The notes under the pieces: generated by a model
Seen by the model: only the letters and a program-made list of their open reading frames with translations
Database searches by the model: none
Told to the model about the DNA's origin: nothing
Translations under genes and position numbers: made by a program
Part shown: one piece after another, positions 1 through 64,000 of the stretch
Numbering within the stretch: the first letter of the stretch is position 1
Layout: each line of letters starts with the position of its first letter
DNA from: Macrostomum hystrix
Lineage: Eukaryota > Animalia > Platyhelminthes
Length of the DNA stretch: 64,000 bases
Direction of reading: 5' to 3'
Assembly (NCBI GenBank): GCA_950097015.1
Contig: CATNEN010000029.1
Location: 4,774,001 to 4,838,000 of the forward strand

Positions 1-138
1 TCAACTATTGGGCTACCTAACTGGGGAAAGGACTCTAATGAGTGGGACACAGGACACTGTGGACATAGACAACAAAGCCAAGAAAATGAGAGAGCCAGTT
101 CAAGTAAATCAAGGTTGCAATAAGCAAGTAACATAAAA

Positions 139-370
139 GTGACTCATCTTAACTCAAGTACAATGACTATTACCAGTGATAATTTGTGACTCATCTTAAC
201 TCAAGTACAATGACTATTACCAGTGATAATTTGTGACTCATCTTAACTCAAGTACAATGACTATTACCAGTGATAATTTGTGACTCATCTTAACTCAAGT
301 ACAATGACTATTACCAGTGATAATTTGTGACTCATCTTAACTCAAGTACAATGACTATTACCAGTGATAA
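139..370. repeat. 47-bp tandem repeat, ~5 copies
   Basis: Unit GTGACTCATCTTAACTCAAGTACAATGACTATTACCAGTGATAATTT starts at 139, 186, 233, 280 and 327. Confidence 0.95.
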
Positions 371-1039
371 GCGAGCTGAAATTCTAAATAGCAAGTCTAT
401 CTAAAGAGTTATTTTAAAAAGGCAAACTTCAGAAATCCTAAGGGGGTTAATTTTGAATGAGGCTAATAGTCTTGCTCATTAATCTATTAAAATGTAAACA
501 TAATAATAAAAGTATAATTTCCAGCAAATTCACCTCTTTAAATTTGATTGGAAGAGCTATTTTACCCTAGTCATATTTATATTCATTGATTTATTCAAAC
601 ATACTGGCTTGATTAGTACCTTGGTCTTAGAAGCTCAACTTTAGCACTAGCAAAGAAATGATTCACTACCAGATTTATGTTCCAAAGCTTTGCCAATTTA
701 TCTTTCATGCTTTGCCAATTACTAAACAAATTGAATTGGTCCATTTTTTACAGCTAAGAAGGATTCACAATCACATAAAAATCCATTTCAAATTAAAATA
801 TTTAAATAAAGTTTAGGTTAACTAAAGTAAATTAAAACAAAACAAGATTATATTTTAAATATTGTATGGTTTCTTAAGACACTTCCTAGGCAATGTGCTA
901 GTTTCTTGTGCTAGATTATTTTGACCCAAAATTGTAGGCAAACATACAAAAGCAAGTTCATTAAAGCAAGAAAGGGGTCATAGCCCTTGAGAAATAGTAT
1001 AATAATACAGCATAGTAGAGTCTGCAGCCAATCATTTAG

Positions 1040-1260
1040 CAGTATATATTGCCTGGGATGTGCTTCCAATGCACTTCCCAACCATGTATTTCTCAATCAC
1101 TATCTACATGTTGATAATATAAATAACCTAACCATGCACATAAATACCATTGAAAGCACCTGGGCACATATGAAGGCAAAGTTCTATAGTCAACATGACC
1201 TTTTTGACTCTGACCTTATTAAGTTTATCTTGTACCAATTCTACCCAGAGAAGACTTGGC
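1040..1260 (+). mobile_element. Degenerate Merlin / ISXO2 (IS1595-like) transposase fragment
   Basis: ORF 987-1280 contains NHVFLNHYLHVDN..MHINTIESTWAHMKAK, resembling the H.xVNH..FVD...HTNTIExxWxxxK segment of IS1595/Merlin DDE transposases. Confidence 0.55.
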
Positions 1261-3276
1261 CACTTGCTCTTACTGGCTAACCCATTACAATGCTTTGTAG
1301 TACTGTTTCTCAAGCAATTGCCAATATGACCAGTTTTGCTGCTTCAATAAACTTGATTTTGTCTGTTTGCTTAAAATTTTGGTCAAAACAATTTAACACA
1401 ATAAACCAGGACATAGCCTGTTTTTCTTATTCTACACGAGTTACCTTAGCTAGGCCAGATCCTAGACAATTTGTCATTTTACAACTTTGTCATCCACTTT
1501 GATTCTTTGAAGGTAGGACACTTCGTCATCCAGCCAATTGGCATGCTTTAAAGTTTGGTCATCAACAAATAACAAGCATTGTAGACTGTAGACTCAATTA
1601 ACAGATGCTTCTGTGTACAACTTAAATGTAGATGTGAAAATTGAAGGGTGGGATATGGAGGTGCTTTTTTGCTTGTTTCATTTGGAATAAAGTGAGGGTG
1701 GGATGGTGGGGCAGTGGTGTGAACACACTTCACAATTTAAATTTTCAAAAATGATTCAAAACTGATTTCATTATAAGAGTTAAAAGATAGATGCCAACAT
1801 GATGTGAGGAAGGGTGGTTCTGTTCTAACTTTGAAAACTTATTTTATAGATGATGAAGTGTCTACAAGGCTAAGTTACTTTGTCATCCACCCTCTGAGAT
1901 ATTGACAGATTGTCAATCTCATGTCTATCTCAATCTCAATCTCATGTCTATGCTCATCTGGATGACAAAGTTGTAAGATTACGAAGTGTCCACGTATAGC
2001 TAGGCCTATCAGTTAGTTTTCTATATAAAACAGATATGGAGATACAACATTTTCTAACCCAATGTACATAATCCTGACAATGACAGGATTGCCATTAATG
2101 TATCTACAAAAAGGAAAAGTTAGCTATCATATGACATTGATAGTATGCTAGGCCTAACTATAGGCCAAAGACCTAATAAATCCTAGCTAGCTACATTTAG
2201 GCCTATCCAAACAGCAACAACATCAAGCCCTCTATGACAATGTCCTATCTTACAATTTCAACTAACAAAAGGATTAGATACTTACCAAATATTGACAGCT
2301 TATCCTGTCGATTGCAAAATTAAATAGCTAGCTTATAGATTGAGTTAAATAGCTAGACATACGTCTTCATATGTAAAGAGATTAGCTGCCAAGTGCCAAC
2401 ATGTATTTGTCATTCCTCATAATAAAAGAACAGTAATCATTATTACATTTACTAATGTATGATGTTAACGTCTATACAGTTAAGATAAAACTAGGCCTAA
2501 TAATAAAAGTGCTACGACTGGCTGCCTTGTTGGCCGGCCTATCAAATTTCAAGCATGAATAAAAAGTGGCATGTATTGATATATTAAAAAAGAAAAAGGT
2601 TTAGCATAATCGAAAAAGTAAGTACAAGCTGAATTTATTGGGTATATTTATATTTGACATATGAATAGCGCAGCAGTAAATGGCTTTTAGTAGAAAGGCA
2701 ATGAAAAAAGTCATGCTTTGTTATAATATGCCATTTTTAAGCGTGTTTTAAGTCGTTTTTTAATAATTAATTTTTGTTGTGAGCTCAAAATATTACATTA
2801 CACTTAAAAAGTATTGTGATCGATTTCTCACACTTAACTTTTGAAGAGTTGTTAGATTGTGCTATAATTGTAATTAAAAAATAGCGTGTTATTATTATAT
2901 CGAAGCTTGCGCTTTGTTCGTATTGTATTTGCTTTGCTTTGGCCCTGTGCCCCCAAACGGGGTAACATTTTAATATTTTTTAGGTTAACTTAAAGTCGAA
3001 GTATAGGACCTATGCATAGTTTTTATTCATATTATAGCTTGGATAGGCTAGCTAGTAGCTATGTGGCAGCAGCATGTGCTGCATTTGCTGTTAACATGTA
3101 ATTTATGCAAACCTAGTAATGTATCAGGCCTTGCATATGCACAATCGCCAATCGGGAACCTTTTTGAGATTTAATTCCTATATCAATAATGAAGTAGGGA
3201 TGTTTTTATCTTTCTTTTTTGAAAGTTAAATTTATACTTATGCTCTTTGTTTAAATGCACTGAATAGTATATAATA

Positions 3277-3805
3277 TGGCAGTGCTTATCCCTACGGTAC
3301 CGTGGAAATAATTTTTGTCTTATTCCTACGGTACCGTGGGAATAATTTCCTGCTTATCCGCACGGCACACTGACGAGATAGCTGTCCTATCTTCAACATA
3401 TTCCGTTGGCACTGTCAGACATTTTTTATGGACCTATTTTAACTTGGCCTAGAATAAAGTAATAGACTGGATTATAGACTTAGAAGGCTTGAGCTATAAG
3501 ATTAGAAAAATACACACTTCAGTTGTATTCTTTTGAATATATAAATAATAGAAATATATATTTTATATACTTTAAAAAGCCACCGTATTGGGTAACTACT
3601 TGCGAAAAAAGCAGAAAACTTTAATTTGTTTACTTGCTTTTAAAAACCGGAAGAAAAAAGGAAAATTGCAGTCATGATAAAAAGATAGATGATAGGACAG
3701 CTATCTCGTCAGTGTGCCGTGCGGATAAGCAGGAAATTATTCCCACGGTACCGTAGGAATAAGACAAAAATTATTTCTACGGTACCGTGGGGATAAGCAC
3801 TGCCA
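3277..3805. mobile_element. MITE (~530 bp) with ~115-bp terminal inverted repeats
   Basis: 3277-3391 (TGGCAGTGCTTATCC...GCTGTCCTATC) is the near-perfect reverse complement of 3691-3805. TA lies on both sides; the interior is AT-rich and non-coding. Confidence 0.9.
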
Positions 3806-3879
3806 TATAATATATTCAATATTAGAAATATTCTGTTGAATTTATTCACTTCGGCCTAACAAACATTTTTGTGTATATA

Positions 3880-4770
3880 AACAATTGCAATTTCTGTGAT
3901 TCAAACAGGTGACTTTGGAAGGCCTTTACAGCCTATTCTGGCGATGCAAATTGGACTCCCCTGAGCAGGTGCTTGACTTGTGGGAACACAAAGAAGTCAC
4001 ATGGTGCCAAGTCGGGGCTGTAGGGTGGGTGCTCAAGTAGTTGGACACGATTCTGCTCTAGGCCCTATGAACTCCACAGTTAGTCGCACAGTTTGGGCCA
4101 GGGTGTTGTCCTGATAGAGCAACAACCTGCGATGGCAAGTCCTTGGGCGCTTCTCAACAATGGATTGCAGCACCTGGGGTATACACTTGTTACATACCAG
4201 CCCGCAGTCACCATCCGCTGTGTTACCAGCGGAATCATGGCTACGGGACTGCTGCGAGCCACAAAAACAGCCACCATCTGCTTGGCGATGCTTTGCTACT
4301 TCACCAGCTTTGAAGGTGGCAGGGTGCCAATGGGGATCCACTGAGCTGACTGCTGCTTGCTCTCCAGGTCAAAACAGTACACCCAGGTCTCATCACCACT
4401 GACGATGTCCCAGGAGCTCGTTGATCTTCCACAGTTGAATCTTTCGAGCATTGAATGGCACTAATCAATCTGGGCCTGTTTCTGCTCCTGGGTCAGGTGA
4501 TGAGGCACCCAGTGTGCAGACACCTTGCTAAGGCCAAGCCTTTCATGTAGGATGTTTAAGGTGCTTCCCGATTAAATGCCCACAGCAGTGGCTAGCTGTC
4601 AACTGCCTCAACCAGGGCATGCACTGCAGCCACTGCTTCCTGAGTGGTCAAACTTGGGGGTCGTCCTTCGTGAGCCTCGTCGTTGAGCGACACTTGGCCC
4701 CGACGAAATTCTGTGAACTAGTCCAAGACTGTTGTTCTCGTGGGTGCAGTATCCCCGAAGGCTCCACTGT
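3880..4770 (-). mobile_element. Degenerate mariner (DD34D) transposase pseudogene
   Basis: Minus-strand motifs across several frames: LHERLGLSKVSAHWVPHHLT, IVSGDETWVYCFD, LLLYQDN, LEHPPYSPDLAPCDFFVFPQVKHLLRG. Frameshifted; ends approximate. Confidence 0.9.
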
Positions 4771-5963
4771 TTCCACTGTAAACACTCTAAAGTAGTGACT
4801 TTGTTATTATTTATGTGACATCCTGTCTATCTTTACGCCACCAACAGTCAATAGACTGTAAAAAACCTACCCCACAATTTGTATGTGGCATTGAAATTTC
4901 TGAAAGGCTTGAGTCCCAAGCACTAAAGAATTAAGAGTTCCAATTGTAAGCAGTCTGAAATGTCTTCACATATCCTCTGTGCCATTAGCCCCCTGACTAA
5001 TGCCTTTAAGCTCTCTATATCTTGTCATAGCCATCCACATATCCCCAGAAACATGAGTATAGCATTGAAGTCTTTAGGGGCTTAAGTTTAGTATTACATT
5101 TTTTTGTGTTTATTTCTCTACCTATTTTTTTCTTGTGTCTCTATTGTCTCTATGCTGTTTGTTTTACTCACTTCAGTGCAAACTAGGCCTAAATTTGAGA
5201 ACCTTAGATATGGTAACTAGATACAAGAATTGGAAGTTGCTAAAACTATTGTATATCTGTATAGCCATAGATAACTTTTATCCAAAAAGCTCTATATCTG
5301 TAACTCCCCATAGCTATATGTGTAGCTACAGTGGGAATATGCCACTTATGGCTATTGGCTTTGATAAAATGACTTTGACAAGTTTTTTCTCAGATAACTA
5401 GTTACAATAAAAAATAACCCGTCTTGGAAATTTTGTCAACCCTATTGAGAGAGCCCATAGTGAGAAAGGTGGCGCAGCATGTACTGGAATACTTTTTGTG
5501 GAGACCTGCACAAAAATATGAAAAAATTAACATTTACAAGAGAAAGGCTAACTCTATGCTCAATGACAGATGTATATAATTCTTCAGGCTGACTCAATCC
5601 ATGTTTTGTGCCATAATTAGTACTTACACTGTTGTAAAAAAATATTTATACTGCAGATTCTCAATTTAAACTATTTAGAATTATTTATAAATAAGCCTTT
5701 CAAAAACATTATAGATATGCAGCTTGAGCCTGAATATCAACAGCATGAAATAAAGAATAACAAGCCAACTTTTGGATGCTTTCAAAGGTAAGATACACAA
5801 CCATGCATAATGCATAACAAATCTGTAACTTGCATATAAACACCATAGGTAGATTTGGCTATTATGTTGTAACTTTTTTCTTTTTACTTTAAGCTATCGA
5901 AAAGTATATGAAGTCAAGTCTATTGTGGCTACTATTTAGTTGTTTTGCTATCCTAATTCACAG

Positions 5964-8900
5964 GTGCTGGCGCAGATGTTGCCGCCAACTGCGTCACCGG
6001 CGGCCACTGCTGCCTCGCCTGTTGAAAATTGGCCAGCCGATCGACTGTGCCCCAAACAGCCTACGCAATCAGAAGTACTCAGCTCTCAGCTTCCTGCCTC
6101 TGGTACTGTACGAACAATTCAGCGTGTTTCTCAATTTCTGCTTCCTGGTTATGGCTCTATCGCAGTTTGTTCCTGCCCTGAAAATTGGCTACCTGTACAC
6201 CTACTGGGGCCCACTCAGCTTTGTTGTCTGTGTCACGGCTCTACGCGAAGCCGCCGACGATTTTCGACGATGGCGACGCGATCGCGAGTTAAACTCTGCG
6301 CTTTACGAAGTTGTGGATTCGGATCCAACAACTAGCGCGGGTGAGTTGCCCATTGTTCGCCTGCTGCCTAGCCGCGAGCTGCGAGTCGGCCACCTGGTTA
6401 GGCTAGCCAAAGGCGACCGGGTCCCAGCCGATCTGGTCCTATTGCGAACGCCTGACCAACGCGGCGCTTGCTACCTGCGTACCGATCAGCTGGACGGCGA
6501 AACCGACTGGAAGCTGCGTGTTGCTCCGGCCTCTACGCAACTGGTGCGTTTGTAGCCATGAAATTTCTATTGCTCTACTTCACTTTGCTGCAGGTGGGTG
6601 CATCTTCCGGATGAAGAGCTGGCAGGCTAGTTCTCGGGGTTGAAAACGATAGAGAGGTCTGGTTTTGTCTGTCCTGTGTAGTTACTTGAGGGTGGTGTCC
6701 GTAGGCCAAAGTACTTTATATTTTCGGTGAAATTTATTGTTCGCAGGCGGACAATAGTGCAGCCGGGTGGAATAATCCAGCCGACTCTGGCGCCACAGTG
6801 TGGGCCGAAAGGCCCAGCATGGATCTCGTCAGATTTGTTGGTACCCTGACTACTCAGACTGGCGCCCAGGTGGCTCTGGGCATTGAGAACACCATGTGGG
6901 CTGGCACAGTGCTGGCGTCTGCTGGGCCAGTGCTCGGTGTAGTTGTCTACACTGGCCGGGAGACTCGGGCCGCTATGAACAGCGCGAAGCCGCGCAGTAA
7001 AACTGCCCTGATTGACTCCGAGGTTAACTTGGCTACTAAAGTACTAGTGGCATCTGTACTGCTTGTCTCCTTGCTGCTAGTCGCTTTGAAAGGCTTCGGT
7101 GGCCAGTGGTACAAATACTATTGGCGCTTCCTACTGTTGTTCTCCTATATTATTCCACTAGCGTGAGTTGCCATACTTTTATTTGCCTTAAATTAAGCGA
7201 AGTACAAAGAATAAAAAGAATTAATTAAGATAGTGGCTACCTCCGCTTCCGTCCTCCCAGATTGCGCATGAACTTAGACATGGCCAAAATTATCTACGCA
7301 CTGTTGATTGTGCGCGACAAATGCCTAGATGGCTGCGTTGTGCGCAACACCACAGTGCCAGAGGAGCTGGGCCGGATAAGCTACCTGCTGTCTGATAAAA
7401 CTGGCACTCTAACTGAGAATAACATGGTAAGGAGCTCACATTTATATTCGCTACCGAATAAGAGGCTTCATCCTATAACTAAAATACGCAATCGGACAGG
7501 TATTTAAAAAGCTACACCTTGGCAGCCTAGTCATCACTGACGATGCCGACTCACTAGCGGAGGTGCGCGCTCACGTGACCGTCTGGCTAAAATCTCGCCA
7601 GCCTTCAAACGATGAGCAGCAGCAGAAGCCGGTGGAGTCATTAGGCGTCACTCGCGAAGGCGCCGATGCTGGCAGCCGCGCAGTGGAGGCGGTTCGCGCT
7701 CTGGCCCTCTGTCACAATGTCACCCCGGTGCCAGGAGATAACGGTACAGGCGAAGCCGACTATCAGGCCAGTAGTCCAGACGAGGTGGCGCTGGTTGGCT
7801 GGGCGGCCGGCGCCGGTCTAGCGCTTGCCGAGCGGGACCAGGACCGCCTGACCCTGCTGGCTGGCTGCGGCACTCGACTAGAGTACCGTCTGCTACAGGT
7901 TTGCTGCTGGCCTAGGCCCAGGCACAATGTACTACTCTTTATTCTGATCAGCAACCCTAAGTCTAGTTAACTAACTGGGTTTTGCTAAGTAGGCAAAATG
8001 AATAATTACCTATGGATGTTTAATACTCAAACTTAATTGAGCTAGGACTTGATAGTTCGTTATGAATGTTCTTTTTAGAGTTTCTTCATTCATTACGCAG
8101 CCGCCTGATAACTTTTATTTAGTCATTGCTTTCCTGTTTGACCATTCGCTGGTCTCTGGCCCTACTCTTCAATTATTTTGCTCATTGTCCTTCTCTTCAA
8201 TTCTGTTGGTAATCATCCTTCTTTTCAGTTCTCTTGGTCATTATCCTTCTTTTCAGTTCTCTTGGTCATTATCCTTCTCTTCAGTTCTCTTGGTCATTAT
8301 CCTTCTCTTCAATTCTCTTGGTCATTATCCTTATCTTCAGTTCTCTTTGTCATTATCCTTCTCTTCAATTCTCTTTGTCATTATCCTTCTCTTCAATTCT
8401 CTTGGTCATTATCCTTCTCTTCAATTCTCTTGGTCATTATCCTTCTCTTCAATTCTCTTGGTCATTATCCTTCTCTTCAGTTCTCTTTGTCATTATCCTT
8501 CTCTTCAATTCTCTTGGTCATTATCCTTCTCTTCAATTCTCGTGGTCATTATCCTTCTCTTCAATTCTCTTTGTCATTATCCTTCACTGTAAACTCCAGG
8601 GGTACGAAAAAAGGTCCGACTGGGGTCCGTATGTAAGGGTTCGCAGCGTCGCCATATACGGACCCTAAAGGTCCGAACGTCATTGAGGGTCCGAAAAAGG
8701 GTCCGACAGGGGTCCGTATGTAAGGGTCCGCAGCGTCGCCATATACGGACCCTAAAGGTCCGAACGTCATTGAGGGTCCGAATGTAAGGGTCCGACAGGG
8801 GTCCGCAGCGTCTGGACCCTAAAGGTCCGAATGTCTTTGGGGGTCCGAGGTCCGACAGAGGTTCGTAATGTTAAGACGTATGTTACATGTTCAATATATG

Positions 8901-11900
8901 TTCAATCCCCATTTTTGTATCGCTGCAGAGAACAAATCACGAACGATAAAATCTATCGATTTGCGAATCTTAAATTTGAGTTTCGAGTAACATTAACTAT
9001 AATAATAGAACAATGCCTATAGCTGTGTCTTAATTATATAAAATGCTTCCAATACCATGGCATATTCATCGCATACAGAGTATATTTTCGTAATAAATTT
9101 AGTAGAAAATTTAGAGAATTAGTATATTTGGAAGTTCAGTACAAAAATATAATGAGAAAACAAAAAAAATTATTACAATATTAAGAATGGTAAACATGAT
9201 TAAAGATAAAAATTAGGGAAAAAATTACAAAATATCAAGTTAAATCAGGCACTAAAACAGTCGTTCTATTCCATGCACTTATCTATACCCAAACTGTACC
9301 AATTTATCTGTATTTTCCGTCTATCTTCCAACTTATCTATACGTACGTATCTATCTGTCTTTTTATTTGTGTATCTATCTATCGGTCTATGTATGCATTT
9401 ATGCATTTATTATTCTTTCTTTATATCTATTAAACCAATTACTCAATATAATTATACATTAGGTTAATTGGGCAAAGGTTAATTGGGTTTTAGACTAAGG
9501 ACGCCAAATCTATGACAGGGGCGCCACTTCATAACTAATGGTGACAAATTTTAGATATCGGCGCCAAATTTAAGACAGTGGCGCCAAACTTAAAATTTCT
9601 TCCTTGAGTAAGTTACATGATGCTGCACCTGTAAAATCATAGTCTACTGGTGCATAATAATACAGATACAGAGAATATTAAGGAGTTCGAATTTTGATTC
9701 GCTTGAATTCGCTGTAATATGCAATTTTATTTTGAATTAGATAACAGATGAAATCGGCGACAGGTTGGAATCGGCAACGGAAGGGTTTCTGATTGGCTGA
9801 CAGATTGAATTGGCGACAGATGAAATCGGCGACAGATGGAATCGGCAACGGAAGGGTTTCTGATTGGCTGACAGATGGAATCGGCGACAGATGCGATGGA
9901 ATATAATTATACATCAGGGGAACATAATAACTGCTTGTGAAATGTAAAATTTAGTAAATTTAGAGCTAACAAAGTACAGCAATCAGCGACTGGGCAGGTG
10001 CGCGGGACACGGCATCACGTCGTCGGAGCTTAGACAGTACCTCCAGTGTTTCGAGGAAGGCTTCCAGGCAGGGCACATGCTGCAGATTGAACGATACTGA
10101 ACAGATTGCGATTGCGACAACCGTATCCTTAATGGAATCGCAACGAAGTACCGCACCGTTTACCGAAATGCCACGCCAACTACTGTCCTCCCTTATAATG
10201 TGAATAGGCAACTCAGCGTCGAAAAGTTTTTCGGGGTTAATTCTTAATCGACCGAGTAGCAAGCAAAGGCCGTTCATCAGAACAGTGTCGTCGTCATCAC
10301 AATCATTGACATACAGCTTGCAGTACATGTATCGCTTCATCGTATCTCGCTTTTGCCACACATGCCGGAGTGCACCGCAAACATTCTGTTCGATATCCTC
10401 TGGTGTTCGAGGAAGCACATAATCAGCTTTGCGCCGAGATTTGTACAGTTCTATCATTAAAAAGGCCTCTTGCAGAAGCACACGTGGCACTGATAGTGGC
10501 TTGTATAATTGTAACTCCTCTTCGACAGTTTTATTTTGGCAACGCAAAACTCGCTCACTAAAGAGGCACTTCATGTTGCTTAGCACATCTTCGATTTCCA
10601 TCGTGAGATAGTTCTCGTTCAGCCTAATCCGGTCGGTGTCGTTACTTTCAGGAACGCATTCCTGCAGCACATCTCCGAAAATCACGCTTTTGGTAATCAT
10701 GCTTGTCGATGTAGCAGTACTTTCGGCATCCTCGCAATTGACCTTCTGGCGCTTTGCCTGTACTACTTCTTCGTCGTCTTCTTCGTCGTCTTCGTCATCC
10801 TCGAAGGCAGCAACACGTCGGCGCTTCCTACCAGTTGGGCCAACGTTTTCTTCGTCACTATCATTTTTTTCTTCAGTGAAAGAGTCCGAAATGCTAGACT
10901 TTGTTGCATCAGCAGCACGCTTTTTGCGTCCGAACTTTTGGCGCATCGTTTGTACTGTTGGACTGTCGCATTCACTTTGAATTTTATAACGAATTTCCTT
11001 GAATCGTCGGCGAATTTTCTGCCGCCATAAAAAAGTTCCATCAGCCGAACCATCTCGCAGTCCTGGGTACGTAGAAGCGATGGCAATGCACAAATTCTGT
11101 AGCTCTTTTCCATAAAGGTAGGGATCCTGCTTGCTTTTAAAGTTGTTAAATACATCGTTGATAATATAGTTTAAAAACTTGTTGACGAAATTCGCCTTCA
11201 ACATAAAGTCTGTTCCTAACCGAGGATCCCGCTCTAATTTCTTCAGGGCAGACTCCAAATCAGGCATCTTTGGAAGCGAGTAAATGGTTGGCCACGATCT
11301 TAAATAGGCATTAATAGGCGATCCTGCTACGCCAGAAGTCGCCGCTTCGCTAGACATCGTCGCTCTGTTAGGCGTTGCCACTCCGCCAGACATCGCTGCT
11401 TCATAAGGCGTTGCTGCTCTGTCACGCGTTGCGACTCCACCAGATTTCGCCCCTTCGCCTGGCGCTGCTGCATCGAGTATTTCTTGTCCGGGCTCTAGAA
11501 AGAAGAGCTCAGTACCGGCCTTAGAAAGTGCAGGCAAAAATTCGCTTGCATCGACGTCGAATCCATCGGACGTCAAAATTCGTACGTCTTCAACTGCAAC
11601 TATTCCGAGCTTTGAACAGCCTTGTACAAGGAGGTCTTGCAGTGACGAAGCTAAAATCAGCTTCTTGCTGGACCGGTCGTGGTTGCTGGTACGAAGCTGC
11701 AATGTTCCAATTCCAATGAATTTAACAAATCACTATGTAAAAGTGATGGTAAAATTTTTGATAAGAAGCATTTAAACAACATAAAATATTGTTCAGCAAA
11801 GTCTGTAACTATTTCTTTGACTAATTGACTTAGCTGTAAACTTTTCTGCTTTGTTATTAAAAAGAAGTCTTTGCTTTTTAGGTAAAAGAAAACAAATTTT

Positions 11901-14900
11901 TTTGCTAGGTCTACACGAATTTTTTCTTTTTGTATTTTGTATTCAACATGAACATAGCTATTAATAACTTGTTCCTCATTATTTTCATTGCTATTTATAC
12001 CTGTTTCAACATCATGATCTACAACCATAGGCATAGGCCTAGGCTGCTCTGGGACTAACTCTTCTGGATCATTCATATTTACATCCCCTTCCTTCCTATG
12101 TGATCTTCTAGCATGAGCCCTTAATAAGTCTCAAAATAGTTTGGTCAAACACGTAGACAAATATGTATAACAAATATTAATTGTGTATACTTACAAGGAT
12201 GAGTAAAATAACAATTAATTAAAAATTATACAAATAATAATTTATTCTTTCATTCTCGTTTATTAAAAACAAATTTTTGTGCATTATTATCAACAAGGTG
12301 TTGCGTAAACTTGTTTTTGCCCAACAAATTGCTCAGAACCTCGAAAAAGTCATTTTAAAATGCTTAATCATGAAATTTTCAGCGTTTTACACGTCATCTA
12401 CTTCATTTCAATTAAGTTTTTTACGACTGGTTGGATTTCGCAAAACATACTTTTTACTGACTTACGGACCCTTAGGGTCCATCGTTACATACGGACCCCA
12501 CGCGGACCCCTGGAGTTTACAGTGTTCTCTTCAATTCTCTTTGTCTCTATCCTTCTCTTCAATTCTCTTTGTCATTATTCTTCTCTTCAGTTCTGTCATG
12601 AACAGTCATCCAGTCATTGTGTTTATTGGTTTAACGTAACCTAAAGAACAAGAGAATTGGCCCAGCTCATGCATGCAGTTGTAATTACTGCTCAAACAGG
12701 TGTTCCCATTCAGCTCCGAGTCCAAGCGCATGGGTGTTCTTGTGCGCGATGAGCATAGCGGCGATATTGCCTACTACACAAAGGGCGCCGACTCTGTGCT
12801 GGGACCGCTAGTGCAGCCGCTCGATTGGCTAGACGAAGAAGTGGCCAATCTGGCCAGGGAGGGCCTGCGCACTCTGCTAGTTGCTAGGCGGAGATTAACG
12901 CCGGAATTCTATCGCGATTGGAGCGCCCGCTACGAGCAGGCCGGCCTAGCCGTGCGCGATCGGGAACAGCGTCTTGAACAGGTGCGCCAGCAGCTTGACT
13001 CCGGCTTGGAGCTACTGTGCGTCACCGGAGTGGAGGACCGGCTAGCCGACGGTGTCCGGCGCTGCCTGGAGACACTGCGCGACGCCGGCGTTCGCGTCTG
13101 GATGCTGACTGGCGACAGACTTGAGACTGCCTGCTGCATAGCCAGGTATGGGCTACCTGTGACTTACTAGCCTTCAGACTGTGTGTCTGTACTATTGGTT
13201 ACCAATGGTAGCTGTAGGTCGAAAGGTAGAGACTTTAAATGCACAGAAGAATAGCCCTTTTTATTAAAATAGACTTGCTACTTGGGGGGAGACTTGCACA
13301 TTGGGAGGAAGGAAAATAAGCAGAAAATCAAATCTGCTGCGAGGTCGAATTACATTGGGGCACAGCAACAAAGATAATACTTTCGGGGGCTTATCATGCA
13401 ATGAAAGTCGGTCAGGTGTACTCACATGTGCGAGTTCGTGTCTGTGTGCGTGTGTGCTCTGAGTCATTAGATTGAGTGGCTCAAAATCGAATCGCTCAAA
13501 TATTTCCTAGATCGGCCCGACTGGTAGAACGCGGCGCAGGCCTGCACGTCTTCCAGCCCGGACTAGCTGGCTCAGTCGGCTGCGATCAGTCTGCATCGTC
13601 TGTGGCTGGCGCTTCTTCGGCGCCAGCCGGCGCTAGCGATGGCGCCGACCTGTTGGATCGAGAGCTGCGAGCGGCAGCTCGACGAGTGGAAGCCGGGCAG
13701 GTGCGCTGAGCATTTGACATTGCTTTCACTGTAACCTTGTGTTAGGAGGTTGAGGCCTTGTGGCTAGAGCGTCGAACTAACGACTTGAAGGTCGGGGATT
13801 CGATTCCCGACTCCACTGGAACAATTTGTTTCCTTTAGCAAGACGCTTAACTCTGCATTGCTTCAGTGCACCCAGCTGTTAAATGGGTACCAGCATTAGC
13901 TGGGGTCATTGAGAGTGGGTGTGACGTCAACCAGTCCATGGACTGAACAGCCGTACGCAGCCTTCAGCCCGTACTTACTTATAAAGTTGGTTAAAAAGTT
14001 CAATATCGCTAATCCTAATCGGGTGTGTGGCAGGCGCTGGCCCTAACCGGTGCCGCACTGGAGGCCGCTTTAGCCCAGGACGAGCGCATGTTTGCCCGCA
14101 TCGCCTGCCGAGCACCGGCGGTTGTTGTTAGCCGATGCTCGCCGAAGCAGAAGGCGGCCGTTGTCCGGCTGCTTCAGCGCCACACTGGCCGACGCTGCGC
14201 GGCTATCGGCGACGGAGGAAACGATGTGGCCATGATACAGGCAGGTCCTAGCTGCTCTGTCCTAGCAGGTCTTGCTTGCCTGTACTCATATTGTTCTCAG
14301 TAATCAGTTTCTCTACTGCATTGCAGGCAGCCGACTGTGGCCTCGGTATCGCTGGTCGTGAAGGCCGCCAAGCTTCACTAGCCGCCGATATCAGCGTTGC
14401 CAGATTCGAGCAGACCGCCCGGCTGCTGTTGGTGCACGGCCGGCGATGCTATCGGAACTCGGCCGTGCTAGCCCAGTTTGTAGTGCACCGCGGCCTGGCC
14501 ATATCGGCTATGCAGGCAGTTTTCTCGGCCGTGTTCTACTACGCCGCTGTGAGCCTGTTTCCCGGCGCTCTAATGGTCGGCTACGCCACAGTGTTTACCA
14601 ATTTTCCCGTCTTCTCACTTGTGCTGGATTGCGACGTGCCGGCCGCTACTGCCGAGAAATTTCCGGAGCTCTATCGCGAACTGCTCAAGGTTTGAGTACT
14701 ATGGGACCGCGTTGCTATGTTGCCCTTCTAATGACCAAATTTTTAGTTTCCTAGTAATCCAAATTATCCTTCTACCTAAATATCATTCTAAATCACCCAA
14801 ATGATCAATGAAGAAAAAATGTATCCCTCCTAATGACCTAAAACTGTATTCCTCCCAATAACCCAAAGATGTATCCCTCCCGATCACCCAAATTATTTCC

Positions 14901-17900
14901 CCTCTCAATCTTCTGTAACTGTTGCTCTGCTCCCATTAATCTGCAATTGTTGCTCTCCTCCCACTGATCTGCAATTGTTGCTCTCCTCCCATTGATCTGC
15001 AATTGTTGCTCTCCTCCCATTAATCTGCAATTGTTGCTCTCCTCCCACTGATCTGCAATTGTTGCTCTCCTCCCATTGATCTGTAATTGTTGCTCTCCTC
15101 CCATTAATCTGCAATTGTTGCTCTCCTCCCACTGATCTGCAATTGTTGCTCTCCTCCCATTAATCTGCAATTGTTGCTCTCCTCCCACTGATCTGCAATT
15201 GTAGCTCTGCTCCCACTGATCTGCAATTGTAGCTCTCCTCCCATTAATCTGCAATTGTTGCTCTCCTCCCACTGATCTGCAATTGTTGCTCTCCTCCCAC
15301 TGATCTGCAATTGTTGTTCTCCTCCCACTGATCTGCAATTGTTGCTCTCCTCCCACTGATCTGCAATTGTTGCTCTCCTCCCACTGATCTGCAATTGTTG
15401 CTCTCCTCCCACTGATCTGCAATTGTTGCTCTCCTCCCACTGATCTGCAATTGTTGCTCTCCTCCCACTGATCTGCAATTGTTGCTCTCCTCCCACTGAT
15501 CTGCAATTGTAGCTCTGCTCCCACTGATCTGCAATTGTAGCTCTGCTCCCACTGATCTGCAATTGTTGCTCTCCTCCCATTAATCTGCAATTGTTGCTCT
15601 CCTCCCACTGATCTGCAATTGTAGCTCTGCTCCCACTGATCTGCAATTGTAGCTCTGCTCCCAATGATCTGCAATTGTTGCTCTGCTCCCACTGATCTGC
15701 AATTGTAGCTCTGCTCCCACTGATCTGCAATTGTTGCTCTCCTCCCATTAATCTGCAATTGTTGCTCTCCTCCCACTGATCTGCAATTGTAGCTCTGCTC
15801 CCACTGATCTGCAATTGTAGCTCTCCTCCCACTGATCTGCAATTGTAGCTCTGCTCCCACTGATCTGCAATTGTTGCTCTCCTCCCACTGATCTGCAATT
15901 GTTGCTCTGCTCCCAATGATCTGCAATTGTTGCTCTGCTCCCACTGATCTGCAATTGTTGCTCTCCTCCCACTGATCTGCAATTGTTGCTCTCCTCCCAC
16001 TGATCTGCAATTGTAGCTCTGCTCCCACTGATCTGCAATTGTAGCTCTCCTCCCACTGATCTGCAATTGTAGCTCTCCTCCCATTAATCTGCAATTGTTG
16101 CTCTGCTCCCACTGATCTGCAATTGTTGCTCTCCTCCCACTGATCTGCAATTGTTGCTCTGCTCCCACTGATCTGCAATTGTTGCTCTCCTCCCACTGAT
16201 CTGCAATTGTTGCTCTCCTCCCACTGATCTGCAATTGTTGCTCTGCTCCCACTGATCTGCAATTGTTGCTCTCCTCCCACTGATCTGCAATTGTTGCTCT
16301 GCTCCCACTGATCTGCAATTGTAGCTCTCCTCCCACTGATCTGCAATTGTAGCTCTGCTCCCACTGATCTGCAATTGTTGCTCTCCTCCCACTGATCTGC
16401 AATTGTAGCTCTCCTCCCACTGATCTGCAATTGTTGCTCTGCTCCCACTGATCTGCAATTGTTGCTCTGCTCCCACTGATCTGCAATTGTAGCTCTGCTC
16501 CCACTGATCTGCAATTGTTGCTCTGCTCCCACTGATCTGCAATTGTAGCTCTCCTCCCACTGATCTGCAATTGTAGCTCTGCTCCCACTGATCTGCAATT
16601 GTTGCTCTCCTCCCACTGATCTGCAATTGTTGCTCTCCTCCCACTGATCTGCAATTGTAGCTCTGCTCCCACTGATCTGCAATTGTTGCTCTGCTCCCAC
16701 TGATCTGCAATTGTAGCTCTCCTCCCACTGATCTGCAATTGTAGCTCTGCTCCCACTGATCTGCAATTGTTGCTCTCCTCCCACTGATCTGCAATTGTTG
16801 CTCTCCTCCCACTGATCTGCAATTGTAGCTCTGCTCCCACTGATCTGCAATTGTTGCTCTCCTCCCACTGATCTGCAATTGTAGCTCTCCTCCCATTAAT
16901 CTGCAATTGTAGCTCTGCTCCCACTGATCTGCAATTGTAGCTCTCCTCCCATTAATCTGCAATTGTTGCTCTCCTCCCACTGATCTGCAATTGTAGCTCT
17001 GCTCCCACTGATCTGCAATTGTTGCTCTCCTCCCACTGATCTGCAATTGTTGCTCTGCTCCCACTGATCTGTAATTGTTGCTCTGCTCCCACTGATCTGC
17101 AATTGTAGCTCTCCTCCCACTGATCTGCAATTGTTGCTCTCCTCCCACTGATCTGCAATTGTAGCTCTGCTCCCACTGGTCTGCAATTGTTGCTCTCCTC
17201 CCACTGATTTGCAATTGTAGCTCTGCTCCCAATGATCTGCAATTGTTGCTCTCCTCCCACTGATCTGCAATTGTAGCTCTGCTCCCACTGGTCTGCAATT
17301 GTTGCTCTCCTCCCACTGATCTGCAATTGTAGCTCTCCTCCCAATGATCTGCAATTGTTGCTCTCCTCCCACTGATCTGCAATTGTTGCTCTCCTCCCAC
17401 TGATCTGCAATTGTAGCTCTGCTCCCAATGGTCTGCAATTGTTGCTCTCCTCCCACTGATCTGCAATTGTTGCTCTGCTCCCAATGATCTGCAATTGTTG
17501 CTCTGCTCCCACTGATCTGCAATTGTTGCTCTGCTCCCACTGATCTGCAATTGTTGCTCTGCTCCCACTGATCTGCAATTGTTGCTCTGCTCCCACTGAT
17601 CTGCAATTGTTGCTCTGCTCCCACTGATCTGCAATTGTTGCTCTCCTCCCACTGATCTGCAATTGTTGCTCTGCTCCCACTGATCTGCAATTGTTGCTCT
17701 GCTCCCACTGATCTGCAATTGTTGCTCTCCTCCCACTGATCTGCAATTGTTGCTCTGCTCCCACTGATCTGCAATTGTTGCTCTCCTCCCACTGATCTGC
17801 AATTGTTGCTCTCCTCCCAATGATCTGCAATTGTTGCTCTCCTCCCACTGATCTGCAATTGTTGCTCTCCTCCCACTGATCTGCAATTGTAGCTCTGCTC

Positions 17901-20900
17901 CCACTGGTCTGCAATTGTTGCTCTCCTCCCACTGATCTGCAATTGTAGCTCTCCTCCCAATGATCTGCAATTGTTGCTCTCCTCCCACTGATCTGCAATT
18001 GTTGCTCTCCTCCCACTGATCTGCAATTGTTGCTCTCCTCCCACTGATCTGCAATTGTAGCTCTGCTCCCAATGGTCTGCAATTGTTGCTCTCCTCCCAC
18101 TGATCTGCAATTGTTGCTCTGCTCCCAATGATCTGCAATTGTTGCTCTGCTCCCACTGATCTGCAATTGTTGCTCTCCTCCCACTGATCTGCAATTGTTG
18201 CTCTGCTCCCACTGATCTGCAATTGTTGCTCTGCTCCCACTGATCTGCAATTGTTGCTCTGCTCCCACTGATCTGCAATTGTTGCTCTGCTCCCACTGAT
18301 CTGCAATTGTTGCTCTCCTCCCACTGATCTGCAATTGTTGCTCTGCTCCCACTGATCTGCAATTGTTGCTCTGCTCCCACTGATCTGCAATTGTTGCTCT
18401 CCTCCCACTGATCTGCAATTGTTGCTCTCCTCCCACTGATCTGCAATTGTTGCTCTGCTCCCACTGATCTGCAATTGTTGCTCTCCTCCCACTGATCTGC
18501 AATTGTTGCTCTGCTCCCACTGATCTGCAATTGTTGCTCTGCTCCCACTGATCTGCAATTGTTGCTCTCCTCCCACTGATCTGCAATTGTTGCTCTGCTC
18601 CCACTGATCTGCAATTGTTGCTCTCCTCCCACTGATCTGCAATTGTTGCTCTCCTCCCAATGATCTGCAATTGTTGCTCTCCTCCCACTGATCTGCAATT
18701 GTTGCTCTCCTCCCACTGATCTGCAATTGTTGCTCTGCTCCCACTGGTCTGCAATTGTTGCTCTCCTCCCACTGATTTGCAATTGTAGCTCTGCTCCCAA
18801 TGATCTGCAATTGTTGCTCTCCTCCCACTGATCTGCAATTGTAGCTCTGCTCCCACTGGTCTGCAATTGTTGCTCTCCTCCCACTGATCTGCAATTGTAG
18901 CTCTCCTCCCAATGATCTGCAATTGTTGCTCTCCTCCCACTGATCTGCAATTGTTGCTCTCCTCCCACTGATCTGCAATTGTAGCTCTGCTCCCAATGGT
19001 CTGCAATTGTTGCTCTCCTCCCACTGATCTGCAATTGTTGCTCTGCTCCCAATGATCTGCAATTGTTGCTCTGCTCCCACTGATCTGCAATTGTTGCTCT
19101 GCTCCCACTGATCTGCAATTGTTGCTCTGCTCCCACTGATCTGCAATTGTTGCTCTGCTCCCACTGATCTGCAATTGTTGCTCTGCTCCCACTGATCTGC
19201 AATTGTTGCTCTCCTCCCACTGATCTGCAATTGTTGCTCTGCTCCCACTGATCTGCAATTGTTGCTCTGCTCCCACTGATCTGCAATTGTTGCTCTCCTC
19301 CCACTGATCTGCAATTGTTGCTCTGCTCCCACTGATCTGCAATTGTTGCTCTCCTCCCACTGATCTGCAATTGTTGCTCTCCTCCCAATGATCTGCAATT
19401 GTTGCTCTCCTCCCACTGATCTGCAATTGTTGCTCTCCTCCCACTGATCTGCAATTGTAGCTCTGCTCCCACTGGTCTGCAATTGTTGCTCTCCTCCCAC
19501 TGATCTGCAATTGTAGCTCTCCTCCCAATGATCTGCAATTGTTGCTCTCCTCCCACTGATCTGCAATTGTTGCTCTCCTCCCACTGATCTGCAATTGTTG
19601 CTCTCCTCCCACTGATCTGCAATTGTAGCTCTGCTCCCAATGGTCTGCAATTGTTGCTCTCCTCCCACTGATCTGCAATTGTTGCTCTGCTCCCAATGAT
19701 CTGCAATTGTTGCTCTGCTCCCACTGATCTGCAATTGTTGCTCTCCTCCCACTGATCTGCAATTGTTGCTCTGCTCCCACTGATCTGCAATTGTTGCTCT
19801 GCTCCCACTGATCTGCAATTGTTGCTCTGCTCCCACTGATCTGCAATTGTTGCTCTGCTCCCACTGATCTGCAATTGTTGCTCTCCTCCCACTGATCTGC
19901 AATTGTTGCTCTGCTCCCACTGATCTGCAATTGTTGCTCTGCTCCCACTGATCTGCAATTGTTGCTCTCCTCCCACTGATCTGCAATTGTTGCTCTCCTC
20001 CCACTGATCTGCAATTGTTGCTCTGCTCCCACTGATCTGCAATTGTTGCTCTCCTCCCACTGATCTGCAATTGTTGCTCTGCTCCCACTGATCTGCAATT
20101 GTTGCTCTGCTCCCACTGATCTGCAATTGTTGCTCTCCTCCCACTGATCTGCAATTGTTGCTCTGCTCCCACTGATCTGCAATTGTTGCTCTCCTCCCAC
20201 TGATCTGCAATTGTTGCTCTCCTCCCAATGATCTGCAATTGTTGCTCTCCTCCCACTGATCTGCAATTGTTGCTCTCCTCCCACTGATCTGCAATTGTAG
20301 CTCTGCTCCCACTGGTCTGCAATTGTTGCTCTCCTCCCACTGATCTGCAATTGTAGCTCTCCTCCCAATGATCTGCAATTGTTGCTCTCCTCCCACTGAT
20401 CTGCAATTGTTGCTCTCCTCCCACTGATCTGCAATTGTTGCTCTCCTCCCACTGATCTGCAATTGTAGCTCTGCTCCCAATGGTCTGCAATTGTTGCTCT
20501 CCTCCCACTGATCTGCAATTGTTGCTCTGCTCCCAATGATCTGCAATTGTTGCTCTGCTCCCACTGATCTGCAATTGTTGCTCTCCTCCCACTGATCTGC
20601 AATTGTTGCTCTGCTCCCACTGATCTGCAATTGTTGCTCTGCTCCCACTGATCTGCAATTGTTGCTCTGCTCCCACTGATCTGCAATTGTTGCTCTGCTC
20701 CCACTGATCTGCAATTGTTGCTCTCCTCCCACTGATCTGCAATTGTTGCTCTGCTCCCACTGATCTGCAATTGTTGCTCTGCTCCCACTGATCTGCAATT
20801 GTTGCTCTCCTCCCACTGATCTGCAATTGTTGCTCTCCTCCCACTGATCTGCAATTGTTGCTCTGCTCCCACTGATCTGCAATTGTTGCTCTCCTCCCAC

Positions 20901-21789
20901 TGATCTGCAATTGTTGCTCTCCTCCCACTGATCTGCAATTGTTGCTCTGCTCCCACTGATCTGCAATTGTTGCTCTGCTCCCACTGATCTGCAATTGTTG
21001 CTCTCCTCCCACTGATCTGCAATTGTTGCTCTGCTCCCAATGATCTGCAATTGTAGCTCTGCTCCCACTGATCTGCAATTGTTGCTCTCCTCCCACTGAT
21101 CTGCAATTGATCTGCAATCTCATACATCCATATGTTTGTTCATGTCTACATGTGGATGTATGCGAGTATAATATGCGCAGTTGAAGTGTCTGTATGCGTG
21201 CGTTAGTCTCTTGGATGTTTTCAGCGAATTGGTTCGTCGTATTATTTCAGAGTTAATTAAAATTGTGATGTTAATTAATATTTTTCAGGGTCGCGAACTA
21301 TCAGCCAAGACTCTGTGGGTGTGGACGGCTGTGTCTTTGTATCAGGGCGGCGTCATCATGTACGGCTCTCTGTGGCTGTTCGAAACTTCATTCCTGCGCA
21401 TTGTCAGCATAGCATTCACCGCCATTGTGCTCAACGAATTACTCATGGTTGCCTGCATTGTGCGCACCTGGCACTGGCTAATGTCCGTTGCGGAGTTGTT
21501 GAGTCTACTCTGCTACTTACTGGCTGTGGTTGTGCTGCCAAAATATTTCGGTTTGTCTTCGTTATCTTTGCTATCTTGTCTATATAGCTTTCTATCGAAT
21601 GAAAGAATAAAACAACTCTTCATATTTCCAGATCCCAGCTTCATTTTGACGCTAGGCTTTCTGTGGAAGGTGGCCGTTATTACAGCAATCAGCGCCATAC
21701 CAGTCTTTATTATCAAATTTGTGCGTTATTACATGCGACCGCCAATATCGCGCAAGCTGCAATCGTGGGTCAACTCATTTATTTTCTAA
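5964..21789 (+). CDS. ATP9: P4-ATPase (phospholipid flippase), ATP9/Neo1 class; 5' exon not located
   Basis: Exons with GT-AG borders and consistent phases: 5964-6543, 6747-7162, 7261-7426, 7500-7898, 12700-13145, 13511-13700, 14034-14244, 14331-14689, 21289-21550, 21632-21789. Motifs: [16 protein letters not shown] (P4 DGET), DKTGTLT, QASSPDE, WMLTGD, RCSPKQK, IGDGGND. Confidence 0.93.
8205..8584. repeat. 28-bp pyrimidine-rich minisatellite, continued at 12525-12595 beyond a transposon insertion
   Basis: Unit TTCTCTTGGTCATTATCCTTCTCTTCA(A/G); the same unit resumes at 12525. Confidence 0.9.
8585..12524 (-). mobile_element. CACTA/EnSpm-like DNA transposon (~3.94 kb), no transposase seen, in ATP9 intron 4
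   Basis: TIRs CACTGTAAACTCCAGGGG (8585) and CCCCTGGAGTTTACAGTG (ends 12524); 2-bp TT duplication of the minisatellite target; subterminal GGTCCGA/CGGACC repeats at 8600-8860 and 12460-12510. Confidence 0.85.
9966..11696 (-). CDS. Transposon accessory protein with N-terminal CIDE-N-like domain (~575 aa; true start probably in an upstream exon near 12076)
   Basis: Uninterrupted ORF inside the TIR element. N-term [30 protein letters not shown]...[15 protein letters not shown]...ELFFLEPGQ; C-term [16 protein letters not shown] resembles EnSpm second-ORF (SAMD3-like) proteins. Confidence 0.7.
   Translation of the reverse strand, partial: LRTSNHDRSSKKLILASSLQDLLVQGCSKLGIVAVEDVRILTSDGFDVDASEFLPALSKAGTELFFLEPGQEILDAAAPGEGAKSGGVATRDRAATPYEAAMSGGVATPNRATMSSEAATSGVAGSPINAYLRSWPTIYSLPKMPDLESALKKLERDPRLGTDFMLKANFVNKFLNYIINDVFNNFKSKQDPYLYGKELQNLCIAIASTYPGLRDGSADGTFLWRQKIRRRFKEIRYKIQSECDSPTVQTMRQKFGRKKRAADATKSSISDSFTEEKNDSDEENVGPTGRKRRRVAAFEDDEDDEEDDEEVVQAKRQKVNCEDAESTATSTSMITKSVIFGDVLQECVPESNDTDRIRLNENYLTMEIEDVLSNMKCLFSERVLRCQNKTVEEELQLYKPLSVPRVLLQEAFLMIELYKSRRKADYVLPRTPEDIEQNVCGALRHVWQKRDTMKRYMYCKLYVNDCDDDDTVLMNGLCLLLGRLRINPEKLFDAELPIHIIREDSSWRGISVNGAVLRCDSIKDTVVAIAICSVSFNLQHVPCLEAFLETLEVLSKLRRRDAVSRAPAQSLIAVLC
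13754..13970 (+). mobile_element. tRNA-derived SINE, family A
   Basis: Box A TGGCTAGAGCG, box B GATTCGATTCC, conserved core GCAAGACGCTTAACTCTGCATTGC...CACCCAGCTGTTAAATGGGTACC. Related copies at 28285-28510 and 31580-31785 (minus). Confidence 0.8.
14910..21115. repeat. 28-bp minisatellite array (~6.2 kb, ~220 copies) in ATP9 intron 8
   Basis: Unit ACTGATCTGCAATTGTTGCTCTCCTCCC with recurring single-base variants and no spacers. Confidence 0.98.
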
Positions 21790-21813
21790 AGTTCTTTTTT
21801 TAACAAGGTTATT

Positions 21814-22362
21814 AGTGCAACCAATCAGCTGTTTAATAGTACAACCAATCAGCTGTTTAATAGTACAACCAATCAGCTGTTTAATAGTACAACCAATCAG
21901 CTGTTTAATAATACAACCAATCAGCTGTTTAATAGTGCAACTAATCAGCTGTTTAATAGTACAACCAATCAGCTGTTTAATAGTACAACCAATCAGCTTT
22001 TTAATAGTACAACCAATCAGCTGTTTAATAGTACAACCAATCAGCTGTTTAATAGTACAACCAATCAGCTGTTTAATAGTACAACCAATCAGCTGTTTAA
22101 TAGTACAACCAATCAGCTGTTTAATAGTACAACCAATCAGCTGTTTAATAGTACAAACAGTCAGCTGTTTAATAGTACAAACAGTCAGCTGTTTAATAGT
22201 ACAACCAATCAGCTGTTTAATAGTACAACCAATCAGCTGTTTAATAGTACAAACAGTCAGCTGTTTAATAGTACAACCAATCAGCTGTTTAATAGTACAA
22301 CCAATCAGCTGTTTAATAGTACAACCAATCGTCTGTTTAATTGTACAACCAATCAGCTGTTA
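21814..22362. repeat. 24-bp tandem repeat (~23 copies) just after the ATP9 stop codon
   Basis: Unit TACAACCAATCAGCTGTTTAATAG; an isolated ~1.5-unit copy lies at ~23878-23912. Confidence 0.95.
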
Positions 22363-24215
22363 ACAGTAGAAAGACTGCTATTTTCACATAGGGGCTCCGA
22401 CACTCCCGCCTGGTTTGAGCAAGCCGGTCGAACCCGGCGACCTATTGAGGCGAGACCCCTTCTGTCTTCTATGGTGGACACTAGCGGGAGCGGCGGAGAC
22501 TTTGAACAGCCTGACTCTCCGGCTGGCGCTGGGACGCCATTGATGATGACACTGCTTCAGAGTCGGACCTGACCTGCTCTCTATTCCATGCTGACTTGTG
22601 ATAAATCCCTGCAACGCGTGTTACGTATTTACATTATGCTGACTTGACGATTCTCAACAGTTTTTTGTCTGTTGCGTTCTCAAAGCATTCTTAGTTTGCA
22701 TAGAGTAATTGTTCTCATTCCTGATAACCAATCAATGGGCTATTTAGTGAGCTGATCTCATAGCCAATTATCTTCAATTTCTAATATTACAAACAAGAGA
22801 AAATTATAATCATCTGCAACACAGACATGATTGGATCTTGCTACTGGGGTAGTATATTGCGAACATAGTGAGTATTTTTGCTTCTTGTTGCCTTTTTTAG
22901 TTTTGTTGTTAAATCTGCAAGCTACGAGTAATGAAGAATACTGAGCCTACTCAGCTGCTAGTACATATACTTATTCGAGTTTGTGTCACTCAGTGTATGC
23001 AGCACCTGCCAGTATTTATTATTTCAGCACTTGAATCGAGAATTTCTTATTACCTAGATGTTTTCTTCTTCAAGATTGGTTCGGTGTATGCTTTTCTTTT
23101 TAGTTGTTTTTCGACCGTCTTCCCCGCTAAAAATAGGGATGTTTCTTTGGGTGATTCCAGTTGTAATCTGCGGTGTTTCGAGAAAAGAAACAGCCGAACG
23201 CTGGAAACATACCAATCGGATGATTCCATGCTTAGAATCTACGCAACTGGGCGTTTTCTCGGTGCTTCTTGGTGGCGAAATGGAATCACCCAAAGAATCC
23301 TCCAGTTCGGAAGATTCCATGCTCAGAAACCGCCGAGGAATCGCCCGTAAATAATTCTCTGGTTGTCCCATGGGCCACTGGTTCGGGTGATTCTTCGTCG
23401 GTTTCCGCACAATTTACGGTTACATCGGCTGCTTCCTGGGTGGTTTCTTTAACTCTTGCGAGATAGGGGGGATTTTGGTAGATTCCACTCCTATTTTGCA
23501 CAAAAAAACCGCCGAAAAAGCAGCCGAATTTTTTACAGGGTCCCCCGCTCGGCGCGCACCCTTGGCACACATGACTGCCTCGTCATGCAGACGGCTTAAC
23601 TGAAAAATTCGTTTTTGGTTCCGCATACAGTTTTTGTGTTAATTGATTTGTGTTTTTTCAGTGCAGCCATACAAATTGTTTGTCTTATTTATTTAGAAAT
23701 GTTTTTATTAATATATATATAAGTATAATTTTCTTTTTTATAGACCAATAGACTCCTTAGAACTTCGTTATGATCAGCTGGTAGGCGGGTAAACATGGTA
23801 TTTTTAGGCATTCTATTTTTAGAAACACTTTTTGGAAACAACTTTTTTAGTAAAGAGCTACTATATTGCAATAAGTCGGCTGTTTAATAGTACAACCAAT
23901 CCGCTGTTTAATGTGAATGTAAAATGTTAAATGTAACTGATAAATACTTACGAAGCCATTAAACAACAAAATCTGTGTTTTTCCCAAAATGCGAAGAATC
24001 TGACTGTTAGCTTAGCAATAGTTGGCACTTATCTATATTGATAATTGGTATTCCCTCCAATCCCAAGGTCAAACCCAGCCGCTAGCCAATGAGAGTCAAT
24101 TTTAGGGGAATCCGAAAAGCTAGCGAAGTTTAAAAGTGGAGTGATCTGAATGTGTCGTTAATTTTTATCTAGTCAAGTTAGTCATAGTGAGTATTTTGAT
24201 TATGAATCATAATGT

Positions 24216-24226
24216 TCTCTTCTGCA
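24216..24226 (+). promoter_or_regulatory. Pyrimidine tract (5'TOP/TCT-like start) upstream of RPL10
   Basis: TTCTCTTCT ~30 nt before the RPL10 ATG, as is typical of ribosomal-protein transcription starts. Confidence 0.5.
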
Positions 24227-24252
24227 CGGACCCGCAGCAACAGCGCTAAGCC

Positions 24253-24915
24253 ATGGGTCGCCGTCCCGCCCGCTGCTATCGCTACTGCAAGAACAAGCCC
24301 TACCCGAAGTCGCGCTTCTGCCGCGGTGTCCCGGATCCCAAGATCCGTATCTACGACCTGGGCAAGAAGAAGGCTCGCGTTGACGAGTTCCCCCAGTGCG
24401 TGCACATGATCTCGGACGAATACGAGCAGCTGTCCGCCGAGGCCCTGGAAGCCGCCCGCATCGCCGCCAACAAGTACCTGGTGAAGAGCTGCGGCAAGGA
24501 CAGCTTCCATTTGCGCGTCCGCGTTCATCCGTTCCACGTCACCCGCATCAACAAGATGTTGTCCTGCGCCGGCGCTGATCGCCTCCAGACTGGCATGCGC
24601 GGCGCCTTCGGCAAGCCCAACGGCCTGGTGGCCCGGGTCAACATCGGCCAGGTCATCATGTCGGTGCGCGGCAAGGAGGGAAACGTCAACTCCATGGTTG
24701 AGGCGTTCCGCCGATCCAAGATGAAGTTCCCCGGCCGGCAGAAGATCGCCGTCAGCCGCCGCTGGGGCTTCACCAAGTGGGACCGGCCCGACTACGAGCG
24801 GATGCGCGCCGAGGGCCGTCTGCAGCCAGACGGTGTCGGCTGCAAGTACCTGCCTGAGCACGGACCGCTGGACAGCTGGAAGCAGGTCCAGGCCGCTATG
24901 CGTATGGCCAGCTAG
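24253..24915 (+). CDS. RPL10: 60S ribosomal protein L10 (uL16), intronless CDS
   Basis: [35 protein letters not shown]...[24 protein letters not shown]; 220 aa, intact. Confidence 0.98.
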
Positions 24916-25585
24916 ATGATGACAAATGATTCAATTCAAACCTATTGGGCACCCTGGCAGTGCAGTGGACTTTGATTTGCAGTGACCGCTCATTTGATTA
25001 TGGTTCGCTTGTTTCAGTTGGTTACCGATTCAAATATATTTGACAGTGTTTGGGCAATGCGATCCCGGCTCAGAATGCTGTATAGGCACTAAGGAGAAAG
25101 TTGCCTTTGTGTCTTCTGGAAGCAAGTTTGCTGTGCGGCTTTGTCTTGCTTTCTCTGCTATTATGATTCAATAGTAGTTGATACTCCTTTACCTGCATCC
25201 GACCAGAAAGAGATAAGAGATGAGATATGGGAGTGATCAGACATTGGAGAGATAAGAACGTGGAAAAGGAGACAGGGAGATGCGACACGGGAAAATGAGA
25301 ACTTGGAGATATGGGACACGGAAGAGATAAGATGGGGCAGAGATGAGACAGGTAAGAGAAATGACGGGACATACGATACGGGAAAATAAGACACGGGAGA
25401 GATACGACAAGGCCCTTATTCAAGAGCTCTACTGGCCGTATCTGTTCCCCAACTAAATTCACTAATTCAAATCTCGCTTATTCTATTTGACAACAATTTC
25501 AGCGGACAGCGAGCAGCGGCAGCAAACGCTTGCACCGACAAGAGCGCACCGCACAGAACTCTGATAGAAGACACAACTGACAGTT

Positions 25586-26164
25586 ATGCAGGCCATCAAG
25601 TGTGTTGTGGTTGGCGACGGAGCCGTCGGCAAGACCTGCCTGCTCATCTCATACACTACCAACGCCTTTCCCGGCGAGTACATTCCCACAGTGTTTGACA
25701 ACTACTCCGCTAATGTCATGGTGGACGGCAAGCCCATCAACCTGGGCCTGTGGGACACGGCTGGCCAGGAGGACTACGACCGGCTCAGGCCGCTGAGCTA
25801 CCCGCAGACAGATGTGTTCCTCGTCTGCTTCTCCCTCATCAGCCCGGCCAGCTATGAGAATGTGCGCGCCAAGTGGTACCCGGAGGTGAGTCATCACTGC
25901 CCGAACACGCCGATCATCCTGGTGGGCACCAAGCTGGATCTGCGCGATGACAAGGACACGATCGAGAAGCTGCGCGAGAAGAAGCTGGCCCCCATCACCC
26001 ACCTGCAAGGCATGACGATGGCCAAGGAGATCAACGCAGTCAAGTACCTGGAGTGCTCGGCTCTGACGCAGAAGGGCCTGAAGAATGTGTTCGATGAGTC
26101 CATCAGAGCCGTGCTGTGCCCCAGGCCGCGTCCATCGAAGCGCAACAAGTGCGACCTCCTTTAA
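25586..26164 (+). CDS. RAC1: Rac1 small GTPase, canonical, intronless
   Basis: [51 protein letters not shown]; 192 aa. Confidence 0.97.
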
Positions 26165-27137
26165 CAGTCTCTCGGAAGTGTCAGCTCCCCGACTTTCCTT
26201 AGCCTCTTTAACTGTTTCACTTTCTCCTAGCACACCCTGCAGCCTCAGAAGCAACTTCAGCCTTTGTGTCTGCGCATACATTGTGTGCGATATGTTCTGC
26301 TTATAATGTACATTCATAGATGGCTATGGAGCAATGAAGACTAGATTTCTCGCTACTCATTGCTCTCATTTCTCTTCTGTTTCTCTCGCTGCATCTGCTT
26401 ATTGACGTATTGTCTTCGTTTCGTTGGCTAATTTGTGAACAGTTCAAGTTTTTTCTGCTAATTAATCTCTGCTAAACAGTTTAATAGTGAAACTTTCTAT
26501 TGATTTTATATTATAAATAACACAGCCTAGTCTACTATAGTGCAACTACACGGCACTATTCTACAGTAATTTTGATTCCGTTAAAACAAGTGTTCAATAG
26601 TCACTTCAGTCGTGTCCTCTGTGGTGTATTTTTGTTTTATGTTTCTCTTTCGCTTCCCTCTGGTGTGGCAGTTGTCCTGTTTATTCTATTAGAAATGCTC
26701 TATCTATTCATTTGCATATTTACATTTTCTACTCTCAGCAGTTTCTAAGCAATTCAGTTACCCGGATACATTTTTGCCGTGTTTATTATTATCCTGTCCC
26801 AATCTACGAGCGAATGTGTAATTGTAACAATCAGAAACACAACTATTTCAATGCGATAATAAATATACAATTATAAAACTACTGTCTACAGCCGACAGTG
26901 TTAACTACTGCTTGAGGCTTTGAAATTATTAACTCTGATGCGTCATTGATCAAATAAAAAGTGAGAAAATGCTTCTTTGAATACATTTTTGCTCAGTTTA
27001 CATGAAAATTAGTGTCGGACCCATTAGAATGTACATACACAGTTCTAAATATCGAGTAGTGGCACATTGTACGAAATTTGTAGGTGAAAATATATGCTCT
27101 TGTGGGAAGTCTCGGCTGGGTTGTATCCCTGTTTATA

Positions 27138-27757
27138 CGAGGGTCAGTCAAAAAGTCCAGTCTAAGGAGTGGCTGCCACGTGGTTCAGCGGGTCCCAAGA
27201 AGTTCCGTGCCGAGCGGGCAGCAGCGAAGGTCTTGGCGACTGTGTTCTGGGATACTGACGGAGTTGTGATGGTTGACTTCCTAGAAAGCCAGAAAACCAT
27301 CAACGCCATCTACTACGAGTCGCTTTTGCGAAAGCTCCGCACCGAACTGGCCAAAAAGCGACCTGGCAAGCTGCACCGTGGAGTGCTCTTCCACCACGAC
27401 AATGCACCAGCCCACACTTCTCGACTGTGCCGGGAGGCTCTGCGAGATTTCCGCTGGGAAATACTTCAGCATCCTCCGTACAGCCCTGATTTGGCTCCTT
27501 CAGACTTTTTTTTGTTTCCAAAGCTGAAGGAGGCGATCAAGGGAGTTCGACATGACAGCAAGGAGGCTGCCAAGAAGGCTACCGTACAGTGGCTTGCTGC
27601 GCAGCCTCCTGCCTTCTACATGAATGGCCTGGAGAGATGGCGACACCGCATGCAGAAGTGTCTGACCCTGGAGGGGGATTATGTAGAAAAGTAGATTTGT
27701 GCGTGAAGCTTGAAGCTCGTGACAATAATATTATCATTACTTTTTGACTGACCCTCG
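27138..27757 (+). mobile_element. Internally deleted mariner element (620 bp)
   Basis: TA|CGAGGGTCAGTCAAAAAGT ... ACTTTTTGACTGACCCTCG|TA. The open C-terminal transposase has VFWD, HHDNAPAH and HPPYSPDLAPSDFFLFPKLK; the HTH region and first Asp are absent. Confidence 0.93.
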
Positions 27758-28284
27758 TAGATGCTTTGGTCTGTTAGTTTATTGCACACCTTTTCGCATT
27801 GAGCTAAATCGTTTAAATAATAAATACTTTCGTGATTAGATCTCATCTCGCAGCCTCTCCCGCGCAGAATGCGTTACATCCTGTATCTAAATTTCTGTCT
27901 CACCTTTTTTACTAGACATACAGAAGCGCAGTCCATCTTGTCTTCCGTTTTATTTTGCTCGCTGCCCCCGCGGTACAGTCTTTAGTGTACACATTACACT
28001 TAACGCGACAAGGTACCAAAGCTATTTTTGGAGTTTATTTCACAATTTTTCAATAAATCCGACGCACAGATAAACTTAGCAAGGCAACGACAGGACCAGG
28101 TAGAACTGGCCCACTTTCAAGTTCTATTTGCAAATCTAGAGTTTGTATGTTTAAAATTGTAAATTAATCTTACATGATACACAGAAGGGTATTTAGACAG
28201 ACAGATAGACTTTTCCGCTTTTCTGTGTGTCATTTTTTTGGATAGTTTAAGCATAGAAACTACAACCTAGACTAGTTGGCCCCA

Positions 28285-28510
28285 ATGTACAGCCAGTGGC
28301 ACAGCCGCGGCTCTTCCACAGGCTGTGCACAGCTGTCAGTCCGTGGACTGGGGAGGCCGTCACACCCACCTGAATTTCTGCCCCAGCAATTGCTGGTATC
28401 CATTTTACAGTTGGTTTAACTAAAGCAATGCGGAATATAGTGCCTTATTTCTCTTAGGCTGGGATTAGAACACGTGACCTCTCTGATCAAAGTCCGAAGC
28501 TCGAACCAAC
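28285..28510 (-). mobile_element. SINE family A copy (degenerate)
   Basis: Reverse-complement similarity to 13754-13970 (CAGTCCGTGGACTG, CTGGTATCCATTTTACAG, AAGCAATGC). Confidence 0.65.
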
Positions 28511-28619
28511 TTTAGAAAAAGCTCCGATATTTTTTCAAAATTTTCCTACGATAAAAAAGTTTTACATAATGAAATAGATAATTTTACAGTAGTCAGTCCA
28601 GTCTAAGCACTCGGAAAGT

Positions 28620-29231
28620 CTACAGCAAAGTGCAGCCATTTCGCTTATTCTTTCTCTCGCTCTTATTCTGGGCCGCGAGGTGCGCCCGCACCGCCTCTTC
28701 GAAGGTGTTTTCCACACCGCGCATTGCTCGAGCCGAGCACTCCACGAAAGCAATGGCGCCGATCTCCTTTGCCAATTCCTGGCCCTCCTGGGTAGACACC
28801 GGCGCGCTATTATTTCTCTTCAGCTCCTCTAAGGTCGCGTAGTCTGTCCGTAGGTCAGTTTTCAAGGCAGCAAGAACAAGGGTTGCCGTTTTACTGTAGC
28901 GTTTCAAATCCGGCACCCATTTGTTCCGCACATTTTCGTAGCTATCCCGGTGTTCAACAGAGTAACACACCAGGAACACGTTGGCGTCTGTGTAGCTGAG
29001 CGGTCGCAACATTTCGTAGCCCTCCTGTCCAGCTGTGTCGTGAATTGACAGCTCAATATCTGTGTTGTTAATTGATAGGTTTTGCGTAAATTCGTCGTGA
29101 ATTGTTGGAGTATACTGCTTTTCCTCATATTTGCCCGCCTTGTAGGCCGCTAGTAGACAGGTCTTGCCGACTGAGCCTTCACCGACCAAGACCAGCTTTA
29201 GTGGGATGCGAGTTGGTGCGGACATTGCCAT
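28620..29231 (-). CDS. Divergent Rho-family GTPase with CAAX, intronless
   Basis: GEGSVGKT, YTPTIHDEF, HDTAGQEGY, LKTD, ECSA, polybasic tail with CTLL. Confidence 0.92.
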   Translation of the reverse strand: MAMSAPTRIPLKLVLVGEGSVGKTCLLAAYKAGKYEEKQYTPTIHDEFTQNLSINNTDIELSIHDTAGQEGYEMLRPLSYTDANVFLVCYSVEHRDSYENVRNKWVPDLKRYSKTATLVLAALKTDLRTDYATLEELKRNNSAPVSTQEGQELAKEIGAIAFVECSARAMRGVENTFEEAVRAHLAAQNKSERKNKRNGCTLL

Positions 29232-30226
29232 GTTGCTGTTTGTTAAGGACTGTTAATTAAGGACTCTGCAAGCTCGTCTAGCTTTAGCTCTCTTCGCTGA
29301 GCGGTGAGACTCACATATAACTGTAATTTAACCACGCACTCTGGCCCTTTTAAGCATGAGTTCATTTTTCAATTCTACGCGCTATTGCTCAGTTTTAAGC
29401 CAGGCTTCTCAGCGTCTTTGGTTTTGTTCTGTCTTAACCTCAGCCAATTGTGACGTAGTCACTATGGGCACAGCTGCGTAACAGACAGAAGGAATCTGAG
29501 TTGCATCAGTTATTGTATTGGCACTGTAGGAAAGCTTCATAAATCCAATAAAATTCTTGAAAGTCTACATCTGGAATCTCAGCGTCTATGCTCAAGCGAA
29601 TCCTTATGTATCGATCAATCGTTCGAAAGGGCAGCCTTTCGTCCATTTCTTGTCATCGCAATTTAAGAGTACTTATATTATCATTTCTAGAGTAATCACA
29701 CTCGTGCTCTTATCTCTAGATTTCATTTGACGGAAGAAAACTGTTGATTTCTGTGCTAATACACGCTAAGGTACTGTAGCGGTGTACATGCTCGAGCAAT
29801 ACTCGTCTAAATTATTGGTATTTTAGTGCCTTGTTTATAAGCCTGCCTGCTTAGCAATCTGAGCAATGCCTGCTTTGAGGCTGCATACATGTACAGATAA
29901 AGTCATTTTCCTTCCCTACATTCGTCCAAACATTCCCAAGTTCCGAAAAATGTATTTCGACTTGAAATTTTACTATGACATAACATTCTAGGAAAGTTGT
30001 TTAACCTTGCTGTATTCTAAAGGAGATAAAAAATAAAATTCATGTGTAAGTCGGCATTAAAAATATATAAAAAATTACAATGTTGTGAGGAATTGAGTTT
30101 TCATGCTTTTCAATTAATGTGGCGCGCTTATATACACCGTGTATTTGAACTGGGATTTAAGTAGGCTTAAGTAGTATAATGTAAAGGAAGAGAAACAGTG
30201 TCCCATATTTAACTGGCGAGTTCACG

Positions 30227-30847
30227 TCAGAGCAACACACATCCGCCACTTCGCTTCTTCTTTTTCTTGGCGTACAGGCCCTTAGAAACCAGGTGAGCAC
30301 GTACGGCGTCCTCTATCACCTCCACCAGTCCGACTCCTTTCAGCGCCGAGCACTCGACGTACTTGCTGGCTCCAATTTCTGTCGCCATCGTTCGGCCATC
30401 TTCGCTGCTCAGCACCGATGCGTTCTGCCGCCTGAGATCATCGATTGTGGCCGGATCGGACCTTAAATCGATCTTGGTCGCGACCAGAACAAGTGGTACG
30501 TTTGCTGCGAAGTGCTTGAGTTCTGGGTGCCATTTGTCACGCACATTCCTGAAGCTGTTCACGGAGTCCACGGAGAAGCACAGCACAAACACATCGGTGC
30601 CGGGGTAACTGAGCGGCCGCAACCTGTCGTAGTCCTCTTGGCCCGCAGTGTCCCACAGCTGCAACCGAAATGGTCGATTCTCCACCGTTATGTCATGCGA
30701 AAAGTTGTCAACAATCGTCGGCACGTACTTCTCCGGGAAGCCTTTCTTCATCAGCACGGATAGCATGCAGGTCTTTCCGACTGATCCATCCCCAATCAGG
30801 ACGACTTTGAGTGTGTCTGCTCGATTACTATTGCTGCTGGTGGACAT
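30227..30847 (-). CDS. Rho/Rac-like GTPase with CAAX, intronless
   Basis: ATG at 30847; [43 protein letters not shown]. Confidence 0.93.
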   Translation of the reverse strand: MSTSSNSNRADTLKVVLIGDGSVGKTCMLSVLMKKGFPEKYVPTIVDNFSHDITVENRPFRLQLWDTAGQEDYDRLRPLSYPGTDVFVLCFSVDSVNSFRNVRDKWHPELKHFAANVPLVLVATKIDLRSDPATIDDLRRQNASVLSSEDGRTMATEIGASKYVECSALKGVGLVEVIEDAVRAHLVSKGLYAKKKKKRSGGCVLL

Positions 30848-31579
30848 TTTACTATCACACTCTCCTGCTTTCTTTTCTGCGAGAAAACTTCCAGGCAAGG
30901 TTTAGAGGCTGGCGAGTTTTGTGTGAAGAGGCTGCGCGGGGTTGCAGTAAATAGCACGGCGCCGTGTCTCTTCTGTCCTCCCCTCTGACAAGGCTTCTAA
31001 CTTTATGCGCGCGGATTGGCATGGAAAGCTGGGTGCTCCTCCTGGCTTACAGTCTGGTCCACCCTGTGGTCGCTCCACCCCGATCCTGAGCCGTGAACAC
31101 TTTCCTAGGCGCCCACCCTACCCTTTGAATGCAAAGCGAGCCAGAAAATTACTTTTTAGTTTCTCTGACGCATCGCTTAATTTAGCTCATGCAGTTTACC
31201 TTGTCATCTTCAATTCTCTGTCTAACGCTACGTTTTACTTCAGCAGCTCTCGAGGTCTCACTTCTGACACAGGTTCTGTAATGGGTTGCGAACAATTGCA
31301 AAAAGGGTCATTCGTACTAGTGTTGTTGCTTTTGTAAATGCAGTTTGTGCACGCTATATATACGAGTATAAACTCACGGATGTTTTTATACCCGTGTGTG
31401 AGCTTACTGTTCACATCCTTCTTAGTTTTTAATTTCTTCATTCTGCTCGTAAATAAGCTTAACTCCAGTAAAGCTAATTTATTAAAAAATGTATTTAAAG
31501 AAAGATAAACTATTCCTGAACTTGCAATCTATTAAAAAAATAATAATAATTGATTTTACCTACCCTAATTAAAGCAAGT

Positions 31580-31785
31580 TGTGTAGCCAGCAGCACAGCC
31601 GCAGTTCAGTCCATGGACTGGGAGAGATGCCACACTCACCCATCAATTACCCCGGCTGATCCTGGCACCCATTTAGCAGCTGGGTGAGCTTAAGCAATGC
31701 AGAGTTAAGTGTCTTGATAAAGGACAAAAATTGTTCCAGAGGAGCCGGGAATCGAACCCCCGACCTTCAGCCTCGTGGTGTAGTA
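31580..31785 (-). mobile_element. SINE family A copy
   Basis: Reverse complement of the 13754 SINE: CAGTCCATGGACTG, GGCACCCATTTAGCAGCTGGGTG, AAGCAATGCAGAGTTAAG, GGAATCGAACCC. Confidence 0.8.
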
Positions 31786-32339
31786 ATTACTATATTAAAA
31801 AGTGGTATTTTTTATTATAATTATATTCATTCTGTGATCTGATCATAAAAAGTTTAGTCTTTGGCTGTTTGTGTTCAACGCATTAAAAAGCATGGCTTCA
31901 GTTCGCCCTAGCCAGAAGATATTATGGAACAGTTAAGCACAATAGCCTAATCAGAGGCTCAATAAAATGCGGAGTTTGCAATTTTGATGCAACTTGGGAG
32001 GCTAATGAGTTAGCAGCAGACAAAATTCGAAATTTATCATCACAATTTTTCTCCTTGGCGGCCTTTTTTAAGTTCGTGAGAAAAATACGAAAAATACTGC
32101 TTGGAATTGCAGTGTATGTTTTCTTTAAAAAAGCTTTAACTGCAAACATAGACGCATTGGAATTTCAAAAACTCGTGTATAAGTCTTCAGTCGTTCATTG
32201 TGCGGCATATTTTACAACATATTTGATTCAGAACATACTAGTACAACTGGCTGTGATTTGTTCTACATATTTTTAAAAGAATGTAAACGAAAATTCTAGT
32301 GACTTATAAAGTGCATCTGTTCTACTTTTCAAAGATTAT

Positions 32340-32924
32340 TCAGAGAATGCTGCAGCGTGACTTTGGCTTGTGCGTGGCTGCCTTTGCTGGCATCATCACG
32401 GCTCGGATGGAGTCGTCGAATACATTCTTGAGACCTTTCTGCGTCAGTGCCGAGCACTCCAGGTACTTGACTGCGTTGATCTCCTTGGCCAGCGCCATGC
32501 CCTGCTGTTGTGAGACTGGCACCTGACCCTTGCTCTTCAGCTTCTCAATAGTTTCCTTGTCCTCCCGTAGATCTAGCTTGGTACCAACCAGAACAATAGG
32601 CGTGTTAGGACTGTGGTGGTTCACCTCAGGGTACCACTTAGCGCGCACGTTCTCGTAGCTGGCCGGATTCACCAGCGAGAAGCAGACGATGAACACGTCT
32701 GTCTGCGGGTAGCTCAGCGGTCTTAGCCGGTCGTAGTCGTCCTGACCAGCGGTGTCCCAAAGGCCCAGGTTAATCGGCTTGTTGTCAACCATAATGTTGG
32801 CTGAGAATGTGTCAAACACAGTCGGAATGTAATCGCTGGGAAAGGCGTTGGTCGTGTAGGAGATGAGCAGGCAGGTCTTGCCCACAGATCCGTCGCCGAC
32901 CACAACGCATTTGATGGACTGCAT
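32340..32924 (-). CDS. Rac-like GTPase (Rac1 paralog), intronless
   Basis: [47 protein letters not shown]; 194 aa. Confidence 0.96.
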
Positions 32925-33974
32925 GACAATATGCGGCCTGTCCGTTAACGCTTGTCTGTGGAATGTATTATGCTCGGGTCAAACAACCTTAGTGCTAATG
33001 CCAGAGAATAACACTAGACTTTTTAGTATGAGTCAGAGGTTTCTGTTGAAGACGACATAATTAGGTTTTTCTTTAAATACAGATGGTTGAGAGTGGCCTC
33101 CAATTCGAGTTTCATATTCTGCAATTTCAGTTTTGCTTCTAAAAATAGAAAGCTAAAAAGTATAAAGGGACTGGCTGTTCAGGAGAGAGGGTTGCCCCAA
33201 GTGTTCGTCAGTCAAACGCTCAATCTCAAGCCAATAAGGTAGTTAGGGGGGTTTGAAAGCCTGGCAACAGAACTAGTGTTTTTGAGACCTGTTCAGCTTG
33301 CAACTCGCCTTGTCTGGCTACCGCTTTGCATCGGGAGTACTTTTTGGTATTTACTTGTTCAATTATTTGAGAAAGATATTTAACTTACTCGAGAGAATAT
33401 TCGTACCACTCGCAAACCAAGCTTAAAAATGTATTTAATGTCAAAACGGTGCTGTCATTTAATTTCATAACACTAGTTTTTGTGTAGACATAGCTCGTAC
33501 CTATACATAACCTTAAGATTTTATCACTGCGGTGATAAACGTGTCGTTGGGTACATTGACATATAACCAAGTGTGCGTAAACGTCTCAAGCTCGTGTATA
33601 GTTTATGGCCCAAAGGCCATCAAAGAAATAGATTGAAGTGTGCAGTAAATTCCGCAACTGTGCTGTTAATGACTAATGCGGTAATTTCAGACTAAAATCC
33701 CTCTTCTGAGCTACTATGCAGTAAATCCCAGACGGGTATTGTCTATGGGCCGAAGGAGCTGGTCTTGCGCACACACACTTGGTCATAAATCAATGCACTT
33801 ATGCTAGGCTTCCGAGTGCGTAAATCTACCATTTAGATTCTCTAGCACTGAAAAATTACTGCAAATATTACCTCATATTGGACTGAATAAAGCGTAGATG
33901 AGCACTATGCACTAAAAAAAATACTGAAAACAAACCCGACTAGGATCGAGATATTATTATTATTATGATTATTA

Positions 33975-34800
33975 TTATTGAAATGCGCACGCCGATTGGG
34001 TGCTGATTTTTTTGTTTATTTGATGGCACTTCTTCGAGAGTTGCGACACCATCTGAGGTACCAGGAAGTAGCTGCCCAGCCGCGTCTTAATCGGGGAATC
34101 TTTCAAGCGACGGTTTACCCTGGTCATGATATCGAAAATGTGCTCAGTCTTATACCTCTTCTAAATGGCGTCGCACAGGGCCTGCACATATGGCGAGCCT
34201 TCTTGCTCGTCTCGGATAGCCATGTAGCCCTCAGTGTTGGCGTAGCACATCAGCAGGTCGCTGTCCTGCGGACAGGGCAGGTCGAACGGCCCTGGTGCTG
34301 CTTCAAAGCCGTCGGTCGTTTTTTTTCCGCTCGGAGTCGCTGTGAGTTCCACGGCAAGCCTGTAGGGAAAAACGCGGCTAAAATTCTAAGTCCTGCTGCA
34401 GCCATTGTAGATTAAGCCTCGTGGAAAAAATTCACCTGAATAAAGAACAATTTCGGCCTGTGCCGCAGGTTTTGGCAGTGGTTTGATTTGAATTTCTCCG
34501 CAATGGACTGGACCTCTAGGCGGACTCCGTCACGGCCGAAAATGCAGCCCTGAGCGCCGTGGGCCATGACAAAGCACACGAAGCAGCCGTGCCTGGGTGA
34601 TACCTGAAAGAATGCGACGTCACTAAGCAGACTGACAATTTCGTTGCAACGGAGGTTCTGGTAAATAATTACTTGGAAGGCCAGGCTCTCGAGCAAAGAT
34701 TTCACTCTGCAGATCCTGCTGCGAGCCAGTTCTGTCCTCTAGCGTGCTCCCGTCATATTCCTCTGTGTTGATCACCAAACAGAGTCGCTGGGGTGAAGTC
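33975..34800 (-). pseudogene. Caspase pseudogene
   Basis: TSPQRLCLVIN, DRTGSQQDL, FVMAHG, KLFFIQ|ACRG (76-nt intron 34435-34360), CPQDSD. Frameshift near 34708 and in-frame TAG at 34163-34161 where the 45-kb paralog has E. Confidence 0.85.
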
Positions 34801-34915
34801 AGGGCAAATGTACACACCTGTGCGCGTGCGTGCCCAGGAGTCAGGGGAATGGGCAGAATTGGCGTGTGCCAGTGCTCACACTCCTGCAAATTAGCTTGTA
34901 TTATCGTATAATCAT
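34800..34915 (+). mobile_element. 3' fragment of SINE family B abutting the caspase pseudogene 5' end
   Basis: Matches 42872-43075 in reverse (GTACACACCTGTG, CAGGAGTCAG, ATGGGCAGAATTG, CCTGCAA followed by an AT-rich tail). Confidence 0.65.
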
Positions 34916-36198
34916 AATCAATCATTAGAAGGCATCGTCGAGTGGTGAGCCACTCAAGATTCGATCTTTCACTAAGCAAATTCGAGTCAAATTTTTACTG
35001 CCATCAGCTTCACAAGCCGAACGCCGTCCCCATAAAAGCTTGTCTCGGAATCGATCGATAAGCGATTAATGCTCAACTGTGCTTAACTTAACGCAATCAA
35101 GCAGTTTTCGATGCGCCTGCGCATGTTAAAGCTGCTTGCAATGCGATCTTCAAAGTGCGAGTTTTGTACTCGTAGCTTCAAAAAATTACAATGCTTAGCT
35201 GCTCATGTAAGTAGTACATAGAGTTAGGCGGGCACTTTTTTGGCTATTTACGAAGTTAAATAGTAAAACTGCTCAATCTGTTTTTAGACGCCTTGGGAAA
35301 AGACGCGCACACATTTCCTCATTGTTTATTACCACTATTAATTCGTCTCCAACGAAATTTTCCCTGGCCACCTTATAAAGATCCTAATTGCACCCGAAAA
35401 TAAAATTTACTTTCTTTTCTGAGGGAGGCGTACTGGCTGCACATTCTGTACAGTTGGCTGCAACCCTAACTGCTCGTCCCTGGACTTTGTCTCTAGATTT
35501 ACGGACCAACAATGTACAAACAAACTATCGATTAAATTTATAACCTAAAAATTTATTCATTCACTCGCTATCTCTGACTTGTTCTCTTTCGTTTTAAATA
35601 AACCTGAAGATGCACACTGTTGTGCGAAACGCGTCCTTAATTTTCTTAAATCGAATACCGCATGTTGATTTTCGTATTTGTCTTCATCTAACTAGCAAAG
35701 CGAGCAACTTTGCACTCAGGCCAAATTCTGTTTTTCGGGAAAACAGAAGGCATCGTTTCGCAGGCCAGTCTGTGATTTCCTAAAATAAAATTAGACCGTA
35801 TGCGCCTCATAGGTCTTATTGGGTAGCAAACGTCATGGCTTAAAATTCTGTTCTCGTCGAAAGGAAAGTTACAGTAAAATGAATCTCTCGTACACAAGGG
35901 CAGTGTCTTTCATCTCTTTGTGCTATCAATTTTCTTCAAGGCCTGTGTTTACTATCGCTCTTGCAAGTGTGTGTGTGTGTGATGGGGATAGACGTACAGT
36001 ACTGTGTTCTGTCTGACGCTGAATAATAGAAAACTTTCAAAGACTTAAACAAATATGTACAACGCTTTGCTCTACATCTCTGAGAGAATCCCGGAACTCC
36101 AGGCAGAAAAATACTCAAGAGATTGTGAAATGTAAATATAAGACCGAATCCAAACACCTGCAAACTTGAAAATTCTGAATCCAAGAGCACTATTCAGC

Positions 36199-38348
36199 AT
36201 GCAAAGCGTCAAGTGTGTGATAGTTGGCAACAGCCTATCTGGCAAGACATGCATGCTCGAAGCCTACGTCAATGGTTCAATGCCGAGGAGTTTCATTCCA
36301 ACTGTGTATAAGACCTACTCGACTACAGTTTGCGTTGAAAGTGAGTCGATCGAGTTAACTCTAGGCGACACTGGTGGGGCTGATGGTTACGATAGTCTCA
36401 GGTCGGTTGCCTATCCTCTGACGGATGTTTTTATCGTCTCCATCGATCTCACAAAGCCTAGTACTCAAGTGCTGGCCAGCGTGCGAGACAGATGGTACCC
36501 GGAGGTGAGACACTACTGCCCCAATGTACCTACCATCCTGGTCGGGACTAAACTCGACCAGCGCTGTAATCAAGACGTCATCGATGGCATGAATGAGCAT
36601 GATGAGACTCCTGTGACAACTGAGCAGTGCAACCAACTGGCCCAAGAAATCAAAGCAGTGAAATACATGGAGTGTTCCGCTAAAACACTGGAAGGCCTCA
36701 AGGAAGTTTTTGAAGAGGCAGTTCATGCCGGACTCGCTGCCAACAGACGAAAGGGGAAGAAGAAGAGACAGAAATACAACGAGTATGAACATTGTTCATT
36801 TTGAAGTACTTGAAAAGCTGGTTGCAACTAATTAACTTATTTGCCTTTATTAAGTTAGCAGTTAAGTTAAATTGAGCTCATCACCTGATTCCATCATGCA
36901 GAGATTCAATGAAGACATTCTTTCAATCGCTGTCCTCGGGCAGAAGACACTCGGAGAGTTCGATTAGGTGAGCCTCTTCAGGTAGCATCGTAAGTTCAGT
37001 TACGAAAATCTGAAAATTCGCAACTGCATTCGAAAAAACTTGCAGAACCACAGAGGACGGCAGCGCCGCCACCCAAGATCCCCAGGCTACATCGCCTCTG
37101 GGAGAATCTAGTGTAAAGTACGCAACTGAGTTGTCTCATTGCATCCAGTCGATCTATGTATGCAGCCGTCAAATACTAACTACTCGAGTTATAAACTATA
37201 TATTTGCAGATCGCCAACCTCAATCAAAGCTTTCTTTCGAGGTCTACGACCCGGAAAAACCTACAAGGTTTTAAGGTAAGCGGGGCTTGGCCCTGAACCT
37301 ATGTTTTAGCAATATTTTATTAGTAAAAAGAGGTAATAATCTAAGCACATTTCAAATACAATTTGCATGAGTATTGACAATTCATGCCAAATTTCAGACA
37401 AGCGAAATCTTTTGAAAAGTCTTATTCAATTCTGGGCGAATCGGGTCAATCAGGAGACCTCTCAGAGATTCCTGAAGCAATGGCTCAAAATGCAGGGTGA
37501 GCAGAGAAATTGTGCCGATAAAAAAATTTCCCCTTTCAATTTTCAAATGCGTTTAAAAATGCGCTGCTCAAATTGGATCCTATATTGGCTCTTGTTTGCC
37601 AATTTTTAGGACGCTAGAAATGCCAGGAAAGTTTGAAGAGCAGCCAACAATGACCTCAGCAAAAAGTAAGGAGAATCGTAATTCGGAAACGACCAGCGGA
37701 GAGTCAGATATAGAACATGGTGAATCAAAAGATTCGGATTGCATTATCAGCGAACCGGACCCAATCGTCTCGTTTCGAATCCCTGCAGTGGCCAAAGGCA
37801 ATGCACTGACTTTGAGAGTTCTCCTTCTAGGAGACCCTGCAGTGGGCAAGACTTGTCTGGTATCGGCATTTACAGAGGGCCGATGCCAACAGGATTATAT
37901 TCCGACTGAGGCTGACGACTGCTTCGCCTTGGAAGGCGCATTCGCGGACAATCAGTTGCGCCTCAAGCTGTGGGATGTGAGCTGCACCGAGATGTTCGAT
38001 AATTACAGACCTCTGAGATACCGACAGATGGACGTTTTTCTCCTCTGCTTTTCCATTGCCTGTCCGACCAGCTTTGAGAATGTGCGCACGAAATGGTACT
38101 CTGAGGTGAGGCGCCACTGTCCTGACTCTCCAATAGTGCTAGTTGGCACCAAGGCGGACCTACGGGACGACCAAGAGACGCTCGACAAGCTCAAGGAGAG
38201 TGGCCTTGCTGCCATAGGCGAGTCACAGGGCAAGGGAGCAGCTAAGGCGATCGGAGCTGCGAAGTATTTGGAGTGCTCAGCACTGAGTCGAAAGGGCATC
38301 TCAGACGTGTTCAAAGAGGCGGTACTGAAGGCCCGCAAGCCGTCTTGA
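36199..38348 (+). CDS. Predicted tandem Rho-Rho atypical GTPase (~541 aa)
   Basis: Exons 36199-36782, 36902-36967, 37046-37117, 37210-37275, 37398-37496, 37610-38348. All introns GT-AG and phase 2; internal exons 66/72/66/99 nt are stop-free. Domain 1: GNSLSGKT/DTGGA. Domain 2: GDPAVGKT/DVSCT. No CAAX. Confidence 0.75.
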
Positions 38349-38778
38349 TTGTTCGGATCCTTTTTTGATTTGAAATAATTAAATGAGTACTGAGATTAAG
38401 CTGTACATTTTCGCTTCGTTTTTTTCTCCGGATAAAGTTGTTTGATTTTTAGGAAAAGCGAAGTACATGCAAGGTATTTTGTACGGTACTTTTTTAATTG
38501 TCAACTTCTTTCAGAGTCATTTGTGTAAAAAGAATAGCCCGAGTCATATATCGAAAATTGAAGCTAAAATTTATCAGAATATAATAAATTCTGTCATTTT
38601 ATATGTAAATCAGCTCCACTAACTATCTCTAGCTACACTAAGGAGTAAAATTTCATAATGAGTATTCAGAATCATAATTGTTCAAGTTCGATACCCATTG
38701 GAGACAAAGGACACAGAACTCAAGCAAACTGAGTCACTTCTATTATTCTTTAAAGCAGTATTATTCAGCCGAAAAAGA

Positions 38779-39670
38779 CTTAAGACTGGACAGAATTTGA
38801 AATGGGATCTTAAGACTGGACAGAATTTGAAATGGGATCTTAAGACTGGACATAATTTGAAATGGGATCTTAAGAGTGGGCAGAATTTGAAATGGGATCT
38901 TAAGACTGGACAGAATTAGAAATGGGATCTTAAGACTGGACAGAATTTGAAATGGGATCTTAAGACTGGACAGAATTTGAAATGGGATCTTAAGAGTGGA
39001 CAGAATTTGAATTGGGATCTTAAGACTGCGCAGAATTTGAAATGGGATCTTAAGACTGGACAGAATTAGAAATGGGATCTTAAGACTGGACAGAATTAGA
39101 AATGGGATCTTAAGAGTGGACAGAATTTGAAATGGGATCTTAAGAGTGGACAGAATTTAAAATGGGATCTTAAGACTGGACATAATTTAAAATGGGATCT
39201 TAAGACTGGACAGAATTAGAAATGGGATCTTAAGACTGGACAGAATTAGAAATGGGATCTTAAGACTGGACATAGAATTTGAAATGGGATCTTAAGACTG
39301 GGCAGAATTTGAAATGGGAACTTAAGACTGGGCAGAATTTGAAATGGGATCTTAAGACTGGAAAGAATTTGAAATGGGATCTTAAGACTGGGCAGAATTT
39401 GAAATGGGATCTTAAGAGTGGATAGAATTTGAAATGGGATCTTAAGACTGGACATATAATTAGAAATGGGGTCTTAAGACTGGACATAGAATTTGAAATG
39501 GGATCTTAAGACTGGATAGAATTTGAAATGGGATCTTAAGACTGGACATATAATTAGAAATGGGGTCTTAAGACTGGACATATAATTTGAAATGGGGTCT
39601 TAAGACTGGACATAGAATTTGAAATGGGATCTTAAGACTGGACAGAATTAGAAATGGGATCTTTAGAGTG
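38779..39670. repeat. 30-32-bp tandem repeat (~29 copies)
   Basis: Unit CTTAAGACTGGACAGAATTTGAAATGGGAT, with 1-2-nt length variants in the right half. Confidence 0.95.
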
Positions 39671-39675
39671 GATTG

Positions 39676-39750
39676 AATTCTAGATGCCCCAAATGAATGT
39701 GGCCTCGCCGCGGAATCAAACTTCGGGACCTTGGATCCGGGTTCTTCCAC
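39676..39750 (-). mobile_element. SINE family B head fragment
   Basis: CCCCAAATGAATGTGGCCTCGCCGCGGAATCAAACTT matches 43177-43215. Confidence 0.7.
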
Positions 39751-40348
39751 AGTTATTCAACCAAAAGTATTTTTATTAAACGTTTTTGAGCCTGAATTCA
39801 ATGTAAATTAAATTTTAATTATTTTTGTTCTCGTGCACGTTTGACGAAAAAAGGAGAGGCCATTCTACTTAATACTCTTCTTGTCTTCTGTAATTTTGAA
39901 TCACAAAGTGCAAGCTGGCTGCTTTGAACTCGTTTCTGTTTCGGTGCTTTTTTAAAATGAATAGAATTTCGCTAAAGGCGCAGAGCCCACTAAAAGCCTA
40001 AATTAATAAAAAGAATGCAGCCAGGGCTGCTGCCTCAGCCCAACGGCCAGTGCGAGAAGCGATTTAGAGTCTAATATCATTGATATTGTCCACCGTAGCT
40101 AGCGACACGAATCGTTGGCAGAAAGATACGAAATGGGTGAAAACGTGCATCTCTTGCTTCTATCAAGCATTCGTTAAGCATTGTTTCTTTATCTAAAGAC
40201 TTTTTTCACGAATTTTTTTTCTCAATAAAGCAATGGTTTGTGCTTGGCCAAAGCATTTATAGCAAGTGAGAGGGTGGATGTAAAACAAGTAGGACGCGGG
40301 CCCAGTTGACAGATCATAGGCATTGACTACCAGGCCCACGACTGCATC

Positions 40349-43300
40349 ATGGAGTCAAGAAACATCATGTGCGTCATCGTAGGCGATAGTGAAGTGGGCA
40401 AGACCTGTCTAATCTCTTCTTATCTAAAAAATGGATTTCAAAGCCAGCACATCAGTACTGATTTTTTTGTTGCCCACCGATTCACTACGATTGTTGAAGA
40501 GACTACCTTTAAGTTAACACTATGGGACTCGCCAGGCGAGGAAGACTACTACAGGCACGTGCCAGCGAGCTACCCGCAGACTGACGTGCTGCTAATGTGC
40601 TTCTCAATTGACTCTAGAAGCAGCTTCGAGCACGTGCGGGACAAGTGGAATAAAGAGCTGCGTCGAAACTGCCCCAAAGCGCCAAAGATTCTAGTTGGAA
40701 CCAAACTGGACCTTCGGAGCGGTGGAGCTGCTGCCGGAAGTTTGATAAGCAAGCTGGAAGGATTGGAATTGTGCAAGAAAATGCGTGCAGACAGGTACAT
40801 TGAATGCTCAGCTCTGACTGAAAAGAATGTGAAGGAAGTCTTTGACGAGGCCATCTTCGCAACCGTTGGTGGACCATCAAGAGCGCCGGAGAAAAAGAGG
40901 TAAAAAGCACTTTTTCTCTGAATGAATGTTACAACAAAATTTTTATTTTGCCCACGCTTTTTCCATGCAGCAATTCGCCGCTTTCAAAGTTAAAGTCTAA
41001 AAAGTGGAAGAAGAACAAAGGGACTGATTGTTCAAGGTAACTTTTTCTATTCAAGTATTTGCCCCTGGCAGCATAGCACAATAAAAATATGTTATCCAGC
41101 ATTTTCACTTGACCCATTTCCAAATTTTAGTAATTTGTTCAGCAGCAGGGAAAATGTTGCCGATAGAAGTTACGTTGATCAGGGAATTGAGCCGTAAGTC
41201 TGTTTGGCTTAATTCTGTCTGAATTCTTTGTGAAGACTGCTATTCATTCCACTTTAGATGGTTGATGCTTGTCCCAACAGAGTCAGAATCTTCCAGTTCT
41301 TTATTTCTACAATTTTTGTTCTGTACTAGATCAATTTAGTGCAGAAAAGCCTTCCTGCAGAAAGACAGTCGACTCAGCCCTATTATTATAGACGCGAAAG
41401 AGCATATTTTACCTTGGTCTTGTATTGTTCACCCGCTAGCCCTAAATCGCACTAAAGACCCCGACTTCACTCAACAGTAGAAAGACCATGCTATTTCCTC
41501 CCCTGGGGAAAGATCACGGTGGGATTTCAAATGTTGAAAGCGCTCATTACCTATAGTTCCTTTTGTAAAAAACAATATTCTTTTTTGTAAAGGACCTTCT
41601 TTAAAAATTGATTTAATTCTCACATAAGGGAATATGACTGTGCCAATGAGCAACCACTTCGAGAGTCCACCGCTTTCATAAATAGATACGGCTACACGAA
41701 GCCAGATGTGAATCTGGTGCATGAACAGTGAGTATTCATTTAAATCGCAAAATTTTTCGTCCTAAGCAATGTATATTTCTTTTTTGTGTCAATTTATTCG
41801 CATACAGTGCCGATGAGGACGAATATTATGCGTATGATGAAATTAAAACGGTTTGGACGGTTCAGGCTACGGACAGTGAGCCGTTCCTGTCGCCATCGCC
41901 ACCGCAGCCTTTGACCCTACCTGCAGCACCTCAAGGTCCTGCACATTCTACATTACCCAGGTGAGTTTCGAGTTTGTATTCTAAAAAACCACTGATAAAG
42001 AAAAAAATCCTAAAATCCGGAAAATTACAAGTTAGGTTTTCACAGGATAAGTAAAAAACAATTCTCCGATTTAATCATTGAATTATTTTACGATTGTACA
42101 TTTAAATTTATCTTTTCGGTTTTGGTTTTAGTCCATTGCAAGACGTGAAAACGAACAATGAAGGAGCAGCTCGGCAGTACGAAAATTTGTGCTGGCTAAC
42201 TTCATCTAACGAAGTTGAGAGACCACCTCTACCTCAAAGGTATAATTTTGAGTGGAATCACAATGAAATAAAACGAAATATTTCGCGAAATTAACTTAAT
42301 TTTCATCATGCCTAGGGAGTCACTATCCTTTGACAGATCTAAAACAATCTTAGCTTCATTCTAGGCTTGCTACGGTCACGTCAGTTCTTGCTGCTTCGGA
42401 GGTAAAATGCGACAGAGCTGCAGCGGCATCATCTTCTGCAATGGCCCCAGTGTTGAATTATCAGACAACAGAGAATCCAGCTGATTCTGGAACCTATCAG
42501 CAGGAAATCATTGAAGCTCTACCACAATATGCAAGCAGGTAAATTAATTTTACCTGACAAACATTCTATCTACAATCTACTACATAGTGCTCGTAGTTTG
42601 TACAATGAGTATGGAAAAATTTTCAACCCAGCTCACTTTTATTCACTTACATTATTAGCGCTGACGTTTTTGAAACAGGCTTAATCTTTCATTTGAAACA
42701 AAATGTTGTTTTTAATAGCTCCCAACAAGGGTTCAAAAGTTAGGGCCAATCCAGTGCATGTCCCGATACGGGGGTATACGTACTGCGTACTGCACAGACA
42801 AGGATGTGTCAGACCCGTTCTTGAAAGCAATGGCGAGGCCGCGATCGTCGTAGACTTTGCCTCTCAGCAGCTCCTTTAATAATAATAATTCCTCGTAATT
42901 GCAGGAAGGCTGCGGCAAATTGGCACATCATTTGGTGACACTAGACCCGCAGCCAGCGAGGAGGCAATTCTGCCCATTTCGCTGACTCCTGAGCACACAC
43001 GCACACAGATACTTTACGCAGGCACACGCTCACACAGGTGTGTACATCTGCCCTGACTTTCTCATCGTCAGGCAGTGTCAAGAGTACACTTCAGTACACT
43101 TCACTGTGCCTTGGAGGTTGGCCCTCAAGGGCGTAAATTGCACGACAAGCCCCCAAGCCTTCTCTCCACGGCTGCGCCCCAAATAAATGTGGCCTCGCCG
43201 TGGAATCGAACTTAGAGACCGTGGTGCGAGAGGCAAACGCGATAACCGCTCTGCCATGCAGGTGGAGAATCGTACATAGTAGCTGTTGCGGCTCTGGGGG

Positions 43301-45858
43301 CATGGTTCCACTGCGTCGCGTTTTGACACTCTTCAGAGACGATCTGTAAAACTCCGAATTAAACAGCGTGTTTGCCTGAAAATAGTTCAACACCATTTAT
43401 GTACGAGCTATCTGTAGACTAAATCCGAGTTTGGTCGGCAGCAAGTTATAGACAACAAGCGTACATTCAAATAAACTGCAAATACTTTTTCATAAAAAAA
43501 ATTTTAGCCTGTCAGAAATTGACCACGAAAAAACAAAAGAGCAGGCAAAGAGGCTCGAGGCTGAGCAAGCAAAGCTGAAGCTTCTTGCCCTCGGTGATGA
43601 GGCGGTGGGCAAGACTTGTCTCCTCACTATGTACGCTGAAGGAAAATGTCCGTCAGAGTATGTGCCCACTGAGACGGACGACTGCTTGACGAAGGAAGCT
43701 CAAATCGATACAAGTACAATTACAATTGGCCTGTGGGACCTCAGTGGGTCAAAAGATTTTGACCATATGCGACCGGAGAACTACAAACTAACTGACGTGA
43801 TCCTCATGTGCTTCTCGATCGTCAGTCCCTCCACCTTTGAAAGTGTTCGCAACCGATGGCAACCGGAAGTGTCTCGCTATTGCCCCAACACTCCTGTTGT
43901 CCTGGTGGGCACCAAGGCTGACCTGCGCCATGACCAAAGCACGCAGGAGAAGTTGCGCGCCAAAAAGCTCACTCCAATATCCCACTTACAAGGAACAAAG
44001 CTAGCCAAAGACATCGGCGCCAAAATTTACGTTGAATGCTCCGCCTTCAGTAGGCAGCGACTCCAGACCGTCTTTGATGTGGCTCTGCAATTCGCTCTGG
44101 AAAGTCAGGAAAGTTCAAGGGAGCGAGCTTCAAATCCTGCCAATAGGTAAGCATTTTATGTAAAGTAAACAATAAGTTTTGAGCTAACGCTGAATTCACA
44201 AAGGCCTGTGACAGTCATAATGATAAAATGAAATTACAAGAGTAGGAGAGCAGTGACAGTAATATTGCAAGCTTGTCTGCGGATTGATTCAAATGAATGA
44301 TCTAGTTTTTCAGAATGTCCTTCAATCTTTCTGAATAGTCTTATTTTATATAAACGAATCCTCATAATCATACAAAAAGTAGAGTTACATAAAAGTTCGT
44401 CGAGTTCTATTATGAGTTCTATTATGTACTTAACTAGCCAACCTGATGCCTCTATCAACGATGACTACTACAACGACATTGATGATGACTGCGACAGTGC
44501 CAAAAACGTTGAAGACGTCGAAGATTATGACTACAAGGCTGTTGACTTTGGTGATTCTTTTGTCGAACAAAGTCATTCTAATGCTGCAAGCACAACTACG
44601 GGTACTTTAGAACGAAAGCCGGTGGTTCCTCCGCACCCGGTTCCAAAACCGCGCAGATTCTTCAGCCGAGAGACTACGGAAGACCAGCGAGGGATGAGCG
44701 ACGATTTGTCTTTGAGCATAGCACCACAGTCTGGTACAGCGCTTTTCGACGAGTTAGCAGACAACCGAGACTCGTAAGTTTGTAATCTGAAGGAAATTAA
44801 AACTGGCACTATTTGATTGTGATCCCTACATTTTTTATTGCGTATGGCTTTCCATTTCGATGCATTTACTAAGGCTTAACAAACCTTAACTAACTTCAGA
44901 CATGGTCGTGAGCAAGAAATAGCAGAATCGAATCTGACAAAAGCCTGGTCCTCCATGAAGCAGTTGTCAACAATCTTTCTGAATCGGTATGTTAATGCAT
45001 TTTTCTTTTATTTATGCAATTCGGCAGCACAACTCAATACTATTTCATTCTTCGCTGATCTAACTTAATAAATTCTATTTTTCACCCAGCTCGTGCTTCG
45101 CTAAAGAAATTTACCGAGTGACTTCACCTCAGGGATTCTGCCTAATCATTAATATAAAAAACTACATAGACTCTGTGAAGTTTGAGGAGCGACTGGGCTC
45201 GGAAATCGATGTGAAACGCGTGAAGGACACATTTAGCAAACTCAATTTCATAGTTCGAGTTCATGAAGATGTCAGCTGCAATTCATTGGCTACAGTCTTG
45301 AGTCTTGCTTCCATCTCTCCTGAGCTGTCAGATCACGGCTGTTTCGTCTGCTTCATCATGGCTCACGGTGCGAACTCGTTGATCTACGGAAGCGACGGCG
45401 TAGCCCTGGAGATTCAATCGATTACTGAACGGTTCCGAGGAAACCAGTGCGAAGGATTGCGCAACAAGCCGAAGCTCTTCTTCATTCAGGCGTGCCGCGG
45501 AATGGAAAACATTGACGAAGAAAGAGGTGTAACAATCGATCAGCAAGTCGCCGAAGAACTGGGTGCGCACTGCCCCAAGGACAGCGACTTTCTGCTGAGC
45601 TTTGCGACCCCGAGCGGTCAGGTTTCCCTGCGCAGAGAGAGCGAGGGATCGCCGTTCGTGCAAACTGTGTGCGATGTGATTGAGGAGCGATACAAGAGTG
45701 AGCACGTCATCGACATGCTGACCACTGCCAACGGACGCCTCAAAATGAACCCAATCTATAAAGGAGGCCTACAGATGTACGTGGTGTCTGAGACCCAGAC
45801 GAGACTATCTAAAAAGTGCTACTTGGATCCGGGCTTGGCATCGATGTTTCAAGAATGA
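40349..45858 (+). CDS. Predicted Rho-Rho-caspase fusion protein (~938 aa)
   Basis: Exons 40349-40899, 41808-41960, 42132-42239, 42365-42538, 43508-44146, 44438-44773, 44900-44986, 45090-45858. All introns GT-AG and phase 2; total 2817 nt open. Rho1: GDSEVGKT/DSPGE. Rho2: GDEAVGKT/DLSGS. Caspase: MAHG, QACRG, SLR. Confidence 0.85.
42872..43262 (-). mobile_element. tRNA-derived SINE family B, near full length (~390 bp)
   Basis: Box A TGGCAGAGCGG, box B AGTTCGATTCC, body, then (TAT)n tail at ~42875. Confidence 0.8.
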
Positions 45859-48040
45859 GGACTTGATAAAAGCGAAGAAAAATTAATGCCGGCCATAATT
45901 TTTTTCGATAACAAGCAGGTCACTCACGCTGACAGGTTTTTGGTTTTTTCCGATTTTGGATATTAGGATGTGAGTAATGTGAGTTAAAAACATTTTGTTT
46001 ATCTACTTTTAATAGTTATGTTTCTTAACACATTAAATGAACTAAATTATAATTAATTAAAAACACCGAATACACGCGAGCTCGCAGCTTTTCTTTTAAA
46101 CTGTGATCAACATAGAAGCTGATCAATCGATATCACTTTACAATCACCATGTGAAGAATCCACCAGAATAACAGTCAAAATATTACTTATATTGGCTCTG
46201 GTGTAGCTATAGCTACTGTTGGTCGCCAATTTGAAAGAAAGGAAAGTCTGATCAATAAAGTTGTCGAAAAAAGCAACGAGTAACCATGAACACGTACGTT
46301 TTTTCGGGCGAGTCATACTTTCTTTCTCATTGGTTAGACGCTTCGGTGTTTATTTATTTTTTCCTTAACATTCTCTGCATAAATATTGTTTTATTTTATG
46401 TATGGTAATGCTGAAGTAATTTTTAGCTTTCTTTTAAGTTCCAAAAAACTCAAATCCGTAACATGCAAGCGTATATGACTAGCACTTTGTCGCGTACCTC
46501 TTGAGTAAGACATACCTGTTCTACCCCACCCGCTATTTTTTTACTTCCATGCTTAAAAATCCACAATTAGAAACTTTTTTGTCAATTCTAGCATGCCTAG
46601 AAATTGAGACTCTTTTCTTTTCCGAAAGATAAATCGCTATTTTGGTTTAATTCTTACAAAAAAATATTTTGTGCTTTTCGAAATTGCTCTCACTTCGCCA
46701 AACGATATTTTCCGTTTTAAATACTACAGTTTTTTAACACTAAAAGTTGTCTATTACATATTCCTAAGCCATGAAAAGCAAAAATGCGTCCGAGAGTTTT
46801 TTCCTTAATATTTGTTTCTGCTTGCTTAAAATGTAGGTGTGTGTAACGGCATAAGTCAATCCAGTCAGGCCTGTCGCATTAGGGCAGTTTCGAACTGCTG
46901 ACTTACCACCCAGGCCCAGTAGGTGAACGGGCAGTCGCAAGGATGTTTGTCATCCGTCCGGGTTGTACGAGCGCATTTGTAAGGGAACTATAACGTGCAT
47001 CTGCCCCCAGCAGTAACTATCGCAAGTTCTTACTGTAAGTTCTGTGATGACTACAAATTGGTTTTAACCTGGGCAATATTTGCCAGAGTCCACCCTCATA
47101 CTAATCCGCGAGGGCAAATTTAAATTGTTCCTGCAACAATTAGAAAGACAATTATTTTTTGGAGCCTCATTCCTTATTTTTTCACTTGCTAAAGGGGAAA
47201 TTCAATGCCCACTGACTACTCTACGATAGCTGCCAAACAGAATCAACGATTTCATGAAAGTCCACCATCTGAATTCAAATTTTCCGCCCTTTACGATTAA
47301 CAAAATTTCAAGGCCGTCAGAGTCAGCATTGTTGAGGAATTCAGCGCTCTTGTCGTCGGAGACCCTGGTGACAAGAACAACTCAATTTCTCACTATTAAC
47401 CTCTATAGCGAATCCATATAGGTTTAAAAATGAAAAAATGATGAGCAATCCAAAGTAGTCAACAATGGTAGTTAACATGATTACATGATGAAGTTTTTGT
47501 GAGAAGAAAAATGATATGCATATATTTGTGGTTTTTGCCACCAGACACCCCGGCGAGAATCGTTGAATATCTCGACTTTGCCGATGTTTTGTGATTCTGA
47601 AAGTTGTTTCATCGGATGGAGCGAAAAATTGTAACCAGTCTTCTTGGATTTTCATGGCGATTGGTTGAACATTTTTAAAGATAAAGAAAATAAAAAAATA
47701 TGGTATTTGAAATGCACCTTCCAAGGTCTACTGTTAAGAGAAACATCCATGCACATCATGTACAGCTGGAATTATTGTAAATCAGTTATTTGCTTAAACC
47801 ACTTGAAGTTCCTGTAAGGCGATGGAAAACTGTGCACTAAGGCAATGGCGTGAAAAAAATGTTAGTTTTTATTTTTCAGACAGCTGAGATCCTATAGAAA
47901 ACGTTATACAATACAATACGTTATAATTGGAAAACACTTTAGACGGGATTAAGAAAGAAAGCTAAGAAAAAGCATGAAACTACGACGAGACTGAACCGGG
48001 TATTTCCCTATAAAGTAACTCTAATTGATTCTGATAATGG

Positions 48041-49899
48041 TTAAGCCGGTCCCTCTGGAGATAACAGCTGCAACAGCTGCCGAAGAGCATCTTCAAGGCC
48101 ATCCCGCTCCACAGCAGAGCATTCAAAGTATGCCACTGCACCGATTTCTGCAGCCATCTGGCTTCCCTGCTGCTCATAGATGGGATCTAGGTCCTGCGCC
48201 TTCAGCTTATCGATTGATGACTGGTCGTATCTCAGATCCACCTGGGTACCGACAAGCACGATTGGCGCGGCAGGACAATAGCAGCTCAGCTCAGGGTGCC
48301 ATCTCAGCTTAACATTCTCTAAGCTAGCCGGGTTGATTACGCTAAAGCAGACAAAAAACACATCCGCTTGGTAATACCTCTGCAGCCGTAAGTTATCCAA
48401 TGGATCGGAGTATCTTATATCCAAAAATTTTACACACTGGAAGCCGTCACTGCAAGTTACGACTATAGAATAGAAATATTCTCTCTCGCTCGCGTTGTAG
48501 TTGTACAAGCGTTGCTCTTTCGAGAATGCATTAATCAGAGAAGTTTTTCCCACAGCCTCGTCTCCAATCAGGACGATATTCACGGATGCGATCTCGTTTT
48601 GAGAACTTGGTTTCCTGACTGACAAATCATCCGCATGGCAAGATTTAGAACATTTGTTCTTTTCTCCTTTGTCAGCTCTAGGATTGGCACTGGAAAATTC
48701 GTCAAAGCAATGATCATCTGTTGCTGAAAAACTTGAGAGCTGCTCCTCAAACTTGATTTCCACAGATTCTTGAGGTCTGGAAATCGCGAAATATATAATA
48801 TATTTACAGAAGGATGCTGTGCTTTCTTTGAAACGGCCGTTTACACGCTAAAATCGCTCCAATTACCTTGCCTTTGAATCATCTGTGTCCTTGTTCACAG
48901 CAGTTTGCAGGGCTACATCGAGGACAATCTCCAGACCTGCATTGGTCAAGGCTGAGCACTCGATGTACATTTTAGCTCCAATTTTGCTGGCCAAATTCAT
49001 TCCCAATGAGCAGCTTATTGAGGTCGCGTCTAATTCTCGAAGGTCGTTTTTGGTTCCGACCAGAAGGACCGGCGTGTCCGGGCAGTGTTGAGTGACCTCC
49101 GGGTGCCATCGGGTGAGCACGCTTTCAAACGAGGCAGAACTGACGACTGAGAAGCAGATGAGAATCACGTCTGCCTGACTGTAGTTGTTCGGCCGCGTCC
49201 AGTCAAAGCGCTTTGATCCGCTCAGGTCGCAGAGGCCCACATAAATTTGTTGACCGTCCACGCGAACTTCCATTCTGAAGCAGTCGTCAGCCTCGGTTGG
49301 CGCGTAGCTAAGCGAACAGCTGCCTTCTGCGAGCGCACTGAGCAGACAAGTCTTGCCTACTTCTTCGTCACCAATGGCTACTATTTTAAGACTTGTTTGT
49401 CTCGGCTGTGTCAGGCGTTGGTAAAACCTCCTTGTCTCTTCACTACCCGCACAGCTCTGTGCACCCGTTTCCTGCCTAATAAAAAGAGTGAATTTTGGAA
49501 TGTCAAAGAAACAATTTCTCGGCTGACTAGGGAAGCTAGTCAATTAAGAAATCGAAATAATCTCAAAAGATGCAGGTTAGCTGCTATGTGATTGAATCAG
49601 AAAATGCACGCATAGAAAAATAGGCATGGTGCATGCTCGACAAATAAAGTAAGCAAGTTTGATGAAAAGCCTTACGTCACATTATGTAAATTTCAATATT
49701 TTATTAGTGTGAGTTGCAAATATATAGTTATCACGAAACAGTAAAGACAAAATGACACTTCTTACATTGGTTGCGCTTGCAGTGAGGAGCTTCTTGCAAT
49801 CAATGATGCATATTCAAAGTCATCATCATATTCATCTTCAGCGTCGAATTCCAAGCTTGCTTCTTGCTCCTCAGTCCTGTGGAAGGATTTCATTCTCAT
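48041..49899 (-). CDS. Predicted tandem Rho-Rho atypical GTPase (~492 aa from ATG 49899)
   Basis: Exons 49899(or 49912)-49766, 49475-48867, 48776-48041, with phase-2 GT-AG introns. Domain 1: GDEEVGKT/DLSGS. Domain 2: GDEAVGKT with G3 replaced by DIRY. No CAAX. Confidence 0.8.
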
Positions 49900-50060
49900 G
49901 ATGGAAACCTTTCTGGAATTTTTAAACTACATTTTAAACTTTTTACCGAGAACTGAACTCACAAGAATGGGGAACCAGAATGGGGAATGGGGAATGAAGA
50001 TCCGAATACTCACTCAATGCAGTAACTAAAAATATACTTGTTTTTAAGAACTCGTTAATA

Positions 50061-52400
50061 TTCAAGGCTGTGGGTCTGGATTCAAGGCTGTGGGTCTGGA
50101 TTCAAGGCTGTGGGTCTGGATTCAAGACTGTGGGTCTGGATTCAAGAGTGTGGGTCTGGATTCAAGGCTGTGGGTCTGGATTCAAGGCTGTGGGTCTGGA
50201 TTCAAGGCTGTGGGTCTGGATTCAAGACTGTGGGTCTGGATTCAAGACTGTGGGTCTGGATTCAAGACTGTGGGTCTGGATTCAAGACTGTGGGTCTGGA
50301 TTCAAGGCTGTGGGTCTGGATTCAAGACTGTGGGTCTGGATTCAAGGCTGTGGGTCTGGATTCAAGGCTGTGGGTCTGGATTCAAGGCTGTGGGTCTGGA
50401 TTCAAGGCTGTGGGTCTGGATTCAAGACTGTGGGTCTGGATTCAAGGTTGTGGGTCTGGATTCAAGGCTGTGGGTCTGGATTCAAGACTGTGGGTCTGGA
50501 TTCATGACTATGGGTCTGGATTCAAGGCTGTGGGTCTGGATTCAAGACTGTGGGTCTGGATTCAAGACTGTGGGTCTGGATTCAAGACTGTGGGTCTTGA
50601 TTCAAGACTGTGGGTCTGGATTCAAGGCTGTGGGTCTGGATTCAAGGCTGTGGGTCTGGATTCAAGGCTGTGGGTCTGGATTCAAGGCTGTGGGTCTGGA
50701 TTCAAGATTGTGGGTCTGGATTCATGACTATGGGTCTGGATTCAAGACTGTGGGTCTGGATTCAAGACTGTGGGTCTGGATTCATGACTGTGGGTCTGGA
50801 TTCATGACTGTGGGTCTGGATTCAAGACTGTGGGTCTGGATTCAAGACTGTGGGTCTTGATTCAAGGCTGTGGGTCTGGATTCAAGGCTGTGGGTCTGGA
50901 TTCAAGGCTGTGGGTCTGGATTCAAGGCTGTGGGTCTGGATTCAAGACTGTGGGTCTGGATTCAAGACTGTGGGTCTGGATTCAAGACTGTGGGTCTGGA
51001 TTCAAGACTGTGGGTCTGGATTCAAGACTGTGGTTCTGGATTCAAGACTGTGGGTCTGGATTCAAGACTGTGGGTCTGGATTCATGACTGTGGGTCTGGA
51101 TTCAAGACTGTGGGTCTGGATTCAAGACTGTGGGTCTTGATTCAAGACCGTGGGTCTAGATTCAAGGCTGTGGGTCTGGATTCAAGACTGTGGGTCTGGA
51201 TTCAAGGCTGTGGGTCTGGATTCAAGACTGTGGGTCTGGATTCAAGGCTGTGGGTCTGGATTCAAGACTGTGGGTCTGGATTCAAGGCTGTGGGTCTGGA
51301 TTCAAGACTGTGGGTCTGGATTCAAGGCTGTGGGTCTTGATTCAAGGCTGTGGGTCTGGATTCAAGGCTGTGGGTCTGGATTCAAGACTGTGGGTCTGGA
51401 TTCATGACTGTGGGTCTGGATTCAAGACTGTGGGTCTGGATTCAAGACTGTGGGTCTGGATTCAAGACTGTGGGTCTGGATTCAAGACTGTGGTTCTGGA
51501 TTCAAGACTGTGGGTCTGGATTCAAGGCTGTGGGTCTGGATTCAAGACTGTGGGTCTGGATTCAAGGCTGTGGGTCTGGATTCAAGACTGTGGGTCTGGA
51601 TTCAAGGCTGTGGGTCTGGATTCAAGACTGTGGGTCTGGATTCAAGGCTGTGGGTCTTGATTCAAGGCTGTGGGTCTGGATTCAAGGCTGTGGGTCTGGA
51701 TTCAAGGCTGTGGGTCTGGATTCAAGACTGTGGGTCTGGATTCAAGACTGTGGGTCTGGATTCAAGACTGTGGGTCTGGATTCAAGACTGTGGGTCTGGA
51801 TTCAAGACTGTGGTTCTGGATTCAAGACTGTGGGTTTGGATTCAAGACTGTGGGTCTGGATTCAAGACTGTGGGTCTGGATTCAAGACTGTGGGTCTTGA
51901 TTCAGGACTGTGGGTCTGGATTCAAGACTGTGGGTCTGGATTCAAGACTGTGGGTCTTGATTCAAGACCGTGGGTCTGGATTCAAGGCTGTGGGTCTGGA
52001 TTCAAGGCTGTGGGTCTGGATTCAAGACTGTGGGTCTGGATTCAAGACTATGGGTCTGGATTCAAGGCTGTGGGTCTGGATTCAAGACTGTGGGTCTGGA
52101 TTCAAGGCTGTGGGTCTGGATTCAAGACTGTGGGTTTGGATTCAAGACTGTGGGTCTGGATATAAGACTGTGGGTCTGGATTTAAGACTGTGGGTCTGGA
52201 TTCAAGACTGTGGGTCTGGATTCAAGACTGTGGGTCTGGATTCAAGACTGTGGGTCTGGATTCAAGACTGTGGGTCTGGATTCAAGACTGTGGGTCTTGA
52301 TTCAAGACCGTGGGTCTGGATTCAAGGCTGTGGGTCTGGATTCAAGACTGTGGGTCTGGATTCAAGGCTGTGGGTCTGGATTCAAGACTATGGGTCTTGA
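50061..52400. repeat. 20-bp tandem repeat (~117 copies)
   Basis: Unit TTCAAG(A/G)CTGTGGGTCTGGA. Confidence 0.98.
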
Positions 52401-53044
52401 TTGATAAGATTGATTGTGTGGGTGTATTGTTGACTTGATAAGAACACTTGATCTGCGCGGCAGTGTTGATGCATGGAAAAACGTAGATTGTATATATATT
52501 TGAAGTAAACGTACTTACAAATTAAAGTCTTTACCGGTATTACGTTAAATGTTAAATTGAGAAAAATACAATACTTTTTTTTGTTATGTTATTTGTTGGA
52601 GTAGTTAAAACATATAGCAAATTGCAAGACTGTAAACCTGCTTTCTAATGACACGGGAAATCTGAAATAAAAACTTTCTTAACTTTCACTTACCTTTTTT
52701 CTGCTGTAAGTTTGCCAAATTGACGTCTTTTTATGCTTGAATTTGTTTCTTTTGTTGTTGAAAGTTGTTTCTTTTAATACTCGGGGGAGGAGAGGTTGGT
52801 TTTGTTGAGTACAGAGGCCAATTTGTCACAATTTACCAGTGCGTTTTCTGTGTACACCGTCAAGAATAGAGACTGGGAAGTGCATATTGTGTGCCAGTTA
52901 TGAGCGAATATAGTCCATTGACCGGAAACATTTTATTTCGCATTTCAAATTGGACACATCCGCAATTGTGTCAGGTTTTCTTGGCACATCAAAGCGTGGA
53001 CTGTGAGGTCTAAGACTTAATATCAGACCTCTGATATTATATAA

Positions 53045-53125
53045 TGATATTATAGACTATGTCACCAAATGGTGTGTCAGTGCTCGAAGCCCTCCTGCAA
53101 TTATTACTATTATTATTATTGCTAC
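53045..53125 (+). mobile_element. SINE family B 3' fragment with (TAT)n tail
   Basis: GTCACCAAATGGTGTGTCAGTGCTC...CCTGCAATTATTACTATTATT resembles the 3' end of the 42872-43262 SINE. Confidence 0.6.
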
Positions 53126-53640
53126 TATCAACATTATTACTCGTATTTCGCTGTGCCGCTTGACAAGCTTGAATTCTTAGCTAGTACGCTCATAAGTTTC
53201 GTTTAGTTCTCATTCAGACTGACCGGGATCACTTACATTGAAGTATATTTAATTTATAAATGACTATCGCAGGACGAAAGCTGTTAAAATACTATAACAC
53301 AAAAAAATATCAAGTGCATTATTTTTAATGATGTTGCTTTTGAGCATCAAATTATGGCAATAGTACAAATAAGTAATAAATTATTAGTTGTTTGCGTGAA
53401 ACGATCAGGTGACAGATCGAAGATACTCGTCTCATTTGCAAAACCGAATTCTACCGACCTATTTCTCAAAATTTCGGGAATACTTTCACCTATGCCCTTA
53501 GGAAAAGGTAGAGCGTTTATAAAAGCTTTTGCTTGTTCATTGTATAGTGGCACCGTTTCTCACTAAATTTCCTGAACTAAAATTCCTAAATCGCGGTCTG
53601 TTAGCAAAAATGTGACACATTTTCATCATTGTTCACAACA

Positions 53641-56600
53641 TCATTGAGGCATTGGGTCCGGCTTTGTGGAGGCTAGATTTGGATTCAGGAAGCACTTCTT
53701 CGAGAGTCTCGTCAATGTCTCCGGCACAACGTACAGCTTGTTCTCTCCATCGTCGATCGGGTTCTCCTTGAGGCGCCTCTTCACAGTGGTCAGCATGTCG
53801 ATGATGTGCTCAGTCTGATGCTGCTCCTCAATCACTTCGCACACGGTTTGCACGAATGGCGATCCACCATTTGCGGTGCGCAGTGAAACGTGGCCATCTG
53901 GACTTGGAAAGCTCAGCAAAAAGTCGCTGTCATTAGGACAGTGCATGTTCAGTACGCTTGATGCTTGATCAGCATAGACAATCTGCCTGCCTGTTCTCTC
54001 ACAAGGAATGCGGCCACGACAAGCTTGGATAAAGAACAGTTTGGGCGTGTGGTGTAATCTGTAGCAAAGTCCTCCCTCAAACGGTGCAGTGATCGACTTA
54101 ATGTCAAGCGGTTTTCCGTCGCTTAGTATGATTGACGAGCTTGTGCCGTGAGCCATGAGGAAACAGACAAAACAACCGTGATTTGACAGTTCAGGTAAGA
54201 TCGCCGTCTGGCTTAGAAGGTCGACTAATTGATTGTAAGTCAGATCCTCGTGTACTTTAACCAAGAAGTTCAGTCTCCTAAACAGCTCCTTCACACGCTT
54301 GACATCAAATTCCGAGCCTTTTCGCTCCTCGAAAAGCTCGTTCTTGTACTTATTGATGTTAATGATCAAGCAGAAGCCCTGTGGCGAAGTCACTTGGTAA
54401 TAATCCACAGGTGGTCGTCTAAAATTCAAGAGCAAATTGCACGATGCGACAATCAAAGCTGGATGAATGCAAAAAGACGTATGAATGCAAAAGAAAAGTA
54501 GCTTTTGAAAAAAACTTAATCAATAGAAACTTAAAAGCGGGTGATTTTCACACGAAATGAAATGATTGAGCTACTTGCTATAGGATCTGCTGTTTCTAGG
54601 ATTTGAATCCGAATTCCTCATAAAATTAAGAATGATAAATCATCTAGCTATTGTTGCTGGGGGCGCCTCCACCATGGAAAACGGAAGCTCTTACGTTGAA
54701 ATGTTCATGCGCGGCTTTGGTATCGGATTCAGCAATCGATTTCGTGGACAGCGTGGCAAAGGAGTCACAGAATTTTCAGTAATTGCTTCTGTTATTGGTA
54801 GCTCAGCTGGACATTCCACTGATTTTAGCAGGTCATCATTTAAGTGCGGCTTTTCTGTTCTGGACGCAGATCCTTCAGGGATGACATCGTTGCCCGAACT
54901 CGCATCGTTTTCATCGTGTCTTCAAATTACAATATTGCAAAAAGCAATTAACTAATAATAAATTTTTAAGTTCTTTATCGTAAAATACATTGATATGGCA
55001 CTCATGATCATCGGAATTAATCAATATTTATATAATCGAAGTTTAAATGCTAAGTTTATCATATGCAACTAGGCTGTTTCAAAGTGCCTTCTGTGGTTTA
55101 GGCCTAGGGCACGTTCGTGTTTGGACTCGCACTAGCTGCCAATTTAACTAACCTTAGGACTAAGAAAATGGCCTCAGTTTTAGGAAACATGCGCAATTAT
55201 TCAAATAGCTCATAAGCTCAATGCACTCTGATCACGAAAACGCGATGTCTATTGCACCAAGCAGAGAGGCCAGACTTGCACTGAATTTTATTAATCAGTC
55301 AAAGTTTGTTTAAGCCAGACTCATGCTCGTGCGTAGCAACCGCACAAGCTTCAACATAAGCGAAAACTCGGTGTGTCACCCCTAAAATTAGGCACCGCTG
55401 CGACGGCTAACTGCCCTGCATTAATAATCGCCAGTCGGAAGATAAAATCGAAGATATCGTTTTTAACTGGGACATTTTTGCAAAGAAAAAGCCATATCAC
55501 ATTTTCGTTAAAGGTACAAGAAATCTAAGTGCAATTAAAAGAAAAGACAAAAATCGCTTACTTAAGTCGATCAGCGCCCTCGGCAATGCCTGCAGCTCCG
55601 GCAACAGCTTGTGATCTGCAATTTCAAGTTAAAGCGAGAAGCTATATAGTAATCGCATACACATTCACTCAGCCATTAGAAAGTAGAAGTGGTACGCTAA
55701 AAAATGTGCGCTAACACGCTGCGCTAGTCGACCTGATGGCGAGGTTCGACCTGGTGTCGGCAACACGCGCTTCCGCAAACCGCCAATTCGGCTGGTGACC
55801 TTTGCTGAGTGCAAGCGTAGGAGGCGGAAAGCGCGCGGCCGTTTCGCCACTACCCGCTTGGCGCAGCTAGACCACATGCTAATAATGCCTTACCGCGAAT
55901 GCAGCCGGCTAATCAACTGCGACACAGTGGAACCGCAGTTCATTTGATCTGATCAACGCCTGCTCTACTGTGACCTGCGGCTCTCCGACCCGCTCTACAG
56001 GCCGCCGATGCACCCCCCAACGTACGCTGTCTCGGTGGCCTTGTGGTCTGCACAGGCGGCGGACTACAATTCAATAGGAAAGGCTATAACAACTACCGCA
56101 GCCAAGACTCTGCCACTGATGGAGCCCGCGTCACGGCAGCTACCAGTTTGGGCGAACAACCCTGAGGTCTATGAGGCTCGGCGCACAGTTAAAGGACTAC
56201 GACGCTCCAGGCGCCCGACTTCCGACGCCAAGAAGGCACTGGCGGACATCTAGGAAAAGCGGCAGCAAGCTGCTGTGGACGACGCCATCCGGGTCGCAAA
56301 ACCGAGTCGTCTAGCCGGCCGTGAATGCCCTTACTGGTCGTAAGAAGAAGGCGGCGCTAAACCTGGCTGGTGACTCTGCGGTGGAGCGCAGAAATATGCT
56401 GCGCAGTTTCTTCGTCACCATCGTCAATGCGCCGTCGCCGTCACTGCCTGCTGACCTATCGCTGCCCCCTGAGGTATCACTGTCGAAGCAGGAGGATTTC
56501 GACATCCGTCCTTTCACCAGCACTGACGTTGTGGAGTTCGCTCGCAGAATTCCGGGAGGTCGCGCCCCCGGCCCTGACGAAGTGCCCATCGAGGCGTTGC

Positions 56601-59600
56601 GAGTCCCGAGGGTCGTCACTTGTAATAACTTGAGACTGAAGGCTGGCCAGGAATTGATTCACAAACGTAGCGAGCCAGTTGGAAGTTGCGGCTCCTTATA
56701 ATATCACTTCGTTCAATTTGACTGGCCCTAGGACTTAGGGCACGGCCGGACCAGCCACCTCAATTAGCACGAAAGCCAAGCGTGACACAAGTAAACTGCA
56801 GTCAGCTTGCACTAAGAACTGATAGACGCAAAGAAATGAAGCAAAGCAATAAACATAAAGTGCAGAGTGAACGCATTTAAGAGTCCATTGAATAACATCA
56901 CATCTCCCCTCTGAGTCAGTTTTCCCCATCACAGCTGCAGTCTCTCAGATGGGCCACGAGCTCTCAGAGGGTACCGCCGGGAAGTCGCGGCATCCTGACG
57001 CGCGTTGTTCTCTGGTCCGTCGGCGAGTTCGGGTGCCGCCTCCCTGACGGTGGCGCCGCTGGCGGTAGTAGCAGGATCCTGCTCTGACGCGCGCCGCGAG
57101 CTCTCGGGGTCGTGTCACCGCCGCCATCAGTCAGCGGCCGGCCGGCATCAGCGAGGTCGAGGGCGAAGCCGTCAGCGCGGGCCGCCACCAGCTGATCCGC
57201 ATGCCGCATGTGCTGACCGCGCTGCGAGTCGACGATGCAGTTGCGGCTGCCAGCGCCCGTGATGACGCCCTCCGCCCAGCGCGGCGTGTCGCCGGCCCTA
57301 GCGCCGGCGCTGATTTCGCGGAAAAGCACACGATCGCCGGTTTGGAACTCACGCGAACTCCCTGATGAGGTCACCGATGTTCTCGTCATCGAGATGGACC
57401 TGCGCCATGATGCTGGGCCAGTCCAGCCGCAGCTTAGCTAACCAGTCCCGTCCGAGCAGCGCCGATTCGCCCCTGCGTGACGACAAGCAGCGGGAGCTAC
57501 AGCTGCAGCCTGTTGTGCTTGACGGTGACCTCCGCCTGAACAGTACGAACAGAATGGGTTCCGGCCCACCGTAGCACTGTGACGCAAATCCTGGGCCTCC
57601 GCCGCATCATCGAAGAAGCGCGCATCCACCAGTTAATCCTGGTTGCTCTTTTCGTGGACTTTCGCCGGGCTTTCGACTCGGTGGTACGTGACGCGCTGCC
57701 CCTGGTGCAATGGGCCTACAATGTGCCGTAGGAGCTCATTACCGCCATCATGGCGCTGTACGTGGGCACCATCGCTTCGGTAGTGACGTCAGACGGCCTG
57801 TCGGACTGTTCAGCACGACCTCGGGAGTGCTGCAGGGGGACACGCTGGCGCCTTTGTACTCTGGGTGCTCTGTACCGGCCTGCCATCTGCAGACCACGGC
57901 TTCCTGCTGTGTCGGCGCGCGAGCCGGTGACACCCCGAGAAGAGGCCCTGCGCTCTCGGCTACGCAGACGACATCGCGCTGATGTCTTCGACAGTCGAAG
58001 GCGCCCAACGGCTGCTGGATGACCTGAAAAAGGCGGCGGCGGGAGTCCGTCTCATCGTGAACGTGCAGAAGACCGAGGGGCTGACGGTGCCGCGAAATCT
58101 TCCGGACGAGATTCTGCTCCGGGACGATAGCGGCCACGGGACCCCGGGACTTCCGGGGTGCCGCCAGTTCGTTTATCTCGACGGACTAGGGCCGGACGTG
58201 AGCGACGATTTGGCGAGACAGCGACAGCCTGGGCTGCCTTTCGATCAGTGCGCACGGTGCTGCTTTCGGCTGCGCTGACGGACAGCGCCAGGTCGCAGCT
58301 TTTCCAGGCGGTCGTTAAGACCGTGACGCGCTGCCCCTGGTGCAATATAATGCTCTATAATGCGCAGACCTGGACTCCGACGGAGGCGCTCAAGGGGCAG
58401 CTCAACACGACACATGCGGCCCTGCTTCGCGCTACGTTTGGCGCCCGCCGCGGCCCAGGAAGCGAGACGACCGACTCACTGTACAAGCGAGCGCGACTGA
58501 CGCGGCCTTCTGACTTGCTGAGACAGCGGCGCATGCGCCTTGCTGGGCACGTGATCAGGGCTGAAGCCTACTGCCCTGAGCCGCTGCTGGATGTGCTTCT
58601 GTGGACTCCGCAGGGACCGCGCAGGCGCGGACAGGGACGATCGGCCCAATACATCGACCTGCTCTTCTCAGACGCGCGCGCCCCGAGCCAGGCTGACGGA
58701 GTGAAGCATGTCAGCGATGTAAACTATGCATTAAGCGCGCGTTTTGACGCTGGCCCCCTTTTTTGGGCCACTGCGGCGGGTTGCGCTCTATTATTATTAT
58801 TTAGCAAATAAAAATCCATCGCACATTTTTCGTAAAAAGGTACAAGAAATCAAGGCGCAATTAAAGGCAAAGACAAAAAATAGTTTACTGAATTCGATCA
58901 TCGCCAATGCCTGCAGCTCCGGCAACAGCTTTTGATCTGCAATTGCAAGTTAAAGCGGGAAGCTATAGTAATCGCCTATCGCAATACATATTCACTCTGC
59001 CATTCGAAAGTAGAAGAGCAAAAATATTTCTCACGATTCAGGGAAATCGTTGGCAGATTTCTTTTTCGAAAAAATCTTAAACAAAGAGGCTAAATCATGG
59101 TGTGTTCTGAAAATGACGAAATGAAAGACTAAGGTAGTGCAATTTAATACCAATAATGAAAATTGAAGATATCGTTTCTAACTAGCATTGCGTGTTAAAC
59201 TATATGTGCTAGCATGCATTTTGCTCTTAGCAAGTTAAATGTCAATTATAACACTTACAATTTCTGTTTAAGGCTACGTTCCTTTAAATTTGACTGAACC
59301 AATTTTTTAGTTGCACGAACCGCCTCATCGAAAACCTCCGTTACACCCTCTCTTGTTCGGGCAGAGCTTTCGAGATATTTAACTGCCTTGATCTTCTTGG
59401 CCATTTCTAAGCCTTGCTTGCATGTGATCGGAACCTGGTTCCGCTGCTTAAGGTTGTCGATCGTTTCCTGGTCATCGCGAAGGTCCAGGTGGGTGCCGAT
59501 CAGCAAGATGGGCGTGTTCGGACAATGGTACTTCACTTCCGGGTACCAGCTGGTGCGCACTCTCTCATAAGTTGTAGGGCGGATTAGGCAGAAGCAGATG

Positions 59601-59836
59601 ATGAACACATCCGTCCCCGGATAGATCTGCGGCCTGAACCAATCGTAGTCGTCCTGACCAGCCGTGACAAAAACGCTCAAGTTGATCTGCTTGTTGTCAA
59701 CCATGATTTTTGCAGAGTAGTCGTTAAGTACCGTTGGAATGTACTTGGTCCAGAAAGTCTTTGTTGTGTATGATTCGAGTAGGGCGGTCTTGCCAGCACA
59801 ACCATCTCCGACAACGACGCACTTGATGTCGTCCAT
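53641..59836 (-). CDS. Predicted Rho(Rac-like)-caspase fusion protein (~526 aa)
   Basis: Exons 59836-59259 (donor TT|GTAAGT), 54919-54695 (225 nt, open, donor AC|GTAAGA), 54418-53641; all phase 2. Rho: [22 protein letters not shown]. Caspase: MAHG, QACRG, SLR. Confidence 0.75.
55690..58803 (+). mobile_element. 5'-truncated, decayed RTE-like non-LTR retrotransposon in intron 1 of the Rho-caspase gene
   Basis: APE tail NTRFRK..QLDHML..SDQ; [13 protein letters not shown]; RT motifs [33 protein letters not shown]; RLAGHVIR; (TAT)n tail at ~58790. Multiple stops and frameshifts. Confidence 0.88.
56621..57572 (-). mobile_element. Nested Ty3/Gypsy fragment: protease end, integrase tail, PPT and 3' LTR
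   Basis: Minus strand: [15 protein letters not shown]; [27 protein letters not shown]; PPT AGAGGGGAGA followed by a TG...CA-bounded ~280-bp LTR (56902-56621). Confidence 0.78.
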
Positions 59837-60414
59837 TGCCCTATTGTAGAGAAGTCTAGTTAGCAGCAGCTTGCAAAATACTTTTTAGCAGTAAGCAAAG
59901 GTGCTGCACAATAAATTCAGTACAAGTCTTTGCTTTTCTAAATAAATATATTCGCGTGACAGACTAAAAGAAAAAATAGTCATTACCCTCGAATCGACAA
60001 TGCTTTCTGTACACCTGCCCGAGGCAGAGGCTCAGTGGAGAGAGTGCAATTAGCAGCAGCTTAGCATTAAAAAAAAGCTAAATACTTTTCGTTTTTCAAA
60101 GTTTTAGTAATTAAAATTTGTAAAAAAAATTTAAAGGACGGAATGCGCTCGCACCGGCGGGACACAATGCCTGTGTGGTATGAGTCAGACCAGGCCTACG
60201 GGCTAAGGTCTGCGATGCCTCACACCTGCAGTCGTTTTTTGAGCAGGCCTGGCAGGAAGGAGCCCTGTACCTCCGGGTGCAGGGATCCCTCCACGCTGTC
60301 CCGTCAGCTGACCCATGGGTACACGTCCCGCGAGTGTTCAAGGCTGACCCTAGGGCAGCCGGACAGAATGGGCAACAGCGCTGGATGACCCATCCAGGGC
60401 CTCTGGCCAAACTG

Positions 60415-61070
60415 GGTACCTCTAGCCCTGGCTGGAGGGAAAGGTGTCACCCTTTGACCTTAACAGGGTATGCGGCGAGTCCGCAGCTTTCGTGCACCTG
60501 TGCGTGATCAGGTACCTCTGGCTACGGCTCTGAGGGAGAGGTGTTACCCTTTGACCTTGACAGGGTATGCGGCCAGTCCGCAGCGTCTCGCGCACCTGTG
60601 CGTGATCAGGTACCTCTGGCTACGGCTCTGAGGGAGAGGTGTTTACCCTTTGACCTTGACAGGGTATGCGGCCAGTCCGCAGCGTCTCGCGCACCTGTGC
60701 GTGATCAGGTACCTCTGGCTACGGCTCTGAGGGAAAGGTGTCACCCTTTGACCTTAACAGGGTATGCGGCCAGTCCGCAGTTTTCGTGCACCTGTGCGTG
60801 ATCAGGTACCTCTGGCTACGGCTCTGAGGGAAAGGTGTCACCCTTTGACCTTAACAGGGTATGCGGCCAGTCCGCAGCGTCTCGCGCACCTGTGCGTGAT
60901 CAGGTACCTCTGGCTACGGCTCTGAGGGAAGGGTGTCACCCTTTGACCTTAACAGGGTATGCGGCCAGTCCGCAGCGCTCGTGCACCTGTGCGTGATCAG
61001 GTACCTCTGGCTACGGCTCTGAGGGACAGGTGTCACCCTTCGACCTCAACAGGGTACGCAGCCAGTCTGC
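60415..61070 (+). repeat. ~97-99-bp tandem monomers (~6.5 copies) in the LINE 5' UTR
   Basis: GGTACC anchors at 60415, 60511, 60609, 60708, 60805, 60903 and 61000. Confidence 0.92.
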
Positions 61071-61204
61071 GGGCCTGGCACTGCTTTAGGTGTCCTCTTA
61101 TGCCTAAGGTCTCACCGCGCTGAGGGGCTGAAAGGTCCGGGGAGTCTATCCGGCCATTAGCGGTTTTTATTTTTATTCTCTTCTTTCTCTTTTTCCAGCG
61201 ACCT

Positions 61205-62692
61205 ATGGAGTCCCACTACAGCTCCAGCACGTCCCAGGACCCTGCTGAAACGCCGACCCCGGCCGGCGACGCAGATCCTCAGGACCAGCGCCAGGGCGAC
61301 ACCGGTTCCACCGGCGCCCAAAATTCATCCTGCTCCTCCGCCACTCAGGAAAACACCAGAGCGGCTGGATCAAAGAGCAAACGCTCCCCTTCCACGCAAG
61401 CCCGCAGCCTCGCCCGCCTCCAGGAATTCCGGCGGCGAAAACAGGAAGTACGGTTGGCTGCGAAATCCGCGCCAACCACCGCCTCCGAGGAGGGGGCCGG
61501 CAACTCTGCGAACATCGCGGAGGAACCGGCACCCAACAAGGAGGCGGACTCCTCGCGCCGTCCGGGAAACCCGGAAGCGCGGAAAAGTGCCGCCCAGGCC
61601 TCTGGGGCATCCGGTTCCTCTCGCGGCGGAACCTCTCACAGTCATCCGGAAACTCCGACGACTGCTGGGGGGCCCGTTGCGGGAGGCGCCGGCCAAACCA
61701 CAAGGCCAAAGCGCACTTACGCTGCTATGGCAAAGAGGCAGCCGGCCTTGGTTATCCGAGGCCAGGAGACGCCCCTCACAACAGCGCAACTCGACCAGAT
61801 CTGGCGCAGATTGGACTCCCATCTGGTCAAACTGGCACTGAGCGGCACTGTACTGCACGTCCTGAAGACCGACATCCAGGACCAAGCCCTCATTGTCCAG
61901 CCTGCCGACAACCAGTCCGGACAGCAACTCCTCGAGATGCTGAAATCCTTCGACTGGGGCACGGAAATGGGCAACCTGTTTATCTACAGGGAGGACGAGC
62001 GCCCCCAGACACACCGTCATCGTGTTTGGATTCCAGCTCGCAGCGCCATCACCAACGCCGGAGAACTGCGCCGCCTGCTGTTGGCAATCCACCCGGATCT
62101 GCCAGCAAACGGTGTCGTGGTTCATGAAACCATCACCAGACCTGGTGGAGACGGTTTCACGGCCATCCTAGGATTGTCGGACAGCTGGATGCTCCGCTGC
62201 CCAGACATGTCCTACATCAGTGCAGGCCTCACTCGAATGCAGATTTTCAGCTTCGAGTCCGACGCCACTCGCCCGCCGCCCCCGGAAAAGCGGAAACGGA
62301 CGAACCAGAGCTCTGCCGGGCCCCTGCGCCCTGGAACACAGACTCCTGATCGTCACGACCACTCCGAGGATGCGGACCCTATCAGGGGCAAAGCCGCGCG
62401 AGCCGCAACGACAGGCGGACGTGGTAAGGGCCGGAAACCCGCCCGTAACACCATCCGTGCTGGCTTGACTCAGCGCGCCAGACAGCTGTCGGACCCCAAC
62501 AGTGGACGCCACCGCAGCACCACCCGGCCCAATGTTTCATCGGAACCCCCAGCGGAAAACCGGGTTGAGGACACGGACGCCGCTGTTGCGGCAGCCCCGG
62601 CCTCAACTCTGGATCCGATTCAGGAGGAACCGATGGAGCTCGGGCAAAACACCGGCGAGGACGAGGAATCGCTCCTGAACAACTCGCCGTAG
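61205..62692 (+). CDS. LINE ORF1 protein (495 aa, no CCHC knuckle seen)
   Basis: Low-complexity N- and C-termini flank a globular core (RHRVWIP...); lies directly upstream of the APE ORF. Confidence 0.85.
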   Translation: MESHYSSSTSQDPAETPTPAGDADPQDQRQGDTGSTGAQNSSCSSATQENTRAAGSKSKRSPSTQARSLARLQEFRRRKQEVRLAAKSAPTTASEEGAGNSANIAEEPAPNKEADSSRRPGNPEARKSAAQASGASGSSRGGTSHSHPETPTTAGGPVAGGAGQTTRPKRTYAAMAKRQPALVIRGQETPLTTAQLDQIWRRLDSHLVKLALSGTVLHVLKTDIQDQALIVQPADNQSGQQLLEMLKSFDWGTEMGNLFIYREDERPQTHRHRVWIPARSAITNAGELRRLLLAIHPDLPANGVVVHETITRPGGDGFTAILGLSDSWMLRCPDMSYISAGLTRMQIFSFESDATRPPPPEKRKRTNQSSAGPLRPGTQTPDRHDHSEDADPIRGKAARAATTGGRGKGRKPARNTIRAGLTQRARQLSDPNSGRHRSTTRPNVSSEPPAENRVEDTDAAVAAAPASTLDPIQEEPMELGQNTGEDEESLLNNSP

Positions 62693-64000
62693 GCCAGCAG
62701 ATAGCCGCACGGACCGCCCCTCCTGGGGTGAGCTTCCTGCAGCTGAACCTGCACCACTGCATCGCGGCCTCGACCAACCTGGCGCGTGTGGTGGACTTCG
62801 AAAAACCGGGCATCATCCTCCTCCAAGAGCCCTGGACGAAGAAAGGTAAGATTCCGAACATTCCTGCTGGTTTTGACTGTTTTTTCATGCCCCAAAACCC
62901 CAGGGCTGCTGTGTTCGCGACTACCGATCTAAAAGCTTGGTATAGACCAGACCTCTCTGACAAAGACCTCTGTGTCATCCAAACCAACCACATTCTCCCG
63001 AACCGCACCGTCATCATCGCCTCTATATACATTCCTGGCGACGGTCCTGCGGTTCCGCCCAGTCTCACTTCCCTCGTGGACTACTGCTCAGACCGCGACT
63101 TTGAGCTGCTGGTGGCAGGCGACATAAATGCCCACCACACCCACTGGGGCAGTGTTACCTCCAACTGCAGAGGCGAGGATCTCCTTGCCTACATCTGCAC
63201 CACCAATATTGAGTTCTGCAACTCGGGTGGCACACCCACCTTTGACAATGGACGATGGACGGAGGTCCTTGACGCCACCCTCGCCTCTCAGGGCCTGATC
63301 CCTCTGATTAGGAACTGGCAGGTGTGGGACGAAGAGGAATCTCTGTCTGACCATCGCTTCATTCGTTTCCGGTTGCTAAGCTCCTACTCCAAGCCTGGTA
63401 TTCTGTGGAAATGGAACGCCCGGAATACTGACTGGACGGCCTTTGCGGAATCCGTGAAGCGCCAGACCAACCAGTTAGAATCCGTTGTTCCTGCCACCTG
63501 TCAAGAAGTGGACGATCTGGCTGATCTACTCAGCATGACCATCTTGACAGCTCATGAAACCTCTTGCCCTCTTAAAGCCTACAAAGGCAAAAAATCCGCT
63601 CCCTGGTGGAACCCAGCGCTTGGAACCCTCCGGCGAAAGGCCAAATCCCTCCAGCGGATTGCGCGGAAAAGCAAGGACCAAGCTGACCTGACCGCCTACC
63701 AGAATGCGATTCGTGACTTTAAGCGTGACACCAGGAAAGCGAAGTCCGAAAAGTGGCGCCAATACTGCACCGAGCTGGAGGGCGCCCGCCCAACTTCTCG
63801 CGTTGTAAAAGCGCTCACTCTTGACAAAATGTCGAAGCTCTCAGTGATCAAAAGACCGGACGGCCGGCTTGCTGAGAATCCTGGCGAATCGCTGGACATC
63901 ATGCTCGCCAGCGCCTTCCCCCAGACTGCGCCGCTTCAGGACCCGCCGGACCACACTCCGGGTGGGCACATCCTTGCGACAACTATTATCACTAGAGAAC
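62689..64000 (+). CDS. LINE ORF2 (APE endonuclease; RT expected beyond the window), 3'-partial
   Basis: FLQLNLHHC, LLQEPW, GDINAHHTHWGS, TPTF, LSDHRFIRF; in the -1 frame relative to ORF1. Confidence 0.9.

Follow-up and report, generated by a model that had tools for sequence, protein, structure and literature searches.

Rho-family domains fused to caspases in a gene cluster of Macrostomum

Organization of the cluster

The window, i.e., the whole 64,000-nucleotide stretch of Macrostomum hystrix DNA that was analyzed, contains a 34-kb cluster (25586-59836) with 11 Rho-family domains and three caspase domains (Table 1). An earlier note on this DNA had given the same numbers; Pfam and tblastn agree on them, and one of the caspase copies is broken. 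The Ras family domain was detected by Pfam in 11 ORFs of the window (E 5e-24 to 4e-52), located at 25586, 36166, 37596, 40349 and 43605 (extending to 43473) on the + strand and at 28620, 30227, 32340, 48041, 48863 and 59255 on the - strand. No additional Rho copies were found when the cluster ORFs were compared with the whole window by tblastn. Peptidase_C14 modules were assigned by Pfam at 45118-45858 (+, E 5e-46) and 53641-54456 (-, E 3e-42), while the third caspase was detected by tblastn only, across several reading frames.

Table 1. Genes, exons and other features of the cluster
Feature	Position	Strand	Evidence	Motifs
Canonical Rac, 192 aa, single exon	25586..26164	+	Pfam Ras E 4.8e-52	ends CDLL
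Divergent Rho, canonical-type, 203 aa	28620..29231	-	Pfam Ras E 1.4e-46	ends CTLL
Divergent Rho, canonical-type	30227..30847	-	Pfam Ras E 8.9e-46	ends CVLL
Rac paralogue, 194 aa	32340..32924	-	Pfam Ras E 3.6e-52	ends CSIL
Broken caspase copy, not joined to a Rho domain	34023..34826	-	tblastn HSPs in three frames	
Rho-Rho gene, possible	36.2-38.3 kb	+	weak donor in window	
RhoA, atypical Rho	36199..36804	+	Pfam Ras E 5.9e-33	position 12 Ser, 61 Ala; polybasic tail without CAAX
RhoB, atypical Rho, terminal exon or separate gene	37557..38348	+	Pfam Ras E 1.3e-36	position 12 Pro, G60 to Cys, 61 Thr
Rho-Rho-caspase gene	40.3-45.9 kb	+	fusion gene	
RhoC, first exon	40349..40903	+	Pfam Ras E 1.3e-38	position 12 Ser, 61 Glu; Rho insert 16 residues vs 23
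Small linker exon	40994..41194	+	phase-2 GTAAG donor	ends DQGIEP
Acidic, proline-rich linker exon	41725..41961	+	ORF end in phase-2 GTGAG donor	
RhoD exon, atypical domain, Rac-derived	43452..44150	+	Pfam Ras E 9e-32	position 12 Glu, 61 Ser; switch I PTETDDC
Linker exon	44301..44774	+	phase-2 GTAAGT donor at ORF end	PVVPPHPxPKPR
Caspase exon (p20 plus p10), last exon	45064..45858	+	Peptidase_C14 E 4.9e-46	
Rho-Rho gene	49.9-48.0 kb	-	fusion gene	
First exon, acidic	49765..49926	-	phase-2 GTAAGA donor at end	
RhoD', paralogue of RhoD	48863..49543	-	Pfam Ras E 2.7e-32	position 12 Glu, 61 Ser; Rho insert deleted
RhoX, terminal exon of the - strand Rho-Rho gene	48041..48847	-	Pfam Ras E 4.6e-24	position 12 Glu, T35 to Ser, G60 to Tyr, K116 to Gln
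Rho-caspase gene, probable	59.8-53.6 kb	-	join predicted from donor site	
Rho 59255, Rac-like, probable first exon of the Rho-caspase gene	59255..59836	-	Pfam Ras E 9e-42	D57V, K116H; no CAAX
GC-rich LTR-like insertion	55476..59016	.	direct repeats of roughly 200 bp at both ends	
Linker exon upstream of second caspase	54694..54921	-	phase-2 GTAAGA donor	IPKPR
Second intact caspase exon (p20 plus p10), terminal	53641..54519	-	Peptidase_C14 E 3.1e-42	

The four genes at 25.5-33 kb are canonical, with G12, Q61 and CAAX-type ends all present, as had been noted earlier. The Rac at 25586, which lacks a donor site at its terminal stop, shares 100% of its protein sequence with the Rac encoded on three M. 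lignano contigs (88-89% at the nucleotide level). The Rho at 28620 carries G12 and Q61, and M. lignano Rho genes occupy the matching position on the - strand; the Rho at 30227 (about 206 aa counted from the first ATG, with a polybasic tail) has a counterpart of 63-79% identity in M. lignano locus L008. The Rac paralogue at 32340 shares 78% identity with the Rac at 25586 (omega 0.20). The caspase copy at 34 kb is damaged: its frame changes twice and is interrupted by a single in-frame stop. It retains the His-Gly and Cys motifs together with one GT-AG intron. A caspase remnant is also present in M. lignano, upstream of RhoA.

Fusion genes and their counterparts in M. lignano

The Rho-caspase and Rho-Rho ORFs of the window include real fusion genes, as evidenced by splice signals in the window, shared introns and transcript-based M. 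lignano models. Each of the nine ORFs predicted as non-terminal exons has its stop within a phase-2 GTAAG, GTGAG, GTAAT or GTAAA donor, versus none of the nine terminal ORFs and a background of 28 out of 326 ORFs. Intron positions and phases are common to the window genes and M. lignano, and the Rho-caspase arrangement is conserved between the two Macrostomum genomes. The M. lignano protein PAA49772.1 (1015 aa) is a Rho-Rho-caspase encoded by a single uninterrupted ORF across 8 exons, next to a gene for a Rho-Rho protein of 560 aa; the GenBank annotation of that species was built from RNA-seq transcripts (PMC5730564).

The Rho-Rho-caspase gene can be followed exon by exon. The stop of the RhoC ORF sits within a phase-2 GTAAA donor, and its orthologue comprises residues 1-184 of the M. 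lignano prediction P0151. The DQGIEP residues and phase-2 GTAAG donor of the small linker exon recur in M. lignano locus L005, and the linker exon at 41725 is similar to the acidic exon of P0151. RhoD, whose top match among solved structures is Rac1 (E 4e-60), ends within an AG/GTAAGC donor and is 56% identical to its orthologue overall, with 12 of 13 positions shared in switch I. The linker exon at 44301 matches residues 569-642 of P0151 (tblastn E 1.7e-4), including the proline-rich motif. The terminal exon, with its acceptor at 45090, encodes a caspase that matches caspase-7/-3 (E 2e-36) and is 66% identical to P0001/P0151.

On the - strand, the ORF of the exon at 49765 includes an ATG and an acidic stretch resembling the + strand linker. 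RhoD' is 51% identical to RhoD; its stop lies within an AG/GTAATT donor, followed by a 90-nt in-frame intron and the RhoX exon (acceptor TTTCCAG at 48777). RhoA is possibly the first exon of another Rho-Rho gene: it is 56% identical to its orthologue in M. lignano locus L005, where the models for its counterpart measure 560 aa (Rho-Rho) and 244 aa, and in the window it has one weak donor, 6 codons ahead of the stop. RhoB has its own ATG at 37620 and is 57% identical to its orthologue, the replacement of G60 by Cys being common to both species.

Rho 59255 is 57% identical to Rac, and its stop lies within a phase-2 GTAAGT donor. The second caspase ORF contains an in-frame acceptor for the linker at 54694. 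The presumed 4.4-kb intron that separates Rho 59255 from the linker and caspase exons harbours the LTR-like insertion; the direct repeats of the insertion (55476-55689 versus 58800-59016) are 82% identical, its GC content is about 0.6, and Pfam gave no matches on its ORFs. Orthologues of the - strand genes (48-50 kb and 53.6-59.8 kb) were absent from the M. lignano stretches compared, and these genes could be young or decaying.

The structural side of the earlier proposal, a direct connection of atypical Rho domains to a caspase with caspase-less Rho-Rho genes beside the fusions, thus holds. Direct wiring was found at 40.3-45.9 kb and does not apply to the 34-kb caspase, which is broken and unjoined, while the join of Rho 59255 to the 53.6-kb caspase is supported by the donor site and not by an orthologue. 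A caspase-less Rho-Rho gene was recovered at 48-50 kb, whereas at 36-38 kb the RhoA-RhoB join is uncertain within the window.

Motifs and evolution of the fused domains

Analysis of the motifs agreed with the earlier description of seven atypical Rho domains that lack CAAX and have damaged catalytic or nucleotide-binding motifs, six of which keep the Thr35 equivalent (the exception, at 48041, has Ser). In six of them (36166, 37596, 40349, 43473, 48863 and 48041) position 12 is occupied by S, P or E and position 61 by A, T, E or S; G60 is additionally missing from 37596 and 48041, and K116 from 48041, the most degenerate domain. Only 59255 retains both G12 and Q61. In total, Q61 is missing in 6 of 7 and the CAAX cysteine in all 7, while Y32 and T35 are mostly kept. 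The substitutions at positions 12 and 61 occur in both Macrostomum species.

The fused domains are Rac-derived. As judged from these motifs alone, they appear to be dead for GTP hydrolysis, and the two lacking G60 or K116 may not bind nucleotide at all. Rnd, RhoH and RhoBTB are likewise substituted at positions 12 and 61 (and 59), changes that abolish hydrolysis and leave the protein GTP-bound, and in RhoBTB, too, a Rho domain forms the N-terminal part of a longer protein with several domains. The window proteins differ from these in lacking orthology, a BTB domain and a CAAX box; their nearest solved relative is Rac1, and no closer relatives of the fused domains were found outside Macrostomum.

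The fused Rho domains share 45-66% identity with their orthologues, as opposed to 100% for Rac. Between the two species dS is 0.7 for Rac and saturated elsewhere, and all ORFs except the broken caspase are open. Pairwise omega is about 0.08-0.3, rough values because of the saturated dS, with upper bounds of 0.37-0.67 when the Rac dS is taken as a neutral floor. Despite their fast evolution the fused domains are under net purifying selection when averaged over the two species, an average in which episodes of positive selection may be hidden. Orthologues agree best in switches I and II, yet just 4-6 of the 13 switch I positions are the same as in Rac, and in RhoX only 2.

The intact caspases contain all of the catalytic and Asp-pocket residues, and alignments to caspase-8 and caspase-3/7 match up their His-Gly, QACRG and S1-pocket Arg. 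The second caspase has caspase-8 as its top match among solved structures (E 1.5e-30), with the catalytic residues aligned. Both intact window caspases and the M. lignano copy share an Asp-Gln pair in the intersubunit linker. CARD or DED modules were not found in the Rho-caspases. The nearest M. lignano caspase paralogues have ankyrin, kinase plus ankyrin, or LRAT N-termini, which makes Rho one among several prodomains that have been exchanged. Under the M. lignano gene identifiers there were no expression, interaction or activity records in papers and supplements.

Possible roles of the fused Rho domains

The explanation that we favour, with about an even chance of being correct, is a Macrostomum-specific cell-death cluster in which Asp-specific caspases have acquired dead Rac modules as a replacement regulatory prodomain. 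The cluster would descend from a tandem Rac/Rho gene array, whose Rac-derived G domains would have shed the lipid anchor along with the hydrolysis residues (12 and 61), and in two cases parts of the nucleotide-binding motifs as well, to become a long N-terminal regulatory region with a role like that of CARD or DED in initiator caspases. Such locked or pseudo-GTPase modules would bind a dedicated partner via their conserved, non-Rac-like switch surfaces or, alternatively, pair with the neighbouring caspase-less Rho-Rho proteins, which would act as adaptors or competitive dampers. Binding would draw the caspase domains together, such that they dimerise and self-cleave at the conserved Asp-Gln of the intersubunit linker. 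From nucleotide state through partner binding and proximity activation to the biological trigger, these steps are predictions. A switch I that is conserved yet unlike that of Rac fits a dedicated partner better than Rac mimicry.

The closest known systems are the initiator caspases (caspase-8/-10 with DED, caspase-9/-2 with CARD), which similarly combine a long non-catalytic N-terminus with complete p20 and p10 and whose catalytic His/Cys, QACxG and S1 Arg are retained in the window caspases; the resemblance of the second caspase to caspase-8 is in keeping with this. The nearby caspase-less prodomain paralogues are comparable in idea to DED-only and CARD-only regulators. In contrast to initiator caspases, the window prodomain consists of one or two Rho-family G domains with no death fold, and its activation by proximity is presumptive.

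A non-immune, cytoskeleton-coupled caspase, whose Rho modules localise a possibly non-lethal activity at actin or membrane structures (e.g., in sperm differentiation, tissue turnover or regeneration), is rather unlikely. The parent domain is Rac, the genes lie within a Rac/Rho array, and the linker preceding the caspase has a conserved proline-rich PxxP-type motif; reproductive genes, too, typically form tandem families that are lineage-specific and evolve fast. Without a CAAX box, however, the proteins have no direct membrane anchor, and with switch surfaces unlike those of Rac, classical Rac effectors are unlikely partners. The earlier remark, which put a developmental or cytoskeletal role on a par with the decoy, is a fair one.

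Somewhat more doubtful still is an integrated-decoy or guard sensor, in which the dead Rho domain is bait for Rho-modifying or Rho-binding proteins of bacteria, modification releases or clusters the caspase, and the Rho-Rho proteins are partners or dampers. Integrated decoys are typically derived from effector targets and have lost enzymatic activity, and the bait here would come from Rac, which bacterial effectors often attack, with its own enzymatic cycle gone. In known animal decoys the sensor recruits a caspase via adaptors, and to our knowledge pyrin neither contains nor binds Rho; in Macrostomum, by contrast, the caspase and the Rho-like domain are parts of one polypeptide, and the surface of the latter is no Rac mimic. 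Among guard and decoy sensors (pyrin-RhoA, NLRP3-Rac2, NLRP1/CARD8, plant NLR-ID), a Rho-family protein is likewise tied to caspase activation, mammals guarding Rho GTPases via pyrin and NLRP3 (PMC11781737), and Macrostomum similarly fuses an inactive domain derived from an effector target to a cell-death module. The fast evolution of the family, its birth-and-death turnover (extra copies and one broken copy in the window species) and the retention of Y32 and T35 in most of the domains would suit a decoy, and the varied N-termini of the sister caspases recall domain shuffling in invertebrate immune families (PMC3196919). Nevertheless, T35 is expected in any G domain that binds Mg/GTP and is therefore not diagnostic, and the loss of Q61 and of the CAAX cysteine would leave the baits blind to Q61 deamidation (except Rho 59255) and to C-terminal cleavage. 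Moreover, switch I, the bearer of the known target residues, is unlike that of Rac yet near-invariant between orthologues, which argues against mimicry of the presumed guardee, and selection is on average purifying.

That the fusions are functionless by-products (duplicates in decay, transcriptional read-through, or errors of annotation or assembly) is very improbable: the clearly broken caspase, the LTR-like insertion in one intron, the polycistronic precursors that make up about 7% of assembled M. lignano transcripts (PMC5730564), an older prediction (P0170) that fuses four Rho domains into a single model and the - strand genes without a known orthologue are outweighed by the uninterrupted 1015-codon ORF, the identical exon boundaries and phases in the second species, the remaining ORFs kept intact despite saturated synonymous divergence with omega well below 1, and the conservation of catalytic and motif states across both species.

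The exchange of prodomains, on which the favoured cell-death explanation draws, has parallels in the caspase expansions of amphioxus and bivalves, where catalytic domains have been recombined with unusual N-terminal domains (PMC3196919, PMC7836458), and to which the ankyrin-, kinase-ankyrin-, LRAT- and Rho-caspases of M. lignano may be likened. Among the architectures found in papers and by protein searches outside Macrostomum, a Rho-family G domain does not occur as the partner of a caspase. In the databases searched the Rho-caspase is restricted to Macrostomum: the splicing of Rac-derived, apparently GTPase-dead domains onto intact caspases is an architecture found in no other organism there, and prodomain swapping is general among the caspases of this lineage.

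Domain content and gene models of the cluster

In total, 11 ORFs between 25.5 and 59.9 kb were found to carry a Ras-family domain, with Pfam E-values that span 5e-24 to 4e-52, so that chance matches are not an issue, and two ORFs carry a Peptidase_C14 domain (E 4.9e-46 and 3.1e-42). Comparison of the domain ORFs with the window by tblastn added a third caspase, on the minus strand, and no twelfth Rho copy. The numbers given in the earlier note, 11 for the Rho and 3 for the caspase domains, are correct. All queries used in the analysis were single exons or database proteins.

The ends of the ORFs bear on how these domains are joined. In all nine ORFs expected to be first or internal exons (RhoC, two linker exons, RhoD, the proline-rich linker, the minus-strand acidic exon, RhoD', a second linker and the Rho domain at 59255), the stop codon lies inside a phase-2 donor (GTAAG, GTGAG, GTAAT or GTAAA), and each donor is followed by an in-frame acceptor with a pyrimidine tract, the exon junctions being assessed at the splice codons only. 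None of the nine expected terminal ORFs (the four canonical Rac/Rho genes, RhoA, RhoB, RhoX and both intact caspases) ends in such a donor, and the background occurrence of this type of ending is 28 among the 326 window ORFs of at least 60 codons. The gene models, G1 to G4, are listed in the table together with the other features of the window. An older prediction (P0170), in which RhoA, RhoB, RhoC, RhoD and the caspase form one giant gene, was rejected; the RhoB ORF ends in a stop codon without a donor site.

The third caspase copy, at 34 kb, keeps the caspase motifs but carries two frame changes, one in-frame stop and an intron that the others lack. One frame change falls within a homopolymer run, where an assembly error is conceivable; the other two defects are not of the homopolymer type.

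Features of the window (coordinates are window positions; minus-strand genes are given in the direction of reading)
Feature	Position	Strand	Remarks
P4-ATPase (phospholipid flippase) exons	5908-21800	+	syntenic with M. lignano; L10 comes next
Tandem array	8161-8585		28-bp consensus different from that of the longer array at 14912
CIDE-N ORF	9966-11702	-	578 aa
Tandem array	14912-21109		6.2 kb; 28-bp unit, 221 copies, 94% match; strong GC and AT skew; yields spurious minus-strand ORFs of up to 1679 codons
Ribosomal protein L10	24253-24915	+	uninterrupted ORF; intron of ~1 kb in M. lignano
Rac	25586	+	canonical
Mariner-type transposase, partial	27002-27694	+	230-aa ORF (Transposase_1, E 6e-20), between Rac and the next Rho gene
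Canonical Rac/Rho genes	28620; 30227; 32340	-
Broken caspase copy	34023-34826	-
G1	36199-38348	+	RhoA (36199), perhaps spliced to RhoB (37557); only a weak donor in the window
Tandem array	38779-39679		30-bp unit, 30 copies; exactly between G1 and G2
G2	40349-45858	+	RhoC (40349), two linker exons, RhoD (43452), linker, caspase (45064-45858); best supported model
G3	49926-48041	-	acidic exon, RhoD' (48863), RhoX (48041); 90-nt intron
Tandem array	50060-52402		20-bp unit, 117 copies; strong GC skew; exactly between the minus-strand caspase and the Rho-Rho gene
G4	59836-53641	-	Rho (59255), linker, caspase (53641-54519); 4.4-kb intron with LTR-like insertion
LTR-like insertion	55476-59016		GC ~0.6; direct terminal repeats of roughly 200 bp, 82% identical
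GC-rich window end	60435-64000		97-bp tandem repeat at 60435-61067
495-aa ORF	61205-62692	+	no Pfam match

The insertion in the presumed intron of the minus-strand Rho-caspase gene is called LTR-like solely because of its direct terminal repeats, and its ORFs (55.5-59.0 kb) had no Pfam match. At some distance from the Rho cluster (about 14 kb), and antisense between the P4-ATPase exons, lies an ORF whose first 75 residues match CIDE-N (Pfam E 2e-10; CIDE-A structure E 1.7e-7), a domain of the DNA-fragmentation-factor/CIDE cell-death proteins. The remainder of this ORF, beyond residue 75, had no Pfam match.

Orthologues in Macrostomum lignano and occurrence in databases

The protein encoded by the Rac ORF at 25586 is identical to that of a gene found on three contigs of GCA_002269645.1 (Macrostomum lignano Mlig_3_7), the DNA being 88-89% identical. 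The order of the flank, i.e., P4-ATPase, ribosomal protein L10, Rac and then minus-strand Rho genes, is common to the window and M. lignano. These matches assign the window to a Macrostomum-like flatworm other than the M. lignano strain that was sequenced, and rule out human DNA. RhoA, RhoB, RhoC, RhoD and the caspase likewise occur in the same order and orientation in both, with a caspase remnant upstream, and each of the window domains pairs with one M. lignano domain according to best-match identities. Exon ends and phases are also the same in the two species; for example, the DQGIEP exon is followed by GTAAG, and the stop codon of the RhoD exon lies in the donor. No counterpart of the minus-strand genes G3 and G4 was found in the M. 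lignano stretches compared. The M. lignano loci L006-L008 contain, at about 15.7-17.1 kb, a second copy of Rac that is truncated to residues 1-142 and shares 97-99% identity with Rac; its presence within the Rho array indicates that the array is in flux there too.

The M. lignano protein PAA49772.1 (P0151) comprises 1015 aa with a Rho-Rho-caspase organization, and PAA63380.1 (P0001), of 757 aa, is a shorter model from the other homeologue. Just upstream of the fusion is a 560-aa Rho-Rho gene, its annotation in the other homeologue being a single-Rho gene of 244 aa. Transcripts support the M. lignano fusions, since the GenBank annotation of Mlig_3_7 was built from a genome-guided RNA-seq transcriptome (PMC5730564). 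About 7% of the assembled M. lignano transcripts are polycistronic precursors (PMC5730564); such precursors do not explain a continuous ORF of 1015 codons over 8 exons. Neither of the gene identifiers Mlig021837 and Mlig000293 occurs in the texts or supplements of the M. lignano expression papers examined, and no record of expression or infection turned up for these genes.

The occurrence of the fusion was analyzed further by protein searches, in which candidates were picked by shared words and length windows were applied. With the caspase exon as query, an exhaustive HMMER search covering 1.84 billion representative proteins yielded 6339 matches, and among the best 150 of these a Rho domain was also present only in the M. 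lignano cluster. When PAA49772.1 was searched at its whole length against 5.8 billion proteins, Rho and caspase were combined in M. lignano proteins only, the remaining matches being Rho domains joined to unrelated things. On the best 150 of the 6339 caspase matches, the Rho-caspase combination is likely absent outside Macrostomum. The caspase exon alone, searched against proteins of 135-430 aa, gave nothing at E <= 1e-40, and a literature search for Rho-caspase fusions or Macrostomum caspases returned nothing relevant and no described fusion. M. lignano is also the source of the next-nearest caspases (P0002, P0015, P0018, P0020, P0022, P0024 and P0025), which carry N-terminal ankyrin repeats, a kinase together with ankyrin repeats, or an LRAT-type domain. 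These paralogues look like a lineage-specific caspase family with exchanged N-termini.

Motifs and divergence of the Rho and caspase domains

All 11 Rho domains exhibit the G-domain fold with a Ras profile and the insert helix of Rho GTPases. The insert is of full length (23 residues) in nine of them, and is 16 residues long in RhoC and 13 in RhoD'. Among solved structures, RhoD aligns to residues 4-185 of Rac1 (E 4e-60), i.e., over the complete G domain, Rho insert included. Judged by these alignments, the fused domains derive from Rac. Orthology with Rnd, RhoH or RhoBTB was not found: the best solved structures were Rac1, Rac2 and Rac3, followed by Cdc42, and the database search with the RhoD exon returned only canonical Rac/Cdc42 proteins, of at most 52% identity, and no closer relative.

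The four genes at 25.5-33 kb had been described as canonical, with G12, Q61 and CAAX, and these motifs are all present: G12, T35, DTAGQ and an NKxD-type motif have been kept, and the CAAX boxes (CDLL, CTLL, CVLL and CSIL) all have Leu as the last residue. The accompanying claim, that the seven atypical domains lack CAAX and have damaged motifs, held for every one of the seven in the motif check. In the six fused domains of G1-G3, S, P or E occupies position 12, and A, T, E or S is found at position 61; the non-Gly and non-Gln residues at these positions are found in both species. RhoB and RhoX are degenerate to a greater extent: in RhoB, G60 is replaced by Cys in both species, and RhoX additionally bears G60 to Tyr, K116 to Gln and T35 to Ser. 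The Rho domain at 59255 bears D57V and K116H; K116 is lost in RhoX and in this domain, and G60 in RhoB and RhoX.

In the Ras superfamily, such substitutions abolish hydrolysis, while GTP can still be bound by way of the P-loop, T35, D57/G60, NKxD and SAK motifs. RhoA, RhoC, RhoD and RhoD' would for this reason be expected to be GTP-locked. RhoB, RhoX and the Rho domain at 59255 are predicted to be poor nucleotide binders or non-binders. On these motifs, the fused domains are classified as Rho-derived and predicted not to be working Rho switches.

The catalytic His-Gly and QACRG are present in both intact caspase copies of the window and in their M. lignano orthologue, as are the Arg, Gln and Arg of the Asp pocket, which align with those of caspase-8. 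The p20 and p10 regions were aligned with caspase-8 (E 1.5e-30) and with caspase-7/-3 (E 2e-36), and each of these three caspases has an Asp-Gln pair in its intersubunit linker. With a predicted Asp-specific S1 pocket and the linker Asp as a putative cleavage site, these domains have the features of C14A caspases. Unlike initiator caspases with a death-fold prodomain, in which CARD or DED is present, neither was found in the Rho-caspases PAA63380.1 and PAA49772.1, where only Ras/Roc and Peptidase_C14 were detected.

Between the two species, the Rac protein is 100% identical at a dS of 0.71, compared with identities of 45-57% for the fused domains and 66% for the caspase, where dN is 0.26-0.48 and dS is saturated. 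The apparent omega, based on two species only and on saturated dS, is about 0.08-0.3, and paralogue pairs gave 0.15-0.30; these are rough NG86 values, YN00 having been defeated by saturation on most pairs. If the dS of Rac is taken as the floor for neutral divergence, omega is below about 0.7 for every domain, and the fused genes are therefore fast-evolving but constrained, their ORFs being intact. Evolution between the two species compared is fast, and extra and broken copies occur in the window species.

Role of the Rho modules and the decoy question

The evidence best supports a reading in which the regulatory N-terminal region of the caspases was recruited from dead Rac modules, in a lineage with free exchange of caspase prodomains. 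Between orthologues, the switches are the best-conserved parts (switch I, 12 of 13 positions in RhoD and 10 of 13 in RhoA; switch II, 12 and 14 of 19, respectively), and the Rho insert is the least conserved. A PTE[AT]DDC motif with a one-residue insertion is common to RhoB, RhoD and RhoD'. That a switch surface unlike that of Rac is so strongly conserved points to a dedicated partner, for which the related domains in the Rho-Rho proteins encoded nearby might be candidates. Activation would presumably follow the usual route, in which proximity leads to dimerisation and then to self-cleavage.

The earlier note speculated that the atypical Rho domains could be decoys or guarded baits for Rho-targeting bacterial effectors, joined to a caspase; a role in development or in the cytoskeleton is just as plausible. 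Guarding of Rho by pyrin and NLRP3 has been described (PMC11781737). The idea of an integrated decoy is attractive, but each of the points in its favor is weak. The integrated domain comes from a known effector target (Rac) and has lost its own hydrolysis residues, a feature that a decoy must have but that does not suffice to identify one. Only Y32 and T35 are mostly retained, and T35 is needed for nucleotide binding anyway; Q61 has been lost from six of the seven fused domains, and none of the seven has the CAAX cysteine. Moreover, the bait would lack the effector-recognition surface of Rac, 4-6 of the 13 switch I positions being identical to Rac (2 of 13 in RhoX), so that its surface offers no Rac mimicry, and selection is on average purifying. 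We regard as improbable the reading that these proteins are animal sensors of a kind seen here for the first time, with a dead Rac as the decoy of a pathogen target fused directly to an executioner protease, such that one polypeptide would both detect and answer a Rho-acting bacterial protein while the Rho-Rho neighbours would tune the threshold. If the decoy reading were true, the range of effector-triggered immunity through integrated baits would include a flatworm as well.

Caspase activation normally relies on death-fold prodomains. If dead Rac modules indeed serve as the regulatory region of these caspases, a small-GTPase fold in the prodomain role would represent a new mode of caspase control, and Rho-type signalling surfaces would be tied directly to proteolysis. 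The orthologous genes are accessible, since M. lignano is a laboratory model with transgenesis. The cluster displays the steps side by side, from canonical Rac/Rho genes through GTPase-dead single and tandem copies to caspase fusions and a decayed copy, and therefore provides a clear natural example of a signalling domain recruited into the cell-death machinery.

Follow-up and report, generated by a model that had tools for sequence, protein, structure and literature searches.

A caspase gene with two Rho GTPase domains in its prodomain is expressed as one spliced mRNA in Macrostomum hystrix

Results

A Rho–Rho–caspase gene

Three open reading frames in the window, the whole 64,000-nucleotide stretch of M. 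hystrix DNA analysed here, belong to one spliced, expressed mRNA that encodes a real Rho–Rho–caspase fusion. The ORFs at 40349 and 43605 were assigned to Ras/Rho by Pfam, and that at 45118 to Peptidase_C14, as the initial annotation had described them, and all three are joined in one open frame through GT..AG junctions. The RNA-supported gene comprises 11 exons and 10 introns, with a 3045-nt coding sequence for 1014 amino acids. The encoded protein begins with Rho1, followed by a linker of ~245 residues, Rho2, a second linker of ~170 residues and the caspase domain. The Rho domains had been proposed to take the prodomain position of the caspase, and the RNA joints place them there within one gene. 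The features are listed below.

5' UTR: 40275..40348, plus strand; contig starts at 40271-40282 in each of the four runs
Exon 1: 40349..40899, plus strand; start codon and Rho1 domain (aa 1-183); ORF, Pfam, RNA joints
Exon 2: 40971..41036, plus strand; 66 nt, polybasic stretch followed by Cys; joint 40899/40971 in 4 runs
Exon 3: 41131..41193, plus strand; 63 nt; joint 41036/41131 in 4 runs
Exon 3b: 41629..41727, plus strand; 99 nt; joints 41193/41629 (4 runs) and 41727/41808 (3 runs)
Exon 4: 41808..41960, plus strand; 153 nt, linker, acidic and Tyr-rich, then Pro-rich; RNA joints
Exon 5: 42132..42239, plus strand; 108 nt, linker with PPLPQR; RNA joints
Exon 6: 42365..42538, plus strand; 174 nt, linker; RNA joints
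Exon 7: 43508..44146, plus strand; short helix and Rho2 domain (aa 405-617); Pfam, RNA joints
Exon 8: 44438..44773, plus strand; 336 nt, acidic Pro-rich linker without a Pfam family; RNA joints
Exon 10: 44900..44986, plus strand; 87 nt, directly 5' of the caspase domain; RNA joints
Exon 11: 45090..45858, plus strand; complete caspase domain (p20 and p10), stop codon at 45856-45858; Pfam, RNA joints
3' UTR: 45859..46048, plus strand, extending at least to 46048; X2 record 8, X4 record 17

The junctions were studied in spliced contigs from four RNA-type runs, and a GT..AG joint was found at every one of the ten introns, each in three or four of the runs. An eight-exon model of 2817 nt had been put forward initially. 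It joined the three ORFs correctly in one open frame, but it lacked exons 2, 3 and 3b (228 nt in total), all three of which are shown by RNA joints, and the intron number rises from seven to ten. All introns are phase 2, as had been stated for the smaller set, and each internal exon was likewise found to be a stop-free multiple of three in the RNA-supported model. A nine-exon model (2610 nt) without exons 3b and 8 was also overturned by the RNA joints.

The stop codons of both Rho ORFs do overlap GT donors, AGAG/gtaaaaag at 40899/40900 for Rho1 and ATAG/gtaagcat at 44146/44147 for Rho2. This overlap is no separate signal, because a phase-2 intron with a GTAA donor yields a stop automatically. 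Searches of the intron 7 repeat against Rfam and for tRNAs gave no match. Note that the transcript contigs are assemblies and that E1-E11 is spanned by no single record: record 4 of X1 (2197 nt) runs from exon 4 through Rho2 and the caspase exon into the 3' UTR, while record 14 of X4 (530 nt) apparently runs from exon 1 to exon 6, judged by lengths and depth.

Rho1 and Rho2 have lost the catalytic Gly12 and Gln61

Both domains matched the Pfam Ras/Rho family PF00071 (Rho1, E 1.3e-38; Rho2, E 9e-32), and the best solved match of each was Rac1 (4e-46 and 3e-60, respectively). Rho1 is Rac-like, with the substitutions G12S, A13E, A59P and Q61E and a Rho insert shorter by ~7 residues. Rho2 is Rac-like, with G12E, A59S and Q61S, and has a full Rho insert across which it aligns with Rac1, the one-residue gap falling in switch I. 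The nucleotide-binding motifs G1 (GxxxxGKT), G3 (DxxG), G4 (TKxD) and G5 (SAx; ECSA) are present in Rho1 and Rho2, with GDSEVGKT and WDSPGEE in the former and GDEAVGKT and WDLSGSK in the latter. Unlike Rac1, both lack Gly12 and Gln61, have a rewritten switch I, carry no CAAX prenylation box and lie inside a larger protein. The switch I sequence PTE[TA]DDC is conserved in the Rho2-type domains of both Macrostomum species.

In Rnd proteins, substitutions at positions 12, 59 and 61 with the binding motifs kept result in constitutive GTP binding and no hydrolysis. Rho1 and Rho2 resemble Rnd/RhoE in being substituted at these same Ras positions while retaining the nucleotide-binding motifs. They are not Rnd orthologs, since the best 60 solved matches were all Rac1/Cdc42 with no Rnd chain among them, and the resemblance is one of mode only. 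A hydrolysis-driven GTPase switch is made unlikely by the loss, shared with Rnd/RhoE, of the residues equivalent to Gly12 and Gln61, and the original suggestion of a protease gated by GTPase state is not supported for either domain; gating by a Rho ligand is possible. Judged by these residues, the Rac-derived domains Rho1 and Rho2 are probably GTPase-dead, look locked rather than switchable, and probably hold GTP permanently in the manner of Rnd/RhoE. The Rho1 domain of Macrostomum lignano is without the DxxG glycine (WDSPSKD) and may have lost nucleotide binding altogether.

An intact caspase domain within the macrostomid ankyrin-caspase clade

The Pfam match to Peptidase_C14 (E 4.9e-46; 157.7 bits vs a curated cut-off of 21.4) covered profile positions 2-229 of 233. 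The retention of the His (MAHG), Cys (QACRG) and both Arg (ERLGS, SLR) positions, noted at the outset, was borne out: these residues align with R87/H144/C186/R233 of caspase-7 and are invariant in the aligned relatives. The MAHG and QACRG motifs, invariant in alignment A1, correspond to SHG and QACRG of the caspase-7 His-Cys dyad, and the P1-Asp pocket residues R34, Q133 and R181 (domain numbering), corresponding to caspase-7 R87, Q184 and R233, are also invariant. By its sequence the caspase domain is intact, with all catalytic and Asp-pocket residues retained. In the alignment, the caspase linker also has a conserved Asp (VTID/Q).

The caspase tree placed the window gene and the M. lignano protein P0001 as sisters (98/89), and joined both with a paralog from the window in a clade (100/99). 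This clade lies inside a macrostomid clade of 10 rows (98/97), among whose members are the ANK and ANK-kinase caspases of M. lignano. The caspase domain is, on this tree, nested in the macrostomid ankyrin-caspase clade, and the Rho modules therefore occupy the place of that clade's ANK prodomain. No ANK family was found by Pfam in the exons tested or in P0001, where Ras and C14 were the only families, and no death-fold domain (CARD/DED) was found by Pfam in exon 8 or in the M. lignano linkers. The flatworm ANK caspases and the M. lignano kinase-prodomain caspase share with the window gene both clade and a long N-terminal prodomain of non-death-fold type; the window prodomain differs from theirs in consisting of two Rho GTPase domains (PMC11463336).

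The window gene is like caspase-8/-10 in its long prodomain and in the conserved Asp of the intersubunit linker, and unlike them in having no DED. Among the named non-flatworm matches, caspase-8-like proteins were frequent (29-35% identity), and caspase-3 and caspase-9 also occurred. The initiator label is given because of tree position and the long prodomain; the closest solved structures of the caspase exon are those of effector caspases-7/-3, not caspase-8. In a published survey, ANK caspases were placed beside DED caspases (PMC11463336).

Distribution of the architecture

P0001 was the only Rho-bearing protein among the 150 best of 6367 caspase relatives. Word-index searches with the whole of P0001, its caspase part and the window caspase exon returned the Ras and caspase combination only in P0001 and P0151, and the ESM Atlas returned plain Rho clusters only, with weak scores. 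Both proteins are automatic M. lignano models and are mutually discordant. In the databases searched, the combination is not widely annotated, these two being its only instances, and the Rho-caspase architecture is so far known from the genus Macrostomum alone. A paper on a Rho-caspase or a Rho caspase prodomain was not found in the literature searched, and the initial claim of novelty holds to that extent, but not with respect to databases, where the two automatic models already exist. What is new is the use of Rho domains as a prodomain; caspases with a non-death-fold prodomain were already known.

Gene cluster, ortholog and linkers

Rac, Rho-Rho and Rho-caspase genes lie clustered in the window, the Rho-Rho-caspase gene among them. 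Canonical Rac genes are present at 25586 on the plus strand and 32340 on the minus strand and end in the CAAX boxes CDLL and CSIL. The second Rho-caspase gene, the paralog mentioned above, carries a different Rho type. The Rho ORFs of the paralogs at 59255 and 48863 likewise end at phase-2 donors. The genes of the cluster look to be built from interchangeable phase-2 exon modules. At the corresponding M. lignano locus (L001), the domains follow one another as in the window: Rho, Rho, Rho1, Rho2 and caspase. The Rho tree supported positional orthologs of Rho1 (100/99) and Rho2 (97/95) in M. lignano, with Rho1 and Rho2 branching from the local Rac genes. M. lignano has, by gene order and phylogeny, a conserved ortholog of the Rho-Rho-caspase gene; in the window the gene is duplicated. 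The 1207-aa UniProt model P0151 runs four Rho domains together with the p10 part of the caspase, and both public M. lignano models of this locus are probably wrong.

In the AlphaFold model of the M. lignano ortholog, the linker, including the exon 8 counterpart, is predicted to be disordered, and the region equivalent to exon 10 is predicted to be helical. Counts of the linker motifs xID, DxxD, YxxI/V and PxxPxR were not in excess of composition expectation. Comparison of transcriptome and genome gave nine coding differences, seven nonsynonymous and two synonymous, and in this tiny SNP sample all nine lay in the prodomain, the caspase exon being free of them. That seven of the nine alter an amino acid, all in the prodomain, could reflect relaxed constraint there.

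Discussion

Caspase recruitment usually proceeds through death-fold domains. Recent surveys have reportedly added ankyrin, kinase, PARP and Z-binding caspase prodomains in lophotrochozoans, and a Rho-GTPase prodomain would be a further class. It would also link Rho signalling with caspase activation, which are otherwise connected only indirectly in animals. Expression of the gene, its conservation in two Macrostomum species and the RNAi and transgenesis tools of the laboratory model M. lignano make its function directly testable. The all-phase-2 modular exons provide a simple case of domain shuffling building new death-signalling proteins. The main text of a 2024 survey of lophotrochozoan caspases reported that no further unexpected prodomain was detected in platyhelminths (PMC11463336), and the present finding corrects the published claim that flatworms are without further unusual caspase prodomains.

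Taken together, the sequence features suggest that the gene probably encodes a caspase of initiator type from the macrostomid ANK-caspase lineage, whose two Rac-derived prodomain modules serve as fixed docking sites and whose activation occurs by clustering. Rho1 and Rho2 would act as GTP-locked docking modules and not as timed switches. A partner would bind the altered but conserved switch regions and bring caspase domains together, and once clustered, the caspases would be cut at the linker's conserved Asp (VTID/Q). Such a partner might be one of the Rho-Rho proteins from the adjacent genes, in a part comparable to that of the adaptor or decoy CARD-only proteins of caspase-1.

Several known systems offer parallels. 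The CARD-only proteins COP, INCA and ICEBERG are prodomain-only duplicates adjoining CASP1, the Pyrin inflammasome couples caspase activation to Rho state, and DAPK1/ROCO proteins hold a Ras-like GTPase domain within a death-signalling protein. To our knowledge, none of these has a Rho domain fused straight to a caspase. Their likeness to the window gene is one of functional analogy, with no homology implied.

It could be instead, although this is unlikely, that the protein is an immune sensor with an integrated bait, the Rho domains acting as decoys that draw in those pathogen factors which bind the host's own Rho GTPases or modify them. A modified bait would free or cluster the caspase and cause cell death, a one-protein parallel to the indirect Pyrin inflammasome. 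The tandem, diversifying cluster, with its CAAX-bearing Rac genes, Rho-Rho genes and second Rho-caspase of different Rho type, is consistent with such a sensor, as are retention of the toxin-targeted switch I Thr in both domains and Tyr in Rho2, and the 7:2 ratio of nonsynonymous to synonymous differences confined to the prodomain. However, that sample is tiny, and the switch regions are so far from those of real Rac (PTETDDC vs PTVFDNY; Gln61 gone) that they would be poor target mimics. A fuller version, a single-chain sensor of effector-triggered immunity in which the modified bait fires the caspase, the Rho-Rho neighbours are adaptors or decoys and phase-2 modules shuffle the baits, is rather unlikely.

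A role outside cell death, in which the Rho domains target or restrain the caspase for local, non-lethal proteolysis such as cytoskeletal remodelling, is doubtful. Non-apoptotic caspase functions are well established, Rho2 has its Rho insert in full and shows 50-60% likeness to Rac1 over the aligned core, and the linkers hold a polybasic stretch and a PxxPxR motif, the latter no more frequent than composition predicts. This evidence is not specific to localisation, however, and the domains are internal, without a CAAX box or other membrane anchor.

Two other readings would change the extent of the gene, and both were rejected on contig starts, stops, depth and open frame. In one, very improbable, the two upstream Rho domains (36166-38348) are included to give four Rho domains and a caspase, as in P0151, whose pieces follow the same order as the window. 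The contigs of all four runs nevertheless begin at 40271-40282 without a joint, an in-frame stop lies 13 codons 5' of the ATG and so between contig start and ATG, the upstream Rho ORF stops at a TGA with no GT donor, and a 0.9-kb tandem array of a 30-nt unit separates the two genes. Still more improbable are two separate mRNAs, one with Rho1 and linkers and one with Rho2 and caspase, sharing E4-E6 only in assembled contigs: contigs do break at E4 in three runs, but the back-joint of exon 4 onto itself ('goes back 153' in the transcript contigs) explains this, behaving like a repeat during assembly. Signals for an internal start or end were not reported among the transcript contigs, depth is alike on either side (16 vs 20), and the frame is open across each joint.

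One spliced gene encodes two Rho domains and a caspase

The gene is built around three long ORFs:

40349-40903, + strand, Ras family (Pfam E 1.3e-38); first Rho domain, Rho1
43605-44150, + strand, Ras family (Pfam E 9e-32); second Rho domain, Rho2
45118-45858, + strand, Peptidase_C14 (Pfam E 4.9e-46, profile covered nearly in full); caspase

In a GT/AG-based splice model, the candidate internal exons were all multiples of three and open in frame from the phase-2 donor at 40899/40900. Approximately 45% of the words sampled from the 5.5-kb stretch were present in four public runs (X1-X4) of one organism, a share close to that of the exons, and the contigs of these runs were compared with window positions 40100-46050. 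The splicing visible in the contigs identifies the runs as RNA and, since mismatches to the window occurred at only about ten positions, they derive from a different strain or individual of this species. Ten introns with GT..AG joints were found.

Introns in the run contigs (joints after shifting of cut positions)
40899/40971, + strand, intron 1
41036/41131, + strand, intron 2
41193/41629, + strand, intron 3
41727/41808, + strand, intron 4
41960/42132, + strand, intron 5
42239/42365, + strand, intron 6
42538/43508, + strand, intron 7
44146/44438, + strand, intron 8
44773/44900, + strand, intron 9
44986/45090, + strand, intron 10

The gene has 11 exons, ten introns of 71-969 nt, all in phase 2, and a 3045-nt CDS for 1014 amino acids. 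The initial annotation had described the fusion as one spliced open frame, which the joints bear out, but its eight exons and 2817 nt fell short: that frame is the 3045-nt CDS minus E2, E3 and E3b (228 nt). It had also noted the stop codons at the ends of both Rho ORFs; these do overlap the donors, but carry no independent signal, because two exon bases plus G/TAA always read as a stop in a phase-2 intron.

A single 2197-nt contig (X1, record 4) starts at the end of E4 and continues across Rho2 and the caspase exon into the 3' UTR, and contig depth was even across the gene (16 to 20 in X1). From its lengths and depth, another contig of 530 nt (X4, record 14) seems to begin 20 nt before the end of E1 and to stop 21 nt into E6. 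Contigs began at 40271-40282 in all four runs and an in-frame stop precedes the ATG at 40349, which places the protein start there. The upstream Rho-Rho gene terminates in TGA with no donor, and is separated from the fusion gene by a tandem array of ~30 copies of a 30-nt unit (38779-39679, ~0.9 kb, 92% matches). This array gives repetitive ORFs on both strands.

The caspase is intact and the Rho domains are altered

The caspase exon aligned with caspase-7 and -3 (2e-36; solved structures), its Arg, His, Gln, Cys and Arg falling on the catalytic and P1-pocket positions, and VTID/Q aligning to the caspase-7 processing site IQAD/S. The catalytic, P1-pocket and processing residues were invariant in an alignment of three Rho-caspases, an ANK caspase and newt caspase-7.

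Rac1 was the best solved-structure match for both Rho1 (4e-46) and Rho2 (3e-60), followed by Cdc42. The only gap between Rho2 and Rac1 is one residue in switch I.

Rho motifs compared with Rac1
P-loop: Rac1 GDGAVGKT; Rho1 GDSEVGKT; Rho2 GDEAVGKT
Switch II: Rac1 WDTAGQEDY; Rho1 WDSPGEEDY; Rho2 WDLSGSKDF
Rho insert: Rac1 full; Rho1 about 7 residues shorter; Rho2 full

Both domains retain the P-loop Lys-Thr, DxxG, TKxD and ECSA motifs; the Gly12 and Gln61 equivalents are substituted in both, and position 59 of Rho2 is Ser. The same pattern of substitutions characterises Rnd/RhoE proteins, which bind GTP and do not hydrolyse it. The switch I of Rho2-type domains reads PTE(T/A)DDC where Rac has PTVFDNY, and is kept among the paralogs and in Macrostomum lignano, which suggests a conserved partner other than those of Rac.

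The architecture is conserved in M. lignano

An exhaustive HMMER search gave 6367 relatives of the caspase exon. The closest was P0001, a hypothetical M. lignano protein of 757 aa (66% identity) and the only one of the best 150 with a Rho domain; M. lignano ankyrin-caspases and an ankyrin-kinase-caspase came next. No hidden prodomain emerged: the Pfam families of P0001 were all Ras-type (Ras, Roc) or C14, and exon E8 had none. An AlphaFold model of P0001, built from a 44-row alignment, contained confident Rho and caspase domains (pLDDT mostly above 85), each preceded by a helix, and a ~190-residue linker with pLDDT below 50; with pTM 0.45, the domain arrangement is not fixed.

A second M. lignano model, P0151 (1207 aa), has four Rho domains and the p10 part of a caspase. 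Both models map to one locus:

NIVC01001849.1, 3305-14582, M. lignano Rho-Rho/Rho-caspase region

Here Rho, Rho, Rho1-like, Rho2-like and caspase follow one another on the same strand, matching window positions 36166, 37596, 40349, 43509 and 45091, and identity between window and M. lignano proteins is 47-66%, which marks the source of the window as a relative of M. lignano and not that species. P0001 (NCBI) starts too late and lacks Rho1, while P0151 (UniProt) merges in the upstream Rho-Rho gene and lacks most of p20. The two disagree, and neither agrees with the RNA-supported ortholog structure, by which both are probably wrong. Another caspase-like stretch lies at 1962-2237 of the same contig.

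In the public databases searched, these two unnamed, mutually inconsistent automatic models are the only instances of the architecture, and the literature searched gave no relevant report of a caspase fused to a Rho, Ras, Rac or other GTPase. Lophotrochozoan caspases were surveyed in 2024 (PMC11463336): that study reported ANK caspases and a single kinase-caspase of M. lignano, and detected no other unexpected prodomain in platyhelminths. We rate the Rho-Rho-caspase as a caspase with a non-death-fold prodomain, so far limited to Macrostomum.

Duplication and possible phase-2 modules

In the caspase tree the gene and P0001 were sisters (support 98/89), joined by a second Rho-caspase of the window (54456-53641, minus strand; 100/99), and the trio lay inside a macrostomid clade with ANK and ANK-kinase caspases (98/97). 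The fusion was therefore in place before the two species diverged, and it has been duplicated. In the Rho tree, all four Rho domains grouped with their positional M. lignano orthologs (100/100, 100/99, 97/98 and 97/95) and branched from canonical Rac genes of the same window, which share the cluster with the derived Rho modules and are probably their source:

25586-26164, + strand, single-exon Rac/Rho gene, intact Gly12 and Gln61, CAAX CDLL
28620-29231, - strand, single-exon Rac/Rho gene, intact Gly12 and Gln61, CAAX CTLL
30227-30898, - strand, single-exon Rac/Rho gene, intact Gly12 and Gln61, CAAX CVLL
32340-32924, - strand, single-exon Rac/Rho gene, intact Gly12 and Gln61, CAAX CSIL

Second Rho-caspase candidate of the window
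53641-59836, - strand, Rho ORF 59836-59255, caspase ORF intact

The second Rho-caspase has a Rho domain of another type, closer to Rac, and Rho modules have therefore been swapped or gained independently. The ORF of this domain ends at 59255 with a phase-2 GTAAGT donor, and the Rho ORF at 48863 likewise ends in a phase-2 donor. It could be that these form a phase-2 module family, in which any number of Rho exons may be joined to a caspase exon with the frame intact; this would explain why all ten introns are phase 2, an outcome whose chance we put at about one in a million, assuming phase 2 for one intron in four. GC-rich ORFs lie between the Rho and caspase ORFs of the second candidate and include a putative reverse-transcriptase-like motif (+ strand, near 57579-57731), picked out only by eye.

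Possible mode of action

The data establish one mRNA, intact domains and a conserved gene. Its place in the tree and its prodomain of 770 aa suggest that the protein is an initiator-type caspase, which would be activated by induced proximity, with the presumably locked Rho domains acting as docking modules and not as a timer. The adjacent Rho-Rho genes carry the same kinds of Rho module, and, on the model of the CARD-only genes that adjoin CASP1, their products are candidate adaptors or decoys.

A more novel interpretation would make the Rho domains integrated baits for microbial Rho-targeting factors. Such a role fits a family that is clustered and diversifying. It also fits the nine coding differences between transcriptome contigs and genome (window 40446-43963), all in the prodomain and none in the caspase exon, of which seven are nonsynonymous (Q33R, K110T, W276R, R325W, Y379S, H491L and K557R) and two synonymous. 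However, this SNP sample is very small and the rewritten switch regions mimic Rac poorly.

Other features of the window

Exon 4 (41808-41960) was joined back onto itself in three of the four runs (41960 to 41808, going back 153) and had 1.4-1.8 times the depth of neighbouring exons in the run contigs; its sequence has one copy in the window. An in-frame exon-duplication allele, circular RNA or an assembly loop are possible. Inside intron 7, contig depth at 42886-43283 was 1,600-13,000, where the gene has ~20, and loose ends were many, the mark of an abundant repeat dispersed through the transcriptomes; this repeat matched no Rfam family or tRNA, and a 37-nt probe was found once in the window. 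A third caspase-like gene (33975-34979, - strand) is split across several ORFs in differing frames. Its ORF ends at FFIQ, with no QACRG among the listed ORFs, and there may be an intron at this end, or the gene may be a pseudogene. Two further features were noted:

9966-11702, - strand, 578-aa ORF with CIDE-N domain (E 2e-10)
27002-27694, + strand, mariner-type transposase fragment (Transposase_1, DDE_3)

Follow-up and report, generated by a model that had tools for sequence, protein, structure and literature searches.

Initiator caspases are activated via their prodomains, and to our knowledge the understanding of this activation rests almost wholly on the CARD and DED death folds. Rho-type domains are found as parts of larger proteins in the atypical Rho proteins RhoBTB and Miro, where they are fused to other domains. 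Among lophotrochozoans, caspases with non-canonical pro-domains have been described, namely the flatworm ANK-caspases, a kinase-caspase of Macrostomum lignano and the ROC-caspase of Owenia fusiformis (PMC11463336). Since the same survey reported no further unexpected pro-domain in platyhelminths (PMC11463336), a Rho-type pro-domain is new relative to it. Our search of the literature on fusions of Rho, Ras or other GTPases with caspases returned nothing relevant, and no paper describing a caspase with such a front section was found.

Here we describe a gene on the minus strand (59836-53641) of a 64-kb stretch of the Macrostomum hystrix genome, the whole of which is referred to as the window. 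The gene is very probably expressed as one transcript of six exons with a 584-codon frame, encoding a Rac-derived GTPase domain, a linker and a caspase-8-like protease, and is called here the Rac-caspase gene.

Exon structure and spliced transcript

The splice evidence comes from Logan contigs of four runs of a single study, the library kind of which is not on record and is taken as RNA; such contigs carry no read counts, strand or minor-isoform information. All five junctions were carried by contigs in three of the four runs, each run having been assembled independently, and the longest spliced contig (1784 nt, run X3) extends from 59707 past the caspase stop. The joining of a Rac-like exon and a caspase in one transcript, proposed in an earlier note on this DNA, is thereby shown. 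On the minus strand the exon chain reads 59836-59259, 59106-59035, 58936-58889, 55615-55562, 54919-54695 and 54418-53644. Every intron is of the GT..AG type and in phase 2, with lengths of 152, 98, 3273, 642 and 276 nt, the codons split at the junctions encode L, S, Q, K and T, the exon interiors are all open, and the frame is uninterrupted over the six exons in the reference as well as in the expressed allele.

Exon 1 (59836-59259) begins with an ATG at 59836 and holds the Rac-like domain in 192 codons plus 2 nt; an AG that precedes this ATG by four bases is a candidate site for spliced-leader trans-splicing. Read unspliced, it forms an ORF of 193 codons (59836-59255) with a Ras/Rho domain (PF00071, 9e-42) that ends in KQKL and stops at a TAA (59257-59255) overlapping the donor TT/GTAAGT, just as the earlier note had described. 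Contigs of runs X1, X3 and X4 span the exon from 59707 to 59259 and are spliced at this donor; the first 129 coding nucleotides (59836-59708) occur in no contig of the four runs, and thus the 5' end is unproven. The direct splice from 59259 to 54919 that had been expected was not seen in any of the four runs. Three mini-exons intervene, all in phase 2-2: exon 2 (59106-59035; 72 nt, the split leucine and 23 residues, open, with joints from 59259 to 59106 and from 59035 to 58936), exon 3 (58936-58889; 48 nt, the split serine and 15 residues, with its joints in contigs) and exon 4 (55615-55562; 54 nt, the split glutamine and 17 residues, with joints from 58889 to 55615 and from 55562 to 54919). 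Because all of them are in phase 2-2, a minor isoform that skips an exon could still be made.

The downstream part agreed with the prediction. Exon 5 (54919-54695) is a 225-nt acidic and proline-rich linker exon, open in phase 2, that contains the motifs DEND and PIPKPR (54726-54709) and is spliced at both ends in contigs of all four runs. It is joined from 54695 to the acceptor at 54418 of exon 6 (54418-53641), which carries the whole caspase domain, p20 and p10, in 258 codons followed by TGA (53643-53641). A phase-1 acceptor at 54459, named beforehand as the entry point of a caspase transcript that would speak against the fusion, was unused in all four runs. Together, four phase-2 exons provide a linker of about 134 residues between the Rac and caspase domains. 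The exon 5 linker is single copy in the 220-Mb genome, and no second copy of exon 6 with more than 69% identity was found anywhere in it; with both exons single copy, a retrocopy behind the joined contigs is ruled out for the reference genome.

Intron 3 (58888-55616; 3273 nt) is skipped in contigs and filled with decayed retroelement fragments. The earlier note had postulated a single first intron of about 4.3 kb inflated by an RTE/Gypsy insertion; the repeats were found, inside intron 3, while the single intron gave way to the mini-exon structure and the class assignment was not upheld, Pfam having given no match on the ORF fragments of this intron. Its GC content is 0.56-0.65. The segment 57400-58750, a dispersed repeat, is matched at least 46 times across the genome at 73-92% identity and contains a YADD reverse-transcriptase motif (YADDIAL) on the plus strand. 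Exons 3 and 4, which flank this retrotransposon-rich intron, are duplicates of each other, contained in blocks (59016-58800 and 55689-55476) that are 82% identical; beyond this pair, no homologues of the mini-exons were found elsewhere in the cluster. Here, then, an exon has been duplicated on either side of transposon sequence and both copies enter the transcript; the locus also yields a corrected model for a gene that predictors would probably split.

The Rac-like and caspase domains

The exon 1 domain aligns without gaps to human Rac1 (E 1.7e-72, Rac1 residues 2-178), the Rho insert (124-135) included. The P-loop GDGCAGKT and the switch I sequence YIPTV are intact and the Rac1-equivalent residues G12, T17, T35 and Q61 are retained, while F37L, D38N, W56F, D57V and K116H are changed. 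Asp57 of Rac serves in Mg2+ coordination, and Lys116 contacts the guanine. In place of the G3 motif DxxG, VTAGQ is read in both the reference and the expressed allele, and in place of the G4 motif [NT]KxD the domain has THLD; D57V and K116H were found in this copy alone among 17 compared domains. With valine and histidine at these positions in both alleles, the Rac-like domain probably does not cycle between GTP and GDP in the normal way and may serve as a static module for binding. A CAAX prenylation box is absent from the end of the unspliced ORF, and the domain becomes internal once spliced.

Exon 6 encodes a complete Peptidase_C14 domain (PF00656, 2.6e-42, profile positions 2-214 of 233). 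Solved structures of caspase-8 and caspase-3 match it at about 1e-30, the best being caspase-8 (1.5e-30) with roughly 30% identity. The catalytic dyad is kept, MAHG and QACRG aligning to SHG and QACQG of caspase-8, as is the Asp-specific S1 pocket Arg/Gln/Arg (eeRkG, iQACRG and vslR against caspase-8), and VYAD/Q aligns to the autoprocessing site LEMD384. Neither a CARD nor a DED prodomain was detected, Pfam reporting Ras/Roc/Arf alone for exon 1 and no domain for exon 5.

The caspase tree places the Rac-caspase gene as sister to a group formed by the Rho-Rho-caspase gene found at 40349-45858 on the plus strand of the window and the Rho-caspases of M. lignano (support 98/97 and 99/96), the nearest relatives outside this clade being the M. 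lignano ANK-caspases. It therefore belongs to a Macrostomum-type Rho-caspase clade, as a second member with a structure of its own. When the whole window is translated in six frames, the motif P[IV]PKPR appears exactly two times, once per linker exon, as had been noted before; it is present once more in the M. lignano Rho-caspase orthologue. The two Rho-linked caspase domains of the window differ by dN 0.30 and dS 1.45, a dN/dS of about 0.2 that indicates purifying selection and answers the check suggested earlier. Clade support, selection and common linker motif together bear out the view that the fusion is a maintained family. The M. lignano models PAA63380.1 and PAA49772.1 carry Ras and C14 domains; the M. 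lignano Rho-caspase models are absent from the published lophotrochozoan caspase survey (PMC11463336) and are now flagged. An M. lignano orthologue of the Rac-caspase gene was not found among long and short proteins or in the 10-kb flanks of both syntenic loci. The window itself contains 11 Rho-like ORFs and three caspase copies, with more beyond it, and a caspase copy nearby has already become a pseudogene.

Origin of the Rac exon and its alleles

The Rac-like domain is 62-69% identical to canonical Racs and 37-41% to the Rho domains of the other Rho-caspases. At synonymous sites its exon differs by a dS of 0.50 from a canonical Rac gene with CAAX box located about 12 kb away, as compared with a saturated dS of about 2 between orthologues of M. 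hystrix and M. lignano, and for this reason it is regarded as recent Rac-derived sequence. The AU test rejected a sister relationship between the domain and the caspase-proximal Rho domain found in the other Rho-caspases (p 5e-89), also after the copy at 49390 had been added (p 0.001); placed as sister to the whole divergent Rho clade, it remained above rejection (p 0.10). These data are best explained by a Rac exon much younger than the caspase, which would have been captured or gene-converted from neighbouring canonical Rac genes. The earlier description of the two genes as paralogous with a different Rho domain thus holds for the paralogy, and the difference is better explained by recent Rac-derived sequence than by old divergence alone. 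Domain replacement or gene conversion seems to be at work within the fusion gene. Towards its nearest Rac relative the Rho exon has a dN/dS of 0.40, against about 0.1 among canonical Racs.

Relative to the reference, the contigs show 23 differences over 449 nt of the Rho exon and 2 over 818 nt elsewhere. The 22 listed sites of the expressed allele comprise 16 amino-acid-changing and two silent codons, and the changes cluster in switch II, in helix alpha3 and in the insert region. Between alleles of the Rho domain, dN (0.058) exceeds dS (0.027), with no visible purifying selection at that scale, although the excess of amino-acid-changing differences is not significant on 22 sites. The divergent exon belongs to a different allele or, conceivably, to a copy missing from the assembly. 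A paralogue in the reference was dismissed as its source, no copy being closer than 82%, and the idea that any one Rac paralogue donated the allelic tract (59395-59651) was dropped as well, the best one matching at most 14 of 21 sites.

Possible functions and relation to known systems

Judging from its domains, the Rac-caspase may work as an initiator-type caspase, its Rho-like domain standing in for a CARD or DED prodomain. Gathering of caspase domains on a partner by the Rho-like domain would lead to dimerisation and self-cleavage, for which VYAD/Q is the likely site, and Asp-containing linker motifs such as DEND/A may permit removal of the prodomain. The protein might, in a very unlikely variant, be an integrated decoy: toxins or effectors with which pathogens modify or bind Rho GTPases would act on the Rho-like domain and trigger the attached caspase. 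This would make it a one-protein guard, with a logic analogous to pyrin sensing of RhoA inactivation and to the integrated decoys of plant NLRs. T35 and Q61, switch residues commonly targeted by Rho-modifying toxins, are retained here, whereas D57 and K116 of the nucleotide-binding site have been replaced. Moreover, the cluster around the gene is dense and changes fast, the amino-acid-changing codons of the alleles (16 against 2) fall mainly on partner and toxin surfaces of Rac, and sequence exchange between the Rho exon and genuine Rac genes has recurred. All of this is purely circumstantial; the excess of allelic changes lacks significance and could reflect gene conversion or relaxed constraint. 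We therefore give little credence to a single-chain guard in which a Rac look-alike, kept similar to Rac by recurrent gene conversion and diversified among alleles, would serve as pathogen bait that fires the caspase. If true, it would constitute an innate-immune cell-death trigger of flatworms with a design undescribed in animals.

Rather unlikely, too, but somewhat less so than a decoy, is that the Rac-like domain is a decaying passenger, be it as a long inert prodomain of the caspase or as part of a transcribed gene heading for pseudogenisation. The unique D57V and K116H, the raised dN/dS towards the nearest Rac, the allelic dN above dS, the retroelement-filled intron, the duplicated exon and the neighbouring pseudogene would all fit such a decay. 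Against it speak a frame uninterrupted through all six exons of either allele, the retained P-loop, T35, Q61 and Rho insert in a gapless alignment with Rac1, a dN/dS that is still below 1, and the maintenance across species of the Rho domains in the sister Rho-Rho-caspase gene. That the Rac-like exon and the caspase are two separate genes, and the fused contigs the product of read-through, chimeric assemblies or an unassembled paralogue, appears extremely improbable. It is true that the contig Rho exon is 5% off the reference while the remaining exons are near-identical, that every contig stops at 59707, and that contigs cannot prove a stand-alone, unspliced Rho mRNA to be absent. However, the five junctions are identical in three separately assembled runs, intron 1 occurs in no contig, the contigs do not branch at 59259, the reference holds no sufficiently close copy of the Rho exon (82% at most), and the exon has no CAAX box and a stop that exists solely as part of a splice donor; an unassembled copy would likewise be a Rho-caspase fusion.

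The gene provides a transcript-supported case of a caspase whose prodomain is a switch domain of the Rho family. It is the second member of this type, and its own Rac domain is of different, recent origin. It points to an alternative route to cell death or proteolytic signalling in flatworms, via the binding of Rho partners or via attack on Rho proteins.

Compared with its closest relatives, the Rho-Rho-caspase gene and the M. lignano models PAA63380.1 (757 aa), PAA49772.1 (1015 aa) and a 1207-aa UniProt model, the Rac-caspase is alike in one ORF, Rho sequence without CAAX, the P[IV]PKPR linker and the caspase clade, and their Rho exons also end in phase-2 donors overlapping a stop. It differs in its single Rac-like Rho domain and its own three mini-exons, and in having G12 and Q61 kept with D57V and K116H, whereas the others carry G12E/S and Q61S/E. 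The same pair of changes sets it apart from GTPase-deficient atypical Rho proteins, for which substitutions at G12 and Q61 are typical. With RhoBTB and Miro it has in common an N-terminal Rho fold in a multidomain protein, the absence of a CAAX box and a deviant nucleotide pocket, but its partner domain is a protease. Human caspase-8 resembles it in the catalytic His and Cys, the S1 residues Arg/Gln/Arg and the Asp at the LEMD384 position, yet has a DED prodomain where the Rac-caspase, devoid of death effector domains, has a Rac-like GTPase. As in the lophotrochozoan cases (PMC11463336), a caspase-8-related domain follows a long domain of a type other than CARD or DED; the ROC-caspase of Owenia fusiformis, set beside it by description, likewise has a Ras-superfamily domain, which belongs, however, to the ROCO branch and not to Rho.

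Transcript structure of the Rac-caspase gene

The minus-strand gene at 59836-53641 begins with a Rho/Rac-like ORF of 193 residues (59836-59255; Ras family, PF00071, 9e-42), which ends in KQKL without a CAAX box and whose TAA forms part of the donor TT|GTAAGT. It is followed by a linker exon of 225 nt (54919-54695), open in the phase named in the earlier note, and, from 54418, by a 258-codon frame with a complete caspase domain (PF00656, 2.6e-42); these elements were all present as that note had described them. Contigs from the four runs containing 53641-54919 (X1-X4, ~40 Mb of contigs each) were aligned to 54000-59990 and join the Rac-like exon to the caspase exon via five joints, 59259|59106, 59035|58936, 58889|55615, 55562|54919 and 54695|54418, every one bounded by GT..AG when read along the minus strand (CT..AC on the plus). 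The joints are carried by one contig of 1784 nt (X3), one of 1714 nt (X1) and two contigs in X4, and X2 contigs show the last two joints only. The predicted donor at 59259, linker exon and acceptor at 54418 are thus in use, but the direct joint 59259>54919 was not seen in the contigs, where three mini-exons of 72, 48 and 54 nt intervene; the competing acceptor at 54459 is used by no contig. All introns are in phase 2 and split codons for L, S, Q, K and T, exon interiors are open, and the total amounts to 584 codons; exon 2 contributes a short basic stretch, KIFSKKKS. The transcript encodes a Rac-like domain, a linker and an intact caspase.

The library kind of the four runs is unrecorded; we read them as transcriptomes because introns are cleanly absent. 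Each run holds 71% of the 53641-54919 words, approximately the exonic share, and intron 1 is covered by no contig in X1-X4. Contig coverage ends at 59707, which leaves codons 1-43 unconfirmed, and the contigs, all from one study, are silent on rare isoforms, strand and expression level. Searches were run exon by exon. The linker exon is single-copy in the 220-Mb genome, where the caspase exon has no other copy above 69% identity, and therefore a retrocopy in the reference was ruled out as the source of the joined form. In the linker exon, all four runs show C instead of T at window position 54861 (minus strand AGA to GGA, Arg to Gly), a substitution fixed in the sampled worms relative to the reference.

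Exons 3 and 4 lie within 82%-identical blocks of ~215 bp (59016-58800 and 55689-55476) separated by ~3.1 kb of GC-rich DNA, and both duplicates are spliced in. The segment 57400-58750 is repeated across the genome (at least 46 matches, 73-92% identical), and a reverse-transcriptase motif, YADDIAL, is encoded on its plus strand. The suggested inflation of the intron by retroelement debris therefore holds, but its assignment to RTE/Gypsy is not established, as Pfam gave no match on the broken intronic pieces.

Relatives of the caspase domain

In an exhaustive profile-free search, the top match of the caspase exon was the 757-aa M. lignano PAA63380.1 (61% identity), labelled "hypothetical protein" and comprising Ras and Peptidase_C14 domains. 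In PAA49772.1 (1015 aa), a member of the same cluster, two Ras domains accompany the caspase, and a 1207-aa UniProt model has four Rho domains ahead of a caspase fragment. We rejected these models as orthologs of the studied gene, since they are orthologous, in the same order, to the plus-strand window genes (36199, 37812, 40361, 43575, caspase 45106). Two nearly identical M. lignano loci, NIVC01001849.1 (L010) and NIVC01003792.1 (L013), keep the order of a double-Rho gene followed by a Rho-Rho-caspase gene, and the public models (757, 1015 and 1207 aa, the last with four Rho domains and a caspase) disagree on gene borders. The M. lignano proteins and the 10-kb flanks of the syntenic loci yielded no ortholog of the studied gene. 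The phylogeny proposed in the earlier note places the studied caspase as sister to the plus-strand Rho-Rho-caspase gene (gene 1, 40349-45858) plus M. lignano (support 98/97 and 99/96), with M. lignano ankyrin-caspases as the next group outside; between the studied caspase domain and that of gene 1, dN is 0.30 and dS 1.45.

A third caspase copy (34826-34026, minus), 39-46% identical to the studied caspase and located just upstream of a Rac CAAX gene on the same strand (32978-32340), is probably a pseudogene, because it has an in-frame TAG (CDAI*KRYK), an intron inside QACRG and a stop after an A-run. A M. lignano caspase remnant lies at the corresponding cluster end (L010, 1959-2514).

Origin and divergence of the Rho exon

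At least seven intronless canonical Rac-like CAAX genes (CDLL, CTLL, CVLL, CSIL, CELL, CDVL, CQLL), interleaved with CAAX-less Rho exons, occur within ~75 kb: 25568-26164 (+), 29252-28620 (-), 30901-30227 (-) and 32978-32340 (-) in the window, and 8345-7683 (-), 4579-3968 (-) and 9085-9843 (+) in the stretch beyond it, L006 (G000:C29:4838001-4848000). This local Rac expansion is unusual. Strand-skewed minisatellites occupy 14912-21109 (28 bp x 221 copies) and 50060-52402 (20 bp x 117 copies), with smaller arrays at 8161-8585, 21809-22368, 38779-39679 and 60435-61067. On another contig (L003, G000:C4:57206-60732), a CAAX-less Rac-like exon at 2045-1446 (-), 60% identical to the studied Rho exon, has Q61A and K116M and a stop overlapping a phase-2 GTGAGT donor; two further Rho-like domains follow (L003 414-58 (-) and, in stretch L011, 9817-9356 (-)), and the 10 kb to each side contain no caspase.

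As the earlier note had supposed, the Rho domain differs from that of the sister gene: in the Rho tree it is placed among the cluster's canonical, CAAX-bearing Rac genes, outside the well-supported clade with the sister gene's caspase-proximal domain. With groups defined after inspection of the tree, a sister relationship to that domain is rejected by the AU test (p 5e-89; p 0.001 with one copy added), and one to the whole divergent Rho clade is not (p 0.10). Against a Rac CAAX gene beyond the window, ~12 kb away, dS is 0.50 and dN 0.20, and DNA identity is 81-91% over the first 375 nt, falling to 69% and 59% at the 3' end; dS between M. hystrix and M. lignano orthologs is ~2. Since dS to this Rac gene is 0.50 and that between the caspase domains 1.45, the present Rho exon is much younger than its caspase. 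Two histories would explain this: a Rac copy was recruited in front of a linker-caspase unit that predates it, or gene conversion overwrote a Rho exon of greater age. Sequence comparison favours, without proving, an old fusion with later Rho replacement, because the P[IV]PKPR motif, whose likeness between the two linkers had been noted before, is common to both window genes and M. lignano, and all CAAX-less Rho exons end in phase-2 donors.

Relative to the reference, the contigs have 23 differences over 449 nt of the Rho exon (22 listed, 59300-59651) but only 2 over 818 nt of the remaining exons. Sixteen codons are amino-acid changing and two silent (dN 0.058, dS 0.027), an excess that alone does not reach significance. 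At 11-14 of 21 alignable sites the expressed allele shares its state with the canonical Racs, for example in a ten-residue stretch of switch II where it departs from the reference. No single Rac paralog accounting for all allelic sites was found, nor a closer copy of the expressed Rho exon in the reference. In our reading, the expressed tract is a second haplotype that gene conversion or rapid change has shaped; possibly it stems from an unassembled duplicate, which would still be a Rho-caspase fusion.

Predicted function and comparison with known caspases

The Rho domain aligns gaplessly with human Rac1 residues 2-178 (E 1.7e-72) and keeps G10, G12, G15, K16, T17, T35, G60, Q61, D118 and S158-A159, with the changes F37L, D38N, W56F, D57V, K116H and C157S (Rac1 numbering). 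V57 and H116 occur in both alleles, and the loss of D57 and K116 is unique to this domain among the 17 compared from the cluster and M. lignano, whereas the sister gene's domains carry G12E/S and Q61S/E. D57 contributes to Mg2+ coordination, and K116 is in contact with the guanine base; mutations at these positions weaken nucleotide binding or accelerate exchange. With both residues lost, it is doubtful that the domain runs a normal GTPase cycle. Without a CAAX box, the protein would not be lipid-anchored through the Rho tail.

The gene probably encodes an initiator-type caspase in which a Rho-fold binding module replaces the death-fold prodomain. Clustering on a partner of this module would bring the caspase domains together for self-cleavage, and the linker Asp motifs DEND|A, IGDD and EGAD could serve for prodomain removal. 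Alternatively, the Rho prodomain might be inert and decaying, or act as a decoy for factors attacking Rho proteins.

For the putative initiator-type caspase, the best solved-structure match is caspase-8, of which the catalytic His and Cys and the Arg/Gln/Arg Asp-selecting pocket are kept; the Asp of VYAD|Q is aligned with the LEMD384 processing site. A 2024 survey of lophotrochozoan caspases reported ankyrin-caspases from flatworms, a M. lignano kinase-caspase and, from the annelid Owenia, a ROC-caspase, with no further unexpected pro-domain in platyhelminths (PMC11463336). Our search for literature on Rho-, Ras- or GTPase-caspases found nothing relevant, and the Rho-caspase architecture appears to be present in public unnamed gene models yet undescribed. 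The studied gene is a second, transcript-supported example of this architecture, whose Rac-type domain is recent and whose pocket residues have changed in another pattern.
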